A stretch of DNA of 64,000 bases from the NCBI GenBank assembly GCA_964461915.1, contig CAYWVD010000001.1:26211-90210 (forward strand). The letters are read 5' to 3'. Origin of the DNA: an uncultured Candidatus Saccharibacteria bacterium. Its GTDB lineage: Bacteria; Patescibacteriota; Dojkabacteria; B142; OLB20. The notes under the pieces were generated by a model. That model saw only the letters and a list, made by a program, of their open reading frames with translations. It was not told where the DNA came from and did not search any database. Positions 1 through 64,000 of this stretch are shown here, one piece after another (the stretch's first letter is position 1; each line of letters starts with the position of its first letter). The position numbers and the translations under genes are program-made.

Positions 1-266
1 TCAACACCTCTTTTATTCCCATCGTTAATATGAATCTCGATGGCCAAGTCGTTTGTTGCTTTTGTATATCCGGTTTTATTGATCCATTCGATCCTTTGAG
101 CAAGGTCAAGATTTGGGGGCGTAGAGAGTGAAATGATTCCATTTAGGCGTATGTATTTTAACGCATATTTTGCGATTTTTCTGGCAAGTTCATATTCGTT
201 TAAGCCATTAGCTATTATCCCCGGATTCGAGGCTGTATGTCCTGATGAAATTATTACGCGTGCCAT
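1..266 (-). CDS. N-acetylmuramoyl-L-alanine amidase (Amidase_3/MurNAc-LAA-like), N-terminal part, truncated by the window edge
   Basis: The reverse-complement of 266..1 translates to MARVIISSGHTASNPGIIANGLNEYELARKIAKYALKYIRLNG... The GH...E arrangement is typical of Amidase_3 catalytic domains. The ATG lies at 264-266, immediately downstream of parB on the same strand. Confidence 0.5.
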   Translation of the reverse strand, partial: MARVIISSGHTASNPGIIANGLNEYELARKIAKYALKYIRLNGIISLSTPPNLDLAQRIEWINKTGYTKATNDLAIEIHINDGNKRGV

Positions 267-288
267 ACTTATATTCTAAACAAAATTT

Positions 289-1101
289 TTAAATTAATAC
301 ATCATAAATTTTTTTAAGTTCCTCGTCATCTTTAAAAGGAATTATTATTTTCCCGCCTTTGGTTGATCGATTAAGCTTAACAGTAGTGCCAAATTTTTGT
401 TGTAGATTTTTCTCTAATGTTTGTGTATGCGAATCAATTATAGTATTCGTATCTGTTCGGTACTTCTTTTCGCTGCCTTCATTAAGTCTTCTGACGAGTT
501 CTTCTACCTGCCTTACATTTAGATGATCGCGAACAGCAATTTTGGCAGCAGCAATAATGGCTTCGTTTGCAGTAAGTCCAAGTAGGGCTCTGGCATGTCC
601 TTCAGTAAGTTCACCTTCGAGTAGACTTTTTTTAACTTGATCAGGAAGGGTTAAAAGCCGCATTTTATTTGCCACTGCAGGTCTTGAAAACCCTATCTTT
701 TTAGCAATATCATCATGAGACATGCCAAATAGATTGATTAGTTGTTCGAAAGCAAGGGCTTCTTCAAGTGGGTTCAGATCTTTTCTATGAATATTTTCAA
801 TAATTGCGAGTTGCAACATCTGCAAAGGTGATGCCTCTTTTACAATTACAGGAATAGTTTGAGCTTTAGCAAGTTTTGCAGCACGCCATCTTCTTTCTCC
901 TGCAATAAGTTCATATTTTTCAGAAGTGCTTTTTTTTGAAACTATGATTGGCTCAATTATTCCATTGACTCGAATCGAGTCTGCAAGTTCAACTAAAGTT
1001 TCGGGTCTGATTTCGATTCTTGGCTGATAAGGGTTTGGAACAACTAAGTCAATATCAAGATTTGGTATATATGCTCCGTTGTTTTCTTCGTAATTTTCCA
1101 T
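289..1101 (-). CDS. parB: ParB/Spo0J chromosome partitioning protein
   Basis: ParB N-terminal box (IAGERRWRAAKLA), followed by an HTH and a C-terminal dimerisation region. 270 aa. Confidence 0.85.
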   Translation of the reverse strand: MENYEENNGAYIPNLDIDLVVPNPYQPRIEIRPETLVELADSIRVNGIIEPIIVSKKSTSEKYELIAGERRWRAAKLAKAQTIPVIVKEASPLQMLQLAIIENIHRKDLNPLEEALAFEQLINLFGMSHDDIAKKIGFSRPAVANKMRLLTLPDQVKKSLLEGELTEGHARALLGLTANEAIIAAAKIAVRDHLNVRQVEELVRRLNEGSEKKYRTDTNTIIDSHTQTLEKNLQQKFGTTVKLNRSTKGGKIIIPFKDDEELKKIYDVLI

Positions 1102-1172
1102 ATGTGCGTTAAAATATGTTTTATTATAACAACTTTTTTGATAAGCTTTAAATATTATTAAAATCCTAAATT

Positions 1173-1394
1173 ATGAATGATAATACAAATCAAAATCCAT
1201 TTTATTCAGATGATGTAAATGCCCAAGCAATTTCAGATAATCAACAAGATCCTGATGATCTAGACATTAAAGACGAAATCCCTGTAACAACGGGCGAAAT
1301 GGAGATCGGTGACTTAGATAATGATGGAATGGTGAACGCAGGAGACAAAGTTGATAGTTATGATGAGGAAACTGTCCCAGGATCGGATAATTAA
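1173..1394 (+). CDS. Small highly acidic hypothetical protein (D/E-rich, 73 aa)
   Basis: An ORF with no recognisable domain. It sits in the divergent spacer between parB and the EamA gene. Its coding status is uncertain. Confidence 0.3.
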   Translation: MNDNTNQNPFYSDDVNAQAISDNQQDPDDLDIKDEIPVTTGEMEIGDLDNDGMVNAGDKVDSYDEETVPGSDN

Positions 1395-1420
1395 TATTAT
1401 TAGAATTTATTAAGTCTTTT

Positions 1421-2272
1421 ATGGGAATATTCTTAGCCGTAGTATCTGCATTAACTTTTGCAATTACTAATTTCATTTCCAAAACCATAATTAACAAAAA
1501 GGCTAATTCAATTTTTGTTACTGTTTTTTTCCAGGTATTTGCCGGACTTTTTTTTATTCCACTTTTATTAACTCAAGAAGTTGTCTTGCCAAATTCTTCA
1601 GAATATTGGGTATGGTTTTTTATAGTAATTATCTTATACACGATCCAAGGTCTTTCTGGTTTTGCAATGTACAAATATCTTGATATTTCTCTTGCAAGTA
1701 TTTTAGGCCAATCTAGAACATTGTTTAGCTTTATTGGCGCATTGATACTCTTTAATGAATCTGCGACATTAATGAAGATAATTGGAATGGTTTTAATCAT
1801 TGCTGGGAATTTAATTTTATTCATTGGTAAAAAATCTAAAGGTAATATTAGTGTTAAAGGCTTAATCTTAGTAGGAATCAATATCTTCTGTATTGTTGCA
1901 ACCTCTTTGATCGATGCCAAAATCTCAGGAAGTTTCTCAATTAATGTATATGGATTCTTAGCATATTTATTACCCGGACTTTTTGCGCTCATCCCTTTAT
2001 TTAAAAAAATTCCTTTGAGTGAAGTAAAAATCCAAATGAGAAAATATGGTTTAAGTGTTTTATTAATGGGTATAGTTGGTCCAATTGGTTATAGTGCTTT
2101 ATTGTATGCCTATCAAATAGCCCCAAAAAGTGTTGTCTATCCACTGAATAGTCTTACAACAATTTTCTTGGTCTTTATGGGAATTATCATTTTGAAAGAA
2201 AAATCCATGATAAAACGCAAGCTAATTGCAGGAGTCATCGTTTTTATAGGTGCAGCTTTATTAAGTATATAA
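1421..2272 (+). CDS. EamA/DMT-superfamily transporter (about 10 TM)
   Basis: Two EamA-like hydrophobic halves. 283 aa of mostly hydrophobic helices. Confidence 0.7.
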   Translation: MGIFLAVVSALTFAITNFISKTIINKKANSIFVTVFFQVFAGLFFIPLLLTQEVVLPNSSEYWVWFFIVIILYTIQGLSGFAMYKYLDISLASILGQSRTLFSFIGALILFNESATLMKIIGMVLIIAGNLILFIGKKSKGNISVKGLILVGINIFCIVATSLIDAKISGSFSINVYGFLAYLLPGLFALIPLFKKIPLSEVKIQMRKYGLSVLLMGIVGPIGYSALLYAYQIAPKSVVYPLNSLTTIFLVFMGIIILKEKSMIKRKLIAGVIVFIGAALLSI

Positions 2273-2289
2273 TCTTTTTATTTTAAAAA

Positions 2290-2982
2290 ATGGAAATCCA
2301 AACAATCAAAGGCAGAATCGAGCAAAAGGAGCAAATCGCTAAAAATTCTTATTCCATTAAGATTTCAAATGTCGATGGATCGGAATTTGCCTTCAAACCC
2401 GGCCAATTTGTAACGATTAATGTTGGAAATAATATCCGAAGGTCATATTCAATTGCTTCTATTCCCGGCAAAAACTACATAGAATTAATCGCCGATACAG
2501 TCCGAGGTGGCCCAGGCTCACAGTTTTTCTTAAACTGCCAAGTGGGTGATGAAGTAGAATTTTTATTCCCTTTGGGTAATTTTTTCTACAAAGAATCCGA
2601 AAAACCTGTTTACTTTTTTTGCACAGGCACAGGAATTGTCCCTTTTATGTCCATGATAGAATATGCCTTGACAATATTGAATACTCAAAGACAGATAATA
2701 CTTTACAGCGGATTCAGATTCCAAGAAGATATTATCGGAGATGGTCTTTTGAAAATGCTTGATATAAGGTACGAAAACTTTAGATATTTGATCAATTTAA
2801 CTCAACCACCCGAAGGATACGAAGGCCCAGTAGGTAGAATCACACAATATATTGATGAATTAAAAGAAACCGATATTGAAGTTTACATATGCGGATCTAA
2901 TCAAATGGTCTTAGATGTAAAAGAAAAACTTGTTGCAAAAGGAGTGCCTGCGGAACAAATTTATCACGAGATGTTTTATTAA
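2290..2982 (+). CDS. Ferredoxin-NADP(+) reductase-like FAD/NAD(P)-binding oxidoreductase
   Basis: The RxYS FAD-binding motif (RRSYSIAS) and a glycine-rich NAD(P) loop (FFCTGTGIVPF) typical of the FNR family. Confidence 0.7.
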   Translation: MEIQTIKGRIEQKEQIAKNSYSIKISNVDGSEFAFKPGQFVTINVGNNIRRSYSIASIPGKNYIELIADTVRGGPGSQFFLNCQVGDEVEFLFPLGNFFYKESEKPVYFFCTGTGIVPFMSMIEYALTILNTQRQIILYSGFRFQEDIIGDGLLKMLDIRYENFRYLINLTQPPEGYEGPVGRITQYIDELKETDIEVYICGSNQMVLDVKEKLVAKGVPAEQIYHEMFY

Positions 2983-2985
2983 AAT

Positions 2986-3924
2986 ATGAAAACAGTTTTT
3001 TTTGGTGCAGGCAATTTTGCAGTAAAGATCTTACAAGGTCTTTTGACTTTTGATTTTTTGGAAATTGTTGCAGTTGTCACTCAGCCTGATAAAGTCGCTG
3101 GGCGTGAAAAGAAGCTCACACCTTGTCATGTCAAGGAATGGCTAAATGCTAACCCCCAAGATGGCGTCAAGATTTTCGCGCCAATTAAACTTAGGCTTGA
3201 AGCCGAGCAAATCCTTTCAGAAACCACTCCTGAACTTATCATTGTTGCCGATTATGGCCAGATGATTCCCGAAAGCATTATTAATTATCCAAGATATAAA
3301 TGCTTGAATGTTCACGGGTCACTATTACCCGATTTGCGAGGCGCTGTTCCAGCCACTATGGCGATATTAAAAGGTTACACAACAACTGGGGTATCAATCC
3401 CAATTATGACTAAAGGCTTAGATGATGGTGATATTATCGCCTCAAAACAACTCTCAATTTTACCAACTGACAACACTTTAAACCTAAGAATGCGCCTCGC
3501 AGACGAGGCCATTCCTCTTTTAAAAGAAGTTCTTCCAAAATGGGTAAATGGCGAGATTACTCCAATCCCTCAGGATCAATCAAAAGCCACGATCACATGG
3601 GAAAAGGACATTGAAAAAGACAAAGCAAAAATTTCAAAAGAAATGTCTGTTGTTGAAGTTGATCGAATGATCCGAGCCTTTTCCCCTTGGCCAATTGCTT
3701 GGTGCGAGGTCAATTTTAATGGAAAAATTAAAAGAGTAAAGATTTTTGAAGCCGAAATCCAAAAAGATATTGAATTTTCACAAGGCAAATTTTTTAAAAA
3801 CTCAAAAAATCTTTACCTAGGGGTTTCTGACGGCGCCTTAATTATTCACAAAATTCAAATTGAAGGTAAGCCGATAATGGAAGGTAAGGAAGCTCTTTTT
3901 CTTAACAATTTAAAAATTAATTAA
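2986..3924 (+). CDS. fmt: Methionyl-tRNA formyltransferase
   Basis: Formyl transferase N-domain with NVHGSLLPDLRGAVP (the Fmt HxSLLPxxRG motif) plus a C-terminal Fmt domain. 312 aa. Confidence 0.9.
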   Translation: MKTVFFGAGNFAVKILQGLLTFDFLEIVAVVTQPDKVAGREKKLTPCHVKEWLNANPQDGVKIFAPIKLRLEAEQILSETTPELIIVADYGQMIPESIINYPRYKCLNVHGSLLPDLRGAVPATMAILKGYTTTGVSIPIMTKGLDDGDIIASKQLSILPTDNTLNLRMRLADEAIPLLKEVLPKWVNGEITPIPQDQSKATITWEKDIEKDKAKISKEMSVVEVDRMIRAFSPWPIAWCEVNFNGKIKRVKIFEAEIQKDIEFSQGKFFKNSKNLYLGVSDGALIIHKIQIEGKPIMEGKEALFLNNLKIN

Positions 3925-3950
3925 CACATACTTATTAAACAAAATAAAAA

Positions 3951-4952
3951 ATGGCAAAAATATTTGTAACAGGCGGCGCAGGATATATTGGTTCTCATAC
4001 AGTATTAGCATTGATTCAAAAGGGCCACGAGGTGGTCGTTTTCGACAATCTTTCGAATAGTTCCTTAGATAATCTTCATAGAGTAGAAGATATCACTAAA
4101 AAACAAATCAAATTCATAAAAGGTGATATTTTAAATTCCATGGAACTTGACGAAGCCTTAAAAGAAGGCTTTGACGGGGCAATCCACTTTGCGGCTCTAA
4201 AAAGTGTAGTTGAATCGCATTCAAAGCCAATTTGGTATTACGAGAATAATGTTGCCGGGTCAATCAATTTATTTAAAGCTTTGATCAAAAACAATGTAAA
4301 AAATGTCATTTTCTCTTCATCAGCTTCGGTTTACGGCCAGCCAGAAAAACTTCCTGTCGATGAATCCGAACCTCTTAAACCAATGAGCGTTTACGCCAAA
4401 ACCAAAGCTATGATTGAAAACATTCTTGAAGATTCAGTCGAAGAAGGTTTAAATTCGATCCGACTTCGCTACTTCAATGTTGCCGGTGCCGATCCATCGG
4501 GCTTACTCGGCGAAGATCCTATGGCTATGGGAAATCTGATTCCAAGGATTTTCATGAGTTTAATCGGTAAATACAAACTGACAATTTATGGGAATCAATT
4601 CCCAACCAGGGACGGCTATTTGATCCGTGACTACATTCATGTATCTGATCTTGCCGATGCTCATGTTAAAGCCATTGAATACCTTCTTCAAAACCCCGGT
4701 TCAAGAGCAATCAACTTGGGAACGAACTCCGGAACATCAGTTTTAGAAATCATTAATGAAATCGAAAAAGTCACAGGGAAAAAAGTCGAAAGAGAAATCA
4801 TTGCCCCCCAACCGGGCGAGAACATCGAGATCTATGCAAACGCCGATCTTGCGAATGAGCTTCTAGGCTGGAAAGCCAAATATGATTACCACAAGATCAT
4901 TTCGGATGCATGGAACTGGTATAAAAACCTTCCTGAGTTTAAAAATAGTTGA
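3951..4952 (+). CDS. galE: UDP-glucose 4-epimerase (GalE family SDR)
   Basis: N-terminal TGGAGYIGSH Rossmann motif, and YxxxK within a 333-aa extended SDR. First gene of the glycan locus. Confidence 0.8.
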   Translation: MAKIFVTGGAGYIGSHTVLALIQKGHEVVVFDNLSNSSLDNLHRVEDITKKQIKFIKGDILNSMELDEALKEGFDGAIHFAALKSVVESHSKPIWYYENNVAGSINLFKALIKNNVKNVIFSSSASVYGQPEKLPVDESEPLKPMSVYAKTKAMIENILEDSVEEGLNSIRLRYFNVAGADPSGLLGEDPMAMGNLIPRIFMSLIGKYKLTIYGNQFPTRDGYLIRDYIHVSDLADAHVKAIEYLLQNPGSRAINLGTNSGTSVLEIINEIEKVTGKKVEREIIAPQPGENIEIYANADLANELLGWKAKYDYHKIISDAWNWYKNLPEFKNS

Positions 4953-5013
4953 AAGACTTGTATAATATTATGATTTTATAATTCAATTCATACTTCAAAA
5001 AGGAATCTAGACT

Positions 5014-5796
5014 ATGCTACTTTGGACGAAAATCGAGAATAAAAAATTTGATCTTCTAAAAGAACTCGTAAAAACTAGGTTCAAACTGAGGTACAATAAT
5101 TCACTATTGGGCTTTTTATGGGTTTTGATGAAGCCCTTAATGAGTTTTTTAATACTTTACTTTATCTTCACAGCTTTTAGAAGCGGTGGCAACGATCCTT
5201 CGTATGCCGCAAATCTCTTTAGTGGACTTATCTTGTTCTACTTCTTCCAAGAAGGAGTGACATTCGGAATGACATCATTAATGGATATGTCTGCAGTCAT
5301 CTTGAAAATTAACTTTCCAAGGCAAATTGCCGTATTCAGTTCGATCATTATGGCAATAATCAACCTGTCGATTAACTTTGTAATAATTATTGCAATCACA
5401 TTGATCACGGGCTTTAGACCGGAACTCGTCGGTGTTTTATACTTCTTCGCAATCATTACAATATTGCTACTTTTAGTATATGGAATCACACTATTCCTAT
5501 GCATAATCTATATTAAAGTTAGAGATCTCCAGAATATCATGGAATTATTTTTCCAGCTAATGTTTTGGGCTTCTGCAGTTTTCTACAACCTAGATGATAT
5601 GCAAGGTGAAACCGGAGCAGTAATTCGCGCCAACCCAATTGCAGTTTTAATCGATGCCGCCCGAAAAGGTTTTATACATGGAGAAATTGCCCACATAGAT
5701 TCTGTAGTCACAACAGGTGTTGTCGCAATACTTTTAGTTATTTTTGGAACAATATTCTTTAATAAAAACATAAAACGAATAGCTGAATTTTTTTAA
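5014..5796 (+). CDS. ABC-2 type polysaccharide export permease (Wzm/TagG-like)
   Basis: 260-aa, 6-TM ABC-2 permease immediately upstream of its ATPase partner. Confidence 0.75.
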   Translation: MLLWTKIENKKFDLLKELVKTRFKLRYNNSLLGFLWVLMKPLMSFLILYFIFTAFRSGGNDPSYAANLFSGLILFYFFQEGVTFGMTSLMDMSAVILKINFPRQIAVFSSIIMAIINLSINFVIIIAITLITGFRPELVGVLYFFAIITILLLLVYGITLFLCIIYIKVRDLQNIMELFFQLMFWASAVFYNLDDMQGETGAVIRANPIAVLIDAARKGFIHGEIAHIDSVVTTGVVAILLVIFGTIFFNKNIKRIAEFF

Positions 5797-5798
5797 AT

Positions 5799-6551
5799 AT
5801 GGACGAAAAGAAAACTATAATCGAAGTTAATCATGTCTCAAAGATCTTTGAGATTCCTAAAGAAAAACGCAACAGCGTAAAAAGCTGGTTCCTGAATCCT
5901 TTTCGCAAAATTCAAAAAGACAAATTCAACGCCCTAAACGATGTCTCTTTCAAAGTCAAAGAAGGCGAATTCGTTGGAATCATAGGCCGAAACGGCTCCG
6001 GTAAAAGCACCCTACTTAAAATGCTTGCCCAAATCTATGAGCCCACAAGCGGGGAAATTATTGTCCGAGGCGATTCAGTCCCATTTTTGGAACTTGGCGT
6101 TGGTTTTAACCCTGAACTTACCGGTCGTGAAAATGTTTTCCTAAACGGAACAATCCTTGGAATGAGCAAAAAATATCTCTGGAGCAAATTTGATGAAATC
6201 GTCGAATTCGCCGAGATCCGTGAGTTTTTGGATTTACAAGTAAAAAACTATTCAAGCGGTATGATCATGCGCTTAGCATTTTCTATTGCTATCCAAGCTA
6301 GGGCAGACATATTTCTGATGGATGAAGTCTTTTCTGTAGGTGACGGCGCTTTTCAAAAGAAGAGTCTTGCAAAAATGGAAGAACTCTTAAAATCTGGGGT
6401 CACCGTAATATTTGTATCACATTCCATGGAAAATATTAAGAAATACTGTAGCCGAGTAATAGTAATGGAGCATGGGCAAAAATATTTTGACGGAGATGTT
6501 ACTACCGCCATAGCCCATTATTCTAAATTATTGTCAGTTGATTTAAGTTAA
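5799..6551 (+). CDS. ABC transporter ATP-binding protein (Wzt/TagH-like, short form without a C-terminal carbohydrate-binding domain)
   Basis: Walker A (GRNGSGKST), signature (YSSGM) and Walker B (IFLMDE). Only 250 aa. Confidence 0.85.
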   Translation: MDEKKTIIEVNHVSKIFEIPKEKRNSVKSWFLNPFRKIQKDKFNALNDVSFKVKEGEFVGIIGRNGSGKSTLLKMLAQIYEPTSGEIIVRGDSVPFLELGVGFNPELTGRENVFLNGTILGMSKKYLWSKFDEIVEFAEIREFLDLQVKNYSSGMIMRLAFSIAIQARADIFLMDEVFSVGDGAFQKKSLAKMEELLKSGVTVIFVSHSMENIKKYCSRVIVMEHGQKYFDGDVTTAIAHYSKLLSVDLS

Positions 6552-6554
6552 TAA

Positions 6555-7565
6555 ATGAAGGAATTTAATCCCCTAATTACTATAATAATTCCGGTATATA
6601 ACGGAGAAAACTTTCTGTCGAAAGCTATCGATAGTGCCATAGGACAAACATACAAGAATATTGAAGTCCTAGTTGTAGATGATGGATCAAAAGATAAAAC
6701 GAAAGAAATTGTCCAAAAATTTTCGGATAAAAGAATTAAATATTTATATAAAGACAATGGTGGTGTAGCTTCTGCTTTGAACCTAGGCATTAACAATGCT
6801 AAAGGAGAATATATATCTTGGCTTTCACATGATGATTACTATTTATCCGATAAGCTCGAAAAGCAAGTAGGAATACTAAATGCGCTTGATCCTGAAGATA
6901 GAACTAAAACCATTATCTATTCTGCCTTCCAAGAAATGAACGAGGACAATATCATCTATGATAAATTCGAACCTCATAAAAAAGCTCCGATCGAGAAGTT
7001 GACTAATCCCTATTATCCTAATTTAATGGGATATGTGAATGGGTGTACCACTTTGATACCTGTTGAGTCACTTAAACAAATTGGCCTATTCGATGAAAAT
7101 CTTTTCTACACTCAAGATAGCGATATGTGGTATAGACTTTTCCCTAAGAATAAAGTCTATTATCAATCGGATATTACCTTGGTTTCTAGGAAACATAAAG
7201 ACCAGGGGACAAATAAGCAAGATCCTAAAAAAACAAAAGAGAATGATGATCTTTATAAAAATATGATCAATGGAATGTCGGCTGCTCAAATGATCGCACT
7301 AGAAGAATCCGAACTGGCATTATTAAAAACAGTTTTAGCTTTTCTATATGAATTAAAATATTTTGGGGCAATAGCTTATGTAGAAGAACGAATACAAAAA
7401 ATTGAAAAATTGACAGAAGAAAAAGCAAATCCGATAAAGAGATTATTAAAGCGGATCATAGCAAAGTTTCCAATTTATAGGGACATAAAGGTAATCAGGC
7501 TTGAACAAGAAAGATTAAACAAAAAGATAGAGTATATTAATCAAAATAAAATAAATAATGAATAA
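6555..7565 (+). CDS. Family 2 glycosyltransferase
   Basis: IIIPVYNGE...VLVVDDGSKD...DDY GT-A motifs. The N-domain is paralogous to the N-terminus of 12736..14637. Confidence 0.85.
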   Translation: MKEFNPLITIIIPVYNGENFLSKAIDSAIGQTYKNIEVLVVDDGSKDKTKEIVQKFSDKRIKYLYKDNGGVASALNLGINNAKGEYISWLSHDDYYLSDKLEKQVGILNALDPEDRTKTIIYSAFQEMNEDNIIYDKFEPHKKAPIEKLTNPYYPNLMGYVNGCTTLIPVESLKQIGLFDENLFYTQDSDMWYRLFPKNKVYYQSDITLVSRKHKDQGTNKQDPKKTKENDDLYKNMINGMSAAQMIALEESELALLKTVLAFLYELKYFGAIAYVEERIQKIEKLTEEKANPIKRLLKRIIAKFPIYRDIKVIRLEQERLNKKIEYINQNKINNE

Positions 7566-8595
7566 CAACTTTGACTCTAATAAATTTAAAAATAAAGTCT
7601 TATTAATAACTGGTGGGACTGGTTCTTTCGGAAATAAAATGTTGAAATTTTTTTTGGAGAATACTAATATCAAAGAAATACGCGTGTTTAGTAGAGATGA
7701 AGAAAAACAGGATAGAATGAGAAATGAACTTAATAACTCAAATGTAAAATACTATATAGGTGATGTCAGAGACTATTCCAGTATTGAAAGAGCTATGCAT
7801 GGCGTAAATTTAGTTTTTCATGCTGCTGCTTTAAAGCAAGTCCCTTCATGTGAATTCTTCCCAATGGAGGCAGTAAAAACGAATATAATAGGAGCCGAAA
7901 ATGTATTAAATGCTGCTGTTAATAATGATGTAGAAAAAGTTGTTGTTTTGAGTACAGACAAAGCGGTCTATCCAATTAATGCAATGGGAATGACCAAGGC
8001 TTTAATGGAAAAATTGATGGTTGCCAAGGCAAGATCAACTGATCCATCAAAGACCATCCTGTGTGCAACAAGGTATGGAAATGTAATGGCTTCCAGAGGT
8101 TCCGTTATCCCATTGTTTGTTAAACAAATTAAGGAAGGCAAGGATATTACTATTACCGATCCAGATATGACTAGGTTTTTAATGTCTTTAGATGAATCTG
8201 TTCAATTAGTATTGTATGCTTATGAGAATGCAAAATCTGGCGATATTTTTGTTCAAAAAGCTCCTGCTTCAACGATACTTGATCTAGCAAAAGCTTTGAA
8301 AATTATTTTTAAAGTAAATAATGAAATCAAAATTATTGGAACTAGGCACGGTGAAAAAAAGCATGAAACTCTTGTAAACAGAGAAGAAATGGATAAGGCA
8401 GAAGATCTAGGTAAATTTTTTAGAATACCGGCTGATGTAAGGGATTTGAATTATGCAAAATATTTTACAAAAGGAGATAAAGATATAACCCATCTAGAAG
8501 ATTATAACTCTGGGAATACACAAAGGTTAAATGTAGATGAAGTTGTTAAGAAATTACAATCTTTATCTTATATCAAAGAATTATTGGATAAATAG
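7558..8595 (+). CDS. UDP-N-acetylglucosamine 4,6-dehydratase/5-epimerase (CapE/FnlA/WbjB family)
   Basis: LITGGTGSFGN...EIRVFSRDEEKQ... AALKQVPSCEFFPMEAVKTNIIG ... IGTRHGEKKHETL..RIPADVRDLNY. This is near-diagnostic for the CapE/FnlA clade rather than generic CapD. Confidence 0.85.
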   Translation: MNNNFDSNKFKNKVLLITGGTGSFGNKMLKFFLENTNIKEIRVFSRDEEKQDRMRNELNNSNVKYYIGDVRDYSSIERAMHGVNLVFHAAALKQVPSCEFFPMEAVKTNIIGAENVLNAAVNNDVEKVVVLSTDKAVYPINAMGMTKALMEKLMVAKARSTDPSKTILCATRYGNVMASRGSVIPLFVKQIKEGKDITITDPDMTRFLMSLDESVQLVLYAYENAKSGDIFVQKAPASTILDLAKALKIIFKVNNEIKIIGTRHGEKKHETLVNREEMDKAEDLGKFFRIPADVRDLNYAKYFTKGDKDITHLEDYNSGNTQRLNVDEVVKKLQSLSYIKELLDK

Positions 8596-8625
8596 ATTGG
8601 ACAATAATACCAAAGGTCTTCTTAA

Positions 8626-8654
8626 TTGACAAAAATAAGTGCAGTGTTTACACT
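8626..8654 (+). promoter_or_regulatory. Possible internal sigma70-like promoter (TTGACA, 17 nt spacer, TACACT) ahead of the cupin gene
   Basis: TTGACA at 8626-8631 and a weak -10 TACACT at 8649-8654. Found only by eye. Confidence 0.2.
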
Positions 8655-8684
8655 CTTTATAATTATATTTTTAATTTTTACGAG

Positions 8685-9122
8685 ATGGAAAAAATTCAAG
8701 GTGGTTTGGCAGTTGATGATCGCGGGTTATTAAGGTTTGTAAATGGTTTTGATATATCAAAGGTAAAAAGATTTTATCAGGTAGAAAACTTCTCATTAGA
8801 TATGGTCCGGGCCTTTCATGGGCATATGAAGGAGGGAAAATATGTCTATGTTACATCAGGCAGCATATTACTTTGTGTTGTTAAGATGACCGACAAAGTT
8901 AAACCTTCAATAAAAGAACCCGTAGAAAGGATAATACTTTCCGCACGAAATCCACAAATTGTATTTATTCCAGCTGGTCATGCGAATGGTTTTAAGTCTT
9001 TAGAAGAAAATACTAATGTAATATTTTTTTCTACGAGTACTTTAGATGAGTCTAAGGGAGATGATTATAGATTCCCCTTTGATTATTGGGGAAAGGGGGT
9101 TTGGGAGATTGAAAATAGATAA
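8685..9122 (+). CDS. WxcM/FdtA-like cupin (sugar-nucleotide epimerase/isomerase domain, equivalent to the CapF C-terminal domain)
   Basis: 145-aa small beta-barrel protein. Its position between the CapE-like and SDR genes matches the cupin half of the bifunctional CapF/FnlB. Confidence 0.55.
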   Translation: MEKIQGGLAVDDRGLLRFVNGFDISKVKRFYQVENFSLDMVRAFHGHMKEGKYVYVTSGSILLCVVKMTDKVKPSIKEPVERIILSARNPQIVFIPAGHANGFKSLEENTNVIFFSTSTLDESKGDDYRFPFDYWGKGVWEIENR

Positions 9123-9142
9123 ATTTTTATATTAATAAAATA

Positions 9143-10030
9143 ATGAGTAAAAATAATAAAATATTAGTTTTAGGTAGTTCTGGTATGTTAGGTTCTATGG
9201 TTTATAAATATTTTAAAAGCAAGGGTTTTAATATAATAGGAACAGAAAGAACAGATAAAAAAGTAGCTGATAAAAAGTCCTTTGATGTTATAGAATTCAT
9301 ATATAACCCCAATAAGTTCTTGTATATAAAGGATTTTGATTACATTATTAATTGTATTGGGATAATAAAACCATATTGTAAAGACGATGATATGGATGGT
9401 GTATTAAAAGCCATACAAGTTAATGCGAATTTTCCTCATGTATTATCAAATTTTGTAAAAGATTCGAATGCAAAAATTATTCAAATAGCCACTGATTGTG
9501 TCTATTCAGGTAGCAAGGGACAATATGTTGAATCTTCTTTTCATGATGCGCTTGATGTTTATGGGAAAACTAAAAGTTTAGGAGAAGGTAGATTTGATAA
9601 CTTGTTAAATATTCGATGTTCAATTATTGGGCCAGAGTTAAAAAATAAATTAAGTCTATTAGAGTGGTTTTTGGCTCGTAAAGAAGGTGAGGAGGTAAAT
9701 GGTTTTATAAATCATTATTGGAATGGTATTACTACACTACAGTTTGCTCAATTATGTGAAAAAATTATTTCTCAAAATAGTTTTAAAGAACTAAGGAAAG
9801 AAAGCTATCTTCATCACTTTGCCCCAAACGAAATGGTAAGTAAATATGAATTACTTAAAATTTTTAATGAAGTTTTTAAATCAAATGTGGTTGTTAACAA
9901 AGGAAAGGCTCCTGTAAGTGTTGATAGAACACTTAAAACTGAACTCACTTTAATGAAAAAATATTTCAAAACACAAGTTATGGCAAAGGCTATAGAAGAT
10001 TTACAAAGTTTTATGAAATGTAATTATTAA
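9143..10030 (+). CDS. RmlD-like short SDR reductase (equivalent to the CapF/FnlB N-terminal reductase domain)
   Basis: N-terminal glycine-rich Rossmann motif (LVLGSSGMLGS). 295 aa. Confidence 0.6.
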   Translation: MSKNNKILVLGSSGMLGSMVYKYFKSKGFNIIGTERTDKKVADKKSFDVIEFIYNPNKFLYIKDFDYIINCIGIIKPYCKDDDMDGVLKAIQVNANFPHVLSNFVKDSNAKIIQIATDCVYSGSKGQYVESSFHDALDVYGKTKSLGEGRFDNLLNIRCSIIGPELKNKLSLLEWFLARKEGEEVNGFINHYWNGITTLQFAQLCEKIISQNSFKELRKESYLHHFAPNEMVSKYELLKIFNEVFKSNVVVNKGKAPVSVDRTLKTELTLMKKYFKTQVMAKAIEDLQSFMKCNY

Positions 10031-10043
10031 TATAAAAAATTCA

Positions 10044-11102
10044 ATGGATAAAAAAAAGAATTTAGTTTTAGTTACTGGTGGTGCAGGATATATTGGTACA
10101 CATGTAGTGGAAAAACTTCTTGATAATGGATATAAAGTTAGAATTTTTGATAATTGTATGTTTGGCACAGACCCAATTAAAGACCTTGTAAAAAACAAAA
10201 ATGTAGAATTAATAAAGGCTGATATTGGTGAGCTAGCTAAACTTCTAAAGGCTTTCGAGGGGGTTGAATATGTAGTTCACCTTGCTGGTTTAGTTGGAGA
10301 TCCTGCTTGTTCTGTAAATAAAGAATTAACTTTAAAAAATAATATTATTGCTACTAATGTAGTCAAAGAGCTTGCAAAACATAATAAAGTAAAGAAGTTC
10401 ATATTTGCTTCTTCTTGTTCGGTTTATGGATCTTCTGAAGAAAAAGTTAACGAGAAAAGTAAGTTAAATCCTGTTTCGCTCTATGCACAAACCAAAATTG
10501 ATTCTGAAAAAGCCATATTAGCTGATAAATCAAAAGATTTACACCCTGTCATTTTAAGATTCTCTACTGTCTTTGGACATTCAAGAAGACCGAGGTTTGA
10601 TTTAGTTGTAAATCTTTTCACGGCACAAGCTTATAATGATGGTGTAATTACTGTAAAAGGGAGTAATCAATGGAGACCATTCGTTTATGTCGGGGATTTA
10701 GCTAGAGCAATTTTGAAAGTTATCAAAGCTCCCATTGGCAAGGTAGATAGACAGGTTTTTAATGTAGGAGATGATAAACTTAACTACACCATTGGTAATC
10801 TTGCTAATGTAGTTAAAGATATAGTGATTTTTGATAAAAATAAAATAAAAGTGAAATTAAATATCGATGATAATATTAATGATAAAAGGAATTATTTTGT
10901 ATCATTTAGCAAAATTAAAACGGTATTAAACTTTTCTACTAAAACTTCCTTAGAAGATGGGATTAAAGAAATGGTCAATGCATTTAAAAAGGGAATTTAT
11001 AAAGGCTCTTATAAAGATAAGAAATACAGTAATGTTGAAATGACAAAGCTGTTAAGTGAAAGTGCTTCGAGTGTTGAGAATGTTTATGATCATTTATTGT
11101 AA
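10044..11102 (+). CDS. NAD-dependent epimerase/dehydratase (GalE/WbpP-like extended SDR)
   Basis: VTGGAGYIGTH motif and SxxxxxY..K catalytic region. 352 aa. Confidence 0.75.
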   Translation: MDKKKNLVLVTGGAGYIGTHVVEKLLDNGYKVRIFDNCMFGTDPIKDLVKNKNVELIKADIGELAKLLKAFEGVEYVVHLAGLVGDPACSVNKELTLKNNIIATNVVKELAKHNKVKKFIFASSCSVYGSSEEKVNEKSKLNPVSLYAQTKIDSEKAILADKSKDLHPVILRFSTVFGHSRRPRFDLVVNLFTAQAYNDGVITVKGSNQWRPFVYVGDLARAILKVIKAPIGKVDRQVFNVGDDKLNYTIGNLANVVKDIVIFDKNKIKVKLNIDDNINDKRNYFVSFSKIKTVLNFSTKTSLEDGIKEMVNAFKKGIYKGSYKDKKYSNVEMTKLLSESASSVENVYDHLL

Positions 11103-11181
11103 GTGATTTTTGTCATAAGAATCGGGGATTGCTAAAAAAATAATATGTTAAACACAAATTTTCTGCATAATAAATCTTTAA

Positions 11182-12732
11182 ATGGTGGAATTTAAATTCA
11201 AGAATCTACAAATTGGTGACATTGATATTATTGGAAACAAATTCAATGGACACAATCTACATATTAAACTTAGAGAAAGAGGTATTGATTCAAGCCATTT
11301 GGTTTTATATAAAGAATCTAATGATGAAAATACTTTTTTAATAGGGCAAGATAAGCAAAATCGATATCAATTATCTGAATATTCTAGGACACTAAACAAG
11401 AATTATTATACCCAAAATCTTTTTGGAAATAATGCCTTTGATATTTTATATAGTCATTTATTTTTGGAATCTGACGTTGTGCATTTACACTTACTGCATA
11501 ACATGGAGTTTAATTTACAATTACTCCCAATCTTAAGTCGACTTAAACCAATAGTATGGACTATTCATGACCCCTGGGTAATTAGCGGTCATTGTATACA
11601 CCATTTCAATTGCGATAAATGGAAAAAGGGTTGTGGTGATTGTCCACTCCTTGAAACGTATATACCAATGGCCAAGGACAATACCGCTTTAAATCACGAA
11701 ATTAAAAGATTGGCTATTCAAGATTCTGATATTGATTTTGTGGTTGGTTCAAATTGGATATTTAATAAATTAAAACAATCCGAAATATTTAAGGATAAAA
11801 ATATCCACAAAATCCCCTTTGGAGTTGATAGAAATGTGTTTAAACCTAAAGATAAAAAGTTGATTAGGGATAGTTTGAGTATTCCCAACGATGCCCTTGT
11901 TTTAATTGCAAGATGTCAAAGATCAGAGTTCAAGGGGTTTGATTATGTTGAATATGTAATGGAGAATTTAATAACAGATAAGGAAAAAATTTTGCTAGTA
12001 GTTGATGCAGCTCATGAAAGTTCTTCCTCAAATTATCGATCGATTAATTATGGTTGGGTAGTTGAAGATGAAAAACTTTCGGATCTTTATAATGCATCAG
12101 ATATTTTATTAATGCCCTCTATAGTTGATACCTTTGGGATGATGGCAATTGAAGCCATGAGTTGTGGAGTATTACCTTTAGTATTGGAAGGGACGGCGTT
12201 ACCGGAGGTGATAAACTCTCCAGAATGTGGTGTTGCTAGTAAAAAAGACAAGGTTGAATATCTAAATTTAGTCCAGCATTTTGTTGAAAATCCAAAGGAA
12301 ATTGAAGAAAGAGGTCAAAAATGTTTAAATTATTCAAAATCGAATTATGATTATAATCTATATCTAGACAGAATTATCAATGTATATGAAAATTCTATTA
12401 AACGCCACAAACTTGATAAAAATTCAAAGCATTTATTAAGTCAGTTAAAAAAACATATGAAATCCAAATATGGGATTGAAAACGAAATAAAAAAGGGGAA
12501 TATAAATAGTATACCAAATAAAGGAAATAATAGATTTAAGGATTTAATAAAGAAGTGCCTTAAAAAATTCTTATTCATTTTCCCTTCTTTTAGGAGACTT
12601 GATAGGGTTGAAAAAGAGACTGCCGTAGTTAGTAATAAAATAGACAATCTAAACAAAAAAATTGACAATTTGATAATTAATGAAAAAAATGAGTATTTGG
12701 AGATGAGAAATAATTTTAAGAAAAATGATTAG
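11182..12732 (+). CDS. GT4-family glycosyltransferase with a C-terminal coiled-coil extension
   Basis: GT-B C-domain motif (EAMSCGVLPLV). The last roughly 100 aa are K/E/N-rich heptad-like (NKIDNLNKKIDNLIINEKNEY). Confidence 0.75.
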   Translation: MVEFKFKNLQIGDIDIIGNKFNGHNLHIKLRERGIDSSHLVLYKESNDENTFLIGQDKQNRYQLSEYSRTLNKNYYTQNLFGNNAFDILYSHLFLESDVVHLHLLHNMEFNLQLLPILSRLKPIVWTIHDPWVISGHCIHHFNCDKWKKGCGDCPLLETYIPMAKDNTALNHEIKRLAIQDSDIDFVVGSNWIFNKLKQSEIFKDKNIHKIPFGVDRNVFKPKDKKLIRDSLSIPNDALVLIARCQRSEFKGFDYVEYVMENLITDKEKILLVVDAAHESSSSNYRSINYGWVVEDEKLSDLYNASDILLMPSIVDTFGMMAIEAMSCGVLPLVLEGTALPEVINSPECGVASKKDKVEYLNLVQHFVENPKEIEERGQKCLNYSKSNYDYNLYLDRIINVYENSIKRHKLDKNSKHLLSQLKKHMKSKYGIENEIKKGNINSIPNKGNNRFKDLIKKCLKKFLFIFPSFRRLDRVEKETAVVSNKIDNLNKKIDNLIINEKNEYLEMRNNFKKND

Positions 12733-12735
12733 CAC

Positions 12736-14637
12736 ATGCAAAAAAATATTAAAAAAAACGCTTTAGTTAGTATTGTGATCCCTGTTTATAATGGGGAGGA
12801 TTATATTAAAGAAGCTATTATAAGTGCCCTTAATCAAACATATAAAAATATTGAAATACTAGTTGTTAACGACGGATCAACAGACAAAACTGAAAGTATT
12901 ATTAAAAGTTTTGGAAATAGAGTAAGGTATTTTAGAAAAGAAAATGGTGGTGTAGCAACGGCATTAAATTTTGCTATCGATAAAGCAAATGGTGAATATA
13001 TTTCATGGCTATCTCATGATGATTTATATTATCCTAATAAAATTGAGAGACAAATTGCTGAGCTACAACAATTATCATATTTAGAAAGTATTAATACTAT
13101 AGTTTTTTCTAATTTTGATATTCTTGATCAAGATGAAAATAAGAAAAGTCTAGTTAAGCCAATTGAGCATTTTTCTAATGAAAACCCTCAATATTTAAAT
13201 GTGATGTTAAAAACCTTTTTCAATTCTTGGCTTAATGGGTGTACATTGCTTTTCCCTAAAATTATATTTAAAAAATTTGGAGATTTTGACATCAATCTTA
13301 GAACAGTACAGGATTACCATCTATTTATTAAATTTTTTAAAAAAGGGGTTAGGTTTCATTATTTAAAAGATACATTGGTTACATCAAGACATCATGGTGG
13401 TCAGGATACAAGGAAATTAATCGATAAGCATATTGTTGAGTTAAATTATTTGTATAAATATGCTTTCGATGAATTTAAGAAATATTTCCAATCTCTTCCA
13501 TTTTGGGAATTTGATTGTTTTTTAAACATTATAAAAACTCGTCGGCTAGATCATGTATATGCACATATGCTTAGCGAATGGGCAAATGTTGGAGTGGAAT
13601 CGGACAAAGAAACTATCTGGCTGTATTGGGAAAATAAGCCAAAACAATCAACCCCTGATTATATAAGATTATGCTGGAAAACTCTTGTAAAAAATAATCG
13701 TGGAGATTTTAACATTAAAATACTTACGGATAATAATATTGCCGAATACTTGCCCGAAATAAACCATATTGATTTGCTTAAAGAAATTGCGCATAAGGCG
13801 GATTATATTAGATTCGCATTATTAAATAAATATGGAGGGATATGGTTAGATAGTGATTTTATTTGTTTTAGGAGTTTAATAGAAATAAAATCAATTATAA
13901 AAAATAACAATTTCATTACTTCTGGCTATAAACATAATACCAATAAATTTTTCCCACTTATCGGCTTCTTATCTTGTAATAAAGATAATTCAATTTGTAA
14001 AAAAGTTTTAACCCAAATGGACTTATTCATCAAAAAGATTGATATAAATGATGAACAACCGGAGTGGGATGAATTTGGTGGATGGAATCTTTCAAAGGTA
14101 TTAGAAGAGAAGAGTACAAACACTCATAACTTTGATATTAAATATTTTGATCCATTTGGTGTTTATAAAGATGACAATAATAGTTATTTTAGTACACGAT
14201 GTATTAATATATTAGAAGTATTAGATAATCAATTTAGATTTGCATTTGGTCAATATTTAGCAAATAGTGTATTAAATGCGGATATTAAAGGGCGTTCAGA
14301 GCATGAAATTTTAACGAGGGGAGATAATTTAGGGGAACTCTTTAGATTAGGACTTGGGTTTATATATTATCCAAATATAAGTAATATTCAAACCCATGAA
14401 AAAAGCATTATAGGAAAAGAAAGTGGCATCCGGGTTAATTTAAAACGAGTTATTATCAGGATCTTAAATATTTTACCCCACTATAGGAAATTAAAACAAA
14501 TTGAAATTGAATCACAAGATAATCAGCACAAATTAAATATCTTAGACAATAAGCTAGTTGAATACATAGAAAATAAAAGGAAAGTGTATGAATCTATAAA
14601 TTCCTTTATGAAAGAAGAGAATCCCAAGCAGAAATAG
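12736..14637 (+). CDS. Bifunctional glycosyltransferase: N-terminal GT2 domain plus C-terminal GT32-like 'sugar-binding DXD' (Gly_transf_sug/Caps_synth) domain
   Basis: N-terminus SIVIPVYNGE..VLVVNDGSTD. C-terminal half ADYIRFALLNKYGGIWLDSDFICF (DXD). 633 aa. Confidence 0.7.
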   Translation: MQKNIKKNALVSIVIPVYNGEDYIKEAIISALNQTYKNIEILVVNDGSTDKTESIIKSFGNRVRYFRKENGGVATALNFAIDKANGEYISWLSHDDLYYPNKIERQIAELQQLSYLESINTIVFSNFDILDQDENKKSLVKPIEHFSNENPQYLNVMLKTFFNSWLNGCTLLFPKIIFKKFGDFDINLRTVQDYHLFIKFFKKGVRFHYLKDTLVTSRHHGGQDTRKLIDKHIVELNYLYKYAFDEFKKYFQSLPFWEFDCFLNIIKTRRLDHVYAHMLSEWANVGVESDKETIWLYWENKPKQSTPDYIRLCWKTLVKNNRGDFNIKILTDNNIAEYLPEINHIDLLKEIAHKADYIRFALLNKYGGIWLDSDFICFRSLIEIKSIIKNNNFITSGYKHNTNKFFPLIGFLSCNKDNSICKKVLTQMDLFIKKIDINDEQPEWDEFGGWNLSKVLEEKSTNTHNFDIKYFDPFGVYKDDNNSYFSTRCINILEVLDNQFRFAFGQYLANSVLNADIKGRSEHEILTRGDNLGELFRLGLGFIYYPNISNIQTHEKSIIGKESGIRVNLKRVIIRILNILPHYRKLKQIEIESQDNQHKLNILDNKLVEYIENKRKVYESINSFMKEENPKQK

Positions 14638-14672
14638 AGAATTAATAATTTAATTTTATTCATAAATTAATA

Positions 14673-15794
14673 ATGAAAGTCTTAACAATCCTAGGCACTA
14701 GACCAGATATAATAAAATTGGCTATGACCATTAAAGAATTAGAAAAACACGTAGAACATGTTTTAGTTCATACTGGTCAAAACTATGATTATGAATTAAA
14801 TGAAGTTTTTTTTAAGGATTTAGAGCTCAGGAAGCCAGATCATTTCCTTGGTGTCGCGGGTGATAATTTCGCACAAACAATTGCCAATGTTATTGAAAAA
14901 TCCGATCAAATACTTGAGATAGAAAAACCTGATGCTATTTTAGTCTATGGTGATACAAATAGTTCACTGTGTGTGATACCTGCCAAAAGAAGGCATATCC
15001 CAATTTTCCACATGGAGGCAGGTAATAGGTGTTTTGACCTTAGGGTACCAGAAGAAATTAACAGGAAAATCGTTGATCATACAAGTGATATAAACATGGT
15101 CCTTACCGAACACGCGAGAAGATATTTAATTGCAGAAGGTATTAGACCCGAAACAATTATCAAAACCGGTTCATCTATGATGGAATTGTTTGAAAAATAT
15201 AAAGATCAAATTGAAAATTCAAAGATTCTAAATGACATAAACTTAGAATCAAAGAAATATTTTGTTGTTAGTGCACATAGAGAAGAAAATATAGATTACC
15301 CGGAGAATTTTTCAAAATTAATTAACTCGATTAATAAAATAGCTGAGAAATACCAACTCCCTATTATCTTTTCTACGCATCCACGGACAAGAAAGAAAAT
15401 TGAAGAGACTAAAGACTTACAGCTAAATAAACTAGTGCAATTTCACAAACCTTTTGGGTTTTTCGATTACATTAAACTTCAAAAGGAATCTTTATGTGTA
15501 ATAAGTGATAGCGGAACAATTTCTGAAGAATCATCTATTCTATCTTTTCCTGCGATCACTATACGGAATGCTCATGAAAGACCTGAGGGGATGGATGAGG
15601 GGACTTTAATTATGTCTGGACTTGACGAACAAAGTGTACTAGATGCTATAAATGTTACGATTAATCAATATAAAGAAGAAACAACGCCTTTTAATATTAT
15701 AGCGGATTATAATGTTAAAAATGTTTCTAAAAAAGTCGTTAAGATTATTATGAGTTATACAGGGTATGTTAATAGAGTAACATGGCGAAAGTAA
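14673..15794 (+). CDS. UDP-N-acetylglucosamine 2-epimerase, non-hydrolysing (CapG/FnlC/WecB family)
   Basis: ILGTRPDIIKLA...HTGQNYDYELNEVFFKDLELRKPD, near-canonical for the CapG/FnlC subgroup. 373 aa. Confidence 0.9.
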   Translation: MKVLTILGTRPDIIKLAMTIKELEKHVEHVLVHTGQNYDYELNEVFFKDLELRKPDHFLGVAGDNFAQTIANVIEKSDQILEIEKPDAILVYGDTNSSLCVIPAKRRHIPIFHMEAGNRCFDLRVPEEINRKIVDHTSDINMVLTEHARRYLIAEGIRPETIIKTGSSMMELFEKYKDQIENSKILNDINLESKKYFVVSAHREENIDYPENFSKLINSINKIAEKYQLPIIFSTHPRTRKKIEETKDLQLNKLVQFHKPFGFFDYIKLQKESLCVISDSGTISEESSILSFPAITIRNAHERPEGMDEGTLIMSGLDEQSVLDAINVTINQYKEETTPFNIIADYNVKNVSKKVVKIIMSYTGYVNRVTWRK

Positions 15795-16912
15795 TTGAAG
15801 GAGTAAAAAGCAGAGATAAAAAAATTGATCTGTTACTTGCCCTAGGAATAATAATGGTAGTAATGGGTCATAAATATCAGCCGACATATTTTTATTTCCC
15901 TGCATACACTTTCCATATTCCTTTATTCTTTTTTATATCCGGATATTTAGCAAAAGTTAATTTAAATATTAAAGATAAGATCGCTTTTTTTATAAAAAAA
16001 GCTAAAATCTTATTATTGCCTTACTTCGTATTGAATATGTTTTTTGCAATCATTACATATCTTTTATCAACCAAAAGTATTAATTTAGGTGTTGTTTTAA
16101 AGTTTGACAGCATAAATGCCATTATTGAATCGTTAAAAACCTTTTTTATTCAACCCTTTATTTCTGGTAATCAATTTTCCCTTTTTATCCCTGCTTGGTT
16201 TGTTTTACAACTATTTATTGTACATATTGTTTTTCAATTATTGCACCTCAAAAATAAATATTGGTTATTATTTGTTTATATAGCCTGTACTATATCTACA
16301 GTCTTTTTATTAGAGAGGGGGTTAAATTCTTATACTGATTATCACCTATTAATAATAAGAACTGGTTATAGTTTATTTTTCTTTTTGAGTGGGTATATTT
16401 TAAAGAGGTTCGGTAAAGTATTAGAAAAAATTGTTTATTCTGAAGTTTTTTTAATTATCGCATTTATTCTTGTAATACAATTAATTAATACAGGTGGAGT
16501 TACTCAATATGCAATAGTTTTTGGAAATATTTTAAATGAAAAAGTAATAATCCCGCTATTGAATTCACTGTTAATTATATTAATTTCTTTTAATCTTGCA
16601 AACGTATTGGCAAAAGTTATAAGTGATAAATCAATATTCCTTAAAATTGGCCAACACACCTTTAGTATAATGGTTTGGCACTTAAGTGTTTTTTTTATAA
16701 TTAACCTTGTTATATATAAATTGGGCTTAATAGATGGGGCAAGTTTAGATAATGTGTATTTTGGATACAATATATCGCAAATATGGCCTATTTATATTTT
16801 TTTAGGGATATTTATACCTATAAAATTATCTTCAATTTATAATATTTTTATTAATAAATTTAAGTATAGTTTAAAAGGGAATAAGTTCATTAAAAATTTA
16901 TTAAAACAATAA
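15782..16912 (+). CDS. Acyltransferase family 3 membrane protein (putative glycan O-acetyltransferase)
   Basis: 376-aa, roughly 10-TM protein with an N-terminal ...MGHK...FFFISGY pattern typical of Acyl_transf_3. Confidence 0.65.
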   Translation: MAKVIEGVKSRDKKIDLLLALGIIMVVMGHKYQPTYFYFPAYTFHIPLFFFISGYLAKVNLNIKDKIAFFIKKAKILLLPYFVLNMFFAIITYLLSTKSINLGVVLKFDSINAIIESLKTFFIQPFISGNQFSLFIPAWFVLQLFIVHIVFQLLHLKNKYWLLFVYIACTISTVFLLERGLNSYTDYHLLIIRTGYSLFFFLSGYILKRFGKVLEKIVYSEVFLIIAFILVIQLINTGGVTQYAIVFGNILNEKVIIPLLNSLLIILISFNLANVLAKVISDKSIFLKIGQHTFSIMVWHLSVFFIINLVIYKLGLIDGASLDNVYFGYNISQIWPIYIFLGIFIPIKLSSIYNIFINKFKYSLKGNKFIKNLLKQ

Positions 16913-16956
16913 TACATGTTTAAATTATTTTGACAGTTATTTCTTTGAATTAAAAA

Positions 16957-18081
16957 ATGTCCAATAATCCTAAAATCTCAGTAATTATGCCTGTATATAA
17001 TGACGAAAATTATGTCTCGTTGGCAATCAATTCTATTTTAGAGCAAAGTTTTCAGGATTATGAGTTAATAATCATAGATGATGGTTCAACGGATAATTCC
17101 TTAAAAGTTATTAAATCATACAAAGATCCGAGAATTAGGGTTATCAAAAACAAGATTAATCAAAAACTCCCGACGACCTTAAATACTGGTATAGAAGTGG
17201 CTAAGGGTGAGTATATCGCACGGATGGATGCAAATGATATTAGCTATAAAAATAGATTTGCATTGCAGATAGAATTCATGGAAAAACACACAGACATTGG
17301 TGTGTGTGGGACAAATTTTAGAACTGTTGAGGAATCAGGGAATGTACTTTGGGATAAATTTTGGAAGAAATCGGACCACCCTTTAGAATGGGATTTGTTA
17401 TGGGAAAATCCAATAGGTCACACAACTGTGATGTTAAGGAAGAGTATTATTGATAAATATAATTTTAGATATAGAAAAATATATGCCGAAGATGGTGACC
17501 TTTGGTGTAGAATGGCGACTCGAACTAGGCTGGGTAGAATCAATAAAGTTTTAATGGATGTTTTGATACAAAAAGATTCCGAATCAGTAAATAACAGAAA
17601 GCTCCATATGGCACAGGCTATCAAATCTAGTTTTACTTATGCTAAATGGTTAACCGAAAAACCCGTTCCTGATTTTTATAACAATTTCTTAATTTATTCT
17701 AAAGTGATTGGTAAAAATAATATCCCCATACCTAATAATAATACCGTCCAAGAATGGTTTTGGGATTTAGAACACTCAATTATTAGTAAATTCAATCTAT
17801 CTGATAAAGATAAAATCTTTATTAAAAAAGATATTCTTAAAAGAAATGTTGAATATTTTGAAGATCAAATTTTAAAGATAAAAGAACAAATTAATTTAAA
17901 AGATCAGAAAATAAATTCAGAAAACGACTATTATATTGCACTAAACAATGAAATCCAAAATAATTATAACTTGCTTAAAAGTAATTATGATAACCTAAAA
18001 AGTGGCTATGATGCATTATTAGATTCAAGATCATATAAAATAGCTAAAAAAATGAGAGATTTATATAGGATTTTTAAATAA
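16957..18081 (+). CDS. Family 2 glycosyltransferase with a C-terminal coiled-coil tail
   Basis: VIMPVYNDE..IIIDDGSTD..DAND GT-A motifs. C-terminal roughly 90 aa K/N/E-rich, predicted coiled coil. Confidence 0.8.
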   Translation: MSNNPKISVIMPVYNDENYVSLAINSILEQSFQDYELIIIDDGSTDNSLKVIKSYKDPRIRVIKNKINQKLPTTLNTGIEVAKGEYIARMDANDISYKNRFALQIEFMEKHTDIGVCGTNFRTVEESGNVLWDKFWKKSDHPLEWDLLWENPIGHTTVMLRKSIIDKYNFRYRKIYAEDGDLWCRMATRTRLGRINKVLMDVLIQKDSESVNNRKLHMAQAIKSSFTYAKWLTEKPVPDFYNNFLIYSKVIGKNNIPIPNNNTVQEWFWDLEHSIISKFNLSDKDKIFIKKDILKRNVEYFEDQILKIKEQINLKDQKINSENDYYIALNNEIQNNYNLLKSNYDNLKSGYDALLDSRSYKIAKKMRDLYRIFK

Positions 18082-18086
18082 AACTA

Positions 18087-18887
18087 ATGAGTATATTTAA
18101 AAAGATTTTAAATTTAATTGGTAATAAGAATAATTCTGGAAAAGATTATACCCTAGCTGTTTTTATTGTTAACTATAATATGTCTGAAAGGACAGATGCA
18201 TTAGTCGAACATCTAAAAGAATACGAGACTTGGCCTATGGATGTTTATGTGATTGATAACGGTTCTGATATTCAAAAACCTTCAAAATATACTAATGTCT
18301 TTATTAAAAAAAACATTCAAACATGCAACGGTTGGCTTAAAGGTTTGTCTGTTGCTAAAAAGTCTAAGAAGAAATATTTTGCATATATGTTTTTAATTAC
18401 ATCTGCCGAATTTGAGAATAAAGCAGAACAATTAACACTGATGATGAAGTATTTAATTGAAAATAAGAATGCTGTAGGGATCCACCCCTCTCTTTCAAAA
18501 TCTAGTACTACATATTGGAAGCACTTAATTAATAGGGGGAAAGCACATCCAAGAAAGACTTGGATGATTGATAATATTGCTTCAATTTTTAAAGCAAATT
18601 GGTTTGATAGTATCGGTGGGTTTGACAAACGAATGATTTATGCATGGGGGATAGATTTAGAGGTATCTTATATTTCCCGTAAACAAGGTAAAGATATTTA
18701 TGTTGATGACAGGGTTGAGGTTACAAAAATAACAAATATTGGATATAAAATGAACAGGATGAATATGTTAGCTGAGGACAGAGTAAAATTAGCTTCAGAT
18801 AATATGGAAGAAATCTTAACTATGAAGTATGGAAAAGATTATATGAAAATTATGCTTAACGATTATGTAACAGATGAAATGAAATAG
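18087..18887 (+). CDS. Hypothetical protein, possibly a divergent GT2-like (WbbL-type) glycosyltransferase
   Basis: The VFIVNYN...VIDNGSD arrangement resembles GT2 'xVTYN' rhamnosyltransferase-like proteins. Weak evidence. Confidence 0.35.
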   Translation: MSIFKKILNLIGNKNNSGKDYTLAVFIVNYNMSERTDALVEHLKEYETWPMDVYVIDNGSDIQKPSKYTNVFIKKNIQTCNGWLKGLSVAKKSKKKYFAYMFLITSAEFENKAEQLTLMMKYLIENKNAVGIHPSLSKSSTTYWKHLINRGKAHPRKTWMIDNIASIFKANWFDSIGGFDKRMIYAWGIDLEVSYISRKQGKDIYVDDRVEVTKITNIGYKMNRMNMLAEDRVKLASDNMEEILTMKYGKDYMKIMLNDYVTDEMK

Positions 18888-19592
18888 TTAAATTATTTGT
18901 TCAAGTCCCCCTACAAGAAATTCAGGATCATATCTATCAAATTGCGAATATCTTTTTTTATATCTATTTTTCAGATTTAATACATTTGCTCTAAATTCTG
19001 AATGAACCTTGTTAAAATTTCCAATAACTTTTTCATCATTAAAAACGAGTTTTGCATCTTCAATACTTAAATTAGTCTGTTGTGAATTTTCAAACCAGTA
19101 TGTTCTTTTGCTAATGGGGAAAGTTATTAACAATAAGCCACCTGGCTTTAAAAATTCCACACTTTTTTTATAAAGTTTTTCAATCATATTTTTTTGATTA
19201 TGTTCTATAGCAGATAACCAATAGATAATATCAACACTTTTGGGAGTGAACTTATCAAAATCTAAAAATTCAACAAAATAATCAGCATTCGTCACTCCTT
19301 CTTGGTGGCAATATCCTGTAGGTCGATCTAAACCGATAATTTTTATGCCTAATCTTTCTTCAACTGCAGAATGAAAGGGAGAATTACCGCAACCAATATC
19401 AAATATTATTGGGTCTTTAAGTTTATTTTTTTCTAAATATTTTTTCATTTTTGAATATAGCCAAACATGGTCAATGACATAATTCCAGCCAATCCAACAG
19501 TTTATATCTAAGTAATCCATCCCTTTTGTTTTAAAATATGCAATTAGTTCTTTATCTTTTGCAATATCTTTTGGATTGATTATTGTTATCAT
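18888..19592 (-). CDS. Class I SAM-dependent methyltransferase (probable sugar/glycan O-methyltransferase)
   Basis: Motif I IFDIGCGNSPF and motif post-I/II LKPGGLLLITFP. Convergent to the glycan operon. Confidence 0.65.
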   Translation of the reverse strand: MITIINPKDIAKDKELIAYFKTKGMDYLDINCWIGWNYVIDHVWLYSKMKKYLEKNKLKDPIIFDIGCGNSPFHSAVEERLGIKIIGLDRPTGYCHQEGVTNADYFVEFLDFDKFTPKSVDIIYWLSAIEHNQKNMIEKLYKKSVEFLKPGGLLLITFPISKRTYWFENSQQTNLSIEDAKLVFNDEKVIGNFNKVHSEFRANVLNLKNRYKKRYSQFDRYDPEFLVGGLEQII

Positions 19593-19609
19593 AAATTTTA
19601 AAAAATTTG

Positions 19610-20266
19610 TTAAATTAGTTTTTTTACTATTTCAAGATCGTTAGGCCAATCTATATCAATTGATTCGTATTCATCCATAATAAAAATATTAGGTTTTACT
19701 CCTATTCTAGCTTTTGTTTTTTCAAAGCTCGATTTTGAAAAAATATATATGCAAGAATTTTCTACATACAATGGATCTAAGTCCTGTGTCCTGATAAGTT
19801 TTTGAGGATCGTGATTAATAGGCTTAAGATTTTTATCGAAGAACCTTTTTTGATATGCATTTACGCTAAAAATTGAATCAAAACCTTTTTTAACAGATTC
19901 AAAATATTCCTTACAAGCATTTTCAAAAGTACTCAGTGTTACTAGTGGATTAGTTGCATGTGTTTGTAGAATTACGTCTTCTTCTATATCATCTAAACTT
20001 GAGTCAATAACATCATTCATTGATACAAAATCACCAATTACATTAGGATCCCTTTTTATCACTTTAACTAAGTTATTATTTTTGTAGTAATCAATGATTT
20101 TTTTACTATCAGTATTAACATAGATTTTACTAATTATTTTCGACTTGATTAAACGATCAATAAGGATGTTGTGTAATGGCTTGCCATTAATTAGTAAAAA
20201 ATTTTTATTAGGTACTCTTTCCGAATGTTCTTTAATAGGAATAAACACGGCAATATTTCTCAACAT
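19610..20266 (-). CDS. Acylneuraminate/CMP-sugar cytidylyltransferase family protein (CTP_transf_3)
   Basis: N-terminal IPIKEHSERVPNKN resembles the IPAR.GS.R.P.KN signature of NeuA/PseF/KdsB-type cytidylyltransferases. 218 aa. Confidence 0.6.
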   Translation of the reverse strand: MLRNIAVFIPIKEHSERVPNKNFLLINGKPLHNILIDRLIKSKIISKIYVNTDSKKIIDYYKNNNLVKVIKRDPNVIGDFVSMNDVIDSSLDDIEEDVILQTHATNPLVTLSTFENACKEYFESVKKGFDSIFSVNAYQKRFFDKNLKPINHDPQKLIRTQDLDPLYVENSCIYIFSKSSFEKTKARIGVKPNIFIMDEYESIDIDWPNDLEIVKKLI

Positions 20267-20323
20267 ATGTTCCGATTCTAATATTAATTAATACAATATA
20301 TTAACATATAAGAACAAAAGTTC

Positions 20324-23300
20324 TTAATGAAAAACATACATATTAATTTGGTTATTACCACGATCTAACATTGTAGCAAGGTCATCTAAATTGTCATTAT
20401 TAAAATCTCCTTGGACTAATCTCGGAGATCTAGTGGCATCCCAAGCAGACCTTGTAAAGAATCTTGATGCTACGAATGAATTATAATTATGGTTTTCATA
20501 TATTAAAACTCCCATGATTGAACCTCCATAATTGTATATAGTACCGATATCGCTTTTCAAATCCCCATTGAAATCTCCAGAAACTAATTGAGGAGATCTA
20601 GTGGCATCCCAAGAATATGAAGTGAAATATACTCTCCCAGTGAATGTTCTGTCCTGATTGTTGTCGAAAGAGATTAATCTCATTGCAGAACCGCCATAGT
20701 TGTACATTGTCCCAATGTCTTGATAGGTATCACCGTTAAAATCACCAGCTACTAATTGAGGAGATCTAGTGGCATCCCAAGCGTATGAGGTGAAATATGC
20801 TCTTCCTGTAAAGGTATCATCGCCATTATTCTCAAAGACCAATAACCTCATAGCTGATCCACCATAGTTGTACATAGTACCGATATCAATCCTCGTGTCA
20901 TTATTAAAGTCGCCAGAAATCAATTGAGGAGATCTTGTAGCATCCCAAGAATACGAAGTGAAATATGGTACTGCTGTAAAAGTACTATCTCCATTATTCT
21001 CAAAAACTAACAACCTCATAGCAGAACCACCATAGTTATACATTGTAGCGATATCAACTCTTTGGTCTCCATTAAAATCTCCAGAAACTAATTGTAAAGA
21101 TCTACTGGCATCCCAAGCTAGTGAAGTGAAGTAAGATACTGCGGTGAATGTATTGTCGCCATTATTTTCAAAGACAAGAAGTCTCATAGCGTTATTACCG
21201 TAGTTGTACATAGTAGCAACATCATCCACACCATCACTATTAAAGTCACCAGAAACTAACTGAGGAGATCTAGATGCATCCCATGAACTTGATGTGAAAG
21301 CTTCAATCTCTGAGAATGTAGTTCTTGGTAAAGATAAATACTCAAAACATTTAGAACATATAGATTCGTTATTGTTTGGATTGACATATTTAACATCAAC
21401 TATTCCTGTAGATGATGACGGAAGTTTTACTTCAACCGAGTTTTCACTTAAATATGTTATTCGAGTAGCTTGAGTATTTCCAAAATATATCTTTCCAGAT
21501 GTCTGTAGGTTATTACCTGATATTAATATTGAATCGCCACCAGTCTTATAGGCTGAGGTAGGAAAAATTTCAATTATTTGAGGTGTATCGTTATTACCAA
21601 TACTTTCAAATATATCGATGATACCATGCCCAGTATATATGTCATAACCAACATCTTTTGTATCGTTTGCATAGATATATAATCTATCTAAAATCTCTTG
21701 ATAAGACATTGTGGAATCAAAGCTTAACATCAAGGCCGCCTGTGCACTCACCTGAGGCGCAGCAAAGCTGGTTCCATAACCCATCATATAATTCCCGTTT
21801 ATAAGGAAAGATGTTGTTAGATCATCGTCTTGACCGCATCCATCATCATAGGTTCCTGGACCATTAACATCAGCAAAACAGCTGAATGTGGCTGCACCAA
21901 CGCCGGTTTCACCGTTTGAGCTACCAACAGGGGCGACAACGTCAAGTTCGGGGCCAAAGTTTGAGTAGTTGGCTTTATCTGTGCCGGCGTAGTTTGAGGC
22001 GCCGACGGCGATTACATTGTCGAGTGAGGCGGGGAAGAAAACAGCACCGTTGTTGTTGCCAGAGGCTCCGACTAGGACTATGCCTGCATTATGTGCTTCA
22101 TTAATTTTGGCTTCAAATAGGGGATCTCCCTCGTTGTAACCTCCAAAACTCATATTTATAACGTCGGCGCCATAATTTATGGCGTGGTCGAGTCCATTGA
22201 TAATGATCGAATCGTAGGTTGCACCTTTGTCATCACCCATCCAATCAATTTTTGGTAAAAAGATTTTTACTGGCATGATTTTGACAGTTGGTGCTATTCC
22301 TAGAATGTTATTTGGTGCATCACTATCGATTTGGGATGCTATGATTGATGTGACAAAAGTCCCATGTCCATCGTCATCATTTGCATGATTGATTTTTTCT
22401 AGTTCTGTAGCATTACAGGGATAACCTTGTCCGGCCCAAATATCGCACATAAACTCCCATGAAGGATCGTATCCATTTACAAAAGTTGTACTCTGTAAAT
22501 CTGAAATCACTCTATACGATCTATCAAATGCATCTTCTAAAGAATCCAAAGTATAAGTCTCATAAGCAACTCCTGTATCAAGAACCGCAACAGTTACATC
22601 TGCCGACCCTGTATGGCTGGCGGGAGTTGTGTTATTGAATAAATAATACCAAACTTCAGGAGCATTGATTTGTTCTAGATTCCAGTGGATTGAGTTGTTG
22701 TAATCGGCTGGAATTGAGCGACCATTAACCGGATCTTCTGTCCAGACAGCTTTTTGATATTTATAGTTTGGCTGAATTACAGCTTCTGGAGCCACAAGCT
22801 TAAGTTCGCGGATAGCTTGGTTCAATTGACTGGCTTCGAGTGTATACATAATGTAATCAGATTCTTCGGTGGTCTTGGCGAATCTTGAGGGGGGATTTCG
22901 AAGCTTGGTCTTGAGTTCTGGTGATAAATTATCGATATTCATTAAAATATTAGTTTCGAGTAAATCGGGATTGGCTCGGTTTGATCCGGTAAAGTATTCT
23001 TTTCCATCAACTAAAGAATTAATTGAGGCGATTTTATTATTTATTTCGGTGTTAGTTTGCTTTACAAGTCGGGCGTTATTAGCAATTGCGTCCATTAATG
23101 GATAGAAAGTATTACCCGGGCATGCCGTCTGACCAATATCTTTGTGGCCATATACACCTCCTGGGTTGTTACCATCGAATGAGGTTTTGTGAGTTAAATC
23201 AATATTATTAACCGCTGATAAATATGCCATCAATCGAATTAATGAATTTGTCGAAGCTTGTGTAGGTTGCTGATTTGTATAATTGCCAAGGATTGAAATC

Positions 23301-24193
23301 CCGATACTGCCCTCATTTGGTGGAGCATGGTTGCCTCTAACTCCATTGATTCCGGCTCTTCCTTCGTAGATGTTTCCATATGGGTCTATCAAGTAGTTAT
23401 ATCCAAAGTCTCCCCAATCGTTATCTATTGCGTGGTAACGCCAGATTGCTTTGACTGTGTTTACTGGATTAATCATATCGACTCCACCTGCTGTGTGATG
23501 AATTACGATTCTGTTTACTGGATAATATGGAGGAGTCCAGCCTGGTGCAAAGGTGCTATCTGCTGGTAAGCCCATATCTGCCCTTGTGATTATATTTAAA
23601 CCTGCTTGCTGGAAAAATCGTGTTTTGTAAACTGTGTTTGGGTCGGTTGAAATTGCTGTAAGTTTTTTAATAGAATCTAATCCTTGATCTTTTGATTCAA
23701 AATCATAATAAGAGATCTCAAAATTTCTTTCACCTTCGTAATAGAAGTCGATTTTTTTTATTCCGGCACTAAACAAATATTGTTCGGATAGGCCTTTAGT
23801 GGTTGGGTTCCCATCTCTATCTACTTGATCCTCGTTTACATTTAAAACATATTTATCGCTAACGCTATCATCAGATTTTGTGACTACAAAAGAAATCCCC
23901 TTTAGATCATCATTACTCTGCGCTTTCAATGTAAAGCCATACATTGCTTTTTCCGGCTGTAATGTTTTAGCAACGGATTCAACCACATTTAATTTTGATA
24001 TTTCAGTAGAATCAACGGCAACACTTTCAGCCTTAGGGTAAAATTCAGGCTCGCTCAATGCATCAGAACCAATCTTTTCAATATTTTGAAGATATTCATC
24101 ATTGCTTTTTTCGGCTTTCGAACCAGTTAGGGCAAATAAGAAAAGAAGAGAGGAGACAAAAATAGATAAAGAAATAAGTAGGGTCTTTTTCAT
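20324..24193 (-). CDS. Large secreted multidomain protein: signal peptide, PGRP-type N-acetylmuramoyl-L-alanine amidase (Amidase_2), subtilisin-like S8 peptidase, IPT/TIG, and six tandem FG-GAP-like repeats
   Basis: Signal peptide MKKTLLISLSIFVSSLLFLFALTGS. Amidase_2 Zn-site pattern IHHTAG...YGHKDIGQTACPG (about aa 222-365). S8 triad VLDTGV (D539), HGTFV (H610), GTSFAAPQVS (S808). C-terminal 6 x 56-aa repeats with a GDFN(G/N)D signature. 1289 aa. Confidence 0.85.
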   Translation of the reverse strand: MKKTLLISLSIFVSSLLFLFALTGSKAEKSNDEYLQNIEKIGSDALSEPEFYPKAESVAVDSTEISKLNVVESVAKTLQPEKAMYGFTLKAQSNDDLKGISFVVTKSDDSVSDKYVLNVNEDQVDRDGNPTTKGLSEQYLFSAGIKKIDFYYEGERNFEISYYDFESKDQGLDSIKKLTAISTDPNTVYKTRFFQQAGLNIITRADMGLPADSTFAPGWTPPYYPVNRIVIHHTAGGVDMINPVNTVKAIWRYHAIDNDWGDFGYNYLIDPYGNIYEGRAGINGVRGNHAPPNEGSIGISILGNYTNQQPTQASTNSLIRLMAYLSAVNNIDLTHKTSFDGNNPGGVYGHKDIGQTACPGNTFYPLMDAIANNARLVKQTNTEINNKIASINSLVDGKEYFTGSNRANPDLLETNILMNIDNLSPELKTKLRNPPSRFAKTTEESDYIMYTLEASQLNQAIRELKLVAPEAVIQPNYKYQKAVWTEDPVNGRSIPADYNNSIHWNLEQINAPEVWYYLFNNTTPASHTGSADVTVAVLDTGVAYETYTLDSLEDAFDRSYRVISDLQSTTFVNGYDPSWEFMCDIWAGQGYPCNATELEKINHANDDDGHGTFVTSIIASQIDSDAPNNILGIAPTVKIMPVKIFLPKIDWMGDDKGATYDSIIINGLDHAINYGADVINMSFGGYNEGDPLFEAKINEAHNAGIVLVGASGNNNGAVFFPASLDNVIAVGASNYAGTDKANYSNFGPELDVVAPVGSSNGETGVGAATFSCFADVNGPGTYDDGCGQDDDLTTSFLINGNYMMGYGTSFAAPQVSAQAALMLSFDSTMSYQEILDRLYIYANDTKDVGYDIYTGHGIIDIFESIGNNDTPQIIEIFPTSAYKTGGDSILISGNNLQTSGKIYFGNTQATRITYLSENSVEVKLPSSSTGIVDVKYVNPNNNESICSKCFEYLSLPRTTFSEIEAFTSSSWDASRSPQLVSGDFNSDGVDDVATMYNYGNNAMRLLVFENNGDNTFTAVSYFTSLAWDASRSLQLVSGDFNGDQRVDIATMYNYGGSAMRLLVFENNGDSTFTAVPYFTSYSWDATRSPQLISGDFNNDTRIDIGTMYNYGGSAMRLLVFENNGDDTFTGRAYFTSYAWDATRSPQLVAGDFNGDTYQDIGTMYNYGGSAMRLISFDNNQDRTFTGRVYFTSYSWDATRSPQLVSGDFNGDLKSDIGTIYNYGGSIMGVLIYENHNYNSFVASRFFTRSAWDATRSPRLVQGDFNNDNLDDLATMLDRGNNQINMYVFH
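20327..21298 (-). repeat. Six tandem about 168-bp coding repeats (one truncated), highly similar at the nucleotide level, encoding FG-GAP/VCBS-like beta-propeller blades
   Basis: The motif ggagatctagtggcatcccaag recurs at about 20418, 20590, 20760, 20928, 21098 and 21268, with period 168-170 nt, in frame within the large CDS. Confidence 0.85.
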
Positions 24194-24456
24194 TTAAGGC
24201 AATAAAAAGTTACAAATATATTGTATAGAATTCATCTATATTTGCAAAAAAAAACTTTTGGAATCTTCTTGACATAGCCTTAAATTTAATCTAACTTATA
24301 TTTGATAACTTTTTTACTGCGAGGAAGTTTATCAAGTCTGAATGTTTATTTAGTTGATAATCTTTAGACTTTAAAGCCAATGTGCGATTTTGTTCTTCGC
24401 TCTATTGGCTTTTTTTATATATTTTTCGCGTTGTTTTTACAAGCTCATTTTGCACT

Positions 24457-25035
24457 ATGGACTGTAAAAAATTTAATAATCTTCGTTTAATAACCGCTTT
24501 AACTTTATTCGTTTTGCTAATCAACTTTATTTCAATTGCGATCTTTATAAGGCCAGTTGAAGCTGATAACTTCCACGAAATTAGGATGGATATTGAGAAT
24601 TCGATTCAAGGACAAAAAACGGGAAAGCTTAAAATTTCCTTTATTCCTCAAAGTTCGGAGATTTTTAATAAAGGGATTTTGATCACTATTCCTGATGGAT
24701 TCAGCGATCTAAGCCTGAATAGCTCGGACTTTAAATTCTTTGTGAATGGGAAGCCTCTTATTGGATCAATTAATAGTTATGATCCATTTGTGGGGCAAAT
24801 TGAATATATAATTGAAGATCAAGGCATTAAGGATATTGATAGTCCTGAAATTTCGTTTGAGATAGATTCTGAAATGACGAATCCGATTTCTCCAAAGGAA
24901 TATTCTTTTAATGTTCAGATCTTTGATCTGGGTGAGGACAAGCTTTTTGGTGGATCTCAAGACATTTTAAAGGAAAACGGATCCGTTAAAGTGGACATCA
25001 TTAAAAACGATCTAGTTCTTCTTCCTGAATATTAA
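24457..25035 (+). CDS. Hypothetical membrane-anchored or secreted protein
   Basis: The ORF track begins at 24382. The more plausible start is the ATG at 24457, giving MDCKKFNNLRLITALTLFVLLINFISIAIFIRPVEA as a signal anchor. No recognisable domain. Confidence 0.4.
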   Translation: MDCKKFNNLRLITALTLFVLLINFISIAIFIRPVEADNFHEIRMDIENSIQGQKTGKLKISFIPQSSEIFNKGILITIPDGFSDLSLNSSDFKFFVNGKPLIGSINSYDPFVGQIEYIIEDQGIKDIDSPEISFEIDSEMTNPISPKEYSFNVQIFDLGEDKLFGGSQDILKENGSVKVDIIKNDLVLLPEY

Positions 25036-26232
25036 CTTCCCGATATGTAAATAGTAAAGATAGGCCATTAGTATGGTGTACACTCCTGCAATGATCCTTG
25101 AACTTAGGAATGGATTGTTTAGATGGTCGATAGGTAAGATCATTAGCACTTTTTCAAGATTCAAGAAATATATTAGCGATAATGCAATATATATGATCGG
25201 TTTTTTCTTAATGAATGCATAAGTAAAGATGAATAACATCGCTGGGTGAATATATCTTTCATGCATCTGAGTATTAAAAAAGAAAAAGTTGAAAAACAAA
25301 AGTCCTACAGTTAAACAGATGCTTGCGAAATCAGATTTTGTAAAAGTTGATGTCTTTTCCTTGATCATTTCCTTAATTACTTTAACGGATGGAATCAACG
25401 CTACAATGCTTGAAAGCCCAAAGGCGATGAACCCGATATTCCTTGCAGTGATCCCTAGATATGTAACATTGTCAGTCAACCATCTTGCCCCGGGCCCGGA
25501 GATCAAATACCAAGTATTGAATGCCTGAAGCGAAAGATAAGGAAAGAATCCAACTTGAGATGTTGCCACACTAATAATATCCCCGAGCTTATTCGTAAAG
25601 ATAAATGGAACAAAGATTACAAATTGAAGAATCAGAGCAGAGAATAGGATCTTTAAGATGAGTTTTGGAAGCTTGTAAATAAATGGTAGCAATAAAATTA
25701 GCAAGACCGGAGCAAATACAATTGATTGTAATTTAAAGTTCAAAGCCAGAATAAATGCCAGGACTGCAAAAGTGGGCTTCTCTTTTAGAATCAAAAAAGC
25801 CGATAAAAAAATGAAAAAACTATGGATTGCATCCACCTGACCCCAAAATAGGGTGTTATAAAAATAGCCAATATTTAAAAAAAGGAATAGTGGATTGATT
25901 ATTTTGATCTTAAAGTGCTTCAAACTCAAGTTAAGCAAGATCAAACCCCCAAAATCGAAGATCAGTGTAAAGATCTTCAATAGATGGATATTATCCAGAA
26001 CATCAGCAGTAGTTGCAAAAAGAGATTGAAAAAAATCCAAGAAATATATGTAAAGAGGGAAATAGTTAACATCTTTATGATCGTAAATATTCAAAAGCCC
26101 GCCTTCCCTAAGATGAATAAGCCAGTCCCCAAAGGTAAGCTCATCCCAGATGTAAAAGGATTGGGGTAAAACTATTACAAACAGTGCAAAAGCAATACAT
26201 ACAAAAAATATTATTGTTTTGTTTTTATTCAT
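25012..26232 (-). CDS. Polytopic membrane protein, putative GT-C type glycosyltransferase
   Basis: 406 aa with many TM helices, plus an N-terminal periplasmic-loop acidic motif (YIWDELTFGDW) reminiscent of the GT-C DxD/ExD loop. Family not resolved. Confidence 0.45.
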   Translation of the reverse strand: MNKNKTIIFFVCIAFALFVIVLPQSFYIWDELTFGDWLIHLREGGLLNIYDHKDVNYFPLYIYFLDFFQSLFATTADVLDNIHLLKIFTLIFDFGGLILLNLSLKHFKIKIINPLFLFLNIGYFYNTLFWGQVDAIHSFFIFLSAFLILKEKPTFAVLAFILALNFKLQSIVFAPVLLILLLPFIYKLPKLILKILFSALILQFVIFVPFIFTNKLGDIISVATSQVGFFPYLSLQAFNTWYLISGPGARWLTDNVTYLGITARNIGFIAFGLSSIVALIPSVKVIKEMIKEKTSTFTKSDFASICLTVGLLFFNFFFFNTQMHERYIHPAMLFIFTYAFIKKKPIIYIALSLIYFLNLEKVLMILPIDHLNNPFLSSRIIAGVYTILMAYLYYLHIGKLIFRKKN

Positions 26233-26325
26233 AAAGAAATTCTAACATTAATTATTTAGAGTTAAAATGGGATTGAAAATTAGCTAGAGGGGGTATATAA
26301 TCGATATATCTAAGTCTAATAAAAA

Positions 26326-27204
26326 ATGTCAATAGATAGGCTAGTACAAGAATTAAAAGGATATATTGATCCGGGATTAGACTTTGGGCCAACAACATTC
26401 CCATTAAGAGCTATACCAAGGGACATTCGTGATTCATTTTCAAAATATTTTGGGAATGAGGTTTTTGCGGCTCAGTATGATGATTCGTCAAGGATCGGAG
26501 AATTACTGGCTTGCAAACTCTTTACTTTACCTCGGAACGCCACTTTAGACTACTTAAGGTCCTTACGAATATGTGTTGGTTTACCTGCTGTAGATTCCTA
26601 TAGAAGAAGAAAATTATGTAGACATTTTAAAGATGGGGTTTGCGTTTTTAGTTCACCTCAACCAAATTTTCCGAACACTTTATTAAACACCCCAGAAACT
26701 AATCCGTATCCAAAACTTCCTAATCCACTCGCACAGGCATTATTAGAAGAAGGAAGGCAACAAAGGGCTATTAGAAATCGGGAAAACTTTAGGGAAAGAG
26801 CTCTCAAATTTAGATTATGGGCTTTTAGAGAAGAAACTGAGACAAGAGTGCAGAATTTTGATATCCCTGTTGCACCTTTACCTTTGAGTTTGTGGTTAAG
26901 ATACATTGCGGAAAATATTAATCAACCAAATTTTACTTTTGAAAGATCAAAAGTGTCTACAAAATTTAGTGTTTGCCCACATTGTAGAAACCCAGAATCT
27001 TGTAATGATTGTCTTGCTGGTATTCTATTGGGCGGGACTAATACATTGTTTGTTAAAGCAAACTATTCTAATTATTGCAGAAAATTTGAAGTTCCTAAAA
27101 AATTTGTACAATTTTTATCTGGATTTCAAGAAAAACCTCCTAACAATCTTAATTTTCTACGAGCAGTAGGTTCTCTTTTATCTTCCAATGTTCCAAGCAA
27201 TTAA
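26326..27204 (+). CDS. Hypothetical protein, P/R/F/L-rich with a C-terminal Cys cluster (CPHCRNPESCNDC)
   Basis: 292-aa ORF with no recognisable domain. Its composition differs from neighbouring genes. Flanked by a GT-C gene and nusA. Confidence 0.4.
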   Translation: MSIDRLVQELKGYIDPGLDFGPTTFPLRAIPRDIRDSFSKYFGNEVFAAQYDDSSRIGELLACKLFTLPRNATLDYLRSLRICVGLPAVDSYRRRKLCRHFKDGVCVFSSPQPNFPNTLLNTPETNPYPKLPNPLAQALLEEGRQQRAIRNRENFRERALKFRLWAFREETETRVQNFDIPVAPLPLSLWLRYIAENINQPNFTFERSKVSTKFSVCPHCRNPESCNDCLAGILLGGTNTLFVKANYSNYCRKFEVPKKFVQFLSGFQEKPPNNLNFLRAVGSLLSSNVPSN

Positions 27205-27231
27205 TATACTAAAAGTAGGCTATTTAAAATC

Positions 27232-27260
27232 TTGTTAAATCCGTCCTTTTTTGCTATTAT
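27232..27260 (+). promoter_or_regulatory. Candidate sigma70-type promoter for nusA-ylxR (TTGTTA, 17 nt spacer, TATTAT)
   Basis: -35 TTGTTA at 27232-27237 and -10 TATTAT at 27255-27260, about 90 nt upstream of the nusA ATG. Confidence 0.3.
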
Positions 27261-27351
27261 TCTAACTGATAAACATTTTGGTTGTTGTTAGAAGGTGGGC
27301 TTGCTAGCTCACTTTTTATTTTAATACACTTTATTTATTATTATTCAAATT

Positions 27352-28701
27352 ATGGCAGTACAAACAGACTTAATGATGGCGATCAACCAGATTGCAGCAG
27401 AACGAAACATCAATCCCGACGAAGTTGTCGAGGCAATTAAAGAAGCAATTAAAACCGGTTTCAGAAGTGATTATCCCGAAGAACAAGACAGCGTTCTGGA
27501 TGTAGAGATAAATCCTGACGAGATTCAAGCAATTCGAGTTTATGCAAATAAGACGGTTGTAAAAGAGGTAACTACTAAAGCAACACAGATTTCCTTAACA
27601 GATGCTAAAAAAATCGAATCCAAATTAAAAGAAGGCGATGTAGTTATGGTAGATGTTACTCCTACGGGCGATTTCGGAAGAGTTGCCGCACAGGTCGCAA
27701 AGCAAGTAATATTGCAAAAAATCAGAGAGTCAGAAAAAGAAGCGATCATGAAAGAATTTGTCGATAAGATCGGTGAAATCGAATACGCTGTTGTACAAAG
27801 ATTGGATGGAGATGATGTCATCTTCGAAATCCGAAGAGCAATCGCAGTAATGCCTTTAGAAGATAGAATCCCAAATGAATTCTACAAGAGTGGTACAAGA
27901 ATGAAAGTTCTTCTAAAAGAAATTCGAATGACTACAAGAGGAAAGCAATTGATAGTCTCAAGAGCAGACAATAAATTCTTAACAGGATTGTTCAAACTCG
28001 AAGTTCCAGAGATTAGTTCCGAGATCGTTGAAATCAAAGCAATGGCCAGAGAAGCAGGCTCAAGATCAAAGGTCGCAGTTTTTTCAAAAACAGACGGAAT
28101 CGATCCAATCGGCGCATGTGTCGGTCAAAAAGGTGTCAGAATTAATGCAATTTTGAATGATTTAAAGTTTGGAAATTTTGAAGAAAAAATTGATATCATT
28201 CTTTGGAACGAAGAAATTGCAACATTTATTGCTAATTCGTTAAGCCCCGCAACTGTTTCTGAAGTTATTATCGCTGATTCCGATGCAAAAAGAGCCATAG
28301 TTTTCATTGACGATGAACAATTATCATTAGCTATCGGTAGAGATGGACAAAATGTCAGATTAGCAGCCAAATTAACAAGTTGGAACATCGACATTCACGG
28401 TCTTTCACAAAAGAAAGAAATCCTAGCTGCAGAAAAAGCTTTAAAGGGCGAAAAACCAGTTAAAGCTAAGAAAGCCGAAAAAGTTGAAAAGGCTGTTAAA
28501 GCAGAAAAAGCAGAAAAAGCAGACAAGCCAGTCAAAAAGGTCAAAAAAGCTGTGAAGAAATCTGTCAAAAAAGAAACAGTAAAAAAGGCAGTCAAAGCTG
28601 ACACAAAAAAAGAAGCTAAAACTGTAAAAAAAGCAGTCAAAAAAGTAGCTAAAAAAACTACTGAAAAGGCTACAAAAAAGACTACTAAAAAAACTAAATA
28701 A
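27352..28701 (+). CDS. nusA: Transcription termination/antitermination factor NusA with a lysine-rich, histone H1-like C-terminal tail
   Basis: NusA N-domain, then S1 (GDVVMVDVTPTGDFGRVAAQ) and KH1/KH2 (GACVGQKGVRIN; AIGRDGQNVRLA). The last roughly 95 aa are AKKAEKVEKAVKAEKAEK...KKTTKKTK. Confidence 0.9.
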   Translation: MAVQTDLMMAINQIAAERNINPDEVVEAIKEAIKTGFRSDYPEEQDSVLDVEINPDEIQAIRVYANKTVVKEVTTKATQISLTDAKKIESKLKEGDVVMVDVTPTGDFGRVAAQVAKQVILQKIRESEKEAIMKEFVDKIGEIEYAVVQRLDGDDVIFEIRRAIAVMPLEDRIPNEFYKSGTRMKVLLKEIRMTTRGKQLIVSRADNKFLTGLFKLEVPEISSEIVEIKAMAREAGSRSKVAVFSKTDGIDPIGACVGQKGVRINAILNDLKFGNFEEKIDIILWNEEIATFIANSLSPATVSEVIIADSDAKRAIVFIDDEQLSLAIGRDGQNVRLAAKLTSWNIDIHGLSQKKEILAAEKALKGEKPVKAKKAEKVEKAVKAEKAEKADKPVKKVKKAVKKSVKKETVKKAVKADTKKEAKTVKKAVKKVAKKTTEKATKKTTKKTK

Positions 28702-28712
28702 AGAATCAAATC

Positions 28713-29054
28713 ATGGCAATTCGACATGTACCAATTAGAACCTGTATAGCAACAGGCGAAAAAAGGCCAAAAAATGAAATGATCCGCTTAGTCAGATTAG
28801 ATTCTGGTGATGTGGTAATTGATCTTAAAGGGAAAGAAAAAGGCAGAGGAGCTAATCTAACACAGACTATCGAAGCTTTTGATCTAGCTGTAAAAAAGAA
28901 AATCATTACAAAGGCTTTAAAACTCGAAAAGCCACTTTCTGCGGATGAATTATCTAGTTTAAGGGAAAGATTTCTTCAAGCGATTGAAGAAAAAGCCTTT
29001 AGACAAGGCCAAAAACATGTGAAGATTAAAGTCTCTAAAGAACAATTAGACTAA
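28713..29054 (+). CDS. ylxR: YlxR/RnpM family RNA-binding protein (DUF448)
   Basis: N-terminal PIRTCIATGEKRPKNEMIRLV motif. Canonical position immediately downstream of nusA. Confidence 0.8.
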   Translation: MAIRHVPIRTCIATGEKRPKNEMIRLVRLDSGDVVIDLKGKEKGRGANLTQTIEAFDLAVKKKIITKALKLEKPLSADELSSLRERFLQAIEEKAFRQGQKHVKIKVSKEQLD

Positions 29055-29132
29055 AACACTAAAACTAAAGGAGTTTAATATTAGATTATTCGTTTTTTTT
29101 AATTTATACTGTTTAGCATATTAATCTGAAAA

Positions 29133-29822
29133 ATGTTATTAAGCATCATTATCCCTTGCCTTAACGAAAGAGATTATCTTCCGAAAATCTTAGAAAAAAT
29201 CGAACAAGTCGATTTAGGTGATCATAAAAAGCAAATCATCATTGTAGATGATGGCTCAACAGATGGAACTCCCGATGTAATTAAAGATAAATTCCCTCAA
29301 TATCAATTAATCATTCTCGATAAAAATTACGGTAAAGCCCATGCCATCCGTGAAGGATTAAAGTATGTCCTTGGTGATATTGTATTAATTCAAGATGCTG
29401 ATCTTGAATATGATCCATTTGACTATCCTAAACTTATCGAGCCCTTTGTAAAAGAAGGCGCTAAAGTTGTTTATGGATCAAGGATATTAGGCAAAGACAA
29501 TGGAAAAAGTAGCGAACTTTATTACTGGGGCGGTAGGTTCATTAGCTTGGTGACTAATATTATTTATGGGTCAAAAATTACCGATGAGTCAACCGGATAC
29601 AAGGTCTTCGATAAAGACCTACTACTAAGTTTAGGGGTGGATTCTGAAGGTTTTGAATTTTGTCCAGAAGTTACAGGAAAATTATTAAAACAGAAGATCA
29701 AAATATTTGAAGTTCCAATAAAGTATTATCCACGAAGTCGTGAAGAAGGTAAAAAGATTAATGCTGTTAAAGATGGCCTAAAAGCTGTTTGGACACTATT
29801 AAAAATTAGATTTCAAAAATAA
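29133..29822 (+). CDS. GT2 polyprenyl-phosphate glycosyltransferase (Dpm1/GtrB/ArnC-like)
   Basis: SIIIPCLNE...IIVDDGSTDGT...DADL motifs. 229 aa, soluble GT-A. Its stop codon overlaps the start of the downstream GT-C gene (ATGA). Confidence 0.8.
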   Translation: MLLSIIIPCLNERDYLPKILEKIEQVDLGDHKKQIIIVDDGSTDGTPDVIKDKFPQYQLIILDKNYGKAHAIREGLKYVLGDIVLIQDADLEYDPFDYPKLIEPFVKEGAKVVYGSRILGKDNGKSSELYYWGGRFISLVTNIIYGSKITDESTGYKVFDKDLLLSLGVDSEGFEFCPEVTGKLLKQKIKIFEVPIKYYPRSREEGKKINAVKDGLKAVWTLLKIRFQK

Positions 29823-31432
29823 TGAAATTTTTCAAGAAATATTGGATTGATTTACTGGTTGTTGTTTTATCCTTCTTCTTTTTATACTTCTTTGTTGTTG
29901 TGCGAGCTCCCATTTGTATGGATGAGTTTTCACAATATCATCCAATAATTTGTGCGCATTACGAAGGCAATAAATTAAATATCTTCCGTGAAGCCTGCGG
30001 GATGTACGATTTAAAAATTCCCGGGACCGAAACTTTTTTACCTCTAAGGTCGTATGGCTATGGTGGAAGCTTGTCGTCGTTACTATACTATCCTTTCTTT
30101 TTAATCTGGCAAAGTCCATACTCGGCTAGGGCTATAGGCTTTTTATTTGTATTAATTCAGGCGTACTTCTTATCAAAGCTATTAAGGTTTAAATTTCGAA
30201 ATGCATTATTGGGCATTGTTTTATTCTTCCCGTATATTTACCAAATATTAATTGATACCGGCATAATCCAGTTCTATACGACCGCGATAATTATGGTGGT
30301 GTACTTTATTCAACAATGGTTTATAACTTTTAAAAATCGATATATTTATTTAGTGGGCTTATTCTTGTTTTTGTTATTCTTTGCAAGACTTTCATTTGGC
30401 TTTGGATTTCCTGCCTTAATAGTTGTTTTCATCTATTTTGGAATACGAAATTATGACCATTGGCGTAGAAGATGGAAGAGTATGCTTATGGCTGGAATTG
30501 TTGCTGTAATAATAATGATCATTCCGAGCGCTTTGTATTTGTTCTCGATTGGGAATGATGGCACTCAACAAATAGTTGCAGAATTAACGACAAAAAGTGT
30601 ATCACATACTCTTGTGGAAATGCTTAATCCGAGGACATACATTGACAGTATTATTCTTAGAAGATTCTTAAATCCACTTGAAGCTACCGATCGAGGATTT
30701 GTAATGGGGAATATTAATATTATAGGATTAATATATTCATTTATCCTTTTTGGAGTCCCACTTATTTTTTTCGTTAAATCATTTATTGAAAAGAAAATTT
30801 TAAAGAGAGTAATGGTTAGATTCAACTATCTGAGTATGATTTTTTACCTGGCTTTTATATTAACCTGTTTTTTCCTTTTTAAAACAGAATCGTCGAGGTT
30901 TATGCATCACGCAATGATGGCTTATCCATTCTTGTTACTAAGCTGGGGATTTTTGATAAATGATATAAAAGCTATAACCAAAAATTTTTTTAACATTTTA
31001 ATTGTAATATTTTTAGGATTTAATCTTTTTTATTTTTTCACATATTCAAATCAGCAACCACAGAATCCAAATGATAAAAGTAAGGAATATATTCACGAGA
31101 TACTTAATAACGATTATCTATCTTCGAGATATTTTTACTTACATGTAAATTGGGGGACATACTTCTATCAAGGATTGTATGGGCCAAAAGATCAAAGTAA
31201 TCTTTATTTTGAATCTTTTTTCTCTGATAATGCTTTATTAGAAAGGCTTTTAATGTATCCCGATCAATATAATAAAGAATTCCTCATTATCTACAATAAA
31301 AAAGTGCCTTCATCCTTTGAATTAATAAATTCAACTTTACCAAGTTTGGTAGAATGTAACAGGACCAAAGGCTTTGAAATTTGGGGGATACTAATGCCTC
31401 AAGATAACAATCCGGAAAACCCTTGCAGATAG
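29822..31432 (+). CDS. Polytopic membrane protein, putative GT-C glycosyltransferase partnered with the upstream Dpm1-like GT2
   Basis: 536 aa with more than 10 predicted TM helices. Translationally coupled to the GT2 gene. Confidence 0.5.
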   Translation: MKFFKKYWIDLLVVVLSFFFLYFFVVVRAPICMDEFSQYHPIICAHYEGNKLNIFREACGMYDLKIPGTETFLPLRSYGYGGSLSSLLYYPFFLIWQSPYSARAIGFLFVLIQAYFLSKLLRFKFRNALLGIVLFFPYIYQILIDTGIIQFYTTAIIMVVYFIQQWFITFKNRYIYLVGLFLFLLFFARLSFGFGFPALIVVFIYFGIRNYDHWRRRWKSMLMAGIVAVIIMIIPSALYLFSIGNDGTQQIVAELTTKSVSHTLVEMLNPRTYIDSIILRRFLNPLEATDRGFVMGNINIIGLIYSFILFGVPLIFFVKSFIEKKILKRVMVRFNYLSMIFYLAFILTCFFLFKTESSRFMHHAMMAYPFLLLSWGFLINDIKAITKNFFNILIVIFLGFNLFYFFTYSNQQPQNPNDKSKEYIHEILNNDYLSSRYFYLHVNWGTYFYQGLYGPKDQSNLYFESFFSDNALLERLLMYPDQYNKEFLIIYNKKVPSSFELINSTLPSLVECNRTKGFEIWGILMPQDNNPENPCR

Positions 31433-31449
31433 TAGATAGTAGAAGTGGC

Positions 31450-32394
31450 TTATTGAATATTTGCGATTGCTTTTTTAAAGAATTCTTTTACCTTAAATAG
31501 TGAAGCGTCGTCAATTGCTGAACAGCTTATAGTTGGGAATCCTGCTTTTTCGAATTTCTTGATAGATTCATTTATATGTTTTTCGTTCGATTCGTCAGTT
31601 TTTGTTAAGACTATTACCTCAGGCTTTTGAGCAAGCTTTTCATCAATTGCTTCAATTTCTTTCCTCAAAGATTTATACAAGGCCATGGGGTCTTCATTTT
31701 CAAGGCTGATAATATGAGCAATCATTTTGCAGCTTTCGGTGTGTTTTACAAATTTTTTGCCTAAACCTTTTCCTTCGGATGTTCCTTCGATAAGGCCTGG
31801 CAAATCCATCAAAACTATGCCGTCCATTAGGCCTAATTGGGGTTCAAGGGTTGTAAAAGCATAAGGGGCGACCTTATATTTTGATTGGGCTAGGGCGTTA
31901 AGTAGGCTCGATTTTCCTGCGTTTGGATAACCAACAAAAATTATGTCTGATTGTAATTTTAATACTAGCGTAATTTCTTTAGTTCGACCTTCTTCGCCTT
32001 CATTTGTGAGTTTGTCGTCTTGGAGCTTTTCAAGTGTGATGTTTCCAAATCCGCCCCTGCCACCCTTTAGAACTTTAATGACTTCGTCATGCTTGGTGAC
32101 TTTGAAGGGGACTCGGTTCCCTATATGAACTTCCGTTAAAATCGGAACAGTTAGAACAATATCTTTTCCATCAGATCCGGATTTTCTTCGCTTGGCGCCA
32201 TCTTCTCCTCGTTCAGCTGAAAAAGTCCTGCCTTCATCGAATGAAGCGAGGTCATAGACATTTTCTGATCCTTTAAGGTAAATATTTCCGCCGTAGCCAC
32301 CGTCTCCGCCAGATAGATGCTTAAGATTGACGGCATTTGAACCTCTCCCGCCTCTACCGGATTTAATTGTGATTGTTACACGATCTTTTAACAT
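31450..32394 (-). CDS. obg: GTPase Obg (short form lacking the C-terminal OCT/TGS domain)
   Basis: Obg fold N-terminal Gly-rich domain (SGRGGRGS..GGDGGYGGN). G1 GYPNAGKSSLLNAL and G3 DLPGLIEG. Only 314 aa. Confidence 0.9.
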   Translation of the reverse strand: MLKDRVTITIKSGRGGRGSNAVNLKHLSGGDGGYGGNIYLKGSENVYDLASFDEGRTFSAERGEDGAKRRKSGSDGKDIVLTVPILTEVHIGNRVPFKVTKHDEVIKVLKGGRGGFGNITLEKLQDDKLTNEGEEGRTKEITLVLKLQSDIIFVGYPNAGKSSLLNALAQSKYKVAPYAFTTLEPQLGLMDGIVLMDLPGLIEGTSEGKGLGKKFVKHTESCKMIAHIISLENEDPMALYKSLRKEIEAIDEKLAQKPEVIVLTKTDESNEKHINESIKKFEKAGFPTISCSAIDDASLFKVKEFFKKAIANIQ

Positions 32395-32413
32395 CGTAAG
32401 AAACTTTATTCTT

Positions 32414-33103
32414 TTACTTCAGAAGTTCTGGATCCTCATCGGATTCTTCATCAGAATCATCGTTGTCGTCAGAGTCATCATCATTATCATCATCATCATC
32501 ATCATCATCATCAGAGTCTTTATCGTCTTCATCTTTAAAATCATCTTCTTTAGATTTTTCATTTAGCTCATTGTCGAGATCCTCGTTAGAGTCAACCTTT
32601 TCGGCGATTTCATCGGATTCGAGTAGTTTTTCGGCTTCTGTAAGATCTTCATCTTTTGTAGCTTCGAAATCATCTTTGGAGACTTTGATTGAAACGCTTT
32701 CAATTTTTAATGCGTTCATAATCATAGTGATTTTGTCATTCATCGAGGTGATTTGGGTTTTCATTGCCTCAACATCTTTTTTGATGTCTTTGATCCCTGG
32801 AGAATCGACATATTTTTCATATTTTTTACTTGAAGCAGGTTTATCAAATCTTGGTTTATCGAATCTAGGTCTATCAAATTGAGGTCTGTCAAAACTTCTA
32901 TTATCTCTTAATCCAGCTTGTTCGCCACGCTTTTCAAAGCAATTACTACAAAAGATCGGTTTACCGCTTGTAGGTTTAAAAGGGACCTCGCATCTATCAC
33001 CGCATTCATCGCAAACGGCTTGAAACATTTGAGGTCTATCTGAATTGCCTCGATCTCTAAATCCTCGGTCGGGTCTTCTGGAAAATCTATCAAAATTACG
33101 CAT
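32414..33103 (-). CDS. Zinc-ribbon protein (CxxC-x17-CxxC) with FD(R/K)P(R/Q) pentapeptide repeats and a long poly-Asp/acidic C-terminal tail
   Basis: CDECGDRCEVPFKPTSGKPIFCSNCF, then RSFDRPQFDRPRFDKPRFDKP, then a C-terminal DSDDDDDDDDNDDDSDDNDDSDEESDEDPE. Confidence 0.55.
   Translation of the reverse strand: MRNFDRFSRRPDRGFRDRGNSDRPQMFQAVCDECGDRCEVPFKPTSGKPIFCSNCFEKRGEQAGLRDNRSFDRPQFDRPRFDKPRFDKPASSKKYEKYVDSPGIKDIKKDVEAMKTQITSMNDKITMIMNALKIESVSIKVSKDDFEATKDEDLTEAEKLLESDEIAEKVDSNEDLDNELNEKSKEDDFKDEDDKDSDDDDDDDDDNDDDSDDNDDSDEESDEDPELLK
32475..32513. repeat. (ATC)n / (GAT)n trinucleotide microsatellite of about 12 units encoding the poly-Asp tract
   Basis: gtcatcatcattatcatcatcatcatcatcatcatcatca, read directly from the sequence. 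Confidence 0.9.
32838..32897. repeat. Four tandem 15-bp repeats (ggt[ct]tatc[ag]aat...) encoding the FDxPx pentapeptide repeats
   Basis: Units at 32838-32852, 32853-32867, 32868-32882 and 32883-32897. Confidence 0.75.
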
Positions 33104-33258
33104 GGGAATATATAACTGAAATATAATAAATATATTGTAAACTAATTTGAGGGCAATAGCAAGGAAACATCGTGCAGAATGGCATAATAAAATTTTTTCT
33201 TTGCCATTATTAAATAAATTTATGTTCTGATATAATGATTATTGTTAAAAAGTTAGAT

Positions 33259-33330
33259 GGCCCTATCGTCTAACGGTTAGGACACAAGGTTCTCAACTTT
33301 GCGATCGGAGTTCGATTCTCCGTAGGGTCA
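33259..33330 (+). tRNA. tRNA-Glu (anticodon CUC). CCA is not encoded.
   Basis: A cloverleaf can be drawn by hand. Acceptor GGCCCTA/TAGGGTC has one G-U pair. D-loop TAACGGTTAGGAC. Anticodon stem CAAGG/CTTTG with loop TTCTCAA (CTC at 33292-33294). T-arm CGGAG-TTCGATT-CTCCG. Discriminator A. Confidence 0.8.
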
Positions 33331-33333
33331 TAC

Positions 33334-33362
33334 AAAAAGGGTATCGCAAGATACCCTTTTTG
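33334..33362. terminator. Bidirectional Rho-independent terminator
   Basis: AAAAAGGGTATC-GCAA-GATACCCTTTTTG: a GC-containing 7-bp core stem flanked by an A5 and a T5 tract. It lies between the tRNA and the convergent 33505..34476 gene. Confidence 0.7.
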
Positions 33363-33504
33363 TATGACGTCAACCTTGGGAGAACTGACGGTTCGACAAT
33401 GAAGGGTTAGCGAAAACGAACAAAGTAAAGTTTGAGCTTACCTGAATTGATACTGAGCTTTACAAATGCTTTAGCAGTTGTTAGCGAAGTGATTCTCCCT
33501 AGTT

Positions 33505-34476
33505 TTATATTTCTGAAATCACATCAAAACCTTTATAACTACCAGCAATAGTTAGGCCATAAGTGTTTTTTGCAATTTTATTGGTTATAATTTTTTTTGC
33601 GGTTTCGTTTAGTGTAGCACCTGATCCTGTAGCATCATCAATTAATAGAACATTTTTAAATATTCCCTTTTCTTCAATCATAATTGTGTTTTTTGCATTA
33701 GCAATTCTATCTTTGATTTTACTCAAAGTTTTTTGTGGCACAATGATTTCAGTTTTAACTTTTGTAATAGTTATTTTCGGCAAAGTCAGATTTAAATTCT
33801 TCTCAAGCTCTTTCATAAACTGAACTTCTCTTTTTATAGTTGGGGGAATGTAACCAATTGCATCGATTCTATATTTCTTAATGACATAATCGATCGATCC
33901 TTTAGTTATATCTGTAATTTCTCTTATTCTCTTTTTATCTTGACTTTGTTTTGCGTAAAGTAATAGCTGACCAAGCTTGGTTTTTCCAAATTGTGGGATA
34001 GAATAAAAGTCTACATAAAATACTTTTGTAAGAAAATTCTCTTCAAAAGATTTAACGAACTTTTCAGTCGCAATAATTACTTTATTAGTTTTGTTTTTAT
34101 AAACTTCTGCAAGAACTTTTGAATAATGTTTTACCTGCTTATTAGGATCAAGATCCCTTTCCTCACACCATTTTACAAAACCATCTAGTCCTACGAGATA
34201 TTTTCCAAGAGGTGTAATATAGAGAAAGGTTTCTTCGATTTGTTTTGCCTCTAGAGGGTTGGCTTTGAGTAGGATCTTTTCATCATTAATCTCATCGTTA
34301 ATTTTGTAAAATACTTTTGGAGGTTTACCGATCTTTTTTAGTTTACCTTCAGTAATTAATTTAGCTAGCTGTTTAAAAACAGCTCTTTCTGATATCTCTA
34401 GATAATCTGTAAGCTGCTTTGCCGAAGCCTCTTTCACTTTTTCAATATATTGAATTATTTTTATAGATGTTTTCAT
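33505..34476 (-). CDS. Winged-HTH plus phosphoribosyltransferase (PRTase type I) domain protein
   Basis: N-terminal wHTH (SAKQLTDYLEISERAVFKQLAKL). C-terminal PRPP-binding motif VLLIDDATGSGATL. 323 aa. Confidence 0.55.
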   Translation of the reverse strand: MKTSIKIIQYIEKVKEASAKQLTDYLEISERAVFKQLAKLITEGKLKKIGKPPKVFYKINDEINDEKILLKANPLEAKQIEETFLYITPLGKYLVGLDGFVKWCEERDLDPNKQVKHYSKVLAEVYKNKTNKVIIATEKFVKSFEENFLTKVFYVDFYSIPQFGKTKLGQLLLYAKQSQDKKRIREITDITKGSIDYVIKKYRIDAIGYIPPTIKREVQFMKELEKNLNLTLPKITITKVKTEIIVPQKTLSKIKDRIANAKNTIMIEEKGIFKNVLLIDDATGSGATLNETAKKIITNKIAKNTYGLTIAGSYKGFDVISEI

Positions 34477-34807
34477 AATGAAAGTATATCACAAAAAGGT
34501 TCATAGTTCACCCTATACCCTGAACTTTTTACGGGCTACTAGGAAAAATTCAAAGTACCATAAATCGACTAAAATTATCCTAAAAATTTTCCGTCTCTTT
34601 ATAGGGGCAAAAACAATTCTGAAAAGCTACAATTAGATACCATTAGATAGTCGTAGTTATTCTGTCAACTTATCAGCAAGTATTGGCAAAAATTGATAAA
34701 TTTAAATAAGCAATTATTTCCGAAAATACCCTAATATCTGCTAAAATCTTTAAAACGAAGTTGGTTTTATTGCTCTGTAGGGAAATACTAAATATTATTT
34801 TCAAAAA

Positions 34808-35173
34808 ATGAATCAAATGGCTTCTTATCATGGTATTATTTTAGATTCAGCATTTGAAGATCCAAACTATCCTTATTCTTTCAAGATTTTTGCTAAACGA
34901 AAAAGTACGACTAATCCTTGGATTTTAATTGGGATAGAAATAAAGGAATCCGAACTTGAAAAATCAATATCGGATATTCAACTTAACATGAAGTCTGATA
35001 AACCCTATTACTCTCACTTATATAATGATGAAGATCTCGTAGTTATATTTAAAAACAAAGTTTTCAAAGTTAAATCCCATTCATCCACATGGAAGCCAAT
35101 TATTGAGTATGGGCAACTTTTTTGGAATCCCAAAAGAACAATTGGATTTTTGGCCCAATCGTGTTCAAGATGA
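34808..35173 (+). CDS. Hypothetical protein (121 aa)
   Basis: ORF with a plausible start. No recognisable domain. Upstream of the DUF1704-like gene. Confidence 0.35.
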   Translation: MNQMASYHGIILDSAFEDPNYPYSFKIFAKRKSTTNPWILIGIEIKESELEKSISDIQLNMKSDKPYYSHLYNDEDLVVIFKNKVFKVKSHSSTWKPIIEYGQLFWNPKRTIGFLAQSCSR

Positions 35174-35214
35174 GATTCGTTATTTCAAATCGGAAGAATT
35201 TTTAAACTAACTAA

Positions 35215-36147
35215 ATGAATCTTATTAAATACATAACCCCAATTAACTTGCTTGAAGAAAAGCAAAAGTTTTTTGCTGATGATAAATACAATCCTGTTTT
35301 TAAATACTTTTGGCAAATTGAACAACAGGATTTTGTTGACGATGGTACTTTAAAGGCTCAGCTTGTAAAGGCCATTATTGAAAATAATCCTGAAAAAATA
35401 ATCCTTGCTGCAAAAGCTTATTTTGGAATTTCTGAATTTGAATTTTTAAATAAAGCCTTACAAATCACTGCTGTAAAACCGCAACCTTTAGGCGAAATGA
35501 AGCCCGAGGATTTTGTGGCTGGGTTTTTGGAAGCTTATAAAGCCTTAGGTCTTGATGAATACACCATAAGGGTTGTCGATGATCATGGATTCAATTTCCG
35601 CCCTTCGGTAAATAAAAAAGAGGTCGTATTTTCAAGACATGCAAATTTTCAATTCTTTGATGTCGAAAGTGAAGTCCGACATGAGCTTGCGCATATTATA
35701 CGATTTGAAAATGGGAAGTTTAATAAAATCATAAAGTCAGACGATTACATTCAAACTGAAGAAGGTTTGGCGACTTTGATGTCAGATACAGGGGGAAATG
35801 GTCATGCGGCCGAATTCCAACATGCAGCGGAATATATCTCAAGCAAGATCGGGCTAGATGGATCTTTAAGAGATATTTTCAATTATCTCAAAAGTATCGG
35901 ATTTAATGATGATCTAGCATGGCAAAGAGCTTCCAGACATAAGTTCGGATTCATTGATACGGGCAAGCCGGGTGACATTTTAAAGCCGGCAATATATTTT
36001 TCTAATGCTGAAAAATTGAAAAAACTTAGTAAAGACGAAATAATAAAATTGTTTATTGGGAGGATTTCTGTTTCAGACCTTTTAAACTACCCTGAATACA
36101 AAGGCAGGATAAGACTAGATAAGCTTATACAATTTTATAATTTCTAA
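35215..36147 (+). CDS. DUF1704/MATCAP-like putative Zn-metallopeptidase (HExxH plus 'QEGLA'-type motif)
   Basis: HELAH (EVRHELAHIIRFENG) followed about 25 aa later by TEEGLA. This resembles the 'flavohemoglobin expression-modulating QEGLA motif' family (TIGR02421), which shares DUF1704 with eukaryotic MATCAP. Confidence 0.45.
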   Translation: MNLIKYITPINLLEEKQKFFADDKYNPVFKYFWQIEQQDFVDDGTLKAQLVKAIIENNPEKIILAAKAYFGISEFEFLNKALQITAVKPQPLGEMKPEDFVAGFLEAYKALGLDEYTIRVVDDHGFNFRPSVNKKEVVFSRHANFQFFDVESEVRHELAHIIRFENGKFNKIIKSDDYIQTEEGLATLMSDTGGNGHAAEFQHAAEYISSKIGLDGSLRDIFNYLKSIGFNDDLAWQRASRHKFGFIDTGKPGDILKPAIYFSNAEKLKKLSKDEIIKLFIGRISVSDLLNYPEYKGRIRLDKLIQFYNF

Positions 36148-36150
36148 AAT

Positions 36151-37347
36151 ATGCTAAATAAATTTAAAAGTATTTTCCAAAATCACCAATTACTTAGTGT
36201 TTTTACTATCACAATCCTAAATCGACTGCTGGTTGTATTAATTGGCACTAGTCTTTTGAGTGGTGGACTATCTTTTAGTTTAGATAAAATCAATGAAAGC
36301 TTTACTTCTTGGGATGGGCTTCATTATTTAGATGTTGCAAATGAAGGCTATGATTCAACATACCCAACAGAAAGTCCTGAGGATTCCCTTTGCAATCAGG
36401 GGCTTGGTACTTGCCAAAGGAATTTTGCTTTTTTTCCGGTCTTTCCTTATTTAGTAAAAATTATTTCAGATGTGATTGATGTAAACCCCCAGACTGTGGG
36501 GATAGCTTTATCAAACTTTCTTTTCGCTTTATCCAGCGTCCTTTTATTTTTAATTGTCAAGAAACAGTTTTCCTTAAAAGTGGCCGTCTATTCATGGCTT
36601 GCAATGATTCTTTTCCCTGTGAATTATCTTTTCTCAGGATTCTTAACAGAATCAACATTTTTATTCTTACTCCTATTAACTTTTTACTTAGCTCTTGAAA
36701 AGAAGTGGTTGCTTGCTGGCCTTACTGGGGCTTTACTTTCGGCTACTCGTAATACCGGTATATTGATAATCTTTTCTCTATTATTGATATTTTTGGAACA
36801 GAATGATCTTTTCAGAAAATTCTCATTCAAAAGACTATTAAAAAGTTTAAAACCAAGTATCGTTTTTGCTTTAGTCTTTTCTGCTGTGGGTTTAATAGGC
36901 TTTATGCTATTTTTAAATTTACATGTTGGCGACCCTCTGGCATTCATCAATATCCAAGAGTATTGGGGAAAACCTGTGAATGGGATCTCACCAATACTTG
37001 CCATACCTTATTCAATCGTAAACTATGCATTAGAAGGCAGTCTGAAGATCCATCTATACAATTTGGCTTACTTTGCGGTATTTATAGGCTTAATGATTTG
37101 GGGGATTTTGAAAAAGAAAATTCCTTACTCGTTTTCTTTCGTAATGCTTTGGATCTTGGTCCCTTTACTTTCAGGCAGTATGCTTGCTTTACCAAGATAT
37201 ATCTCGGTTTTATTCCCAATGTATATTCTAATTGGGCTTTTAGTTTCAAAAAATAAATGGATTAGAGCAATCTATTTTATTTCGGCAAGTATTCTGTCGC
37301 TAATAGTTTTGAATTGGTATATCTCTGATTTATGGATAACCGTGTAA
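36151..37347 (+). CDS. Polytopic membrane protein, putative GT-C mannosyltransferase-like (PIG-V/DUF2029-like WD..HY..A..GY loop)
   Basis: 398 aa, roughly 9 TM helices. Extracytoplasmic loop motif WDGLHYLDVANEGY. Confidence 0.45.
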   Translation: MLNKFKSIFQNHQLLSVFTITILNRLLVVLIGTSLLSGGLSFSLDKINESFTSWDGLHYLDVANEGYDSTYPTESPEDSLCNQGLGTCQRNFAFFPVFPYLVKIISDVIDVNPQTVGIALSNFLFALSSVLLFLIVKKQFSLKVAVYSWLAMILFPVNYLFSGFLTESTFLFLLLLTFYLALEKKWLLAGLTGALLSATRNTGILIIFSLLLIFLEQNDLFRKFSFKRLLKSLKPSIVFALVFSAVGLIGFMLFLNLHVGDPLAFINIQEYWGKPVNGISPILAIPYSIVNYALEGSLKIHLYNLAYFAVFIGLMIWGILKKKIPYSFSFVMLWILVPLLSGSMLALPRYISVLFPMYILIGLLVSKNKWIRAIYFISASILSLIVLNWYISDLWITV

Positions 37348-37364
37348 TCTTAATATATCAAAAA

Positions 37365-37616
37365 TTAATCCAGTCTGAGGTTGTTTTGTGTACAAAAAGC
37401 TTTAATTGCAACTTCTATGATAGGCATCCTAAAGTGTGGCATTTCATTTGTCGGTGTGCTACCAATAAATATATGATATGCAGCATTATATTGTTGTTCT
37501 ATTGGTATTCTTTGGTTTGTCTCGTAAATCATGTCTTGGGCCATTATACGAATATTAGGGTCTTTCACATCAATGGCTTCATACATCTTATCCAATAGAT
37601 TGCAGGTTTCGCACAT
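37365..37616 (-). CDS. Small Cys-containing hypothetical protein (83 aa)
   Basis: ORF in a convergent spacer. Its N-terminal segment (CETC...DP...M...MIYE) weakly resembles the C-terminus of ORF 41659..42165. Confidence 0.3.
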   Translation of the reverse strand: MCETCNLLDKMYEAIDVKDPNIRIMAQDMIYETNQRIPIEQQYNAAYHIFIGSTPTNEMPHFRMPIIEVAIKAFCTQNNLRLD

Positions 37617-37642
37617 AAGATTTTTTACTGATATTTAATATT

Positions 37643-39544
37643 CTAATTAGTAATCCCCATTTGTTGTTTGGCGTAAGCAGTCAAATTACTTCTTGTTGAC
37701 CAAACTCTTTGTTCTTTGGTTAGGTATTGTTTTCTAAGTCTTAGGTTTTTTGGAGTGATCTCCAATATTTCATCTTTGGCTAAAAAGACTAGGGCGAATT
37801 CCAAAGTTAAAGGTATTACGGGTTTTAAAGCTGTTTGGGTGATTTCATCGTGTTTGATTCTAACGCCTGATTTTTGTCTTCCTTTACAAACATTAACTTC
37901 CATATCTTGTTCATACTTGTTTATTCCGACGATCATACCTTCGTAAACTTCGGTGCTTGGTGTGATGAATAGATCGCCTCTTTCCTGAATTGTATTTAAT
38001 GCATATCCCATGGATGTGCCGGGTTCTGAGGCCATGAGGACTCCTTTTCTATAGAGTTCCTCTTGGTGAACTTGTGGAACATAATCTAGGATATAGCTGT
38101 TTAAAACAGCATTACCCTTTGTGGCAGTAAGCAATTGGCTTCTAAGGCCAAATAGATTCCTTGTCAAAATCTTATATGTCATTCTAGTTTGGTTATTGTC
38201 AGTTTCGATATTTACGAGTTCGGCCTTTCTTTTGTTTAAGGCGTCGGTAACTGTTCCGATGAATTCTTCAGTAGTATCGATAAAAAGTTCCTCAAGAGGT
38301 TCGCATTTTTTGCCTTCGATCATTTGGAAAACGATCTCGGGCTTTTTGACTTGGAATTCATAACCTTCTCGTCTTAAAGTCTCAATTAAAATTGATAATT
38401 GCAATTCGCCTCGGCCTGCAACAAAGTATCCACCGCCATCAGCTTTAGTGATTGTTAGCGAAATATTTTGTGATTTTTCAAGTTCTAATCTTTGTTCGAT
38501 CTGCGTAGCGGTAACGAATTTACCTTCTCTTCCTACGAATGGCGAAGTATTGGCTTCGAATTTAATTTTTACTGCCGGAGGTGAAATTTTAATTTTTGGT
38601 AGGGCATCAAGATTCTGAGAATCACAGATAGTTCCACCAATTGCCATAGATTCGATTCCGGAAATTGCTGCGATTTCACCAGCTGATGCCGATTCAACTT
38701 CAACAAATTCTAAACCTTCTCTAACCATAACTGCTTTTACTCGGCCGGTTTCTCTTTCGGCTTTTTCCTCTGGACCATGTAAGACAACGATAGAATCCCC
38801 TGCTTTAACTGTTCCTCTATAGATTTTCCCAATCAAATATCTTCCTGTATGAACATCGTAATCTAGCGCATTGACTTGCATTTGAAGAGGTCCATCAATA
38901 TCTCCTTTAGGAGCTGGAACATATTCGATTACTTTATCAAGTATAGGAGTAAGATCTCCTGCTGTGGCATTTGCCATTGTCAAATCACCTTCTGGTAATT
39001 CTGTGAAAATCTTACCTTCTCTAGCAATTGCGTAAAAAATTGGGAAATCAAGTTGATCAATATCCGTAGCTAGTTTCAAGAATAAGTCGTTCAATTTACT
39101 GATAACCTTTGGAACGTTTGCATACTTTTTATCGATTTTATTGATTACGACAATGGGTTTGAGTGCAAGTTCCAATGCCTTTTTTAAGACGAATTCGGTT
39201 TGAGGCATAGGGCCTTCTTGCGCATCAACTACTAAAAGACAGCCATCGGCCATATTCAAAGTCCTTTCGACCTCTCCACCAAAATCAGCATGCCCCGGTG
39301 TATCAATTATGTTTATCTTGTAATCTTTGTACCTAATTGCAATGTTTTTTGCTTTGATCGTAATCCCTTTTTCTCTTTCTAATTCACCGGAATCAAGAAT
39401 CTGCTCTTGTTGCATCTCCATCTGATTATCTCTAAAAAGATGTGCCTGTTTTAAAAATCCGTCCACAAGAGTAGTTTTACCATGATCAACATGGGCAATA
39501 ATCGCAATGTTTCTAATGTTCTCTTGTTTAAGTTTGTTGTTCAT
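37643..39544 (-). CDS. typA: Translational GTPase TypA/BipA
   Basis: [19 protein letters not shown] (G1), DTPGHADF (G3), NKIDK (G4), and EF-G-like domains II-V. 633 aa. Confidence 0.9.
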
Positions 39545-39713
39545 AGTAATAAAAAACCGACTTCTAAATCTAAGTCGGGATTAACATTCCATTCTCGTAT
39601 AAGATGGGGGAAATGTCAATGGCAAAATAGTTTTCACACTTTCGATATTCTGTGTCCTTCTTTGTTTCTTTTAAGTAATCGTCTAATTTTTCAATTTAAA
39701 GGAACAAAAAATA

Positions 39714-40361
39714 TTAGGCATCTGGATTAAGATAGTTGGGGTATATGAACCCATTATTATTACCTGACCAACCTGCCATTATTGTCTCAATAGGTTTTTG
39801 AATTGAGGACCTATCATTAAGCATACATAAATCAAAACTCAGAGCATCCTCTCCTTCGGGAACCAAAAGATCCCTAATGACACCCCTTTTTCTATCAAAG
39901 ATAACTGGTGGTAGAACCCGATACGACTCTCTTATGGGGCGACCGTATAATTGGAATAAAACAGGTAATAGTGATCCCTCTAAATTTGTTGGTGAGCGAA
40001 AACTTTCATTCTCACCAATTGTTCTATACCACCTTCTAAGTAGCATTGTTGTGTATGGGAAATACCCTGTGTATTGTGTTTCTTGTTGATAAAATGGCGT
40101 TAGATCTGTTGATCTTGTGTAACCTTGTATATCTAAGTTGGCCAGATAATTACCAATAAGGCTAATATATTTATTCGACTGCCTATTAACCTCTCGCCCT
40201 TTTAAATCATTCCATCTGTCTAATATAGGATCTGTAATTTCTCTTAATCCATCTGTAAATCTATTCTTATGTTTTTGAGTGATTCTGGGGTGTCCAGTCA
40301 GTTTATCATAATTATCTTTTAAACCATTAATAAAACCAATAAGAATAGGGTAATCTCCCAT
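39714..40361 (-). CDS. Hypothetical protein (215 aa)
   Basis: No recognisable motif. Composition is R/Y/P-rich and differs from neighbouring genes. Located downstream of the displaced nrdJ 3' copy. Confidence 0.4.
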   Translation of the reverse strand: MGDYPILIGFINGLKDNYDKLTGHPRITQKHKNRFTDGLREITDPILDRWNDLKGREVNRQSNKYISLIGNYLANLDIQGYTRSTDLTPFYQQETQYTGYFPYTTMLLRRWYRTIGENESFRSPTNLEGSLLPVLFQLYGRPIRESYRVLPPVIFDRKRGVIRDLLVPEGEDALSFDLCMLNDRSSIQKPIETIMAGWSGNNNGFIYPNYLNPDA

Positions 40362-40735
40362 TTTTTAAATCAAATAACATATGTTAATATTCTACCACAA
40401 TTGTATAAATATAGCAAGTATATATCGTAAGTTTTGATGAATAATCTACAAAACTAATCAATCAAATGTCTCTTGCATGAATATGTGTTTTAGTATATAT
40501 TCAACATATATTAAACATTTTCGGCTAAATGATATTAATATAGTATTATGAGTAGATTCCCATCAATAATAATTCGTTCTGGGCCAGAAAGCTCAGAAGC
40601 TACAATTACCTTAGGAAAAAAGGCCAACCCATACTAAGTGCCCTTTTTAGTATACTACCAAAATGTATTGATTTAACTGGTGAGCCAATACGAACTCAAC
40701 TTATTGCAGAAAGGCCAGGATGGTTAGTTCCTGCT

Positions 40736-41065
40736 TTGCCTGAAAATGGAATACTTGATATATTTGATAAAATTTTAGGGCAAAATGGTGTAAAGTATTT
40801 CCCAATATTTTTAAGATCAGCTCATAATAATGACTATAGAATGAATCCAGGCAACATAGTTGAAATATATACGCCTGAAAATCAATCGGCAGATTCTGGG
40901 ATTTTGGGATTATCTATTTCAGGAATGACTGTAGACAATAATGTAATGAGACTTTTGGAACAAAAGACTTCGGGGATTGTAAGGGTTGCTTCACCCGTCC
41001 TCCCGATTAGGGGAGAATTCATTGTAACAAATCTTTATCCGTCTTCTAAAGCATACACAAGCTAA
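40736..41065 (+). CDS. Hypothetical protein (109 aa)
   Basis: ORF whose last 6 codons run across the left edge of the nrdJ 3' duplication. Confidence 0.3.
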   Translation: MPENGILDIFDKILGQNGVKYFPIFLRSAHNNDYRMNPGNIVEIYTPENQSADSGILGLSISGMTVDNNVMRLLEQKTSGIVRVASPVLPIRGEFIVTNLYPSSKAYTS

Positions 41066-41621
41066 AACTACAGCTTACGCATTTTACGCAACCTTCGCTT
41101 TCGATTAGTACGGAGGAACATTCGGGGCAAATATCGCCACCAACTAGTTCGCGCATTGATTTTTTCCTTTGTTCTTTGATGACTTTTCTTTCGTTGTTTT
41201 CGGTCGATGAACCAAATTCAATGACTTGTGATGATTTGCTTCTATCTCGATAGATTGTGATGCCTTTGCAGCCCGATTCCCAGGCCGTCATATAGGCTTG
41301 TTCAACGACTGAGATCGTAGTGTCACTGGCAAGGTTGATTGTTTTTGTGATTGCGTTGTCGATGTATTTCTGCCATGCAGCTTGCATTTTGATGTGAGCC
41401 TTCCAAGGAATCTCGTGAGCTGTTAAGAATAGCTTTTTGACATGGGCTGGAATTTCTTTGATGTTTTGGATACTTCCATGATTCTCAAAGATCTTCTCGA
41501 AAAGATTATCGACTTGGATACCTTCGGCTTTGAGCATTCTTTCTAGCCTGTCATTAACATTTTTGATTCGCATCCCGCCCAAAACATTTTGGTAATAGGC
41601 GAGGGCAAAGTATGGTTCGAT
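41046..41621 (-). pseudogene. Orphan 3' fragment of a class II ribonucleotide reductase gene (duplicate of the last 191 codons plus stop of nrdJ)
   Basis: Translation is nearly identical to the C-terminal roughly 185 residues of the 727-aa NrdJ (…GGMRIKNVNDRLE…CPECSSVLIESEGCVKCVSCSFSLCML). The frame opens immediately after a TAA at the homology breakpoint. The segment carries no ATP cone, and it ends in TAG where nrdJ ends in TAA. Confidence 0.8.
41047..41621. repeat. Copy 1 of a 575-bp direct repeat (roughly 85-90% identical to 43031..43605, offset 1984 bp)
   Basis: Hand alignment of both ends: left junction taaagcatacacaagctaaa, right junction ...gcaaagtatgg[ct]tcgat. Flanks diverge on both sides. 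Confidence 0.85.
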
Positions 41622-41658
41622 TCGGTTTTATCAAAAATACTTTTCAAAACATTCTTGT

Positions 41659-42165
41659 TTATTTAGGTTTATACATAGGTGATATAACCATTTGTTGCAA
41701 TGGGTCTGGGTCGTTGTTTACTGCCTGGATTAGTGGATCACAGTCTCCTCTTCTATATATTGGACATCTTAAGCAAGTTTCAGCTACAGACATCATAAGT
41801 CTTAATGAGTTTGGTTGATAACGATAGTCGGAAAAGTCTTTAAAATAAAAATCTGTTTGACCTGGATTCCGTACAAAAATGATTTGTCCATTTTCAGAAC
41901 AACTTCTATCTCCCAATCCTCCCAATCTATGGAAAGCTGCTAGATTACACACGTTACCTCGAAACATTCGTTCTAAACAAGTTACAAGGCATTTTTGATT
42001 TTTAAATTGCCCAACAAGCAATAATTCTTGGATATTACCACTATCTTTGATTTCACCATATTGATCTCTATCAGTAAGAAGTATACCTCCATCCTCTTTG
42101 TGTTTAATTTTATTAGGTAAATCAAGAAACTCTAAATTTTCATGTATAAAAATACTTGTTTTCAT
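41659..42165 (-). CDS. Hypothetical Cys-rich protein (168 aa) located between the two nrdJ 3' copies
   Basis: Seven Cys including a C-terminal CLRCP...C cluster. No recognisable catalytic motif. Followed upstream by 860 bp of ORF-free AT-rich DNA. Confidence 0.45.
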   Translation of the reverse strand: MKTSIFIHENLEFLDLPNKIKHKEDGGILLTDRDQYGEIKDSGNIQELLLVGQFKNQKCLVTCLERMFRGNVCNLAAFHRLGGLGDRSCSENGQIIFVRNPGQTDFYFKDFSDYRYQPNSLRLMMSVAETCLRCPIYRRGDCDPLIQAVNNDPDPLQQMVISPMYKPK

Positions 42166-43029
42166 ATTATTTAAAGATTAAAACATAACATAATAGTTAT
42201 ATTTTAATTATATTGTTGTTATAGAAAAATGTCAAGCAATTCATATAATAATATTATGTTACTAAACCTTTTTACTTAAGTTTAATTATTTTAAAAATCT
42301 CTTGAAATTAACTCAATTATTTTTATGGTTTTTGGGGTGATTTCTAAATAATAAGAATAACTGATAAACCTAAGTTTTTTTATTTTCAAATATAAAATCT
42401 TAGAACAACTGATTTGGATATAATAGAAAGAATTTCAAATTAACTACAAAGTGAAAGTTCAATAATCACTGTGTTGTATACTTTGTCTTTATGTGTATTT
42501 TTCTTTTATTCATAAATCGTAATTTGATGTTTTATACCAAATAATCTTATGAACAAAAAAATGAAATATATGAATTTTAATCAGAAAACATTCTTAAAAT
42601 TGGTAGGCATTAATTCGTAGTATTTATTAATATGGAAGATGAATGTGTATGATTTATTCTAGCTGATTAGCTGGGATTAGGTAGGATAGAAAATTTAATA
42701 AATAAAGTTATGAGTCACACCTTCATAAAACAAAAAAGTGTTTTTAATTTGTAATTAAGAGGAAATAATTACTTTAAAGAATTAACTAGTATTAACCAAG
42801 AAGTTAATATAGCATTGCCCTTAATAAATTATATCGGTTTATATATAACAAATGGATCTATATATGGTTTAATAAAAAATAATAGTGGACTGTGTGTATT
42901 ATAATTGAGTTGTATGAAAGTAAATGGTAGATCGATATTTAAGCATATGTTTTCACACAAAAATTAAAACATAGATATTGTCAATCCACCAATTTTCTCT
43001 AAGAAAGCAATTTGATTAAAAAAAATTTT
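42166..43029. other. 860-bp ORF-free, extremely AT-rich tract (no ORF above roughly 50 codons on either strand)
   Basis: Direct inspection shows long A/T runs and the only sizeable non-coding interval in the window. It lies inside the nrdJ insertion footprint. Confidence 0.7.
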
Positions 43030-45213
43030 TTAAAGCATACACAAGCTAAAGCTACAGCTCACGCATTTTACACAGCCTTCGCTTTCGATTAGGACTGAAG
43101 AACATTCTGGGCAGGTATCGCCGCCAACTAGTTCTCGCATAGACTTTTTTCTTTGTTCTTTTATGACTTTTCTTTCGTTGTTTTCTGTAGAAGATCCGAA
43201 TTCAATTACTTGTGCTGACTTACTTTTATCTCGGTATATGGTGATGCCTTTGCAGCCCGATTCCCAGGCAGTCATGTAGGCTTGTTCAACGATTGAGATG
43301 GTCGTATCGCTTGATAAGTTGATCGTCTTTGTGATCGCATTATCGATATACTTCTGCCATGCAGCCTGCATTTTGATATGGGCTTTCCAAGGAATCTCGT
43401 GTGCTATTAAGAAAAGTCTCTTAATGTGTGAAGGTATCTCTTTTATATTTTGAATACTTCCGTGGTTTTCAAAGATCTTTTCAAAAAAATTGTCTATGTA
43501 AATACCTTCTGCTTTGAGCATTTTTTCAAGCCTGTCGTTAACATTTTTAATGCGCATGCCACCTAAAACATTCTGGTAATAGGCTAATGCAAAGTATGGC
43601 TCGATGCTATATGAAGTCCCAAAAATGACTGCATTACCACTACTTGGAGGTAATGTGTTTGTAGTTATGTTCCTTTGCTTCTTCCTATTATTTTTCCATG
43701 TTGATAATTCTAAGTATGGGAAAGGACCTTTTTCTTTACCAAGTTCGCATGATGCTTCGTGGCAGGCATCACTTATAGTTTTTGCAAGCTTTTCAGAAAG
43801 TTTAAAGGATTCTTCGCTTCCGTATGGAATTTTAAGTTCTGTTAAAACATCGGCAAGGCCAACGACACCAATGCCTATTCTTCGATAGCTAGGAATAGCC
43901 TTTCGTTGGCCTTCTACAGGAAACCATGATGTGTCGATCACATTGTCCATGAATCTTGTCGCTACTTTTGAAGTTTCGGCAAGCTTTTTGAAGTTGAACT
44001 TACCGTCCTCAACAAATCTGGTTAAATTTAGGTAACCCAAATTACAGGACTCATATGGATATTGTGGAATTTCTCCGCAAGGATTGGTAGCTTGGATGGG
44101 GCCAAAGGCTTTTTTAAGAGGATTATCACGATTAATTCTATCAATGAAAATAAGTCCCGGATCGCCTGTTCGATGTGCATAAGTTACAGCTAGTTCCCAA
44201 ATAGCTCGAGCTTTAAGTGTGTTTGTGACTTGGCCTGTTCTTGGATTGATCAAGTCCCAATTTTTATCTTTCTTGACGGCATTCATAAAATCATCGGTGA
44301 TTCCAATCGAGATATTTGTTTTTGATAAAATACCATCTTTTTCTTTGCAGTTGATGAATTCCAAAATATCGGGGTGGTTTACATTTAAGACGGCCATATT
44401 ACCGCTTTCATATCTTCCCTGTTGTCTGAAAATACTAGTTGGAAGATCAAACATTTTCATAAGTTCAATCGGACCAGCAGCTAAATCAGGTTCACCCCCT
44501 ACTGAATCGCCTCTTGGTCTGATCTTCGAGAAGTTATATCCGCAGCCACCACCGTGTTTTTTAGTAACGGAGGATTCGTATAAAGTCTTAAAAATATCAT
44601 CTATTGAATCTTTTATTTCAAACACAAAACAGTTTGCCATTTGGGGTTTTTCTTTTCCTGCATTTGCAAGGACTCTAGTGCCGGGCAAGAATCGCCATTC
44701 AGCCATTATCCTATAAAATTCTTTTGCCCATTTTTTTTGAAGAGCTGGAGTCTTTTCTGCTTTCCCAACAAAATTTGCAACTCTCTCCAACATTTTTTTA
44801 GGAGTTTCGATAGTTTTTCCCCTTTCGTCTTTTAAAAGATATCTTTCTTTGAGAATGAATAAGGAGTTATAGTCCAAGTGGCCTATGTCATCGATCACGC
44901 CGAGTTTTAATTTGCGAGTGTATTGTTCTCTTTTTCTTTCCCTGGAAATGATGAATTCCTTAACAGTAGTGTAGTGGCCTTTATTTACAAGAACTCTTTC
45001 TACTGCAGAACCAATATCAGATGTTGTTATCGGTTTTTCGGTAGGGTAAATGTCCGCAAGGTAGGTGATGACCTCTTGAGCAATGTCTTCTGCCATTTTT
45101 TTATCTTTCCCACCAACGTTTCGGGCCGCAGTCCAAATTGAATTACTTATTTTCTCGGAATTGAATGGCTCTAACCTTCCATCCCGCTTAATTACAAACT
45201 TGGGTAAAGTCAT
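43030..45213 (-). CDS. nrdJ: Adenosylcobalamin-dependent (class II) ribonucleoside reductase NrdJ, with N-terminal ATP cone and C-terminal Cys-rich tail
   Basis: ATP cone (VIKRDGRLEPFNSEKI). Class II active-site region (…NPCGEIP… with catalytic Cys). C-terminal CPECS…CVKCVSC zinc/redox motif. 727 aa. Confidence 0.85.
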   Translation of the reverse strand: MTLPKFVIKRDGRLEPFNSEKISNSIWTAARNVGGKDKKMAEDIAQEVITYLADIYPTEKPITTSDIGSAVERVLVNKGHYTTVKEFIISRERKREQYTRKLKLGVIDDIGHLDYNSLFILKERYLLKDERGKTIETPKKMLERVANFVGKAEKTPALQKKWAKEFYRIMAEWRFLPGTRVLANAGKEKPQMANCFVFEIKDSIDDIFKTLYESSVTKKHGGGCGYNFSKIRPRGDSVGGEPDLAAGPIELMKMFDLPTSIFRQQGRYESGNMAVLNVNHPDILEFINCKEKDGILSKTNISIGITDDFMNAVKKDKNWDLINPRTGQVTNTLKARAIWELAVTYAHRTGDPGLIFIDRINRDNPLKKAFGPIQATNPCGEIPQYPYESCNLGYLNLTRFVEDGKFNFKKLAETSKVATRFMDNVIDTSWFPVEGQRKAIPSYRRIGIGVVGLADVLTELKIPYGSEESFKLSEKLAKTISDACHEASCELGKEKGPFPYLELSTWKNNRKKQRNITTNTLPPSSGNAVIFGTSYSIEPYFALAYYQNVLGGMRIKNVNDRLEKMLKAEGIYIDNFFEKIFENHGSIQNIKEIPSHIKRLFLIAHEIPWKAHIKMQAAWQKYIDNAITKTINLSSDTTISIVEQAYMTAWESGCKGITIYRDKSKSAQVIEFGSSTENNERKVIKEQRKKSMRELVGGDTCPECSSVLIESEGCVKCVSCSFSLCML
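43031..43605. repeat. Copy 2 of the 575-bp direct repeat (3' end of the intact nrdJ)
   Basis: See copy 1. This copy is continuous with the full-length ORF. Confidence 0.85.
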
Positions 45214-45323
45214 AGATATGGCGTTAAAGATATAAAATAATTCCCTAAAGAAATTGGGGCAAAAAATTTCTCTGTCCGGGTCAAAAATATATTAGCAGAA
45301 AAATTTTGAACAAATCAAAGGAT

Positions 45324-46094
45324 TTATGCCTTTTCGGCAATTATTGTTAGGAATAGCGGAATCTCTTTACGGGCTGTATTTTCAGCTTTTTCTCTCGGGC
45401 CTTTTTCGCTTTTTTTCGGTGAAACCCACTCCTCAATATCGATAATTTTATACCCCGCAAATTTTAAACAGTGAAAATAGTACTCAAGAGGTCTATGGAA
45501 TGAATATGTTTTACTGGAATCAATAGATCCCGGATGCATAGTTATCGGAATCTCCTTATTAGTCATGTATTTTTCAATAATCCTATACTGTGAAGTGTTT
45601 CCATTAAATCCCCAAGATGAATTCTGAGGAATTCTAAATGCAGGATGATTAAGCACAAAAATGAACTTACCACCTGGCTTAAGGATGGAATTCAATTCGT
45701 TCAAAACTTTATTAAAATCTCTAATATTTTGTATGGCTAATATGGAAAAGGCTAGGTCGAATTGTTGTTTGTACTTGGCTTTGAAGTTTTCAGAATAATT
45801 TTCGCAATCTTCAACATAGAATGTATTTGGATAGTCTTCTTTTGCGGTCTCGATCAACTCTTCACCAAGGTCGATTCCTATCGATTCCTCGACAATATTC
45901 GTAATTTCGTTAGTGAAGTCCCCTGTACCACAGGCAAGATCAATAGCTTTAAGTTTGGATAGATCCTCTCTCTTAAAAAGAGAGTTAATAATTTGAATGA
46001 GTTTTGGGAAAATGATCAACTGATGATTGCTTTGTCTAGATTTCGGGACATCTTTATACCAGCTTGATTCGTGTCCCCAGTGTGTGTGATTCAT
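45324..46094 (-). CDS. Class I SAM-dependent methyltransferase
   Basis: Motif I IDLACGTGDFT and motif II/III LKPGGKFIFV. 256 aa. Confidence 0.7.
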   Translation of the reverse strand: MNHTHWGHESSWYKDVPKSRQSNHQLIIFPKLIQIINSLFKREDLSKLKAIDLACGTGDFTNEITNIVEESIGIDLGEELIETAKEDYPNTFYVEDCENYSENFKAKYKQQFDLAFSILAIQNIRDFNKVLNELNSILKPGGKFIFVLNHPAFRIPQNSSWGFNGNTSQYRIIEKYMTNKEIPITMHPGSIDSSKTYSFHRPLEYYFHCLKFAGYKIIDIEEWVSPKKSEKGPREKAENTARKEIPLFLTIIAEKA

Positions 46095-46209
46095 AATTAT
46101 GTGTGTAAACTAAAATAAAAATATTTATCAGCTTCATAATCAGTTACCAATTTCTCCCCATTTATTATACAATACCATTATCCATTTATTATTTTATTTT
46201 GAGGCAATC

Positions 46210-49200
46210 ATGTTCAAGCCCGTAAACCAAAAGGAAGATTTTTCTTCGCTGGAATTAACAATAACTAAGTTTTGGAAAAACAATAATATTTTTGAGAAAT
46301 CGATTAACCAGAGAAGTATTGCCAATAAATATGTTTTCTATGATGGCCCACCATTCATAACCGGGATGCCTCATTATGGTTCGCTATTGCCATCAATTGC
46401 GAAAGATGTAATCCCAAGATATCAAACAATGCGAGGTAAAAGGTGCGAGAGAGTTTGGGGCTGGGATTGTCATGGGCTTCCAATCGAAACTAAAGTCGAA
46501 AAAGCTTTAAACATCAAAAATCGCCGTGAGATTGAACAATATGGCATCCAAAAATTTGTGGATGAATGTTATCGCTATACAAGGAACACTTCCGCTGATT
46601 GGAAGTGGTATGTCGATAGAATCGGAAGATGGGTAGATTTTGATAATAGTTACAAGACTATGGATCAAGACTATATGGAGAGCGTCATTTACAATTTTAA
46701 AAAGCTTTATGATGGTGGGAAGGTTTACGAGGGTGTTCGTACTTCTTTGTTCTGCACAAGATGTTCAACGCCAATCTCGAACTTTGAGATAGCTATGGAT
46801 AATTCGTACGCTGAGATGGATGACCCTGCTGTGACTATTAAATTCCCTGTAGTTAGTGAAGGTAAGTTTAAAGGCTCTAATCTATTAGCTTGGACGACTA
46901 CTCCTTGGACATTGCCATCAAATAAGGCACTAGTACTTGATCCTAAAGAATCGTATGTATTGGCCAAAGTCCAAAAACTTGATATTGAGCTCGAAAAAGC
47001 ATGGTTAGTAATAGAAGCTCCAAAGGATTTGAATAAGATGAAAAGGGAGAATATCACTCAAGCGTACCTTAAAGACTATAAAGATAATTCGGGATTGAAC
47101 TTTAAACATGCAAGAATCCGAAAGGTCGATAGTGTTCATACACTTACTCTAAAATTTTTTGCTGGAGATACAACCGAAACCGGTCAATTAATCGAGAAAA
47201 CTGAAGTAATTTCAAAAGAAAGATATATCGAACTTATAAAGCAGGCAACAAGCAAGGTTGTTAAGATAAGATACTCGATCCCTTTAGAGGGTGGATTAAT
47301 CGCTCAGCTTGATGAATACCAGAATAACTTAAAGGGCTTAATGGTTGTCGAAGTTGAGTTCCCAAGTTTAAATTCTGAAAAGAACTTTAATATTCCTGTA
47401 TGGTTTGGAAAAGAAGTCACTGACTGCACAGGTATCTATCCTCCGGTTATTGCTGATCTTTCGCTTGAAGAAGTTAATAAATTGAATGAAGAATTTGTTC
47501 AACCTCCACATAATTACGAGGATCATGTTTTAAACGAATTTGTAATTCTAGCAAAAAAACGACTTGAATTTGTGATGGGGCGATTAGATTATTCAATCGA
47601 AGATACTTTTTTGGGTAAAGAGTTAATCGGATTAAAATACGATCCACCTTTCAAATACTTTACAGCAACTGATATCGAGCACAAGGTCTATGAATTCAAA
47701 GATATGGTGACTATGGATGATGGAACGGGTATAGTACATTCCGCACCCGGATTCGGTGATATTGATACCGATATGGGTAAGCATTATGGCTTAGGTATTG
47801 CCATGAGTATTAATGACGAGGGTAAATATTTTGATTTCATTACCGATTACAAGGGAAAATATGTAAAAGATGCTGATCCTTTCATCATTGAAGATCTAAA
47901 AAAGATGAACAGGCTCTTTAAATCGGAGAGAATCACACATAGGTATCCATTCTGCTATAGATGCGGAACTCCACTACTCCAAAAAGCCCAACCATCGTGG
48001 TTTATTGATGTACAGAATTTAAAGCCAAATCTTCAAAAAAACAATAAAAATATTAATTGGGTTCCAAAACATTTAAAGGAAGGTCGTTTTAAAAAAGGAA
48101 TCGAAACTGCACCAGATTGGTGCGTAAGTAGAACTCGTTACTGGGCTTCACCTATGCCCGTATGGCAAAGAATTGAGAATGGAAAAGTTGTTGAAAGAGT
48201 AGTTTATGGATCACGAGATGAAATACGAGAAAATGCAATGCAACCAATTACAAAGGTTGTATTCCTAAGACAGTCGCTTGAAAATTCCGAAAAGATTCTA
48301 GAATTAAATACTTCTTTCAAAGAGACAGAATTTGATAATTTCTTCTATGCAACAACGCTAGAGGGAAGTCCATTTTTAAGTAAGTTCGTGATAAATACCA
48401 AAGAGGTGAAAAGTGGCCTTGGATCTTTAGGTAACCCCGAAATGCATCAAGAATTCATAAATATTCAGACTAGGTTATTAAAAGAACACGATCAAAGTAG
48501 TTTGGGAGATCTAAGCGAAGAAGTTTTGACTATAGGCTTTAAAAGAATGATTGAATTCTACAAAACAGAATTCGATAAACTATTAAATGAAAAGGCTGGA
48601 AAACTAATTTTAGCTTTAACTCACGCTGAAGTTATTGTATTCATAAGGCATCTCTATGAAGGACGCAGTTTAAAAGAAAGTTTTTCTTTAAATATTGAAA
48701 CTTTCAAAGCAATAAACATGTATTTTAATGGTGTCGACTTAATGGATCTTCATAGGCCCAAGATAGACGCAATTACTATCAAAGGTAAGACTGGTATATT
48801 AAATAGGGTCCCCGAAGTATTGGATGTATGGATGGATTCGGCTTCAATGCCTTATGCCAGTAAGCATTATCCTTTTGAAGGCAAAGAAGATTTTGAAAAT
48901 AACTTCCCTGCAGATTTTGTAATCGAATACATTGCACAAACTAGAGCATGGTTCTATGTAATGCATGTTTTGGGGACAGCGCTTTTTGATTCAAATCCAT
49001 TTAAAAATGTAGTAACAACTGGTGTTATCTTTGGAACGGATGGAAGGAAAATGAGCAAAAGCTATGGCAATTATCCTGATCCCAAAATCATTTTGGAGAA
49101 ATACGGCGCAGAACCTTTAAGGCTTTACTTGATGGGCTCTCCTGTAATGGTCGGTGAAGATATCAATTTGGATGAAAATGGAATTAAAGATCAAATACGA

Positions 49201-50193
49201 AATTTTGTTTTACCTTTGTGGAATTGCTATTCCTTTTTTGTGACTTATGCCAATCTGCATGAATACAAGTATGAAGGCCTGGCAATTGATAACGCCCTAG
49301 ATAAATGGCTAATTGAGAGATTCCAATCTGCTTTAAAACAAATAGTTAAAAATTATGAAGAATATAATCTTCCCGGCGTAGTAAAGGAATATCTATTGTT
49401 TATAGACGACCTTTCAAGATGGTATATAAGGAGATCCAGAGATCGTTTTGCTTCTGGCGATAAATCTGCATTGTCTACTCTGTATTTTGTTTTGATAGAA
49501 TTTTCGAAAGCAATTGCCCCTATGGTTCCATTTTTGAGTGAAGAAATTTATCAGAATTTAATATCAAATGACGATGTCACAAAAGCAGAATCTGTGCATC
49601 TTTGTGATTTCCCAAAGATCGAAGAACAAAGTAAAGATGGTCAAGTTTTACTTGATCAAATGAATGTTGTTAGGGAGGTTGTTAATCTTGGACAATCAAT
49701 TCGAGCGCAAAAAGGCATAAAAGTAAGACAGGCTTTATCAAGCATCTCAATAAAATCTGATGCCGATTCGAAAATGTCGATCGACTGGGTCGAAAATTTA
49801 ATAAAAGAAGAATTAAATGTAAAAGAAGTTAAATGGGTTTCGGCGTTACACGAAGATGACAAAAATCCTCAAATCAAATCTGAGGTTACAGATATAGAGG
49901 TTGCTCTTGACACCAATATCACTGAAGAATTACGAAACGAAGGTATTATCAGAGAATTTATTCGCTTAGTGCAAGATCAAAGAAAGCAAATGAAATTAAT
50001 CATTGGCGAAGAAATCGAGATAGAATTTTCGATTAGTGATAATATAATTAAAGATATATTATTATCGAATATTGATACCCTAAAAAAGGCTTTATCAGCA
50101 TCAGAGATCACTTTCGAAGAATCAATAGATGATAAAGATGCTGTCGCAAAAGTAATTAATGGGAAAAATATTATTATTAATATTGAAAAATAA
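46210..50193 (+). CDS. ileS: Isoleucyl-tRNA synthetase (type 2-like) with large lineage-specific insertions
   Basis: FYDGPPFITGMPHYGS (HIGH-region variant), GWDCHGLPIE, KMSKS (KMSKSYGN), and a C-terminal anticodon-binding region. 1327 aa, versus roughly 1050 for typical IleRS. Confidence 0.85.
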   Translation: MFKPVNQKEDFSSLELTITKFWKNNNIFEKSINQRSIANKYVFYDGPPFITGMPHYGSLLPSIAKDVIPRYQTMRGKRCERVWGWDCHGLPIETKVEKALNIKNRREIEQYGIQKFVDECYRYTRNTSADWKWYVDRIGRWVDFDNSYKTMDQDYMESVIYNFKKLYDGGKVYEGVRTSLFCTRCSTPISNFEIAMDNSYAEMDDPAVTIKFPVVSEGKFKGSNLLAWTTTPWTLPSNKALVLDPKESYVLAKVQKLDIELEKAWLVIEAPKDLNKMKRENITQAYLKDYKDNSGLNFKHARIRKVDSVHTLTLKFFAGDTTETGQLIEKTEVISKERYIELIKQATSKVVKIRYSIPLEGGLIAQLDEYQNNLKGLMVVEVEFPSLNSEKNFNIPVWFGKEVTDCTGIYPPVIADLSLEEVNKLNEEFVQPPHNYEDHVLNEFVILAKKRLEFVMGRLDYSIEDTFLGKELIGLKYDPPFKYFTATDIEHKVYEFKDMVTMDDGTGIVHSAPGFGDIDTDMGKHYGLGIAMSINDEGKYFDFITDYKGKYVKDADPFIIEDLKKMNRLFKSERITHRYPFCYRCGTPLLQKAQPSWFIDVQNLKPNLQKNNKNINWVPKHLKEGRFKKGIETAPDWCVSRTRYWASPMPVWQRIENGKVVERVVYGSRDEIRENAMQPITKVVFLRQSLENSEKILELNTSFKETEFDNFFYATTLEGSPFLSKFVINTKEVKSGLGSLGNPEMHQEFINIQTRLLKEHDQSSLGDLSEEVLTIGFKRMIEFYKTEFDKLLNEKAGKLILALTHAEVIVFIRHLYEGRSLKESFSLNIETFKAINMYFNGVDLMDLHRPKIDAITIKGKTGILNRVPEVLDVWMDSASMPYASKHYPFEGKEDFENNFPADFVIEYIAQTRAWFYVMHVLGTALFDSNPFKNVVTTGVIFGTDGRKMSKSYGNYPDPKIILEKYGAEPLRLYLMGSPVMVGEDINLDENGIKDQIRNFVLPLWNCYSFFVTYANLHEYKYEGLAIDNALDKWLIERFQSALKQIVKNYEEYNLPGVVKEYLLFIDDLSRWYIRRSRDRFASGDKSALSTLYFVLIEFSKAIAPMVPFLSEEIYQNLISNDDVTKAESVHLCDFPKIEEQSKDGQVLLDQMNVVREVVNLGQSIRAQKGIKVRQALSSISIKSDADSKMSIDWVENLIKEELNVKEVKWVSALHEDDKNPQIKSEVTDIEVALDTNITEELRNEGIIREFIRLVQDQRKQMKLIIGEEIEIEFSISDNIIKDILLSNIDTLKKALSASEITFEESIDDKDAVAKVINGKNIIINIEK

Positions 50194-50204
50194 TTCTTTA
50201 AAAA

Positions 50205-50819
50205 ATGGAAAAATCTGTTGAAAAAGACCTTGTAACGGATGTTTTAGAGTCATTTGTAATTACAATGGCTTTTTCGATCTTGATCTTTTTCACGATAATT
50301 GCTCCTAATCAAGTTGATGGAGAATCAATGGAGCCAACCTTTCATAACGAAGACAAATTAATCACCAATAAGGTCAGCCAGTGGCTGGGATCAACAGAAG
50401 TCGGTAAATCAATGGGCCTTGAATATGATAGGGGAGATATCGTCGTATTTTCACTAGGTGACAGAGATTTGGTAAAAAGAGTCATAGCAAAAGGTGGGGA
50501 TAAAATCAAAATCCAAAATGGTTCGGTCTATGTTAACGGAAACCTATTACAAGAAAAATATTTAACCGAAGGTTTATTAACTAGAACTTATATCGGTCCC
50601 TTTTCATTCATATCCGAAGGCCAGGAGCTTACAGTACCCAATGACCATTTTTTTGTAATGGGTGATAATCGGGGAAATAGTAAAGATTCTAGATTTTCAG
50701 AAGTTGGCTTTGTAAGCAGAGATCAAGTTAGAGGCCGAGTTGTATTTAAATATTGGCCACTTTCGGAAATACATGCAGTCACTAAAGGTGATTTTGTTGA
50801 GGTTGCTCCAACAAACTAA
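50205..50819 (+). CDS. lepB: Signal peptidase I (S26), paralog 1
   Basis: Box B GESMEPTF (Ser), box D KRVIAKGGD (Lys), box E GDNRGNSKDSR. N-terminal TM anchor. Confidence 0.85.
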   Translation: MEKSVEKDLVTDVLESFVITMAFSILIFFTIIAPNQVDGESMEPTFHNEDKLITNKVSQWLGSTEVGKSMGLEYDRGDIVVFSLGDRDLVKRVIAKGGDKIKIQNGSVYVNGNLLQEKYLTEGLLTRTYIGPFSFISEGQELTVPNDHFFVMGDNRGNSKDSRFSEVGFVSRDQVRGRVVFKYWPLSEIHAVTKGDFVEVAPTN

Positions 50820-50853
50820 TACAATGTTAATAATATTTTTTTAATAAAATTGT

Positions 50854-51483
50854 ATGTCTGATAATCCATTTATTCATACTGCAGAACCTAAAAAATCAAA
50901 TGTTTTCAAACAGATTTTTGAGGCTCTAGTTATTGCTATTACGGTAAATGTTGTAATCTACTTTTTGTTCATTATCCCTAGTCAGGTTGATGGACCATCG
51001 ATGTTGCCAAATTTAGTAGATAAAGAACTTCTTTTTGCTAATAAAACTCCGACTTGGTTTAATTCTAATACAGAGCTTCTTAAAAAGTTCAATTGGGATT
51101 ATGAGAGAGGCGATGTCGTAATATTTGATTTTGAGAATATTGTTTTAGTAAAAAGGATTATTGCAAAACCTGGTGATGAGATATATTTTGAAGGGGGTGA
51201 TGTCTTTGTAAATGGCAAAAAGCTATACGAAACTTACTTACCGGTTGATACAAAAACATATTTACCTCAGGCTCAAATTAGATTCTTAGATGAAGGCCAA
51301 AAGCTTATCGTCCCCGAAGATAATTTTATCGTCCTTGGTGATAACAGGTCTCAATCAAAAGATTCAAGATATCAAGAAGTCGGGCTTGTTAAAAGGGAAA
51401 TGCTTAAAGGAATTATTTTCTTTAGATTCTGGCCACTAAATAAATTGGGAGCAATCCCAAGAGGTGCTTATAAAGAGCAATAA
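50854..51483 (+). CDS. lepB: Signal peptidase I (S26), paralog 2
   Basis: GPSMLPN, KRIIAKPGD, GDNRSQSKDSR. Tandem duplicate of the preceding gene. Confidence 0.85.
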   Translation: MSDNPFIHTAEPKKSNVFKQIFEALVIAITVNVVIYFLFIIPSQVDGPSMLPNLVDKELLFANKTPTWFNSNTELLKKFNWDYERGDVVIFDFENIVLVKRIIAKPGDEIYFEGGDVFVNGKKLYETYLPVDTKTYLPQAQIRFLDEGQKLIVPEDNFIVLGDNRSQSKDSRYQEVGLVKREMLKGIIFFRFWPLNKLGAIPRGAYKEQ

Positions 51484-51498
51484 TAGATCTAAATAGAT

Positions 51499-53325
51499 TT
51501 ATTCAGCTCTAATTATCCAATCTGTAATGTTTGTGAATCGTTTTTCGATGGCATTATTGCCTTTTAAAGAGATGTTTGTAATTCTTTTATTTACAATATA
51601 AACATCCTCGGGGTGAAAAAGGAATACTACGGGGACTTCTTCTGCTATTATAGCTTGAAAATCTTCATATTTTTTCTTTCTTGTCTTTTCATCAACGAGC
51701 CTTCGCGCGTCATTTAGATCATCATCAACTGCTGGCACTTTGACGGTTTTCCCTTCAACAACTTGAGTCCTTTTTGATTCAGAAACATAGGACGAAATGT
51801 TTAATCCTGGATGAGATTTTTGACTACTATGAAAAAGTTCATATCTATCTGGATCTATCAATGTTTGAACACCATAGAACAGAAGGTCGAAATTTCGAGG
51901 GATAATATATTCTTCCACAGAAACCTGTAAAGTTACTTTGTTCAGATTGATTTCAATTCCAATTAATGCAAGTTGCTTTTTTAAATTCTCAGCCATAACA
52001 GCTCTATCATAATTATCGACATAGGTTAAGTTGAAGCTTAAACGAGCATTATCTTTGATTCTAATACCGTCTTCTGCTTTAATGTATCCGGCTTTTTCAA
52101 GAAGTTCTTCTGCCTTAACTAAGTTATATGAATATTTTTCTTCTTTAGAAAAAGCGAAGGATGTTTTTGGGATTGGACCAACTGCCACTTCCCCAAAATT
52201 ATCAATAGTTGAAAGTAATTCATCCTTATTAAGAGCTGAACTTATTGCCTGCCTTACGCTGACATTCTTTAATGCTGCGGGGCCGGTTTCGGATAAATTA
52301 AAAAATAAGCCCCAGAACTGGTTATACATAACATCTGAATTCATAATCTTGAGATTTGAATTGTTTTCAAGTTTTTTTGCAGAACTTACAGAAATACCGG
52401 CTAAAGAATGAATCTGTCCGTGGGATAATGCTTCGAGGGCTTTCTCTTCATTTGTGAAAAATTTAAATCTAATTTTATTAATTTTTGATTCATCGTTTTG
52501 GTAGTAGGGATTCTTAATTAAATCGATATAATCGGGAGTTGCTAATGAAAGCATATATGGACCCGATCCAACAGGGTTTCTATTAATAAATGGATCGGCT
52601 AAAGCTATGTTCTCAGGAGTCAAATCCCCAATTAAATGGGCAGGTAATATCTTAAAAGAAATAGCTTCATAAAAGTTTGGAATTACATTATCTTCGGTAA
52701 CTCTGAATTCAAAAACCAGTGGATCAGATTCGGATGGAATTACCTCAAGTTTATTTGCCGCTTTTGAATAAATATTACTAAGCTGTGCGTTAGACTCAAG
52801 GCTTTTAACTAAATTAAATGTCTGGACAACATCATTAGCAGTAATTGGTGTGCCATCGGACCAATATATATCAGGTTTTAATTTAAATTGATACCTTTTA
52901 CCAATTTCAAGTCTAAAAAAGTCAGCTAGAACAGGTTTTGGATTGCCCTTCTCATCAACATTAATAAGGCTTTGATAGACTAGTTCGGAAATGTCTTTTT
53001 CTAGCTGTATATTAGTCGAGATTATTGGATTGATCCTATTTATTTGGATAGGATTCCCTAAATCATCGGCTCCAGTAATTATACCCTCAATAACAGTATC
53101 TTCTTCTATACTCAAAAAGGCATAGATATTTGTATTGATCTGTAATATAACCAAAAGAAGAATACTAATACTTGCAATAAAATGGCTGAAGGGGATAGAT
53201 TCTGAGTAAAAACTTCTGAAAGATCTAACTAATGAGTCTCTGCCAAAAAAAACTCGATCAGGATAAGTCCAAAAGGACTTTCGAAATTGATAAAATAACC
53301 TTAAAAGATTGCTAAAAATCTTCAA
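51499..53325 (-). CDS. ABC transporter substrate-binding protein, family 5 (oligopeptide/nickel type), membrane-anchored
   Basis: 608 aa with an N-terminal TM/signal region and SBP_bac_5-like length. No cognate permease or ATPase genes adjacent. Confidence 0.65.
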   Translation of the reverse strand: MKIFSNLLRLFYQFRKSFWTYPDRVFFGRDSLVRSFRSFYSESIPFSHFIASISILLLVILQINTNIYAFLSIEEDTVIEGIITGADDLGNPIQINRINPIISTNIQLEKDISELVYQSLINVDEKGNPKPVLADFFRLEIGKRYQFKLKPDIYWSDGTPITANDVVQTFNLVKSLESNAQLSNIYSKAANKLEVIPSESDPLVFEFRVTEDNVIPNFYEAISFKILPAHLIGDLTPENIALADPFINRNPVGSGPYMLSLATPDYIDLIKNPYYQNDESKINKIRFKFFTNEEKALEALSHGQIHSLAGISVSSAKKLENNSNLKIMNSDVMYNQFWGLFFNLSETGPAALKNVSVRQAISSALNKDELLSTIDNFGEVAVGPIPKTSFAFSKEEKYSYNLVKAEELLEKAGYIKAEDGIRIKDNARLSFNLTYVDNYDRAVMAENLKKQLALIGIEINLNKVTLQVSVEEYIIPRNFDLLFYGVQTLIDPDRYELFHSSQKSHPGLNISSYVSESKRTQVVEGKTVKVPAVDDDLNDARRLVDEKTRKKKYEDFQAIIAEEVPVVFLFHPEDVYIVNKRITNISLKGNNAIEKRFTNITDWIIRAE

Positions 53326-53326
53326 T

Positions 53327-53563
53327 TTATCTATTAGCGCTTAAAATAGCAATGGCAAGGCCATTGACGACAAATACTACAATTAAAATAATAGTGAGAT
53401 TATAGAAAAGTTTTTCAGCTCCTCTTTTTGATCTGTAGCTTTCACCACCGGCACTTCCAAACATTGTACCGAGTCCAGCACCTTGTTGTTGCAAAAGGAT
53501 TGCAATAACTAGCACAATACTGATAATGATTTCGGTGATATTTAAAAAATTATGCCAATCCAT
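53327..53563 (-). CDS. secG: Preprotein translocase subunit SecG
   Basis: Two TM helices flank LLQQQGAGLGTMFGSAGGESYRSKRG (SecG Gly-rich loop). 78 aa. Confidence 0.75.
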   Translation of the reverse strand: MDWHNFLNITEIIISIVLVIAILLQQQGAGLGTMFGSAGGESYRSKRGAEKLFYNLTIILIVVFVVNGLAIAILSANR

Positions 53564-53580
53564 AAAAATCTTTTTAAAAA

Positions 53581-53991
53581 TTATTTAACTTGCTTATTCA
53601 GAATTATACTACATAAATTCAAAATCACTGAACTAAATAGAAAAATTGAGTTTATATCATTCAATTGAATAAGAGTAGGTATTTTAACAAAAATCAGATC
53701 AGAATTGCCAATAACAGTAGGGTAAAATTGGATTAGATTCGAAAAATATGTATTTAGCAAGTAGAAATAACCAAAGGTTAATGCAATTCCAAGTGCAACA
53801 AATAATGCGGAAATTTTCGGAAGTTTAAAAAAACCTAAAATAAAAGGTATTAAAGCGATTATGAATGCAAAACCTAAGCCCATATAAAACTTGCCGGCCT
53901 GCATTGAAGGGAAGCTCAAATTGGCTAGGAGATCGATAAAAATCCAAAAAATTGCGAAATTAATAAAAAAATGTAAGATTTTTTTTCTCAT
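53581..53991 (-). CDS. Hypothetical small membrane protein (4 TM)
   Basis: Hydrophobic 136-aa ORF with no recognisable motif. Confidence 0.35.
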   Translation of the reverse strand: MRKKILHFFINFAIFWIFIDLLANLSFPSMQAGKFYMGLGFAFIIALIPFILGFFKLPKISALFVALGIALTFGYFYLLNTYFSNLIQFYPTVIGNSDLIFVKIPTLIQLNDINSIFLFSSVILNLCSIILNKQVK

Positions 53992-54019
53992 AATTAAAGT
54001 TTAGCAGTTTTAAGTTTGA

Positions 54020-54730
54020 TTAATCAACAATAACACTACCTTTATATTCCTTATCCAATAAAAAGTTTTCAACATTTTGGATATCCCATCCGCTCATGAT
54101 TATCATCTTTAATTTATTCTCTTTGGCCATTTTTGAGGCGATTGGATCGACCGGGAAATTCCCACCCGGAGGGTGTTTGCTTGGATTCCCAATAATTTCC
54201 ATGTATTCATCCCAATTTAATTGATTAATTGGAGTGGCTTCAGGAAAAAATTTTGGATCGGCAGTGTAAATATAGTCAATATTCTTTAGACTCAAAATAT
54301 AATCGGCGTTTGATTTTAAAGCAACTCTAACAGCATCGACATCTCCGCTATGGCCGGGTCTTCCGCCACCGCCGGCTTTTATGGATTTTTCGATATTGAT
54401 TGGGCCTTCTTGGTAATAATCTTCAAATTTAATTATTTCTTCATCAGCAAATTCACTGAAGAAAGCTCTGAAAATTTGTGCGTGTAAAACATTGACAGTC
54501 GTCCCGATCCAATGCAGGTCGTTATCTTTTGTAATTCCTGCTTCTCTAGCTTGATCACGATACATTCTCATAAGACTTCCACCCCCAAGAATAAAAAAGA
54601 ATTTATAGCCCTTATCAAAAAGTGGAAGTAGTATCTTTTTCAGATCTTTTAAATAATTGAAGTCGAATAATTTTTCGTTTGATGGTGAGACTAAAGATCC
54701 TCCGAGCTTTACTACTATGGTCTTTGACAT
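54020..54730 (-). CDS. pyrH: UMP kinase, archaeal-type (amino-acid kinase family)
   Basis: VVKLGGS, ILGGGS, GGGGRPGHSGDVDAVRVA, and YTADPK. The pattern and the roughly 236-aa length match archaeal-type PyrH rather than bacterial PyrH. Confidence 0.65.
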   Translation of the reverse strand: MSKTIVVKLGGSLVSPSNEKLFDFNYLKDLKKILLPLFDKGYKFFFILGGGSLMRMYRDQAREAGITKDNDLHWIGTTVNVLHAQIFRAFFSEFADEEIIKFEDYYQEGPINIEKSIKAGGGGRPGHSGDVDAVRVALKSNADYILSLKNIDYIYTADPKFFPEATPINQLNWDEYMEIIGNPSKHPPGGNFPVDPIASKMAKENKLKMIIMSGWDIQNVENFLLDKEYKGSVIVD

Positions 54731-54764
54731 TTTTAATAATTAATAAATATAAATAAACACTATT

Positions 54765-56975
54765 CTAAATCTTAGCAACTTTCTTTAGATAATCGATAGC
54801 GATATCTTCCCAATCAAAATCTTTATTGAACTTTCTAACCAGAGATTCGATTTCGTTTAATTTAGTAGGATTACTCAATAGATTTGATATTGCATTAGCT
54901 AAAGTTTCGGGATTATTATCGGGTAATTTGTCTAAAAAGTTAATATCAGAGAATATATACGAATCAGTAATTAATAAAGGCCTTTTTGATGCTAAGCAAT
55001 ATTTTACAGCTCCGCTAGCGCCTTCTTTAAGTTCGGCGTAGGGTAGTATTAATAAATCAGCTGATTGCAAAAGCTTAATAATAACCGGAGTTTCTAGAAA
55101 ATCAGTAAATAATACAACATTATTTTCCATTTTTTCGCTTTTAATGAATTCAACAATCTTATTGTAATAAGCTTTCGAGGTTGAATTCTCCGGATTAATA
55201 GCAGTAATTAATAACAATATGATGTCTGGAAAGTCCTTTTTCAATAAAGATACCGCTTTTGTTAATTCCAAGAAGCCTTTTTTGTCATGGATCATACCGT
55301 GAGTGGCAATCACTTTCCTTTGTTTAAATCCAAATTCACTTTTTAGGAATGTTGAATTTGAATCCGGGAAATTAGGTAGTCCATGCTTTACTATTTTAAC
55401 ATTATCAATAATTCCTAAAGTGATCAGAAACTCTCTTTCAGACTCTGAATGAACAAAGATTAAATTTACTTTTTTTAGAGATGGCACAATTTGACTAAAA
55501 CCCTCATTCATAGAATGGATCGTAAGCAAAACTTTCACATTGTTTTTCAAAAGGGACTCGATTGTTTCAGAAAGTTTTGCGGGAGAGTAATAAGAGCTAT
55601 TGTATTGAATGTGAGCATAATCCGAATTGTTTTTAACAATTTGTTCGACTGTTTTATCTAAATTGATCCCGGTTGTTTGCCATGTTCTTGATAAAAACCC
55701 TGGATCCTTTTCTAAACTTTTTGAAATATCAATGTTTGCAAAAACTTTAAAATCCTTAAAGTTTTTAATTACTTTTGGATAAAGATCTTGGCTATAAGTG
55801 GCTATACCGCATTGAGAATTGTACCTTGTTAAAATTGAGATTTTTTTATCTTTCAAACTTGCAAGGGTCTGCACTTCTTCGACAAAGTCCAGCATATTCT
55901 TTGAAACTTTTTCCCAAGTCAATTCATCAATAAGTTTTTTTGCATTCTCAGCTTTTTCAAGGATCTCTTTTGATCCTGGATTTTCGTAAATCAATCTCAA
56001 AAACTTTTTTAATTCCAGAATATTCGGCTCTGCCATTAAAGATCCGGGGATATTCAAATGCGACTTACTTGGCATTAATTTATAATTAAGCATAAAAGCA
56101 TTCGAATCGTTCGCAAAATCTATTTGCCCGCTATAGTTTGTCGTTATAGTGGGCTTCCCTAAAGCCAGAGCTTCGGCAATTGGCAAACCAAAGCCTTCCG
56201 CACGGGTTGGGTATACATGAAGATCGCACGAATCTATTAAGTACTTTAATTCACCATCCGACATGTCGGGATTCATAATAACTTCCACTTCCGGGGCATT
56301 GGCAGATCTATTTGAAATCATCTGCAAAGTCTTTTTATCAATACTTAGATTTGGGAACATCTTCAAAATTAAAACGACATCGTCTTTTTTTGTAAATGTT
56401 TCAAAGTATGCCTTCACTAAGATATCCAGGCCTTTTCTGTATTGACCGGAACTATTATGGAAAATCCTGAATTTTGCCTTTGATTTAATTGGATACTCTA
56501 GGCTTTCAGCAAAAGGGATATCTAAGCCATGCCCAATATTTCGCATGGCAATATTAATTCCGCTTCTTCTAAAAACCTGCTTTACATGATTTGAAATAGT
56601 CGCAATAGCATGAAGGTTTTCGTTACATTCTTTGACTAGCTTTTCAGGATAAATACTTTCTTCCCAAGCAATATAGCCAATCTTTACACTACCTTTTAAT
56701 TTTGTAAGGCCGTAATTGGAGAAGATACTCTTTGGAAAGTTATAAAAAATTACAATATCATCATCAAAGTTCTTGTCAGTAGTTAGAGTTCTTAAAAATG
56801 GATATTTGGCATAGGTGTTTTTATCTGGAAGTTTATCAGTAAATTCAGGATTGGAATAAAGTTTGACTTCGTATTTTCCATGAGTGATCTTAGATAGGTT
56901 AAATGCTAGGCTCCTATTTACTTTGGCAATTGAGTATTCGCTTGCAAATGGTCCTACTATTAAAATTCTTTTCAT
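54765..56975 (-). CDS. Tandem double GT4 (GT-B) glycosyltransferase, 736 aa
   Basis: Two consecutive GT1/GT4-like halves, each with an E-x7-E-type C-domain (…EGFGLPIAEALALGKP… and …EGASGAVKYCLASKRP…). Confidence 0.7.
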   Translation of the reverse strand: MKRILIVGPFASEYSIAKVNRSLAFNLSKITHGKYEVKLYSNPEFTDKLPDKNTYAKYPFLRTLTTDKNFDDDIVIFYNFPKSIFSNYGLTKLKGSVKIGYIAWEESIYPEKLVKECNENLHAIATISNHVKQVFRRSGINIAMRNIGHGLDIPFAESLEYPIKSKAKFRIFHNSSGQYRKGLDILVKAYFETFTKKDDVVLILKMFPNLSIDKKTLQMISNRSANAPEVEVIMNPDMSDGELKYLIDSCDLHVYPTRAEGFGLPIAEALALGKPTITTNYSGQIDFANDSNAFMLNYKLMPSKSHLNIPGSLMAEPNILELKKFLRLIYENPGSKEILEKAENAKKLIDELTWEKVSKNMLDFVEEVQTLASLKDKKISILTRYNSQCGIATYSQDLYPKVIKNFKDFKVFANIDISKSLEKDPGFLSRTWQTTGINLDKTVEQIVKNNSDYAHIQYNSSYYSPAKLSETIESLLKNNVKVLLTIHSMNEGFSQIVPSLKKVNLIFVHSESEREFLITLGIIDNVKIVKHGLPNFPDSNSTFLKSEFGFKQRKVIATHGMIHDKKGFLELTKAVSLLKKDFPDIILLLITAINPENSTSKAYYNKIVEFIKSEKMENNVVLFTDFLETPVIIKLLQSADLLILPYAELKEGASGAVKYCLASKRPLLITDSYIFSDINFLDKLPDNNPETLANAISNLLSNPTKLNEIESLVRKFNKDFDWEDIAIDYLKKVAKI

Positions 56976-57023
56976 GTATGATGTATTATTGATTTAACCT
57001 ATTATAAGTATCATAATTAAACA

Positions 57024-57398
57024 ATGGAAACGGACAAATTACAAGAAAAAATTATTTTAGAGAAAGCTAGAGAAATCCTTAAAAACGAGGGCTGGCAAGA
57101 AAATTCAAAGCCTGAAATGGAAAAAATCATAAAGGAATTCCTTCTACCAGCCTTGGATGAACTAAAAGAAATCCAAAGTCCACTTTATGAACAATTTTAC
57201 CAAGGTGGTGATGGTACAGTCAGAAAATTTAAAAATAAACTAATTAATAAAATTGCCAATATTACAAGGAACACTGTTGAATTAAGCTTAATGAAACAAC
57301 AAAAATTCAATGACAATTTGACTTTAATTGTTACCTATTTGTTAGAACAGAATCTGAAATTAAAAGAAGAAATTAATTCGCTGAAAGAGAATAAATAG
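57024..57398 (+). CDS. Hypothetical coiled-coil protein (124 aa)
   Basis: K/E-rich with a heptad-like pattern and no recognisable domain. Confidence 0.35.
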   Translation: METDKLQEKIILEKAREILKNEGWQENSKPEMEKIIKEFLLPALDELKEIQSPLYEQFYQGGDGTVRKFKNKLINKIANITRNTVELSLMKQQKFNDNLTLIVTYLLEQNLKLKEEINSLKENK

Positions 57399-57408
57399 AA
57401 TCTAAGAA

Positions 57409-58602
57409 ATGTTTTTATCTGCCTTAATTAACAAAGCTAAAGATCCTGATGGAAGAATCGATTTTCGATTAATCCTTGGGGTCTATTTTTTTATTGTTTT
57501 ACTCGCCCTTTTTTTAATAATCGATTTACCAAAGATACTCAAGGAATCAAATGATAACTCTAAATATTTTAATTCTGATGCGGATTCTGTAAATTCCTCA
57601 ACTAATGTTTTGGGGATCTCTGATTTTATCTTTAAACCCAAAACCGAGATTCTTGAAAATAATAACCTTACAGCAATACTAATTATTGGAATAGATACAA
57701 GGGGCGAAAATAATCAAACTGAAGACTATATAAATGCCTCAAAAACTAATAAGGATAAATTGGCGACAAGGAACACCGACACCATAATGCAGGCTGTGTA
57801 TGACCATACAACGGGCAATGTGACTTTGATTTCAATCCCCAGAGATCTTGGAATTGATGTAAGAAAAGATTGCTTAAAATACAGCGGAGCAATCAATCAA
57901 GTTTTTCAAAAAGCTCAGGCTTCGTCTTGTGAAGGCGGTGGTATTGAAGCTTTAAAAGATTCAGTGGAATTTGTTACCGGGATTAAAAGTCAGTATCACA
58001 TTATGGTTACACTTGGTGCATTTGAAGATATTATTAAATTAGTTGGAGAGAAGAATGAAAAAGGCGATTTAGGAATTTATGTAGATAATCCTAAAAAACT
58101 TTACGATGTGTATCCCCTCGAAAATGGAGGATGGGAGAATGTTTATTTCCCAGAGGGGCATCTTTTCTTGACTCCTCATAGAGCATTACAATTTGCAAGA
58201 TCTAGACAATATTCAAGCGATTTTGATCGTGCTAGAAGACAACAATTAGTTGTAAAGGCGGTTTTGGAAAGGCTCCTTTCTTCGGATGTTTTCTTAAATC
58301 CAACCAAAATTAATGAATTAATTTCTACATTTAATAAAAATATTGTTTTCACACAACCACAAAGTCTGAATGAGATTGTATCGGCCATTGATATAGTTTC
58401 AGGCATTGATGTTTCGAGCATAAAGCATTTAGTCCTTGACCCTGAATTTGGTGGCCATGAAGTCTTTTTGAATAAACAACCACATGGAAGACCTGGTCCT
58501 TATTATATGGTTCCAACAGCTTGGAAGGATTGTCCGGGTGATGAATTTTGTAAGGTTAAAGAAAAATTAGCTGAAGAACTGAAGTACACCAATTCAGACT
58601 AA
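57409..58602 (+). CDS. LytR-CpsA-Psr (LCP) family cell-wall glycopolymer phosphotransferase
   Basis: N-terminal TM. LCP core AILIIGIDTRGE…RNTDTIMQAVYDHTTGNVTLISIPRDL. Confidence 0.8.
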   Translation: MFLSALINKAKDPDGRIDFRLILGVYFFIVLLALFLIIDLPKILKESNDNSKYFNSDADSVNSSTNVLGISDFIFKPKTEILENNNLTAILIIGIDTRGENNQTEDYINASKTNKDKLATRNTDTIMQAVYDHTTGNVTLISIPRDLGIDVRKDCLKYSGAINQVFQKAQASSCEGGGIEALKDSVEFVTGIKSQYHIMVTLGAFEDIIKLVGEKNEKGDLGIYVDNPKKLYDVYPLENGGWENVYFPEGHLFLTPHRALQFARSRQYSSDFDRARRQQLVVKAVLERLLSSDVFLNPTKINELISTFNKNIVFTQPQSLNEIVSAIDIVSGIDVSSIKHLVLDPEFGGHEVFLNKQPHGRPGPYYMVPTAWKDCPGDEFCKVKEKLAEELKYTNSD

Positions 58603-58641
58603 TAATATATATTTACTAAATTATTTTAAAATTCACTAACT

Positions 58642-60633
58642 ATGGAACCCTCAAAAGAAACAACAAAGTTAGAATCAAAAGTGGAATTTAAAGGTGAAGA
58701 TAAGCCCGAAGAAGCTACAGAGATTAAGGTCACAGAACATATGGATACAAAAACTCCGATTAATGAAATCGAAACTCCTGAAAAGCAATTCTTAAAAGAA
58801 ATCGAAAAAACAACTTCCGATAATAGAAGGAAAAAAATCATTAAAATGACCATTATATTTGGTGGGATTGCCTTATTCGTAATATTGGTAGGCATTTTGG
58901 GAATCATTTTTAAGCTTGATTCATATATCTTCCCATCAACAGTATTCGGAACTTTTAAAGATTTTTCAGCAAGGCCACTTGATAGTGTACAGGTTTGTAT
59001 TCAAAGTAAATGCGTTTTTACAGACAATGAGGGTAGTTATTCAATAACAGGTCTAAAGTATGGTAAATATGATATTACTGCCGAAAAAGATCGTTATTAT
59101 AAATTCATTGAAACCATTGATATTCAAAGAGGCAAAAACGAAGTCAATCGTGAAATGCAACCTTTTGGTTTTGGTGAGATCTCAGGGAAACTCAAATCCA
59201 CAAGTGACTTAAATGCAACTGAATTAAAACTAATGCTGGATGATGTAGAAGTTCCTCTTGATTCACAAAACGGGTTTTTAATAAGAGATAAGATGATCGG
59301 AACCTACAGATTAAAGCTTTCATCACCATTTTATCAGGATTTTGATATTCCATTTGAACTTAAAGAAGGTCTCCGTGATTTCGGAGAAATTGTATTAATT
59401 GATACTAGGGATATTCAGTTTCAAATTAAAGATTGGATTAATAATCAAGCTATAGAAGCAGCTGAAGTTAAAATTGGTGAAAAGGCAGTGAAGACAAATG
59501 CTGAAGGAGTGGCGATCTTCGCAGATTTACCTTTGACAAATAAATATGAATACAAGATCGCCAAAGATGCTTATCGCAATATTGAAGAATCCCTTTCTAT
59601 TACCGACACTTCTAAAATTATTGATCCTGTTGCAATAAGATTTGTAAGGATTGGCAGGTTAGTTTACACATCAAACAGATCAGGGAATTACAATATTTAC
59701 ACATCTGATTATGATGGTGGTAATGAAAAAATGATTAGTGATAATAGGGGGAATAACTTTAATCCTGTTCAAACTTTTGATGGTAAATCTGTTTTCTTTC
59801 TATCGACTAGAGATAATTATGTCGGAGCATATGGAGAATTGATCCCAGTTGCATATAGGGTAAATATGGATGGTACTGGACTTATTAAGATCACTGAAAA
59901 TAAATATGAAGATTATGGCAGTATTGGATATTATAATTTTATTGCTGGAAAAAGAGCCTATACTAAATATTCTCACGAAGGTCCTATTTCACAACAAGAC
60001 CTATACTTTGGGAATATTAGCGGTTCACAAACCAATAAAATATTTTCATTGACTGATGACGAAGGTTATATCGGGAATATGATGATATCTCCCAATGGCC
60101 AATCCATAGTTGCGATTTATAATGACTATTCCGGGCCATCTCCCGTTTCAAGGATCGTCCATATAAATCCTACTAATGGTGTAAAGCGAGATCTATACAT
60201 TGTGCCACCATATTTTTATCCAACTCTATTGGGATTTAGTAATGACTCAAATTCTATTTTAGCATTGGCATCTGCCGAGGGTGACTTAAATTTGAATGTA
60301 TTTAAAATCTCAATAAATGTTAACAATGTTACCAAAATAACAAATAACAGCAATGTTGAGCTGAATGCATTTTTCACTCCAGATGGGAAGAAAGTCCTTT
60401 ATTACGATAATCGAGATGCTAAAGTGAATATCTTTTCACGAGAAAGTAACGGCTCTAACGAAGTTCAGTTGACAGAAGTGGGCAAGGTTGATGCAGTAAC
60501 ACAAATCACTAATAACTTAGTGGCTTATGTAGAGCAAAACCAATTAATGATCGTTGACATGAACTTTCCAAAGGTCGCTCAGAAGGTAACTTCAAATGTA
60601 TCGATTTATAAAGGTGCTCAATGGAATGATTAA
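58642..60633 (+). CDS. Membrane-anchored protein with CarboxypepD_reg-like Ig domains and a C-terminal TolB-like (PD40) beta-propeller
   Basis: TM at about aa 68-90. CVFTDNEGSYSITGLKYGKYDI matches a CarboxypepD_reg signature. YTSNRSGNYNIYTSDYDGGN matches PD40 repeats. Confidence 0.6.
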   Translation: MEPSKETTKLESKVEFKGEDKPEEATEIKVTEHMDTKTPINEIETPEKQFLKEIEKTTSDNRRKKIIKMTIIFGGIALFVILVGILGIIFKLDSYIFPSTVFGTFKDFSARPLDSVQVCIQSKCVFTDNEGSYSITGLKYGKYDITAEKDRYYKFIETIDIQRGKNEVNREMQPFGFGEISGKLKSTSDLNATELKLMLDDVEVPLDSQNGFLIRDKMIGTYRLKLSSPFYQDFDIPFELKEGLRDFGEIVLIDTRDIQFQIKDWINNQAIEAAEVKIGEKAVKTNAEGVAIFADLPLTNKYEYKIAKDAYRNIEESLSITDTSKIIDPVAIRFVRIGRLVYTSNRSGNYNIYTSDYDGGNEKMISDNRGNNFNPVQTFDGKSVFFLSTRDNYVGAYGELIPVAYRVNMDGTGLIKITENKYEDYGSIGYYNFIAGKRAYTKYSHEGPISQQDLYFGNISGSQTNKIFSLTDDEGYIGNMMISPNGQSIVAIYNDYSGPSPVSRIVHINPTNGVKRDLYIVPPYFYPTLLGFSNDSNSILALASAEGDLNLNVFKISINVNNVTKITNNSNVELNAFFTPDGKKVLYYDNRDAKVNIFSRESNGSNEVQLTEVGKVDAVTQITNNLVAYVEQNQLMIVDMNFPKVAQKVTSNVSIYKGAQWND

Positions 60634-61110
60634 TTAGTCCTGCTTGAAAACCCATAATTTATAAATTATGAAGTTCCAGCAGATTACGATTCCAGTAATA
60701 ATGACTTTTACTAGATATTGATTGATCCCTAAAGTTCCCGCTAAAAATGGAAATGCAATTATTGTGTCAAAGACATAATTAAAAGCTGCTAAGAGTAAGT
60801 ATTTCCCAATCTTTTTCCCACTCGATTTCGTCCCAGCTTTAAATGTCCAGAAATTCGACATTGAAAAGTTGTAAACCATGGCTATTAGAGTGGAAAAAAT
60901 ATTTGCTTTGATTTTTTCAAGTCCTAAAGGAATGTTAATGAAGTAGAGCAAGGCAATTTGTAGGAAAAAAGTTGAGAACCCAATTATTAAATATCTGATA
61001 AAACTTCCGGTAAGAACTAAGGTCAATACTTTCCTGACAATACTTATCTTAAGAAGTGTATTGTCACTTCTAAGTATTTTTTCCCTAAAAATAATTAGTT
61101 TATCTTTCAT
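60634..61110 (-). CDS. GtrA-family small membrane protein (polyprenyl-phosphate-sugar flippase-like)
   Basis: 158 aa with 4 TM helices. A GtrA-like topology, and operonic with the GT2/GT4 genes. Confidence 0.6.
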   Translation of the reverse strand: MKDKLIIFREKILRSDNTLLKISIVRKVLTLVLTGSFIRYLIIGFSTFFLQIALLYFINIPLGLEKIKANIFSTLIAMVYNFSMSNFWTFKAGTKSSGKKIGKYLLLAAFNYVFDTIIAFPFLAGTLGINQYLVKVIITGIVICWNFIIYKLWVFKQD

Positions 61111-62195
61111 TCTCCTTTAATAATTTTTAATAATTTATTCGCAGAATTTTCCCATGAATATTTTTTCAATAAAGCACCTCGAGTATTTTTATCAATTTGT
61201 TTAGGATTCTTTAGAATTGATATAAGTTTTTTGGCAACTTCATCAATATTTTTAATATCAACAAATGAGGCTGTTTCTTCATACACTTCTCTAAATACAG
61301 GTATGTCACTTACAATGGCAGGGACATTAAAAAAGATTGCTTCCATAGGAGGCATACCGAAGCCTTCATATTCACTTAAATATAGGAGGGCAGAAGCTTT
61401 AGAAAGTATTTTTGCAGTAGTTGCGTCATCTTGGTATCCTAAAAACTTCACCTTCCCTTTAAGGCCTAATTCTTCAACGGTTTTAAAGATCTTTTCGTAA
61501 TACCAGCCTTTTTTCCCAATAATTAAATATTTTAGATCAGGGTATGTTTTTAAGGATTGATTAAAAGCTTTTATAGCTGTCAAATAGTTCTTTCTGGGTT
61601 CCAAGGTAGAAATGCTCAATATAAATTTATTTGGCAATTTCATACTTAGTTTTGCCGATGAGCTTTTAAGTAATTCTTTATTAATTGAGGGATAAATGAC
61701 ATCGATTTTTGGAGCCTTGATACCGGTATATTCAATGATTTCATTCTTGATGGTTTCGGATACAGTCAAGATCTTTAATGCTCGTTTACAGGCTAGTTTT
61801 GTAGTTATTGGATAAAAAAATCTTGCTGATTTACTAAAAAATTTGGCATATTTTATTGGAGCCAAATCGTGAATAAAAAGAATAGTCCTATTAAAAAGTA
61901 GTGCAAAAGAATGATTTGAATAGGAAATTAAAATATCAGCCTTTTCTTTGATTAGTGATCTTTTAACTTCATTCATATATCTAAATCCTTTACCCGGCAA
62001 ATTTGATTTGATAGGGAAAACAATATTTCTACAATTTGGGGGTAATCCGAATTCGGTTATAGGTTGATTGGAATACAAAATATAGGAATTTGATTTGTCT
62101 GATGTAATTAATTCTTTTGTTAAGTTTAAAGTGTATTGGCCTATCCCTGCTGGGCTAATTTGGGCTGGAGAAAAATCTATTCCAATTGTTTTCAT
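61107..62195 (-). CDS. GT4-family glycosyltransferase
   Basis: GT-B C-domain EGFGMPPMEAIFFNVP. 362 aa. Confidence 0.8.
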   Translation of the reverse strand: MKTIGIDFSPAQISPAGIGQYTLNLTKELITSDKSNSYILYSNQPITEFGLPPNCRNIVFPIKSNLPGKGFRYMNEVKRSLIKEKADILISYSNHSFALLFNRTILFIHDLAPIKYAKFFSKSARFFYPITTKLACKRALKILTVSETIKNEIIEYTGIKAPKIDVIYPSINKELLKSSSAKLSMKLPNKFILSISTLEPRKNYLTAIKAFNQSLKTYPDLKYLIIGKKGWYYEKIFKTVEELGLKGKVKFLGYQDDATTAKILSKASALLYLSEYEGFGMPPMEAIFFNVPAIVSDIPVFREVYEETASFVDIKNIDEVAKKLISILKNPKQIDKNTRGALLKKYSWENSANKLLKIIKGE

Positions 62196-62878
62196 TTTGC
62201 AAAGCGTAATTTAATTATTGTCCAGATAATTTCAAAGCCATCTAAAATATTAATTTTTTTGCCGGCCTTGGCCGTTCTAGGACTATATTCTATATCAATT
62301 TCTTGAATTTTATAATTATTTTTCAAACTTCGTAAAATCCATTCACTTTCAAATCCAAAACGATCCGCTTGTATTCCTAATTCTTTGAATCTTGAAAGTT
62401 TTGATAATTTATAACTACTTAGAATATCTTTAAGAAATTTACCATACAAAATAAAAATTAAAACTCTTGTTACAAAGTTCGCAATTAATGAAACTAAGTT
62501 TACCTTTGCAGACGATGTAATTTTTCTGTCGCCATTAACAAGATCTATTGAAGGGTCTTCCTCAATGATCTTCAGCATTTTCACGATGTCGCTTGGATTA
62601 AGCTCAAGATCAGAATCTTCAACAATAAAATATTCGCCGGTAGCATATTTTGAAGCTTCAATAACGCCTCGTCCTTTGCCAAGGTTTTTTTCATGCAATA
62701 ACAATTTGAAATTATACTTTTTATTAAGTTCGATCAATAATTCGCGACATCCATCCGTTGAATAGTCATCAAAAATGATAAGTTCTTTATCAATTGGCAG
62801 ATCCATAACGCGAACTACTGCTTGCTCTATAGTCGCAATCTCATTGAAAACCGGCATAATTATTGAAAGTTTTGGCAT
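62192..62878 (-). CDS. GT2 polyprenyl-phosphate glycosyltransferase (GtrB/Dpm1-like)
   Basis: SIIMPVFNE…IIFDDYSTDG…EDSDLE. Paralog of 29133..29822. Confidence 0.8.
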   Translation of the reverse strand: MPKLSIIMPVFNEIATIEQAVVRVMDLPIDKELIIFDDYSTDGCRELLIELNKKYNFKLLLHEKNLGKGRGVIEASKYATGEYFIVEDSDLELNPSDIVKMLKIIEEDPSIDLVNGDRKITSSAKVNLVSLIANFVTRVLIFILYGKFLKDILSSYKLSKLSRFKELGIQADRFGFESEWILRSLKNNYKIQEIDIEYSPRTAKAGKKINILDGFEIIWTIIKLRFAK

Positions 62879-62893
62879 GGTTATTTGTTTGTT

Positions 62894-63178
62894 TTATGCT
62901 TCAGGGAAAATCTGTTTATTTGTTTCTTTATCAAAAATTTTAATGGCGAAAACTGGGCAAGATTGGGCTGCAGCCATAATTATCTCGTCGGAATCCCAAT
63001 CACCTTCGACTATCAACACTTTATTTTGTTCATCTAGCTTAAAAGATTTTCCAGCAATGGCTACGCAGCTTGCAGCCCCAATGCAAATCTCTCTATTGAT
63101 TTCGACTCTGTATTTACTGGTTGTATTTGTTGCATTGTGGACTATTTGATCGTCAGATTTCGTAATATTTGTTGTCAT
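62894..63178 (-). CDS. Small ferredoxin (single Fe-S cluster, CxxGxxxC…CP type)
   Basis: CIGAASCVAIA … SCPVFAI. 94 aa. Confidence 0.55.
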   Translation of the reverse strand: MTTNITKSDDQIVHNATNTTSKYRVEINREICIGAASCVAIAGKSFKLDEQNKVLIVEGDWDSDEIIMAAAQSCPVFAIKIFDKETNKQIFPEA

Positions 63179-63251
63179 AATAAATTTTCTAGTATAAGTT
63201 TAATATATCAAATTTAATAAAATCCGCAAATATGTTATCCTTTCGTTAATT

Positions 63252-64000
63252 ATGAAGATAATTGAAAAAAATAAAATTTTGCTTGGAATAATTATATCAT
63301 CAATTATTCTAATCGGATTCCTTTTACGATTTCTAAACTTTTCGAGTGTGATGACCGATAATATGGTCCAGCTTAAAGGAGCGGATGCATATTTTTTCAC
63401 TCGACAAGCTCAGCTAATTAATGAAGTCGGAGATCTACCTGCCGTTGATCAAAACATTTGTTTCCCTGATGGATATGCTAATCAAAGAGAAGCTATTCTT
63501 TATCCATTCTTAATTTCTGCGTTGAGTGGGCTAGGTTCAATAGATTCCGTAACAGCTTATCTATCCCCAATACTTGCTTTAATAGTTAGTGTTTTTGTTT
63601 TACTGATTTTAATCGAACTAATGCCTCATAAGTGGAATGCCATTTTGGTGGGTGTTGGAGTAATTTCATTTACCGGAATTCAATATTTAGCCCGTTCTTA
63701 TTTTGGATTTGGCGATCGACATATTCTCGAAGTAGCCCTTCTTACGATTGGATTATATTTTTTGATCAAGGCATGGAATCGTGAGAATATTTACTGGGCG
63801 GTTGCCTCGGGCGTTGCATTTGCACTTTATCAATTAACATGGAGTCAAACATCTTTAGTCGTATTACTATTAGTATTAAGTATTTTCGCTTATTATTTAT
63901 TTAGTCCAAAGGTTTCTAAAAAATTCACAATAATTAATATAATCTTTCTAGCACTACAGATACCAGCCGGCATCTGGGCGAGCTACGAACAAAGCATAGG
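63252..64000 (+). CDS. STT3/AglB/PglB-like oligosaccharyltransferase (GT-C), N-terminal part, truncated by the window edge
   Basis: Not in the ORF track because the ORF is open at the window end. ATG at 63252. Translation MKIIEKNKILLGIIISSIIL…VQLKGADAYFFTRQAQLINEVGDLPAVDQNICFPDG resembles the first STT3 loop (…L.G.DPYYHYR……D…YP.G). Followed by multiple TM helices. Confidence 0.4.
   Translation, partial: MKIIEKNKILLGIIISSIILIGFLLRFLNFSSVMTDNMVQLKGADAYFFTRQAQLINEVGDLPAVDQNICFPDGYANQREAILYPFLISALSGLGSIDSVTAYLSPILALIVSVFVLLILIELMPHKWNAILVGVGVISFTGIQYLARSYFGFGDRHILEVALLTIGLYFLIKAWNRENIYWAVASGVAFALYQLTWSQTSLVVLLLVLSIFAYYLFSPKVSKKFTIINIIFLALQIPAGIWASYEQSI

Follow-up and report, generated by a model that had tools for sequence, protein, structure and literature searches.

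Does the surface-glycan locus in the window (the whole stretch of 64,000 nucleotides analyzed here) encode a complete CapE/CapF/CapG pathway to UDP-L-FucNAc, as a first-pass annotation had proposed, or is its rare sugar made by another route? The gene cluster itself is of the ordinary ABC-transporter-type surface-sugar kind, and the assignment of such a locus to a CPR cell is supported; it is the rare-sugar pathway that departs from the Staphylococcus CapE/F/G trio. The host, described earlier as a putative CPR-like cell, belongs to the Candidatus Dojkabacteria (CPR, with a tiny genome), to which its NusA is up to 86% identical.

The locus has a + strand run of 14 co-directional genes (3951..18887, genes 1–14), next to which lie two convergent genes on the – strand that are putative members of it, a methyltransferase (gene 15) and a cytidylyltransferase (gene 16). 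An ORF check recovered every gene at the position first annotated, and the searches of Pfam, NCBIfam and PDB on which our family calls are based (Table 1) bear out the earlier family names for all but gene 14. Overlaps of a few nucleotides, reported as a general feature, are present at only two of the 13 junctions (8 and 13 nt), and the remaining junctions are gaps of 2–89 nt. Sixteen glycan genes packed this densely do not form a chance pattern. The G+C content is 0.25–0.32 over genes 4–16 versus 0.35–0.40 in the flanks, but no mobility genes flank the locus, which had been described as horizontally mobile-looking. The FnlA–cupin–reductase–SDR8 junctions recur on an independently assembled Logan contig (2.4 kb).

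Table 1. Genes of the glycan locus and an LCP gene elsewhere in the window, with the principal database evidence
Gene	Product	Coordinates	Strand	Evidence
1	galE, UDP-glucose 4-epimerase	3951..4952	+	TIGR01179 376 bits (cut-off 262)
2	ABC-2 permease, Wzm/TagG-like	5014..5796	+	PF01061 57.8 bits; weak matches to galactan Wzm/KpsM models
3	ABC ATPase, Wzt/TagH-like, 250 aa	5799..6551	+	PF00005
4	GT2 glycosyltransferase	6555..7565	+	PF00535 115 bits
5	CapE/FnlA-type UDP-GlcNAc 4,6-dehydratase/5-epimerase	7558..8595	+	Polysacc_synt_2, Polysacc_syn_2C; PDB CapE 465 bits
6	RmlC/FdtA-class cupin, 145 aa	8685..9122	+	PF00908 42.8 bits; FdtA 14.7 bits
7	Predicted RmlD-fold NAD(P)H 4-ketoreductase, Qnl/WbvR type	9143..10030	+	PF04321 62 bits
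8	SDR8, Cj1427-like extended SDR, GalE-like	10044..11102	+	PDB 6vo6 139 bits, 33.5% identity
9	GT4 glycosyltransferase, 516 aa	11182..12732	+	PF00534, PF13692
10	GT2–GT32 (Caps_synth/Gly_transf_sug) fusion	12736..14637	+	PF00535 118 bits; PF05704 63 bits; PF04488 42 bits
11	FnlC/QnlC-type non-hydrolyzing UDP-6-deoxy-L-HexNAc 2-epimerase	14673..15794	+	Epimerase_2, TIGR00236
12	Membrane O-acyltransferase, Acyl_transf_3	15782..16912	+	PF01757 71 bits
13	GT2 glycosyltransferase, EpsE-like	16957..18081	+	PF00535 117 bits; NF053739 145 bits (below cut-off)
14	266-aa protein of no matched family	18087..18887	+	GT-A-like N-terminal motif (sole clue)
15	Class I SAM methyltransferase, convergent	18888..19592	-	PF08241, PF13649 (weak)
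16	CTP_transf_3 cytidylyltransferase, distant NeuA/PseF relative	19610..20266	-	PF02348 80 bits
	LytR-CpsA-Psr (LCP) protein, outside the locus	57409..58602	+	PF03816 82.6 bits

The export end of the locus resembles the TagGH/Wzm–Wzt systems with LCP proteins (wall teichoic acid, rhamnose-glucose polysaccharides): an ABC-2 permease lies beside its ATPase, many cytoplasmic glycosyltransferases are encoded (seven or eight domains in total), an LCP gene is present and no Wzx/Wzy is found within the window. It differs from them in having neither glycerol- or ribitol-phosphate genes nor a TagO/WecA-type initiating phosphoglycosyltransferase in the 64 kb, Pfam scans included, and every transporter score falls under the equivalog cut-offs. 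In NCBIfam the ATPase, which has no C-terminal carbohydrate-binding domain, comes closest to TagH (191 bits), followed by galactan Wzt (182 bits), each under its own cut-off. The cell is presumably monoderm, and the LCP protein is a candidate ligase that would join the exported polymer to peptidoglycan if, as we infer, it serves this locus. Gene 14 matched nothing in Pfam, NCBIfam or PDB searches; its label of GT2-like has no other basis than an N-terminal ‘FIVNYN...VIDNGSD’ motif spotted by eye. The methyltransferase gene may belong to the locus, to judge from its position and low G+C (0.279). Gene 16, named a CMP-sugar-type cytidylyltransferase, is indeed of the CTP_transf_3 family but is a weak relative of PseF (69 bits, cut-off 206) and NeuA (PDB PpNeuA, 60 bits), and no NeuB/PseI, PseC or DegT genes occur within the 64-kb window.

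The S. aureus CapE/F/G enzymes correspond to P. aeruginosa WbjB/C/D and to FnlA/B/C, and the first and last of these have clear counterparts here (∼65% identity for gene 5 and 56% for gene 11). Gene 5 groups with CapE and A. baumannii FnlA (4j2o, 463 bits) and not with FlaA1/PseB (257 bits) or CapD (216 bits) in PDB searches, and it is 64–67% identical to E. coli FnlA proteins. The NCBIfam model TIGR04130 gives 510 bits, under the FnlA equivalog cut-off of 730, and the PseB model gives 337. When judged by the hallmarks of CapE-type enzymes (PMC3699295), the protein keeps the D134–K135 pair, the MxxxK motif (M143xxxK147) and the latch. Gene 11 is not a hydrolyzing, NeuC-type 2-epimerase, since the wecB model TIGR00236 scores 258 bits, above its cut-off of 210, and the NeuC model only 77 bits, far below its cut-off of 236. 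Its identity is 56% with E. coli FnlC and 55% with QnlC, compared with 28% for K-12 WecB, and in a neighbor-joining tree it clusters with E. coli FnlC/QnlC. Both genes are equally close to FnlA/FnlC and to their qnl counterparts.

The middle of the trio is where the earlier reading is not supported. The window lacks the defining enzyme, a 370-aa SDR joined to a PF14667 Zn-cupin, and has a cupin and a reductase of other families; no CapF/FnlB ortholog is present. To judge from its sequence, gene 7 stands in the place of FnlB and is unrelated to it: it scores 28 bits with E. coli FnlB and 32 bits with RmlD, and matches neither the FnlB model NF047837 nor the CapF structures. The E. coli O163 reductase, in contrast, is aligned over its full length with 31% identity (136 bits, E 5e-43). 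That gene sits between fnlA-like and wecB-like genes, and we call it qnl-type from this gene order. The AF2 model of gene 7 (pLDDT 94.2) has RmlD as its closest structures. In a neighbor-joining tree RmlD is distant, and the O163 reductase comes out as sister to the family of gene 7; this family branches off deeply beside the enterobacterial reductase, as a sister group not nested inside it.

The gene 6 cupin belongs to a family of 1145 members in which R42, H45, H47, E50 and K52 are invariant and the catalytic tyrosine of RmlC is replaced by phenylalanine. Its AF2 model (pLDDT 95.8) has RmlC, QdtA and MlghB as Foldseek neighbors, RmlC-type structures coming first and QdtA, FdtA and WlaRB giving TMt values of ∼0.69–0.72. 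It is predicted to be a C3 (and/or C5) epimerase acting on a 4-keto nucleotide sugar. As the cupin of CapF it was rejected: PF14667, the family of the CapF C-terminal cupin, matches E. coli FnlB with 156 bits but does not match gene 6, hhalign aligns the gene 6 family profile to RmlC with E 3.8e-5 and to the FnlB cupin only with E 0.04, CapF is not among the top 50 structural neighbors and a sequence comparison with FnlB is not significant.

Gene 8 (SDR8) is less similar to GalE (26% identity) and RmlB (21%) than to 6vo6, which we take to be Cj1427; SDR8 proteins are 32–36% identical to that structure and both have an R.R.DL(L/V)VN motif. The family motifs (S[ST]CS[VI]YG, VGD[PG]AC and R.R.DLV.N) contain no TDE/TDK dehydratase acid–base pair, and S-T-C-S stands where Cj1427 has T-N-S. 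Because the acid/base residues are missing, SDR8 may either merely oxidize C4 or carry out a non-canonical 4,6-dehydration, and a 4-keto sugar is its predicted product in both cases.

Genes 6–7–8 constitute a self-standing conserved module that the first-pass annotation missed. We compared 160 loci encoding gene 7 relatives (80 genome and 80 viral loci), drawn from Asgard archaea, CPR, other bacteria and viruses. The reductase is accompanied by cupin and SDR8 in 65 of the 80 genome loci and ∼33 of the 80 viral loci, and by an FnlA/PseB-like dehydratase in 6/80 and ∼39/80, respectively; the SDRs of two loci (L002 and L003) are 70% and 62% identical to gene 8. The two partner sets never occur together (0/160), so that the window alone (1/161) has both front ends. 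Reductases of the two partner types interleave in the tree, and cupin–SDR8 fusions are found in Asgard archaea, a betaproteobacterium and a spirochaete. Three loci (L042, L063 and L087) have a contiguous FnlA (60–67% identity) followed by a gene 7-type reductase and no cupin, and in L042 and L063 a gene 11-type 2-epimerase (51–54%) comes next. FnlC-type 2-epimerases also accompany SDR8 and cupin (L024 and viral L093–L097). The module is a widespread, uncharacterized and putative alternative entry module beside the rare-sugar pathway. In viral loci L103 and L109 a canonical STDEVYG dehydratase lies directly upstream of SDR8, a poor fit to the simple view of SDR8 as the entry enzyme.

The fnlA–qnlAB(C)/WbvB–WbvR–WbvD systems for UDP-L-QuiNAc (V. 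cholerae O37, E. coli, Proteus and Rickettsia) likewise combine an FnlA-type enzyme, a ∼290-aa RmlD-like 4-reductase and an FnlC-like 2-epimerase. In the window, however, the three genes are non-contiguous, gene 11 lying 4.6 kb from gene 7 and the cupin and Cj1427-like SDR being intercalated; genes like WbuB or WbuC are absent (similarity of gene 9 to WbuB is not detectable), and the host is a CPR cell with ABC-transporter export in place of Wzx/Wzy. The C4 stereospecificity of the RmlD family can flip, as between RmlD and the 6-deoxy-L-talose reductase Tll, and with gene 7 at 31% identity this leaves some room for L-PneNAc/L-FucNAc. In Proteus, all QuiNAc O-antigens go with fnlA–qnlAB and all FucNAc ones with fnlABC (PMC5560731), and UDP-L-QuiNAc arises from the fnlA–qnl gene order (PMC4379981, PMC6765297), which is also the order in L042 and L063. 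Given this correlation, the missing CapF/FnlB and the qnl-like gene 7, UDP-L-FucNAc, the product first predicted, is the less likely one; the evidence favors UDP-L-RhaNAc/UDP-L-QuiNAc, stereochemistry not being readable from sequence. We consider it moderately probable that the locus makes a polyprenol-linked, ABC-exported cell-wall glycan whose special sugar comes from a Qnl/Wbv-type and not a Cap/Fnl-type route.

In the pathway that we infer (substrates, step order and stereochemistry alike), the special sugar would be a UDP-2-acetamido-2,6-dideoxy-L-hexose. Gene 5 would turn UDP-GlcNAc into a 4-keto-6-deoxy-L intermediate, gene 7 would reduce it at C4, most likely to UDP-L-RhaNAc, and gene 11 would epimerize C2, most likely giving UDP-L-QuiNAc. 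Where FnlA is missing, SDR8 may start from a common UDP-sugar and turn it into the 4-keto sugar, and the C5/C3 epimerization otherwise done by FnlA may fall to the cupin. The two front ends in the window would then lead into one reductase, resulting in redundancy or in 6-deoxy plus 6-hydroxy products, as in the C. jejuni HS:3/HS:4 heptose clusters, where a dehydrogenase and a dehydratase have one epimerase and one reductase in common (PMC10680097).

Other assignments of genes 6 and 7 must be weighed against this Qnl/Wbv-type route. CapF carries its reductase as an N-terminal SDR and its epimerase as a C-terminal Zn cupin (PMC5393024). The cupin and SDR found beside a CapE-type gene could therefore be its functional analog: gene 6 would epimerize C3, gene 7 would reduce C4 to the L-talo configuration and the CapE/F/G pathway to UDP-L-FucNAc would be complete. 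An R-x-x-H-x-H...K...E motif that gene 6 shares with the FnlB cupin in an alignment, weak PF14667 matches of some gene 6 relatives (21–23 bits) and the equal closeness of genes 5 and 11 to FnlA/FnlC fit such a split, but the homology of either gene to FnlB goes no deeper than the fold, the profile and structure comparisons of gene 6 point away from CapF, the relationship of gene 7 to the qnl-type reductase is clear, and relatives of gene 7 adjoin FnlA without any cupin in three loci. We regard a split CapF as unlikely. It is less probable still that the cupin is an FdtA/QdtA-like 3,4-ketoisomerase and that gene 7 reduces a 3-keto sugar, the product then being a HexNAc rearranged at C3/C4 that has no relation to the Fnl/Qnl sugars. 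Loss of the RmlC tyrosine together with an H45-x-H47 spaced as His49/His51 of FdtA suggests that gene 6 might be an isomerase, and its length, the ketoisomerases among its structural neighbors and FdtA-family scores that in some members reach 35 bits are in line with this. However, PF00908 beats FdtA in all 10 members tested, RmlC-type structures rank first, HxH is present in the cupin of CapF/FnlB as well, a proven epimerase domain (PMC5393024), gene 7 is of 4-ketoreductase (RmlD/Qnl) lineage, and the aminotransferase that usually follows a ketoisomerase is absent.

A further possibility, which we hold only tentatively, is that two sugars pass through one core. Gene 8 would act as a C4-dehydrogenase on UDP-GlcNAc/UDP-ManNAc and keep O6, the cupin would act at C3/C5 and gene 7 at C4 to give a non-deoxy UDP-L-HexNAc, gene 5 would feed in the 6-deoxy analog and the polymer would contain both. 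The C. jejuni GDP-heptose enzymes Cj1427 (C4-dehydrogenase), Cj1430 (cupin C3/C5-epimerase) and Cj1428 (C4-reductase) have the same oxidize–epimerize–reduce logic; 6vo6 is the closest characterized relative of gene 8, family motifs are alike and the cupin is of RmlC class. As in HS:3/HS:4, the window has a dehydratase and a dehydrogenase-like SDR by one epimerase and one reductase, and the presence of both front ends here alone is hard to square with full redundancy. The substrate, by contrast with C. jejuni, is probably a UDP-HexNAc and not a GDP-heptose, because the module associates with Epimerase_2 and a Qnl-type reductase, and the reductase is RmlD-like. Against two products, the mutual exclusion of the partner sets and the interleaved reductases suggest that both front ends supply the same intermediate, FnlC-type 2-epimerases occur with SDR8 and cupin, and a dehydration could use the family-specific cysteine of S-T-C-S as its catalytic base instead. 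To our knowledge, free L-HexNAc sugars bearing a 6-hydroxyl are almost absent from nature.

If SDR8 does dehydrate, the module would be an exact logical copy, on UDP-GlcNAc, of the RmlB/RmlC/RmlD pathway to dTDP-L-rhamnose, from which it differs in that the T-D-E triad of RmlB is missing from SDR8 and the RmlC tyrosine from the cupin; identities are ∼20–30%. A parallel to the Qnl/Wbv-type route is found in Megavirus chilensis, where Mg534/Mg535/Mg536 (UDP-L-RhaNAc/L-QuiNAc) are a PseB-like inverting dehydratase, a short RmlD-like 3-epimerase/4-reductase and a 2-epimerase; Mg535 is likened here by description, and a similar pairing is seen in the viral loci that have a dehydratase beside the gene 7 relative. 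Of the viral structural matches, the best is to a Fadolivirus protein of 562 aa, at 33% identity.

We read the locus as a Qnl-type 6-deoxy-L-HexNAc pathway that, judged by sequence comparison, appears to be joined to a widespread, uncharacterised SDR–cupin front end. Its identity as a surface glycan locus is borne out by gene order and gene families (ORF map, Pfam and NCBIfam). The ORF map returns 14 plus-strand ORFs with coordinates identical to those in the first-pass annotation, and their co-direction stands; the overlaps of a few nucleotides described there are limited to one of 8 nt between genes 4 and 5 and one of 13 nt between genes 11 and 12, the other junctions being gaps of 2–89 nt with tight spacing. 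Among the profile matches, galE passes the cut-off of TIGR01179; the others identify an ABC-2 permease, an ABC ATPase of 250 aa that lacks a C-terminal glycan-binding domain and is best matched by TagH/Wzt models, three clear GT2 proteins, one GT4, one GT2–GT32 fusion and an Acyl_transf_3 protein. In gene 14, initially called GT2-like, an N-terminal GT-A-like motif is visible, but Pfam, NCBIfam and PDB searches gave no profile or solved-structure match. By position and composition only, the convergent methyltransferase and cytidylyltransferase are putative members of the locus. The G+C content is 0.25–0.32 across genes 4–16 versus 0.35–0.40 in the flanks, and a promoter and terminator scan yielded counts equal to the shuffled expectation, hence uninformative. 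The CPR-like character of the host is confirmed by NusA, which is up to 86% identical to Candidatus Dojkabacteria/candidate division WS6 proteins. Proteins identical to those of the window occur on an 808,157-bp NCBI contig. The remaining ORFs of the window include housekeeping genes (ParB, Fmt, NusA, Obg, BipA, RNR and IleRS) and many without a family match.

Features of the window discussed in the text
Feature	Position	Strand	Remarks
Genes 1–14 of the glycan locus	3951..18887	+	
Gene 5, CapE/FnlA-type dehydratase	7558..8595	+	
Gene 6, cupin	8685..9122	+	
Gene 7, reductase	9143..10030	+	
Gene 8, SDR8	10044..11102	+	
Gene 11, 2-epimerase	14673..15794	+	
Gene 14	18087..18887	+	
Convergent class I methyltransferase	18888..19592	-	weak profile match
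Convergent CTP_transf_3 cytidylyltransferase	19610..20266	-	profile match
1289-aa protein	20324..24193	-	Amidase_2 (N-acetylmuramoyl-L-alanine amidase), subtilase S8, TIG, FG-GAP repeats
GT2	29133..29822		
GT2 and abutting 536-aa ORF	29133..31432		
tRNA-Glu(CTC)	33258..33331	+	Rfam
PMT_2 (GT-C) protein	36151..37347		
IleRS-like class I synthetase	46210..50193	+	1327 aa; DUF5915 C-terminus
Two tandem signal peptidase I genes	50205..51483	+	Peptidase_S26
Second glycan gene cluster	54765..62878		
Double GT4	54765..56975	-	736 aa
LCP-family protein (candidate LCP ligase)	57409..58602		Pfam
PD40/CarboxypepD_reg protein	58642..60633		
GT4	61107..62195	-	
GT2	62192..62878	-	

As first annotated, gene 5 is of the CapE/FnlA type and not PseB or CapD. 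It comprises Polysacc_synt_2 (PF02719, 356 bits) and a C-terminal Polysacc_syn_2C domain (PF08485, 73.6 bits), and against PDB sequences it scores higher with S. aureus CapE (465 bits) and A. baumannii FnlA (463) than with H. pylori FlaA1 (PseB, 257) or CapD (216). The FnlA model TIGR04130 gives 510 bits, below its equivalog cut-off of 730, versus 337 for the PseB model; the FnlA-like genes of E. coli O163 and O119 are likewise unnamed by PGAP, and gene 5 shares 64–67% identity with three FnlA-type proteins of E. coli. The hallmarks of CapE are a D-K pair, MxxxK in place of YxxxK and a conserved latch loop (PMC3699295). Gene 5 carries 'STDKAVYPINAMGMTK', containing the D-K pair and MxxxK, and its latch residues align with CapE 287–309. 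A PseB-like first step together with the cytidylyltransferase might have suggested a route to pseudaminic or another nonulosonic acid. This is rejected because gene 5 is CapE-type and the window contains no aminotransferase (DegT included), PseG/H or NeuB/PseI gene, which also leaves the cytidylyltransferase without an evident partner. We also note that the E. coli gene closest in DNA to gene 5 belongs to the O119 strain 2009C-3133, where the cluster of this FnlA-type gene includes two DegT aminotransferases and a formyltransferase, with no reductase or 2-epimerase adjoining the gene. FnlA-type enzymes also feed other L-sugar branches, as this cluster illustrates (L-RhaN3N derivatives, according to a title cited in PMC7685785).

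The CapE/CapF/CapG trio is not complete as had been claimed, since CapF/FnlB is missing. In this enzyme one polypeptide carries an SDR reductase at its N terminus and a Zn cupin epimerase at its C terminus (PMC5393024). A member of the family is expected to be ~370 aa long and to have a PF14667 cupin; the reference FnlB, from E. coli O25, matches PF14667 with 156 bits over residues 254–363. A ~370-aa protein of this architecture is absent from the locus: PF14667 is silent on gene 6, the FnlB model NF047837 does not match gene 7 and gives gene 8 43.8 bits versus a cut-off of 500, and CapF structures are absent among the PDB matches of genes 6 and 7. Comparisons of sequences, profiles and structures lead us to reject a CapF split into genes 6 and 7. 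Gene 6 scores 42.8 bits with PF00908 (RmlC) and 14.7 bits with FdtA, and its family profile aligns in hhalign with RmlC (E 3.8e-5) and, unconvincingly, with the FnlB cupin (E 0.04). The neighbours of its AF2 model (pLDDT 95.8) are RmlC-type epimerases, 3,4-ketoisomerases and C. jejuni heptose epimerases, CapF not being among the top 50. This cupin family of 1145 proteins retains two catalytic residues of RmlC, His as H45 and Lys as K52, has Phe in place of the catalytic Tyr, and carries invariant H47 and E50 as additions relative to RmlC. We interpret gene 6 as an epimerase that acts on a 4-keto sugar at C3, C5 or both. A ketoisomerase is a minor alternative: the HxH...E pattern also occurs in FdtA-type ketoisomerases, and an 'H51N' FdtA mutant is among the structural neighbours of the gene 6 model, but the pattern is present in the FnlB cupin too.

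Gene 7 has an RmlD fold, with a PF04321 match, the size of its class (~290 aa) and T-D...YxxxK; RmlD structures are closest to its AF2 model (pLDDT 94.2), and 'ATDCVYSG...YGKTK' is invariant across its family. Its bit scores are 28 with FnlB and 32 with RmlD. One E. coli O163 strain carries, in succession, an FnlA-like gene, a gene for a 291-aa 'dTDP-4-dehydrorhamnose reductase family protein', and wecB-like, GT4 and WbuC genes. This is, as assigned from gene order, the fnlA–qnl arrangement that makes UDP-L-QuiNAc (PMC4379981), for which the enzymes WbvB/WbvR/WbvD have been described (PMC6765297). Gene 7 aligns over its full length with the O163 reductase, the one enterobacterial reference used for this comparison (31% identity, 136 bits, E 5e-43), and the O163 protein is sister to the gene 7 family in an RmlD-rooted tree. 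In Proteus, all QuiNAc O antigens occur with fnlA-qnlAB and all FucNAc ones with fnlABC (PMC5560731); FnlA is common to both routes and the type of reductase decides the sugar. Because gene 7 is qnl-type and reductase type tracks the sugar in Proteus, L-RhaNAc/L-QuiNAc is the favoured product of the window, bearing in mind that 31% identity cannot fix C4 stereochemistry. L-FucNAc, the product originally proposed, is probably wrong given the qnl-type reductase and the lack of FnlB. In two related genome loci, L042 and L063, the reductase lies between FnlA-type and FnlC-type genes; in the window genes 5 and 7 are separated by the cupin gene, and gene 11 follows 4.6 kb further on from gene 7.

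The assignment of gene 11 as CapG/FnlC-like rather than NeuC-type hydrolysing is upheld. It passes the non-hydrolysing wecB model TIGR00236 (258 bits; cut-off 210) and fails the NeuC model, with 77 bits, far under 236. An ordinary WecB making UDP-ManNAc is rejected on the basis of 28% identity to E. coli K-12 WecB, as against 56% and 55% to the E. coli proteins FnlC and QnlC, and a neighbour-joining tree places gene 11 in a clade with FnlC/QnlC. Equidistant from the E. coli FnlC and QnlC, it does not separate UDP-L-PneNAc (Fnl) from UDP-L-RhaNAc (Qnl) as substrate.

Homologues of gene 7 number 5736 proteins in a database search and occur in 304 loci of species-representative genomes. We inspected four contigs, after which tblastn searches that used reference proteins covered 80 genome loci. 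The reductase is beside a gene 6 type cupin and a gene 8 type SDR (SDR8) in 65 of the 80; the 'dehydratase-looking' SDR of such loci is a homologue of gene 8 (for L002 and L003, 70% and 62% identity), not of gene 5 (~24%). A single protein of 462 aa unites SDR and cupin in Asgard archaea (Promethearchaeota, Hermod-, Odin- and Hodarchaeota), a betaproteobacterium and a spirochaete. An Epimerase_2 gene usually comes next after the module, in three subtypes that are each nearer FnlC than WecB. Only three of the 80 genome loci combine the reductase with a true FnlA (MxxxK; 60–67% identity), and in two of these, L042 and L063, an FnlC-type epimerase follows the reductase; three further loci have a PseB-type (YxxxK) dehydratase, and the cupin is absent in all six. 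Viral relatives of gene 7 (178 contigs, including GVMAG giant-virus bins) are 35–47% identical and occur with either front end: among the 80 contigs examined, ~39 have a Polysacc_synt_2 dehydratase directly upstream, ~33 have SDR8 and the cupin, and none has both. Since the partners are exclusive and the tree intermingles reductases of either context, SDR8 with the cupin and the FnlA/PseB-type enzymes would be alternative suppliers of the substrate that the reductase uses. Of 161 loci, the window alone carries both front ends, and its junctions (FnlA–cupin–reductase–SDR8) recur on a separately assembled Logan contig. Among BFVD structures, gene 7 is best matched by a Fadolivirus protein of 562 aa (33% identity), whose annotation reads dTDP-6-deoxy-L-lyxo-4-hexulose reductase. 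On a JGI metagenome contig (L006/L007, 10997..13457), LicD, a PEP mutase, a TPP-enzyme fragment and a nucleotidyltransferase follow the module, which points to a phosphonate (2-aminoethylphosphonate-type) decoration of that glycan.

The best solved relative of SDR8 is 6vo6/6vo8 (139 bits, 33.5% identity), and its three subtypes show 32–36% identity to 6vo6 versus 26% to GalE and 21% to RmlB. We take 6vo6 to be C. jejuni Cj1427, a GDP-heptose C4-dehydrogenase feeding the cupin epimerase Cj1430 and the C4-reductase Cj1428. This C. jejuni GDP-heptose pathway and an assay for the dehydrogenase have been described (PMC10680097); an enzyme of the Cj1427 type would be expected to release a 4-keto product and to recycle its tightly bound NADH with alpha-ketoglutarate. 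The strict motifs of SDR8 are S[ST]CS[VI]YG, VGD[PG]AC, YxxTK and [FY]G.S.R.R.DLV.N, and R.R.DL(L/V)VN is common to SDR8 and 6vo6. No D/E stands behind the catalytic Ser/Thr, the dehydratase acid/base positions being Cys-Ser. The acid/base residues of 4,6-dehydratases are T-D-E in RmlB and D-K in PseB and PglF. The D-K pair is also that of CapE (PMC3699295). With no TDE/TDK/SE motif, SDR8 is rejected as a canonical 4,6-dehydratase. A simple UDP-hexose 4-epimerase is unlikely in view of the strict synteny, the cupin fusion and the S-T-C-S sequence; plain epimerases nearby in Asgard loci read ASSSSxYG, so that the Cys is a hallmark of the SDR8 family.

Two reactions, which we consider about equally probable, are left to weigh. 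As a C4-dehydrogenase, SDR8 would open an oxidise–epimerise–reduce route whose product keeps its 6-OH, as its motifs and nearest relative, 6vo6, would suggest. As a non-canonical dehydratase, it would follow an RmlB/C/D-like route to the 6-deoxy sugar of FnlA, in keeping with its exclusivity with FnlA/PseB-type enzymes, the common reductase and the FnlC-type epimerases. Phage-borne copies must begin from a host nucleotide sugar, which makes SDR8 very likely the module's entry enzyme. Two viral loci fit this poorly: in L103 and L109 a canonical 'STDEVYG' 4,6-dehydratase (3710..4711 and 3728..4732, respectively) lies directly upstream of SDR8, cupin, reductase and 2-epimerase, and SDR8 may not always be the entry enzyme.

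C. jejuni HS:3/HS:4 offers a direct precedent for the window, with its dehydratase, dehydrogenase-like SDR, single epimerase and single reductase: there a C4-dehydrogenase and a 4,6-dehydratase share one epimerase and one reductase, and the products are one 6-hydroxy and one 6-deoxy heptose (PMC10680097). Our tentative interpretation, in which doubt still outweighs confidence, is that the cupin and SDR8 constitute an uncharacterised two-protein front end, sometimes fused, that replaces FnlA/PseB in hundreds of loci, SDR8 being a new Cys-dependent UDP-GlcNAc 4,6-dehydratase or a UDP-HexNAc C4-dehydrogenase. If so, the window would make two related L-sugars through a shared reductase. If SDR8 is a C4-dehydrogenase, the module would provide a route to non-deoxy L-hexosamines, which to our knowledge have yet to be found in glycans. 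This nucleotide-sugar module of three or four genes (SDR8, cupin and RmlD-like reductase, in some cases plus a 2-epimerase) is very widespread, the SDR8–cupin front end ranging over Asgard archaea, CPR bacteria, other phyla, phages and giant viruses. Its genes are labelled 'dTDP-4-dehydrorhamnose epimerase/reductase family' in databases and its entry enzyme is without assigned chemistry; once assigned, that chemistry would give an annotation to thousands of genes across Asgard archaea, CPR bacteria and viruses. The surface glycans of CPR episymbionts are probably what hosts and phages meet, and we know of nothing on their chemistry. Replacing L-FucNAc by a Qnl-type product plus an extra module alters the target for mass spectrometry or NMR.

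ABC-transporter-dependent export agrees with the gene content, in that the ABC-2 permease adjoins the ATPase and no flippase or polymerase family (Wzx/Wzy) occurs among the locus ORFs. A WecA similarity search of the window gave no initiating polyprenyl-phosphate glycosyl-1-phosphate transferase (best E 0.16), and Pfam scans covering all but a few window ORFs of <200 aa gave no initiating transferase family. No homologue of WbuB or WbuC, the E. coli partners of fnl/qnl genes, was detected in the window. The LCP-family protein and further GT4/GT2 genes at 54–63 kb, where a second glycan gene cluster is located, would fit peptidoglycan attachment of the exported polymer in a monoderm cell.

Directly beside the glycan locus, the 1289-aa multidomain protein has the look of a large secreted or surface lytic protein and could be relevant to an episymbiotic lifestyle. 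Elsewhere in the window, a GT2 abuts a 536-aa ORF without a family match; this pair and the PMT_2 protein could be lipid-linked sugar donor and transferase pairs. PMT_2 is found beside the module in L002 and L006, and such pairs often adjoin it in related loci. The tRNA-Glu is the only RNA gene found in the 64 kb. The IleRS-like synthetase is unusually long, with its catalytic domain in two matched stretches, and is followed by the tandem signal peptidase I genes.

Follow-up and report, generated by a model that had tools for sequence, protein, structure and literature searches.

The staphylococcal autolysin Atl/AtlE, which joins an AmiA amidase, wall-binding repeats and a glucosaminidase, is exported as a precursor and cut extracellularly into separate enzymes. 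Wall-binding domains that read strain-specific teichoic acids occur in Listeria phage endolysins and in the choline-binding pneumococcal LytA. Clostridia pair a Csp protease with the hydrolase SleC, which does not belong to Amidase_2; the two are separate proteins with a role in spore germination, and the pro-domain can remain bound after cleavage. PMC2605481 (reference B46) cites the activation of cortex-lytic pro-SleC by the Csp subtilases. Catalytic PGRPs (amphioxus PGRP3, Drosophila PGRP-LB) and Amidase_2 endolysins (LysCS, T7 lysozyme) are one- or two-domain proteins, none of them with a fused protease. In fervidolysin-type and other pre-pro-subtilases (PDB 1r6v; PF22148 with PF00082), a pro-domain ending in QPNYxY directly precedes the S8 domain, and beta-sandwich domains follow. 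The six-bladed propeller of the Streptomyces umbrella toxin component UmbA4 binds teichuronic acid, a wall glycopolymer (PMC13274773).

We analyzed a protein of a Dojkabacteria (CPR) bacterium with a small genome, encoded in the window, that is, in the whole 64,000-nucleotide stretch of DNA under study. The protein is built of known parts, and it fuses a PGRP-type amidase to an S8 protease and a propeller. An earlier note had considered this architecture unusual, and it is indeed uncommon: in a set of 1.84 billion representatives, the family amounts to about 32 clusters (50% identity). No paper describing a Dojkabacteria amidase-S8-lectin family was found. With moderate confidence, we interpret the protein as a lectin-targeted, self-processing, autolysin-like hydrolase matched to the wall glycopolymer of the producing cell.

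Results

The whole ORF extends from position 20324 to 24193 on the minus strand, a detail absent from the earlier note, begins with ATG and encodes 1289 aa followed by a stop codon. ORF analysis showed a single reading frame without interruption, as reported previously. The ORF had also been taken for the largest gene of the window, but a class I tRNA synthetase gene (46210..50193, plus strand), encoding 1327 aa, exceeds it. The sole hydrophobic stretch of the protein is located within aa 1-27 (24113..24193, minus strand), where a segment of 19-20 residues (aa 4-23) directly follows MKK; no other such segment exists in the 1289 aa. A putative signal-peptide cleavage site is located between SKA and EK, and all full-length homologues have an N-terminus of the same kind. 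These features are consistent with Sec export, as had been claimed, and with the ORF product being a real exported protein; instead of being a cleaved signal, the hydrophobic stretch could also act as a membrane anchor. An N-terminal beta-sandwich conserved in the family (about aa 76-163; 23705..23968, minus strand) received no Pfam assignment.

The four domain families proposed in the earlier note (Amidase_2, Peptidase_S8, TIG and FG-GAP) were all recovered by Pfam above curated cut-offs. The motifs quoted there are present as well: IHHTAG, which includes H232/H233, and YGHKDIGQTACPG, which holds H350, T356 and C358, in the amidase, and VLDTGV (D539), HGTFV (H610) and GTSFAAP (S809) in the protease.

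The PGRP/T7-lysozyme-type zinc N-acetylmuramoyl-L-alanine amidase domain spans aa 224-361 (23111..23524, minus strand; Amidase_2, PF01510, E 7.6e-20, 72 bits versus a cut-off of 26). Zinc ligands H232, H350 and C358 and catalytic Y265 align with those of catalytic PGRP3; their counterparts in T7 lysozyme are H17, H122, C130 and Y46. Both the fold and the zinc site resemble those of the catalytic PGRPs and Amidase_2 endolysins, including the H-H-C ligands, the catalytic Tyr and a Thr at the position of T7 Lys128, and the modeled fold is also similar to Staphylococcus aureus Atl AmiA and pneumococcal LytA. These active-site residues show no variation among 21 homologues, in agreement with the intact zinc site that had been predicted. 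Two long helices (aa 364-395; 23009..23104, minus strand) join the amidase to the segment that follows.

The subtilase S8 catalytic domain comprises aa 532-851 (21641..22600, minus strand; PF00082, E 2.3e-40, 139 bits versus a cut-off of 21.8). Its triad keeps the order Asp-His-Ser, the oxyanion residue being N713, and D539, H610, N713 and S809 are unchanged in the 21 homologues; the triad is therefore as complete as had been stated. Invariance of both active sites in 21 homologues indicates that both enzymes are under selection. Assignment to the type VII secretion mycosins (TIGR03921) was rejected, as the score of 136.4 bits, against an equivalog cut-off of 278.75, reflects general S8 similarity only.

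The segment between amidase and protease, overlooked by the first reading, is probably a subtilase pro-domain (about aa 412-481; 22751..22960, minus strand), as judged from its predicted fold, Foldseek and profile comparisons. The predicted fold is beta-alpha-beta-beta-alpha-beta with a conserved QPNYKY motif at its end, and the junction after this motif (aa 482-525) is of low confidence and disordered in the AlphaFold2 model. In Foldseek, unprocessed pro-subtilisin E (3whi_B) aligned over 439 columns, versus about 363 for mature subtilisins. A profile of the linker matched the N-terminal propeptide of ordinary S8 pre-pro-enzymes; four of ten such matches carry the Fervidolysin_NPro-like Pfam domain, and the propeptide ends in the same QPNYxY motif. 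When hhalign was run with the putative pro-domain alone, a probability of 78% and an E-value of 1.9e-5 were obtained. Structurally the segment resembles fervidolysin and POIA1, a likeness that involves a generic ferredoxin-like fold. Direct Pfam search of the segment detected neither I9 nor PF22148, and comparison with the subtilisin BPN' propeptide gave an alignment to the mature N-terminus only.

Taking into account canonical subtilase maturation, a probable pro-domain placed between the two enzymes suggests that the chain is cut in two, the protein probably being, by analogy, a polyprotein that cuts itself. Hence the single extracellular polypeptide postulated earlier is probably not the form in action. 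As in fervidolysin-type enzymes, the putative pro-domain directly precedes S8, and beta-sandwich domains follow the protease; unlike in these enzymes, it is internal, with about 400 residues including an amidase with an intact site ahead of it, so that processing would free a second enzyme and not a small propeptide.

An IPT/TIG beta-sandwich (aa 871-943; 21365..21583, minus strand; TIG, E 1.2e-10, above the curated cut-off) forms a spacer between the protease and a six-bladed FG-GAP-like beta-propeller at aa 957-1289 (20327..21325, minus strand). The propeller matches FG-GAP_3/FG-GAP from aa 978 onward (E 2.7e-16, above the curated cut-off). Six GDFN repeats, spaced by exactly 56 residues, are found at residues 982, 1038, 1094, 1150, 1206 and 1262, and they correspond to a DNA tandem repeat with a period of 168 nt (4.6 copies, 73% matches). 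The number and length of the repeats agree with the earlier description, but near-identical they are not: pairwise identity is 38-80%, with a mean of 60%. AlphaFold2 predicted six four-stranded blades (pLDDT ~90), within the six to seven anticipated, with the N-terminal strand closing the last blade. The calcium-loop motif D-x-N-x-D-x-x-x-D is present in all six repeats.

UmbA4 (9oee_A) is the sole PDB chain matching the propeller by sequence (phmmer E 3e-25, in two stretches spanning the propeller), and it is also the top Foldseek match. The C-terminal six-bladed FG-GAP-like propeller of this lectin spoke (PDB 9oee; PMC13274773) is homologous to the Dojkabacteria one, and GDFNGDG-type calcium-loop repeats are common to both. 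In each protein, moreover, a domain of serine-protease fold is paired with a known or predicted lectin; UmbA4 contains a trypsin-like domain and a bulb lectin without amidase, whereas the Dojkabacteria protein contains S8 and an amidase. On the basis of this homology, we assign the propeller to the '6BP' six-bladed lectin type of UmbA4 and predict that it binds a wall glycopolymer. UmbA4 sits in an UmbA/B/C particle with a polymorphic toxin. Membership in such a particle was rejected for the protein studied here: it has no trypsin domain, and its neighbors are glycan-synthesis and housekeeping genes, with no UmbB/UmbC-like ones among them.

The ORF is located at the edge of a glycan locus, as had been observed. 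This ABC-transporter-type surface glycopolymer locus (3951..18887, plus strand) includes genes for sugar epimerases/dehydratases, Polysacc_synt_2, an RmlD-like protein and Epimerase_2, together with an ABC-2 permease and ATPase, GT2 and GT4 glycosyltransferases and Acyl_transf_3. Downstream of the ORF and co-directional with it are genes for a CTP_transf_3 cytidylyltransferase (19610-20266, minus strand) and a methyltransferase (18888-19592, minus strand). The intergenic gaps are 57 nt between the ORF and the cytidylyltransferase gene, with no terminator-like site, and 17 nt between the latter and the methyltransferase gene. Every family member with an organism name comes from Candidatus Dojkabacteria, so the restriction to a CPR lineage that had been suggested for checking holds for all named members. 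In 11 of 12 homologue loci the gene is beside or within a glycan locus, the exception being P0016, which has no adjoining one; in two loci (L006 and L088) it sits inside the glycan operon and shares its strand.

Three close strain pairs were compared (P0002/P0004, P0001/P0003 and P0005/P0006). Their catalytic cores are 80-99% identical and gap-free, and their upstream flanks are collinear. In all three pairs DNA homology ends within the gene (at about codons 824, 991 and 963), at the boundary between catalytic core and targeting module and with the reading frame intact. Past the breakpoint, each pair shows no relationship, or just 19-46% identity, in the C-terminal module as well as in the glycan locus downstream. 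The exchanged C-terminal modules are lectin-type domains. Since module and neighboring glycan locus are swapped together, the results point to the cell's own wall as the target, and not to that of a host. Of the two functions that the earlier note had left side by side, processing of the own envelope is thus favored by the joint exchange in the three pairs, and attack on a host or prey wall is the weaker of the two.

Discussion

The protein that we consider an autolysin-like hydrolase would, judging from its N-terminal signal or anchor, be exported by Sec. As in other subtilases, S8 would then fold on the upstream pro-domain and cut the junction after QPNYKY, yielding a fragment with beta-sandwich, amidase and pro-domain and another with protease, TIG and propeller; both may remain together through the pro-domain. 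Homology to UmbA4 and the joint exchange of module and locus suggest that the propeller would bind the wall glycopolymer that the neighboring locus produces. The zinc amidase, whose predicted active site is intact, would take stem peptides off MurNAc, and the protease may mature or limit the amidase or trim wall peptides or proteins. The outcome would be wall remodeling or daughter-cell separation, confined to walls with the matching glycopolymer. Some considerations run counter to this interpretation. The solved relative UmbA4 reads the wall of another species, not its own; the exposed domain could be diversifying for other reasons; and cutting the chain would leave amidase and lectin on separate fragments, except if the pro-domain holds these together.

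Like Atl, the Dojkabacteria protein appears to be an exported precursor with two wall-active enzymes and wall-targeting repeats. Cutting into separate enzymes is established for Atl, whereas we infer it here, and, unlike in Atl, the protein's S8 domain is predicted to make the cut itself, at the proposed internal pro-domain. The second enzyme is a glucosaminidase in Atl versus a subtilase, and targeting relies on GW or SH3b-like repeats versus a six-bladed propeller. The sequence relationship is limited to the amidase and, as Pfam found neither a glucosaminidase nor a GW domain, the likeness to Atl-type bifunctional autolysins is an analogy only. The Csp/pro-SleC pair likewise links an S8 protease functionally to a peptidoglycan hydrolase zymogen, as separate proteins in clostridia and as a fusion in the Dojkabacteria protein. 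Unlike the wall-binding domains of Listeria phage endolysins or LytA, the targeting module lies physically inside the variable glycan island, the two being exchanged together.

More tentatively, we propose that the lectin is part of a strain-variable glycan island in which each strain's glycopolymer and its matching targeting domain form one cassette, inherited and exchanged as a unit, and that the internal pro-domain would make the protein a self-timed zymogen. To our knowledge, no described autolysin works in this way. If this holds true, a CPR bacterium would possess built-in key-and-lock control of autolysis or kin-specific lysis, with active amidase freed only once the protease has matured.

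A lytic enzyme or nutrient scavenger directed at a host or prey is rather unlikely and ranks below the own-wall interpretation. The episymbiont would secrete the protein, its lectin would dock on the wall glycopolymer of a host bacterium, and amidase and protease would open or digest the wall, freeing peptides that a small-genome cell cannot make. CPR bacteria are generally host-dependent, and among solved structures the one nearest to the propeller, UmbA4, serves in antagonism between bacteria, where it is directed at non-self teichuronic acid. The protein also evolves far faster than housekeeping genes: the P0010 homologue shares just 41% identity with the window protein, though the BipA proteins of the two genomes are 83% identical. 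Its C-terminal modules are highly variable (among 38 members, FG-GAP in 15, DUF5648 in 6, H_lectin in 2 and dockerin in 1) and are swapped between near-identical cores, as is often the case for receptor-binding domains of weapons. The catalytic core, however, is conserved class-wide, as in housekeeping proteins, and it is not evident why a lectin aimed at a host should be linked to the glycan genes of the producer, with which the module was exchanged in all three pairs at a breakpoint within the gene. Embedding on the same strand in the glycan operon (L006, L088), and the glycan genes that follow the ORF in the window, argue in the same direction. Whereas UmbA4 aims at other species, the linkage found in Dojkabacteria points to the producer's own glycan.

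It is improbable that S8 is the main effector, maturing or shedding S-layer, pili or adhesins, with the amidase opening local wall gaps or anchoring the complex and the propeller positioning it on the glycan coat. Such a role in surface assembly would fit the presence of S8 in 38 of 38 members versus Amidase_2 in 35, a second S8 gene adjoining the homologue in L090, the S8 relatives without amidase that carry the same C-terminal modules (S8+DUF5648, S8+FG-GAP), and the cohesin-domain protein encoded upstream in L001 and L091, together with the dockerin of P0020. Nevertheless, truncated gene calls may account for at least some of the members lacking an Amidase_2 match, no candidate substrate emerged, and the invariant zinc site and catalytic tyrosine make a mere anchor unlikely.

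It is common for variable glycan islands to lie between conserved genes, as in O-antigen and capsule loci, and the GC content of the locus, about 0.29-0.31, is lower than the 0.333 of the whole window; joint exchange could thus be passive, the conserved 5′ part of a general secreted hydrolase, functionally unrelated to the locus, serving as recombination anchor of a hypervariable island and its 3′ module being replaced by accident. This is very doubtful, as the three breakpoints all fall at the core/module boundary with an intact frame, the replaced modules are of lectin type, and adjacency to the glycan locus survives in distant members with different upstream flanks.

CPR/Patescibacteria represent a large share of bacterial diversity, and how they build and remodel their envelope, divide and contact hosts is almost unexplored. 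The family provides a testable handle, namely an exported enzyme, conserved and intact at both active sites, together with a predicted self-cleavage site and a lectin module seemingly matched genetically to a surface glycan locus. Should the lectin recognize the polymer of its own cell, Dojkabacteria surface glycans would become typable from sequence, and strain-specific labeling probes for unculturable organisms could be obtained.

The propeller had initially been regarded as a generic binding module. Apart from being of the UmbA4 lectin type, it recurs alongside peptidoglycan hydrolases, being fused in other bacteria to NlpC/P60, M23, CHAP, Amidase_2, YkuD, GH24 lysozyme and glucosaminidase domains. 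These fusions suggest a module for wall binding that has received little attention until now.

Domains and active sites of the ORF protein

Positions 20324..24193 of the window (minus strand) form a single unbroken ORF with an ATG start, which encodes a protein of 1289 aa. An exact-sequence look-up of this protein returned no record. The four domains proposed by an earlier note on this DNA were all recovered by Pfam with scores exceeding the curated cut-offs: Amidase_2 (aa 224-361, E 7.6e-20), Peptidase_S8 (aa 532-851, E 2.3e-40), TIG (aa 871-943, E 1.2e-10) and FG-GAP_3/FG-GAP (from aa 978, E 2.7e-16); the motifs quoted in that note are also found in the ORF. The isolated N-terminal region (aa 28-222), searched against Pfam with E up to 10, yielded sub-threshold noise only. 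The gene had also been taken for the largest one in the window, which is wrong: 46210..50193 (plus strand) encodes a class I tRNA synthetase of 1327 aa (tRNA-synt_1, Anticodon_1, DUF5915). This is unusually long for the enzyme class and suggests a large insertion.

Across 21 homologues, no variation was found in the amidase zinc ligands H232, H350 and C358, in the catalytic Y265 or in T356, and the same is true for the protease residues D539, H610, N713 and S809. The amidase zinc site is hence intact, and the lack of variation in its ligands and in the catalytic Tyr led us to rule out a non-catalytic PGRP-like binder. The NCBIfam models for mycosin, QhpE, PatA and dentilisin were rejected as well, their scores being far under the cut-offs; for this reason, the protein is not to be considered a mycosin. 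By profile match and catalytic residues the ORF protein is assigned to both Amidase_2 and S8, and this biochemical identity is highly probable. The sole hydrophobic stretch of the protein (aa 4-23) follows the initial MKK, and full-length homologues have an N-terminus of the same kind. On account of both features export is very likely; a cleaved signal and a signal anchor fit equally.

A predicted pro-domain separates the two enzymes

In an AlphaFold2 model of aa 28-530 (22 sequences, mean pLDDT 79, pTM 0.80), the amidase domain is preceded by a beta-sandwich that is conserved in the family (about aa 76-163) and followed by a pair of long helices (aa 364-395). Next comes a beta-alpha-beta-beta-alpha-beta unit (about aa 412-475) with the conserved motif QPNYKY at its end. 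Another model, spanning aa 440-1289 (mean pLDDT 77, pTM 0.56), has a low-confidence junction (aa 482-525) ahead of the S8 domain, into which several loops are inserted; the TIG sandwich and a propeller follow. Six or seven blades had been anticipated for the latter, and the model shows six; they are four-stranded, with pLDDT about 90, and an N-terminal strand of the propeller (about aa 962-968) completes the last one.

The beta-alpha-beta-beta-alpha-beta unit precedes S8, which is the usual position of the pro-domain in subtilases. When the isolated linker (aa 366-530) was searched against Pfam with E up to 10, neither I9 nor PF22148 was obtained, the matches being sub-threshold noise only. 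An hhalign comparison with the propeptide of subtilisin BPN' and a profile search of this linker against the PDB both gave alignments confined to the mature N-terminus. We then compared a profile of the family linker with 1.84 billion representatives. It recovered first the fusion family (about 32 fusion proteins of 1000-1500 aa, E < 1e-27, matched at about 320-690) and next ordinary S8 pre-pro-enzymes of 600-1100 aa, matched at residues of about 60-240, that is, the propeptide and the mature N-terminus. In four of ten such enzymes Pfam names the matched propeptide 'Fervidolysin N-terminal prodomain'. Those pro-domains end in VQPNYKY, VQPNYIY, AQPNFRY and AEPNYVG, the motif being as in the ORF linker. 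A profile comparison restricted to the pro-domain gave a probability of 78% (E 1.9e-5), and Foldseek aligned the model with unprocessed pro-subtilisin E over 439 columns, versus about 363 with mature subtilisins. On this evidence, which is indirect but concordant, we consider with moderate confidence that the ORF protein is a polyprotein, and self-processing is somewhat favoured. Canonical subtilase maturation would involve a cut after the pro-domain, giving an amidase-bearing fragment and a protease-TIG-propeller fragment.

A second large S8 protease of 1096 aa with a Fervidolysin_NPro-like pro-domain is encoded at 12431..15721 of locus L090, directly downstream of the gene for homologue P0006 and between this gene and the glycan genes.

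The propeller resembles a glycopolymer lectin

The GDFN motifs are located at aa 982, 1038, 1094, 1150, 1206 and 1262, a spacing of exactly 56 residues, and Tandem Repeats Finder detects a 168-nt period at 20520-21299. The six 56-aa repeats described in the earlier note were thus confirmed, but 'near-identical' overstated their likeness (38-80% pairwise identity, mean 60%). The motif D-x-N-x-D-x-x-x-D is kept in all six blades. Only one PDB chain, 9oee_A, matches the propeller by sequence (E 3e-25), and it is also the Foldseek top match of the model spanning aa 440-1289. The entry 9oee corresponds to UmbA4 of Streptomyces coelicolor with bound teichuronic acid (PMC13274773). UmbA4, the lectin protein of the umbrella toxin particles, has a C-terminal six-bladed propeller that is a lectin recognising teichuronic acid, a wall glycopolymer; calcium-binding loops are conserved among its blades, and the sugar pockets are divergent (PMC13274773). 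Judged by sequence and modelled fold, the ORF propeller belongs to this UmbA-type class of six-bladed lectins. The ORF protein itself does not belong to an umbrella particle, since it has neither a trypsin head nor Umb neighbours.

A search with the propeller only (proteins P0121-P0240) retrieved the same module in Clostridium, Hathewaya, Fictibacillus, Streptomyces, Saccharimonadia and others. Its partners there are NlpC/P60, M23, CHAP, Amidase_2, YkuD, GH24 lysozyme and glucosaminidase domains, and also trypsin-like domains. Because it is fused to that many peptidoglycan hydrolase domains, the propeller is predicted to be a recurrent targeting module of these enzymes. In the literature on FG-GAP and wall binding, we did not find the propeller as a wall-binding module of hydrolases.

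The C-terminal module is exchanged together with the glycan locus in three close pairs

The assembled family comprises 38 members. S8 is present in all of them and Amidase_2 in 35, FG-GAP in 15 and TIG in seven; minority domains at the C-terminal end are DUF5648 (6/38), H-type lectin (2/38) and dockerin (1/38). The family keeps the two-enzyme core and varies in its C-terminal module.

Downstream of the ORF, on the same strand, there is a cytidylyltransferase gene followed by a methyltransferase gene, with gaps of 57 and 17 nt. A promoter/terminator scan of the window, whose counts were no higher than the shuffle level, provides one usable point: no terminator-like site was found after the ORF. 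Beyond the methyltransferase gene, an ABC-transporter-type locus of about 15 kb encodes sugar epimerases/dehydratases, Epimerase_2, GT2 and GT4 glycosyltransferases and an acyltransferase. A family gene lies beside or inside a glycan locus in 11 of the 12 loci examined (the window and the loci of homologues P0001 to P0006, P0010, P0011, P0012 and P0021); the exception is P0016, which a glycan locus does not adjoin. As the upstream flanks of distant family members differ, this adjacency reflects more than inherited position. FG-GAP modules show a weak trend to occur next to a UDP-GlcNAc 2-epimerase gene (five of eight FG-GAP loci versus none of four others; one-sided Fisher p about 0.07, calculated by hand on loci that are not independent).

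Directly upstream of the gene in the window, an ORF of 217 aa that starts with GTG (24382..25035, plus strand) overlaps by 24 nt the end of a 406-aa ORF (25012..26232, minus strand) that looks hydrophobic and is possibly membrane-spanning; neither has a Pfam match. The corresponding upstream region of loci L090 and L093 contains a PMT_2-type glycosyltransferase.

The window is densely coded, with a GC content of 0.333. At 8000..20266, in the glycan locus and the cytidylyltransferase and methyltransferase genes, GC content is clearly lower than that average (0.27-0.30), as would fit an island exchanged by horizontal transfer. Within the gene, GC3 amounts to 0.17 in TIG, 0.29 in the propeller and about 0.34-0.36 in the catalytic core; it was rejected as a mark of an island boundary in the window because the N-terminal domain is also low (0.27).

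We compared three close pairs of homologues. P0002 and P0004 share 90% identity over residues 1-871 without gaps and show no similarity past the breakpoint, where an FG-GAP propeller stands against a repeat with no Pfam assignment. Their shared DNA is one 10.5-kb block (84% identity) that runs from the NusA and UvrD genes upstream and ends at codon ~824; the downstream glycan loci differ in gene content, and no shared DNA was detected between them. In P0001/P0003, the core is 80-93% identical and identity drops to 30-39% past about aa 1000, the shared block (4.5 kb, 84% identity) ending at codon ~991. The corresponding values for P0005/P0006 are 90-97% and 19-46%, with a 5.2-kb block (88% identity) ending at codon ~963. 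Both of these pairs have collinear upstream flanks and, once more, downstream glycan loci that differ. The breakpoint coincides with the core/module boundary in all three pairs; the core is shared, and the module is replaced along with the downstream glycan locus. The targeting module is therefore part of the variable glycan island in these pairs.

The sequence replacing the propeller in P0004 (aa ~870-1313; about 12600-13942 of locus L091) is internally repeated, with recurring motifs IYNGTNP...NGR.Y..IP.IH.GPV.IE, and may represent a glycan-binding repeat not described so far.

Proposed role of the ORF protein

The best-supported reading is that of an autolysin-like enzyme: a wall hydrolase that would be exported, process itself and, through its lectin, read the cell's own wall glycopolymer. 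The analysis shows the domains, their active sites as intact, a fold with six blades, a propeller homologous to a glycopolymer lectin, and a gene that is linked to the glycan locus and exchanged jointly with it; export, self-cleavage, the ligand, the S8 substrate and the physiological role are inferred. For self-targeting as such we consider the chances to be even. By analogy with the Csp subtilases, which mature or limit pro-SleC according to work cited in PMC2605481, S8 might mature or limit the amidase; alternatively, it might trim wall peptides. The ORF protein would work like Atl-type bifunctional autolysins and like hydrolases directed by teichoic-acid-reading modules, but it is not a member of these families.

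The earlier note had set attack on a host or prey wall beside processing of the own envelope. Host-directed attack or scavenging has a precedent in UmbA4, and both the variable C-terminal module and fast divergence (41% identity between the window protein and P0010, versus 83% between the BipA proteins of the two genomes) would agree with it; however, it leaves unexplained why the gene is linked to glycan genes of the producer itself, and we consider it unlikely. A role in the maturation of surface proteins appears improbable, and passive hitch-hiking at a recombination anchor more so. The family offers a concrete, testable handle on the envelope biology of an uncultured phylum.

Distribution of the fusion and related arrangements

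The BipA/TypA protein encoded in the window has a 99% identical match on metagenome contigs; its named matches are nearly all from Candidatus Dojkabacteria, with one from Doudnabacteria, and the window is assigned to a CPR bacterium of the Dojkabacteria class. All named homologues of the ORF belong to Candidatus Dojkabacteria or WS6. In a scan with one genome per species, matches reaching past the amidase into S8 came from Dojkabacteria in every named genome, one further case being labelled 'uncultured bacterium'. Whether the fusion is restricted to CPR or episymbiont lineages had been a question of the earlier note; among named genomes it is found in this one CPR lineage. NCBI labels the family members 'S8 family serine peptidase' only, and we did not find the fusion described in the literature on Dojkabacteria, on peptidoglycan hydrolases of Patescibacteria or on FG-GAP wall binding. 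The architecture is lineage-restricted and hitherto undescribed. The protein is built from familiar parts, with roles predicted from sequence; what is new is that it has a putative pro-domain inside the chain, that its propeller is predicted to be a lectin, and that this module is exchanged along with the glycan locus.

Two loci share a conserved gene for a cohesin-domain protein (2905..3600 of L001 and 4888..5580 of L091), which lies upstream of the hydrolase gene at a distance of a few genes, and the family member P0020 has a dockerin at its C-terminal end, which hints at a cohesin-dockerin surface assembly in Dojkabacteria. In an unrelated phylum, an Acidimicrobiia MAG (JBDIBA010000047.1; locus L087, 5645..10915) encodes, as separate neighbours and in this order, a GT4 glycosyltransferase, an S8 protease (640 aa) and an Amidase_2 protein (627 aa), that is, an unfused pair of the same two enzymes beside a glycan gene. 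Peregrinibacteria, Gracilibacteria and further CPR lineages very commonly encode large secreted fusions of Amidase_2, SpoIID and N_BRCA1_IG (P0023-P0120), which look like a different lineage-specific route to a large exported amidase.
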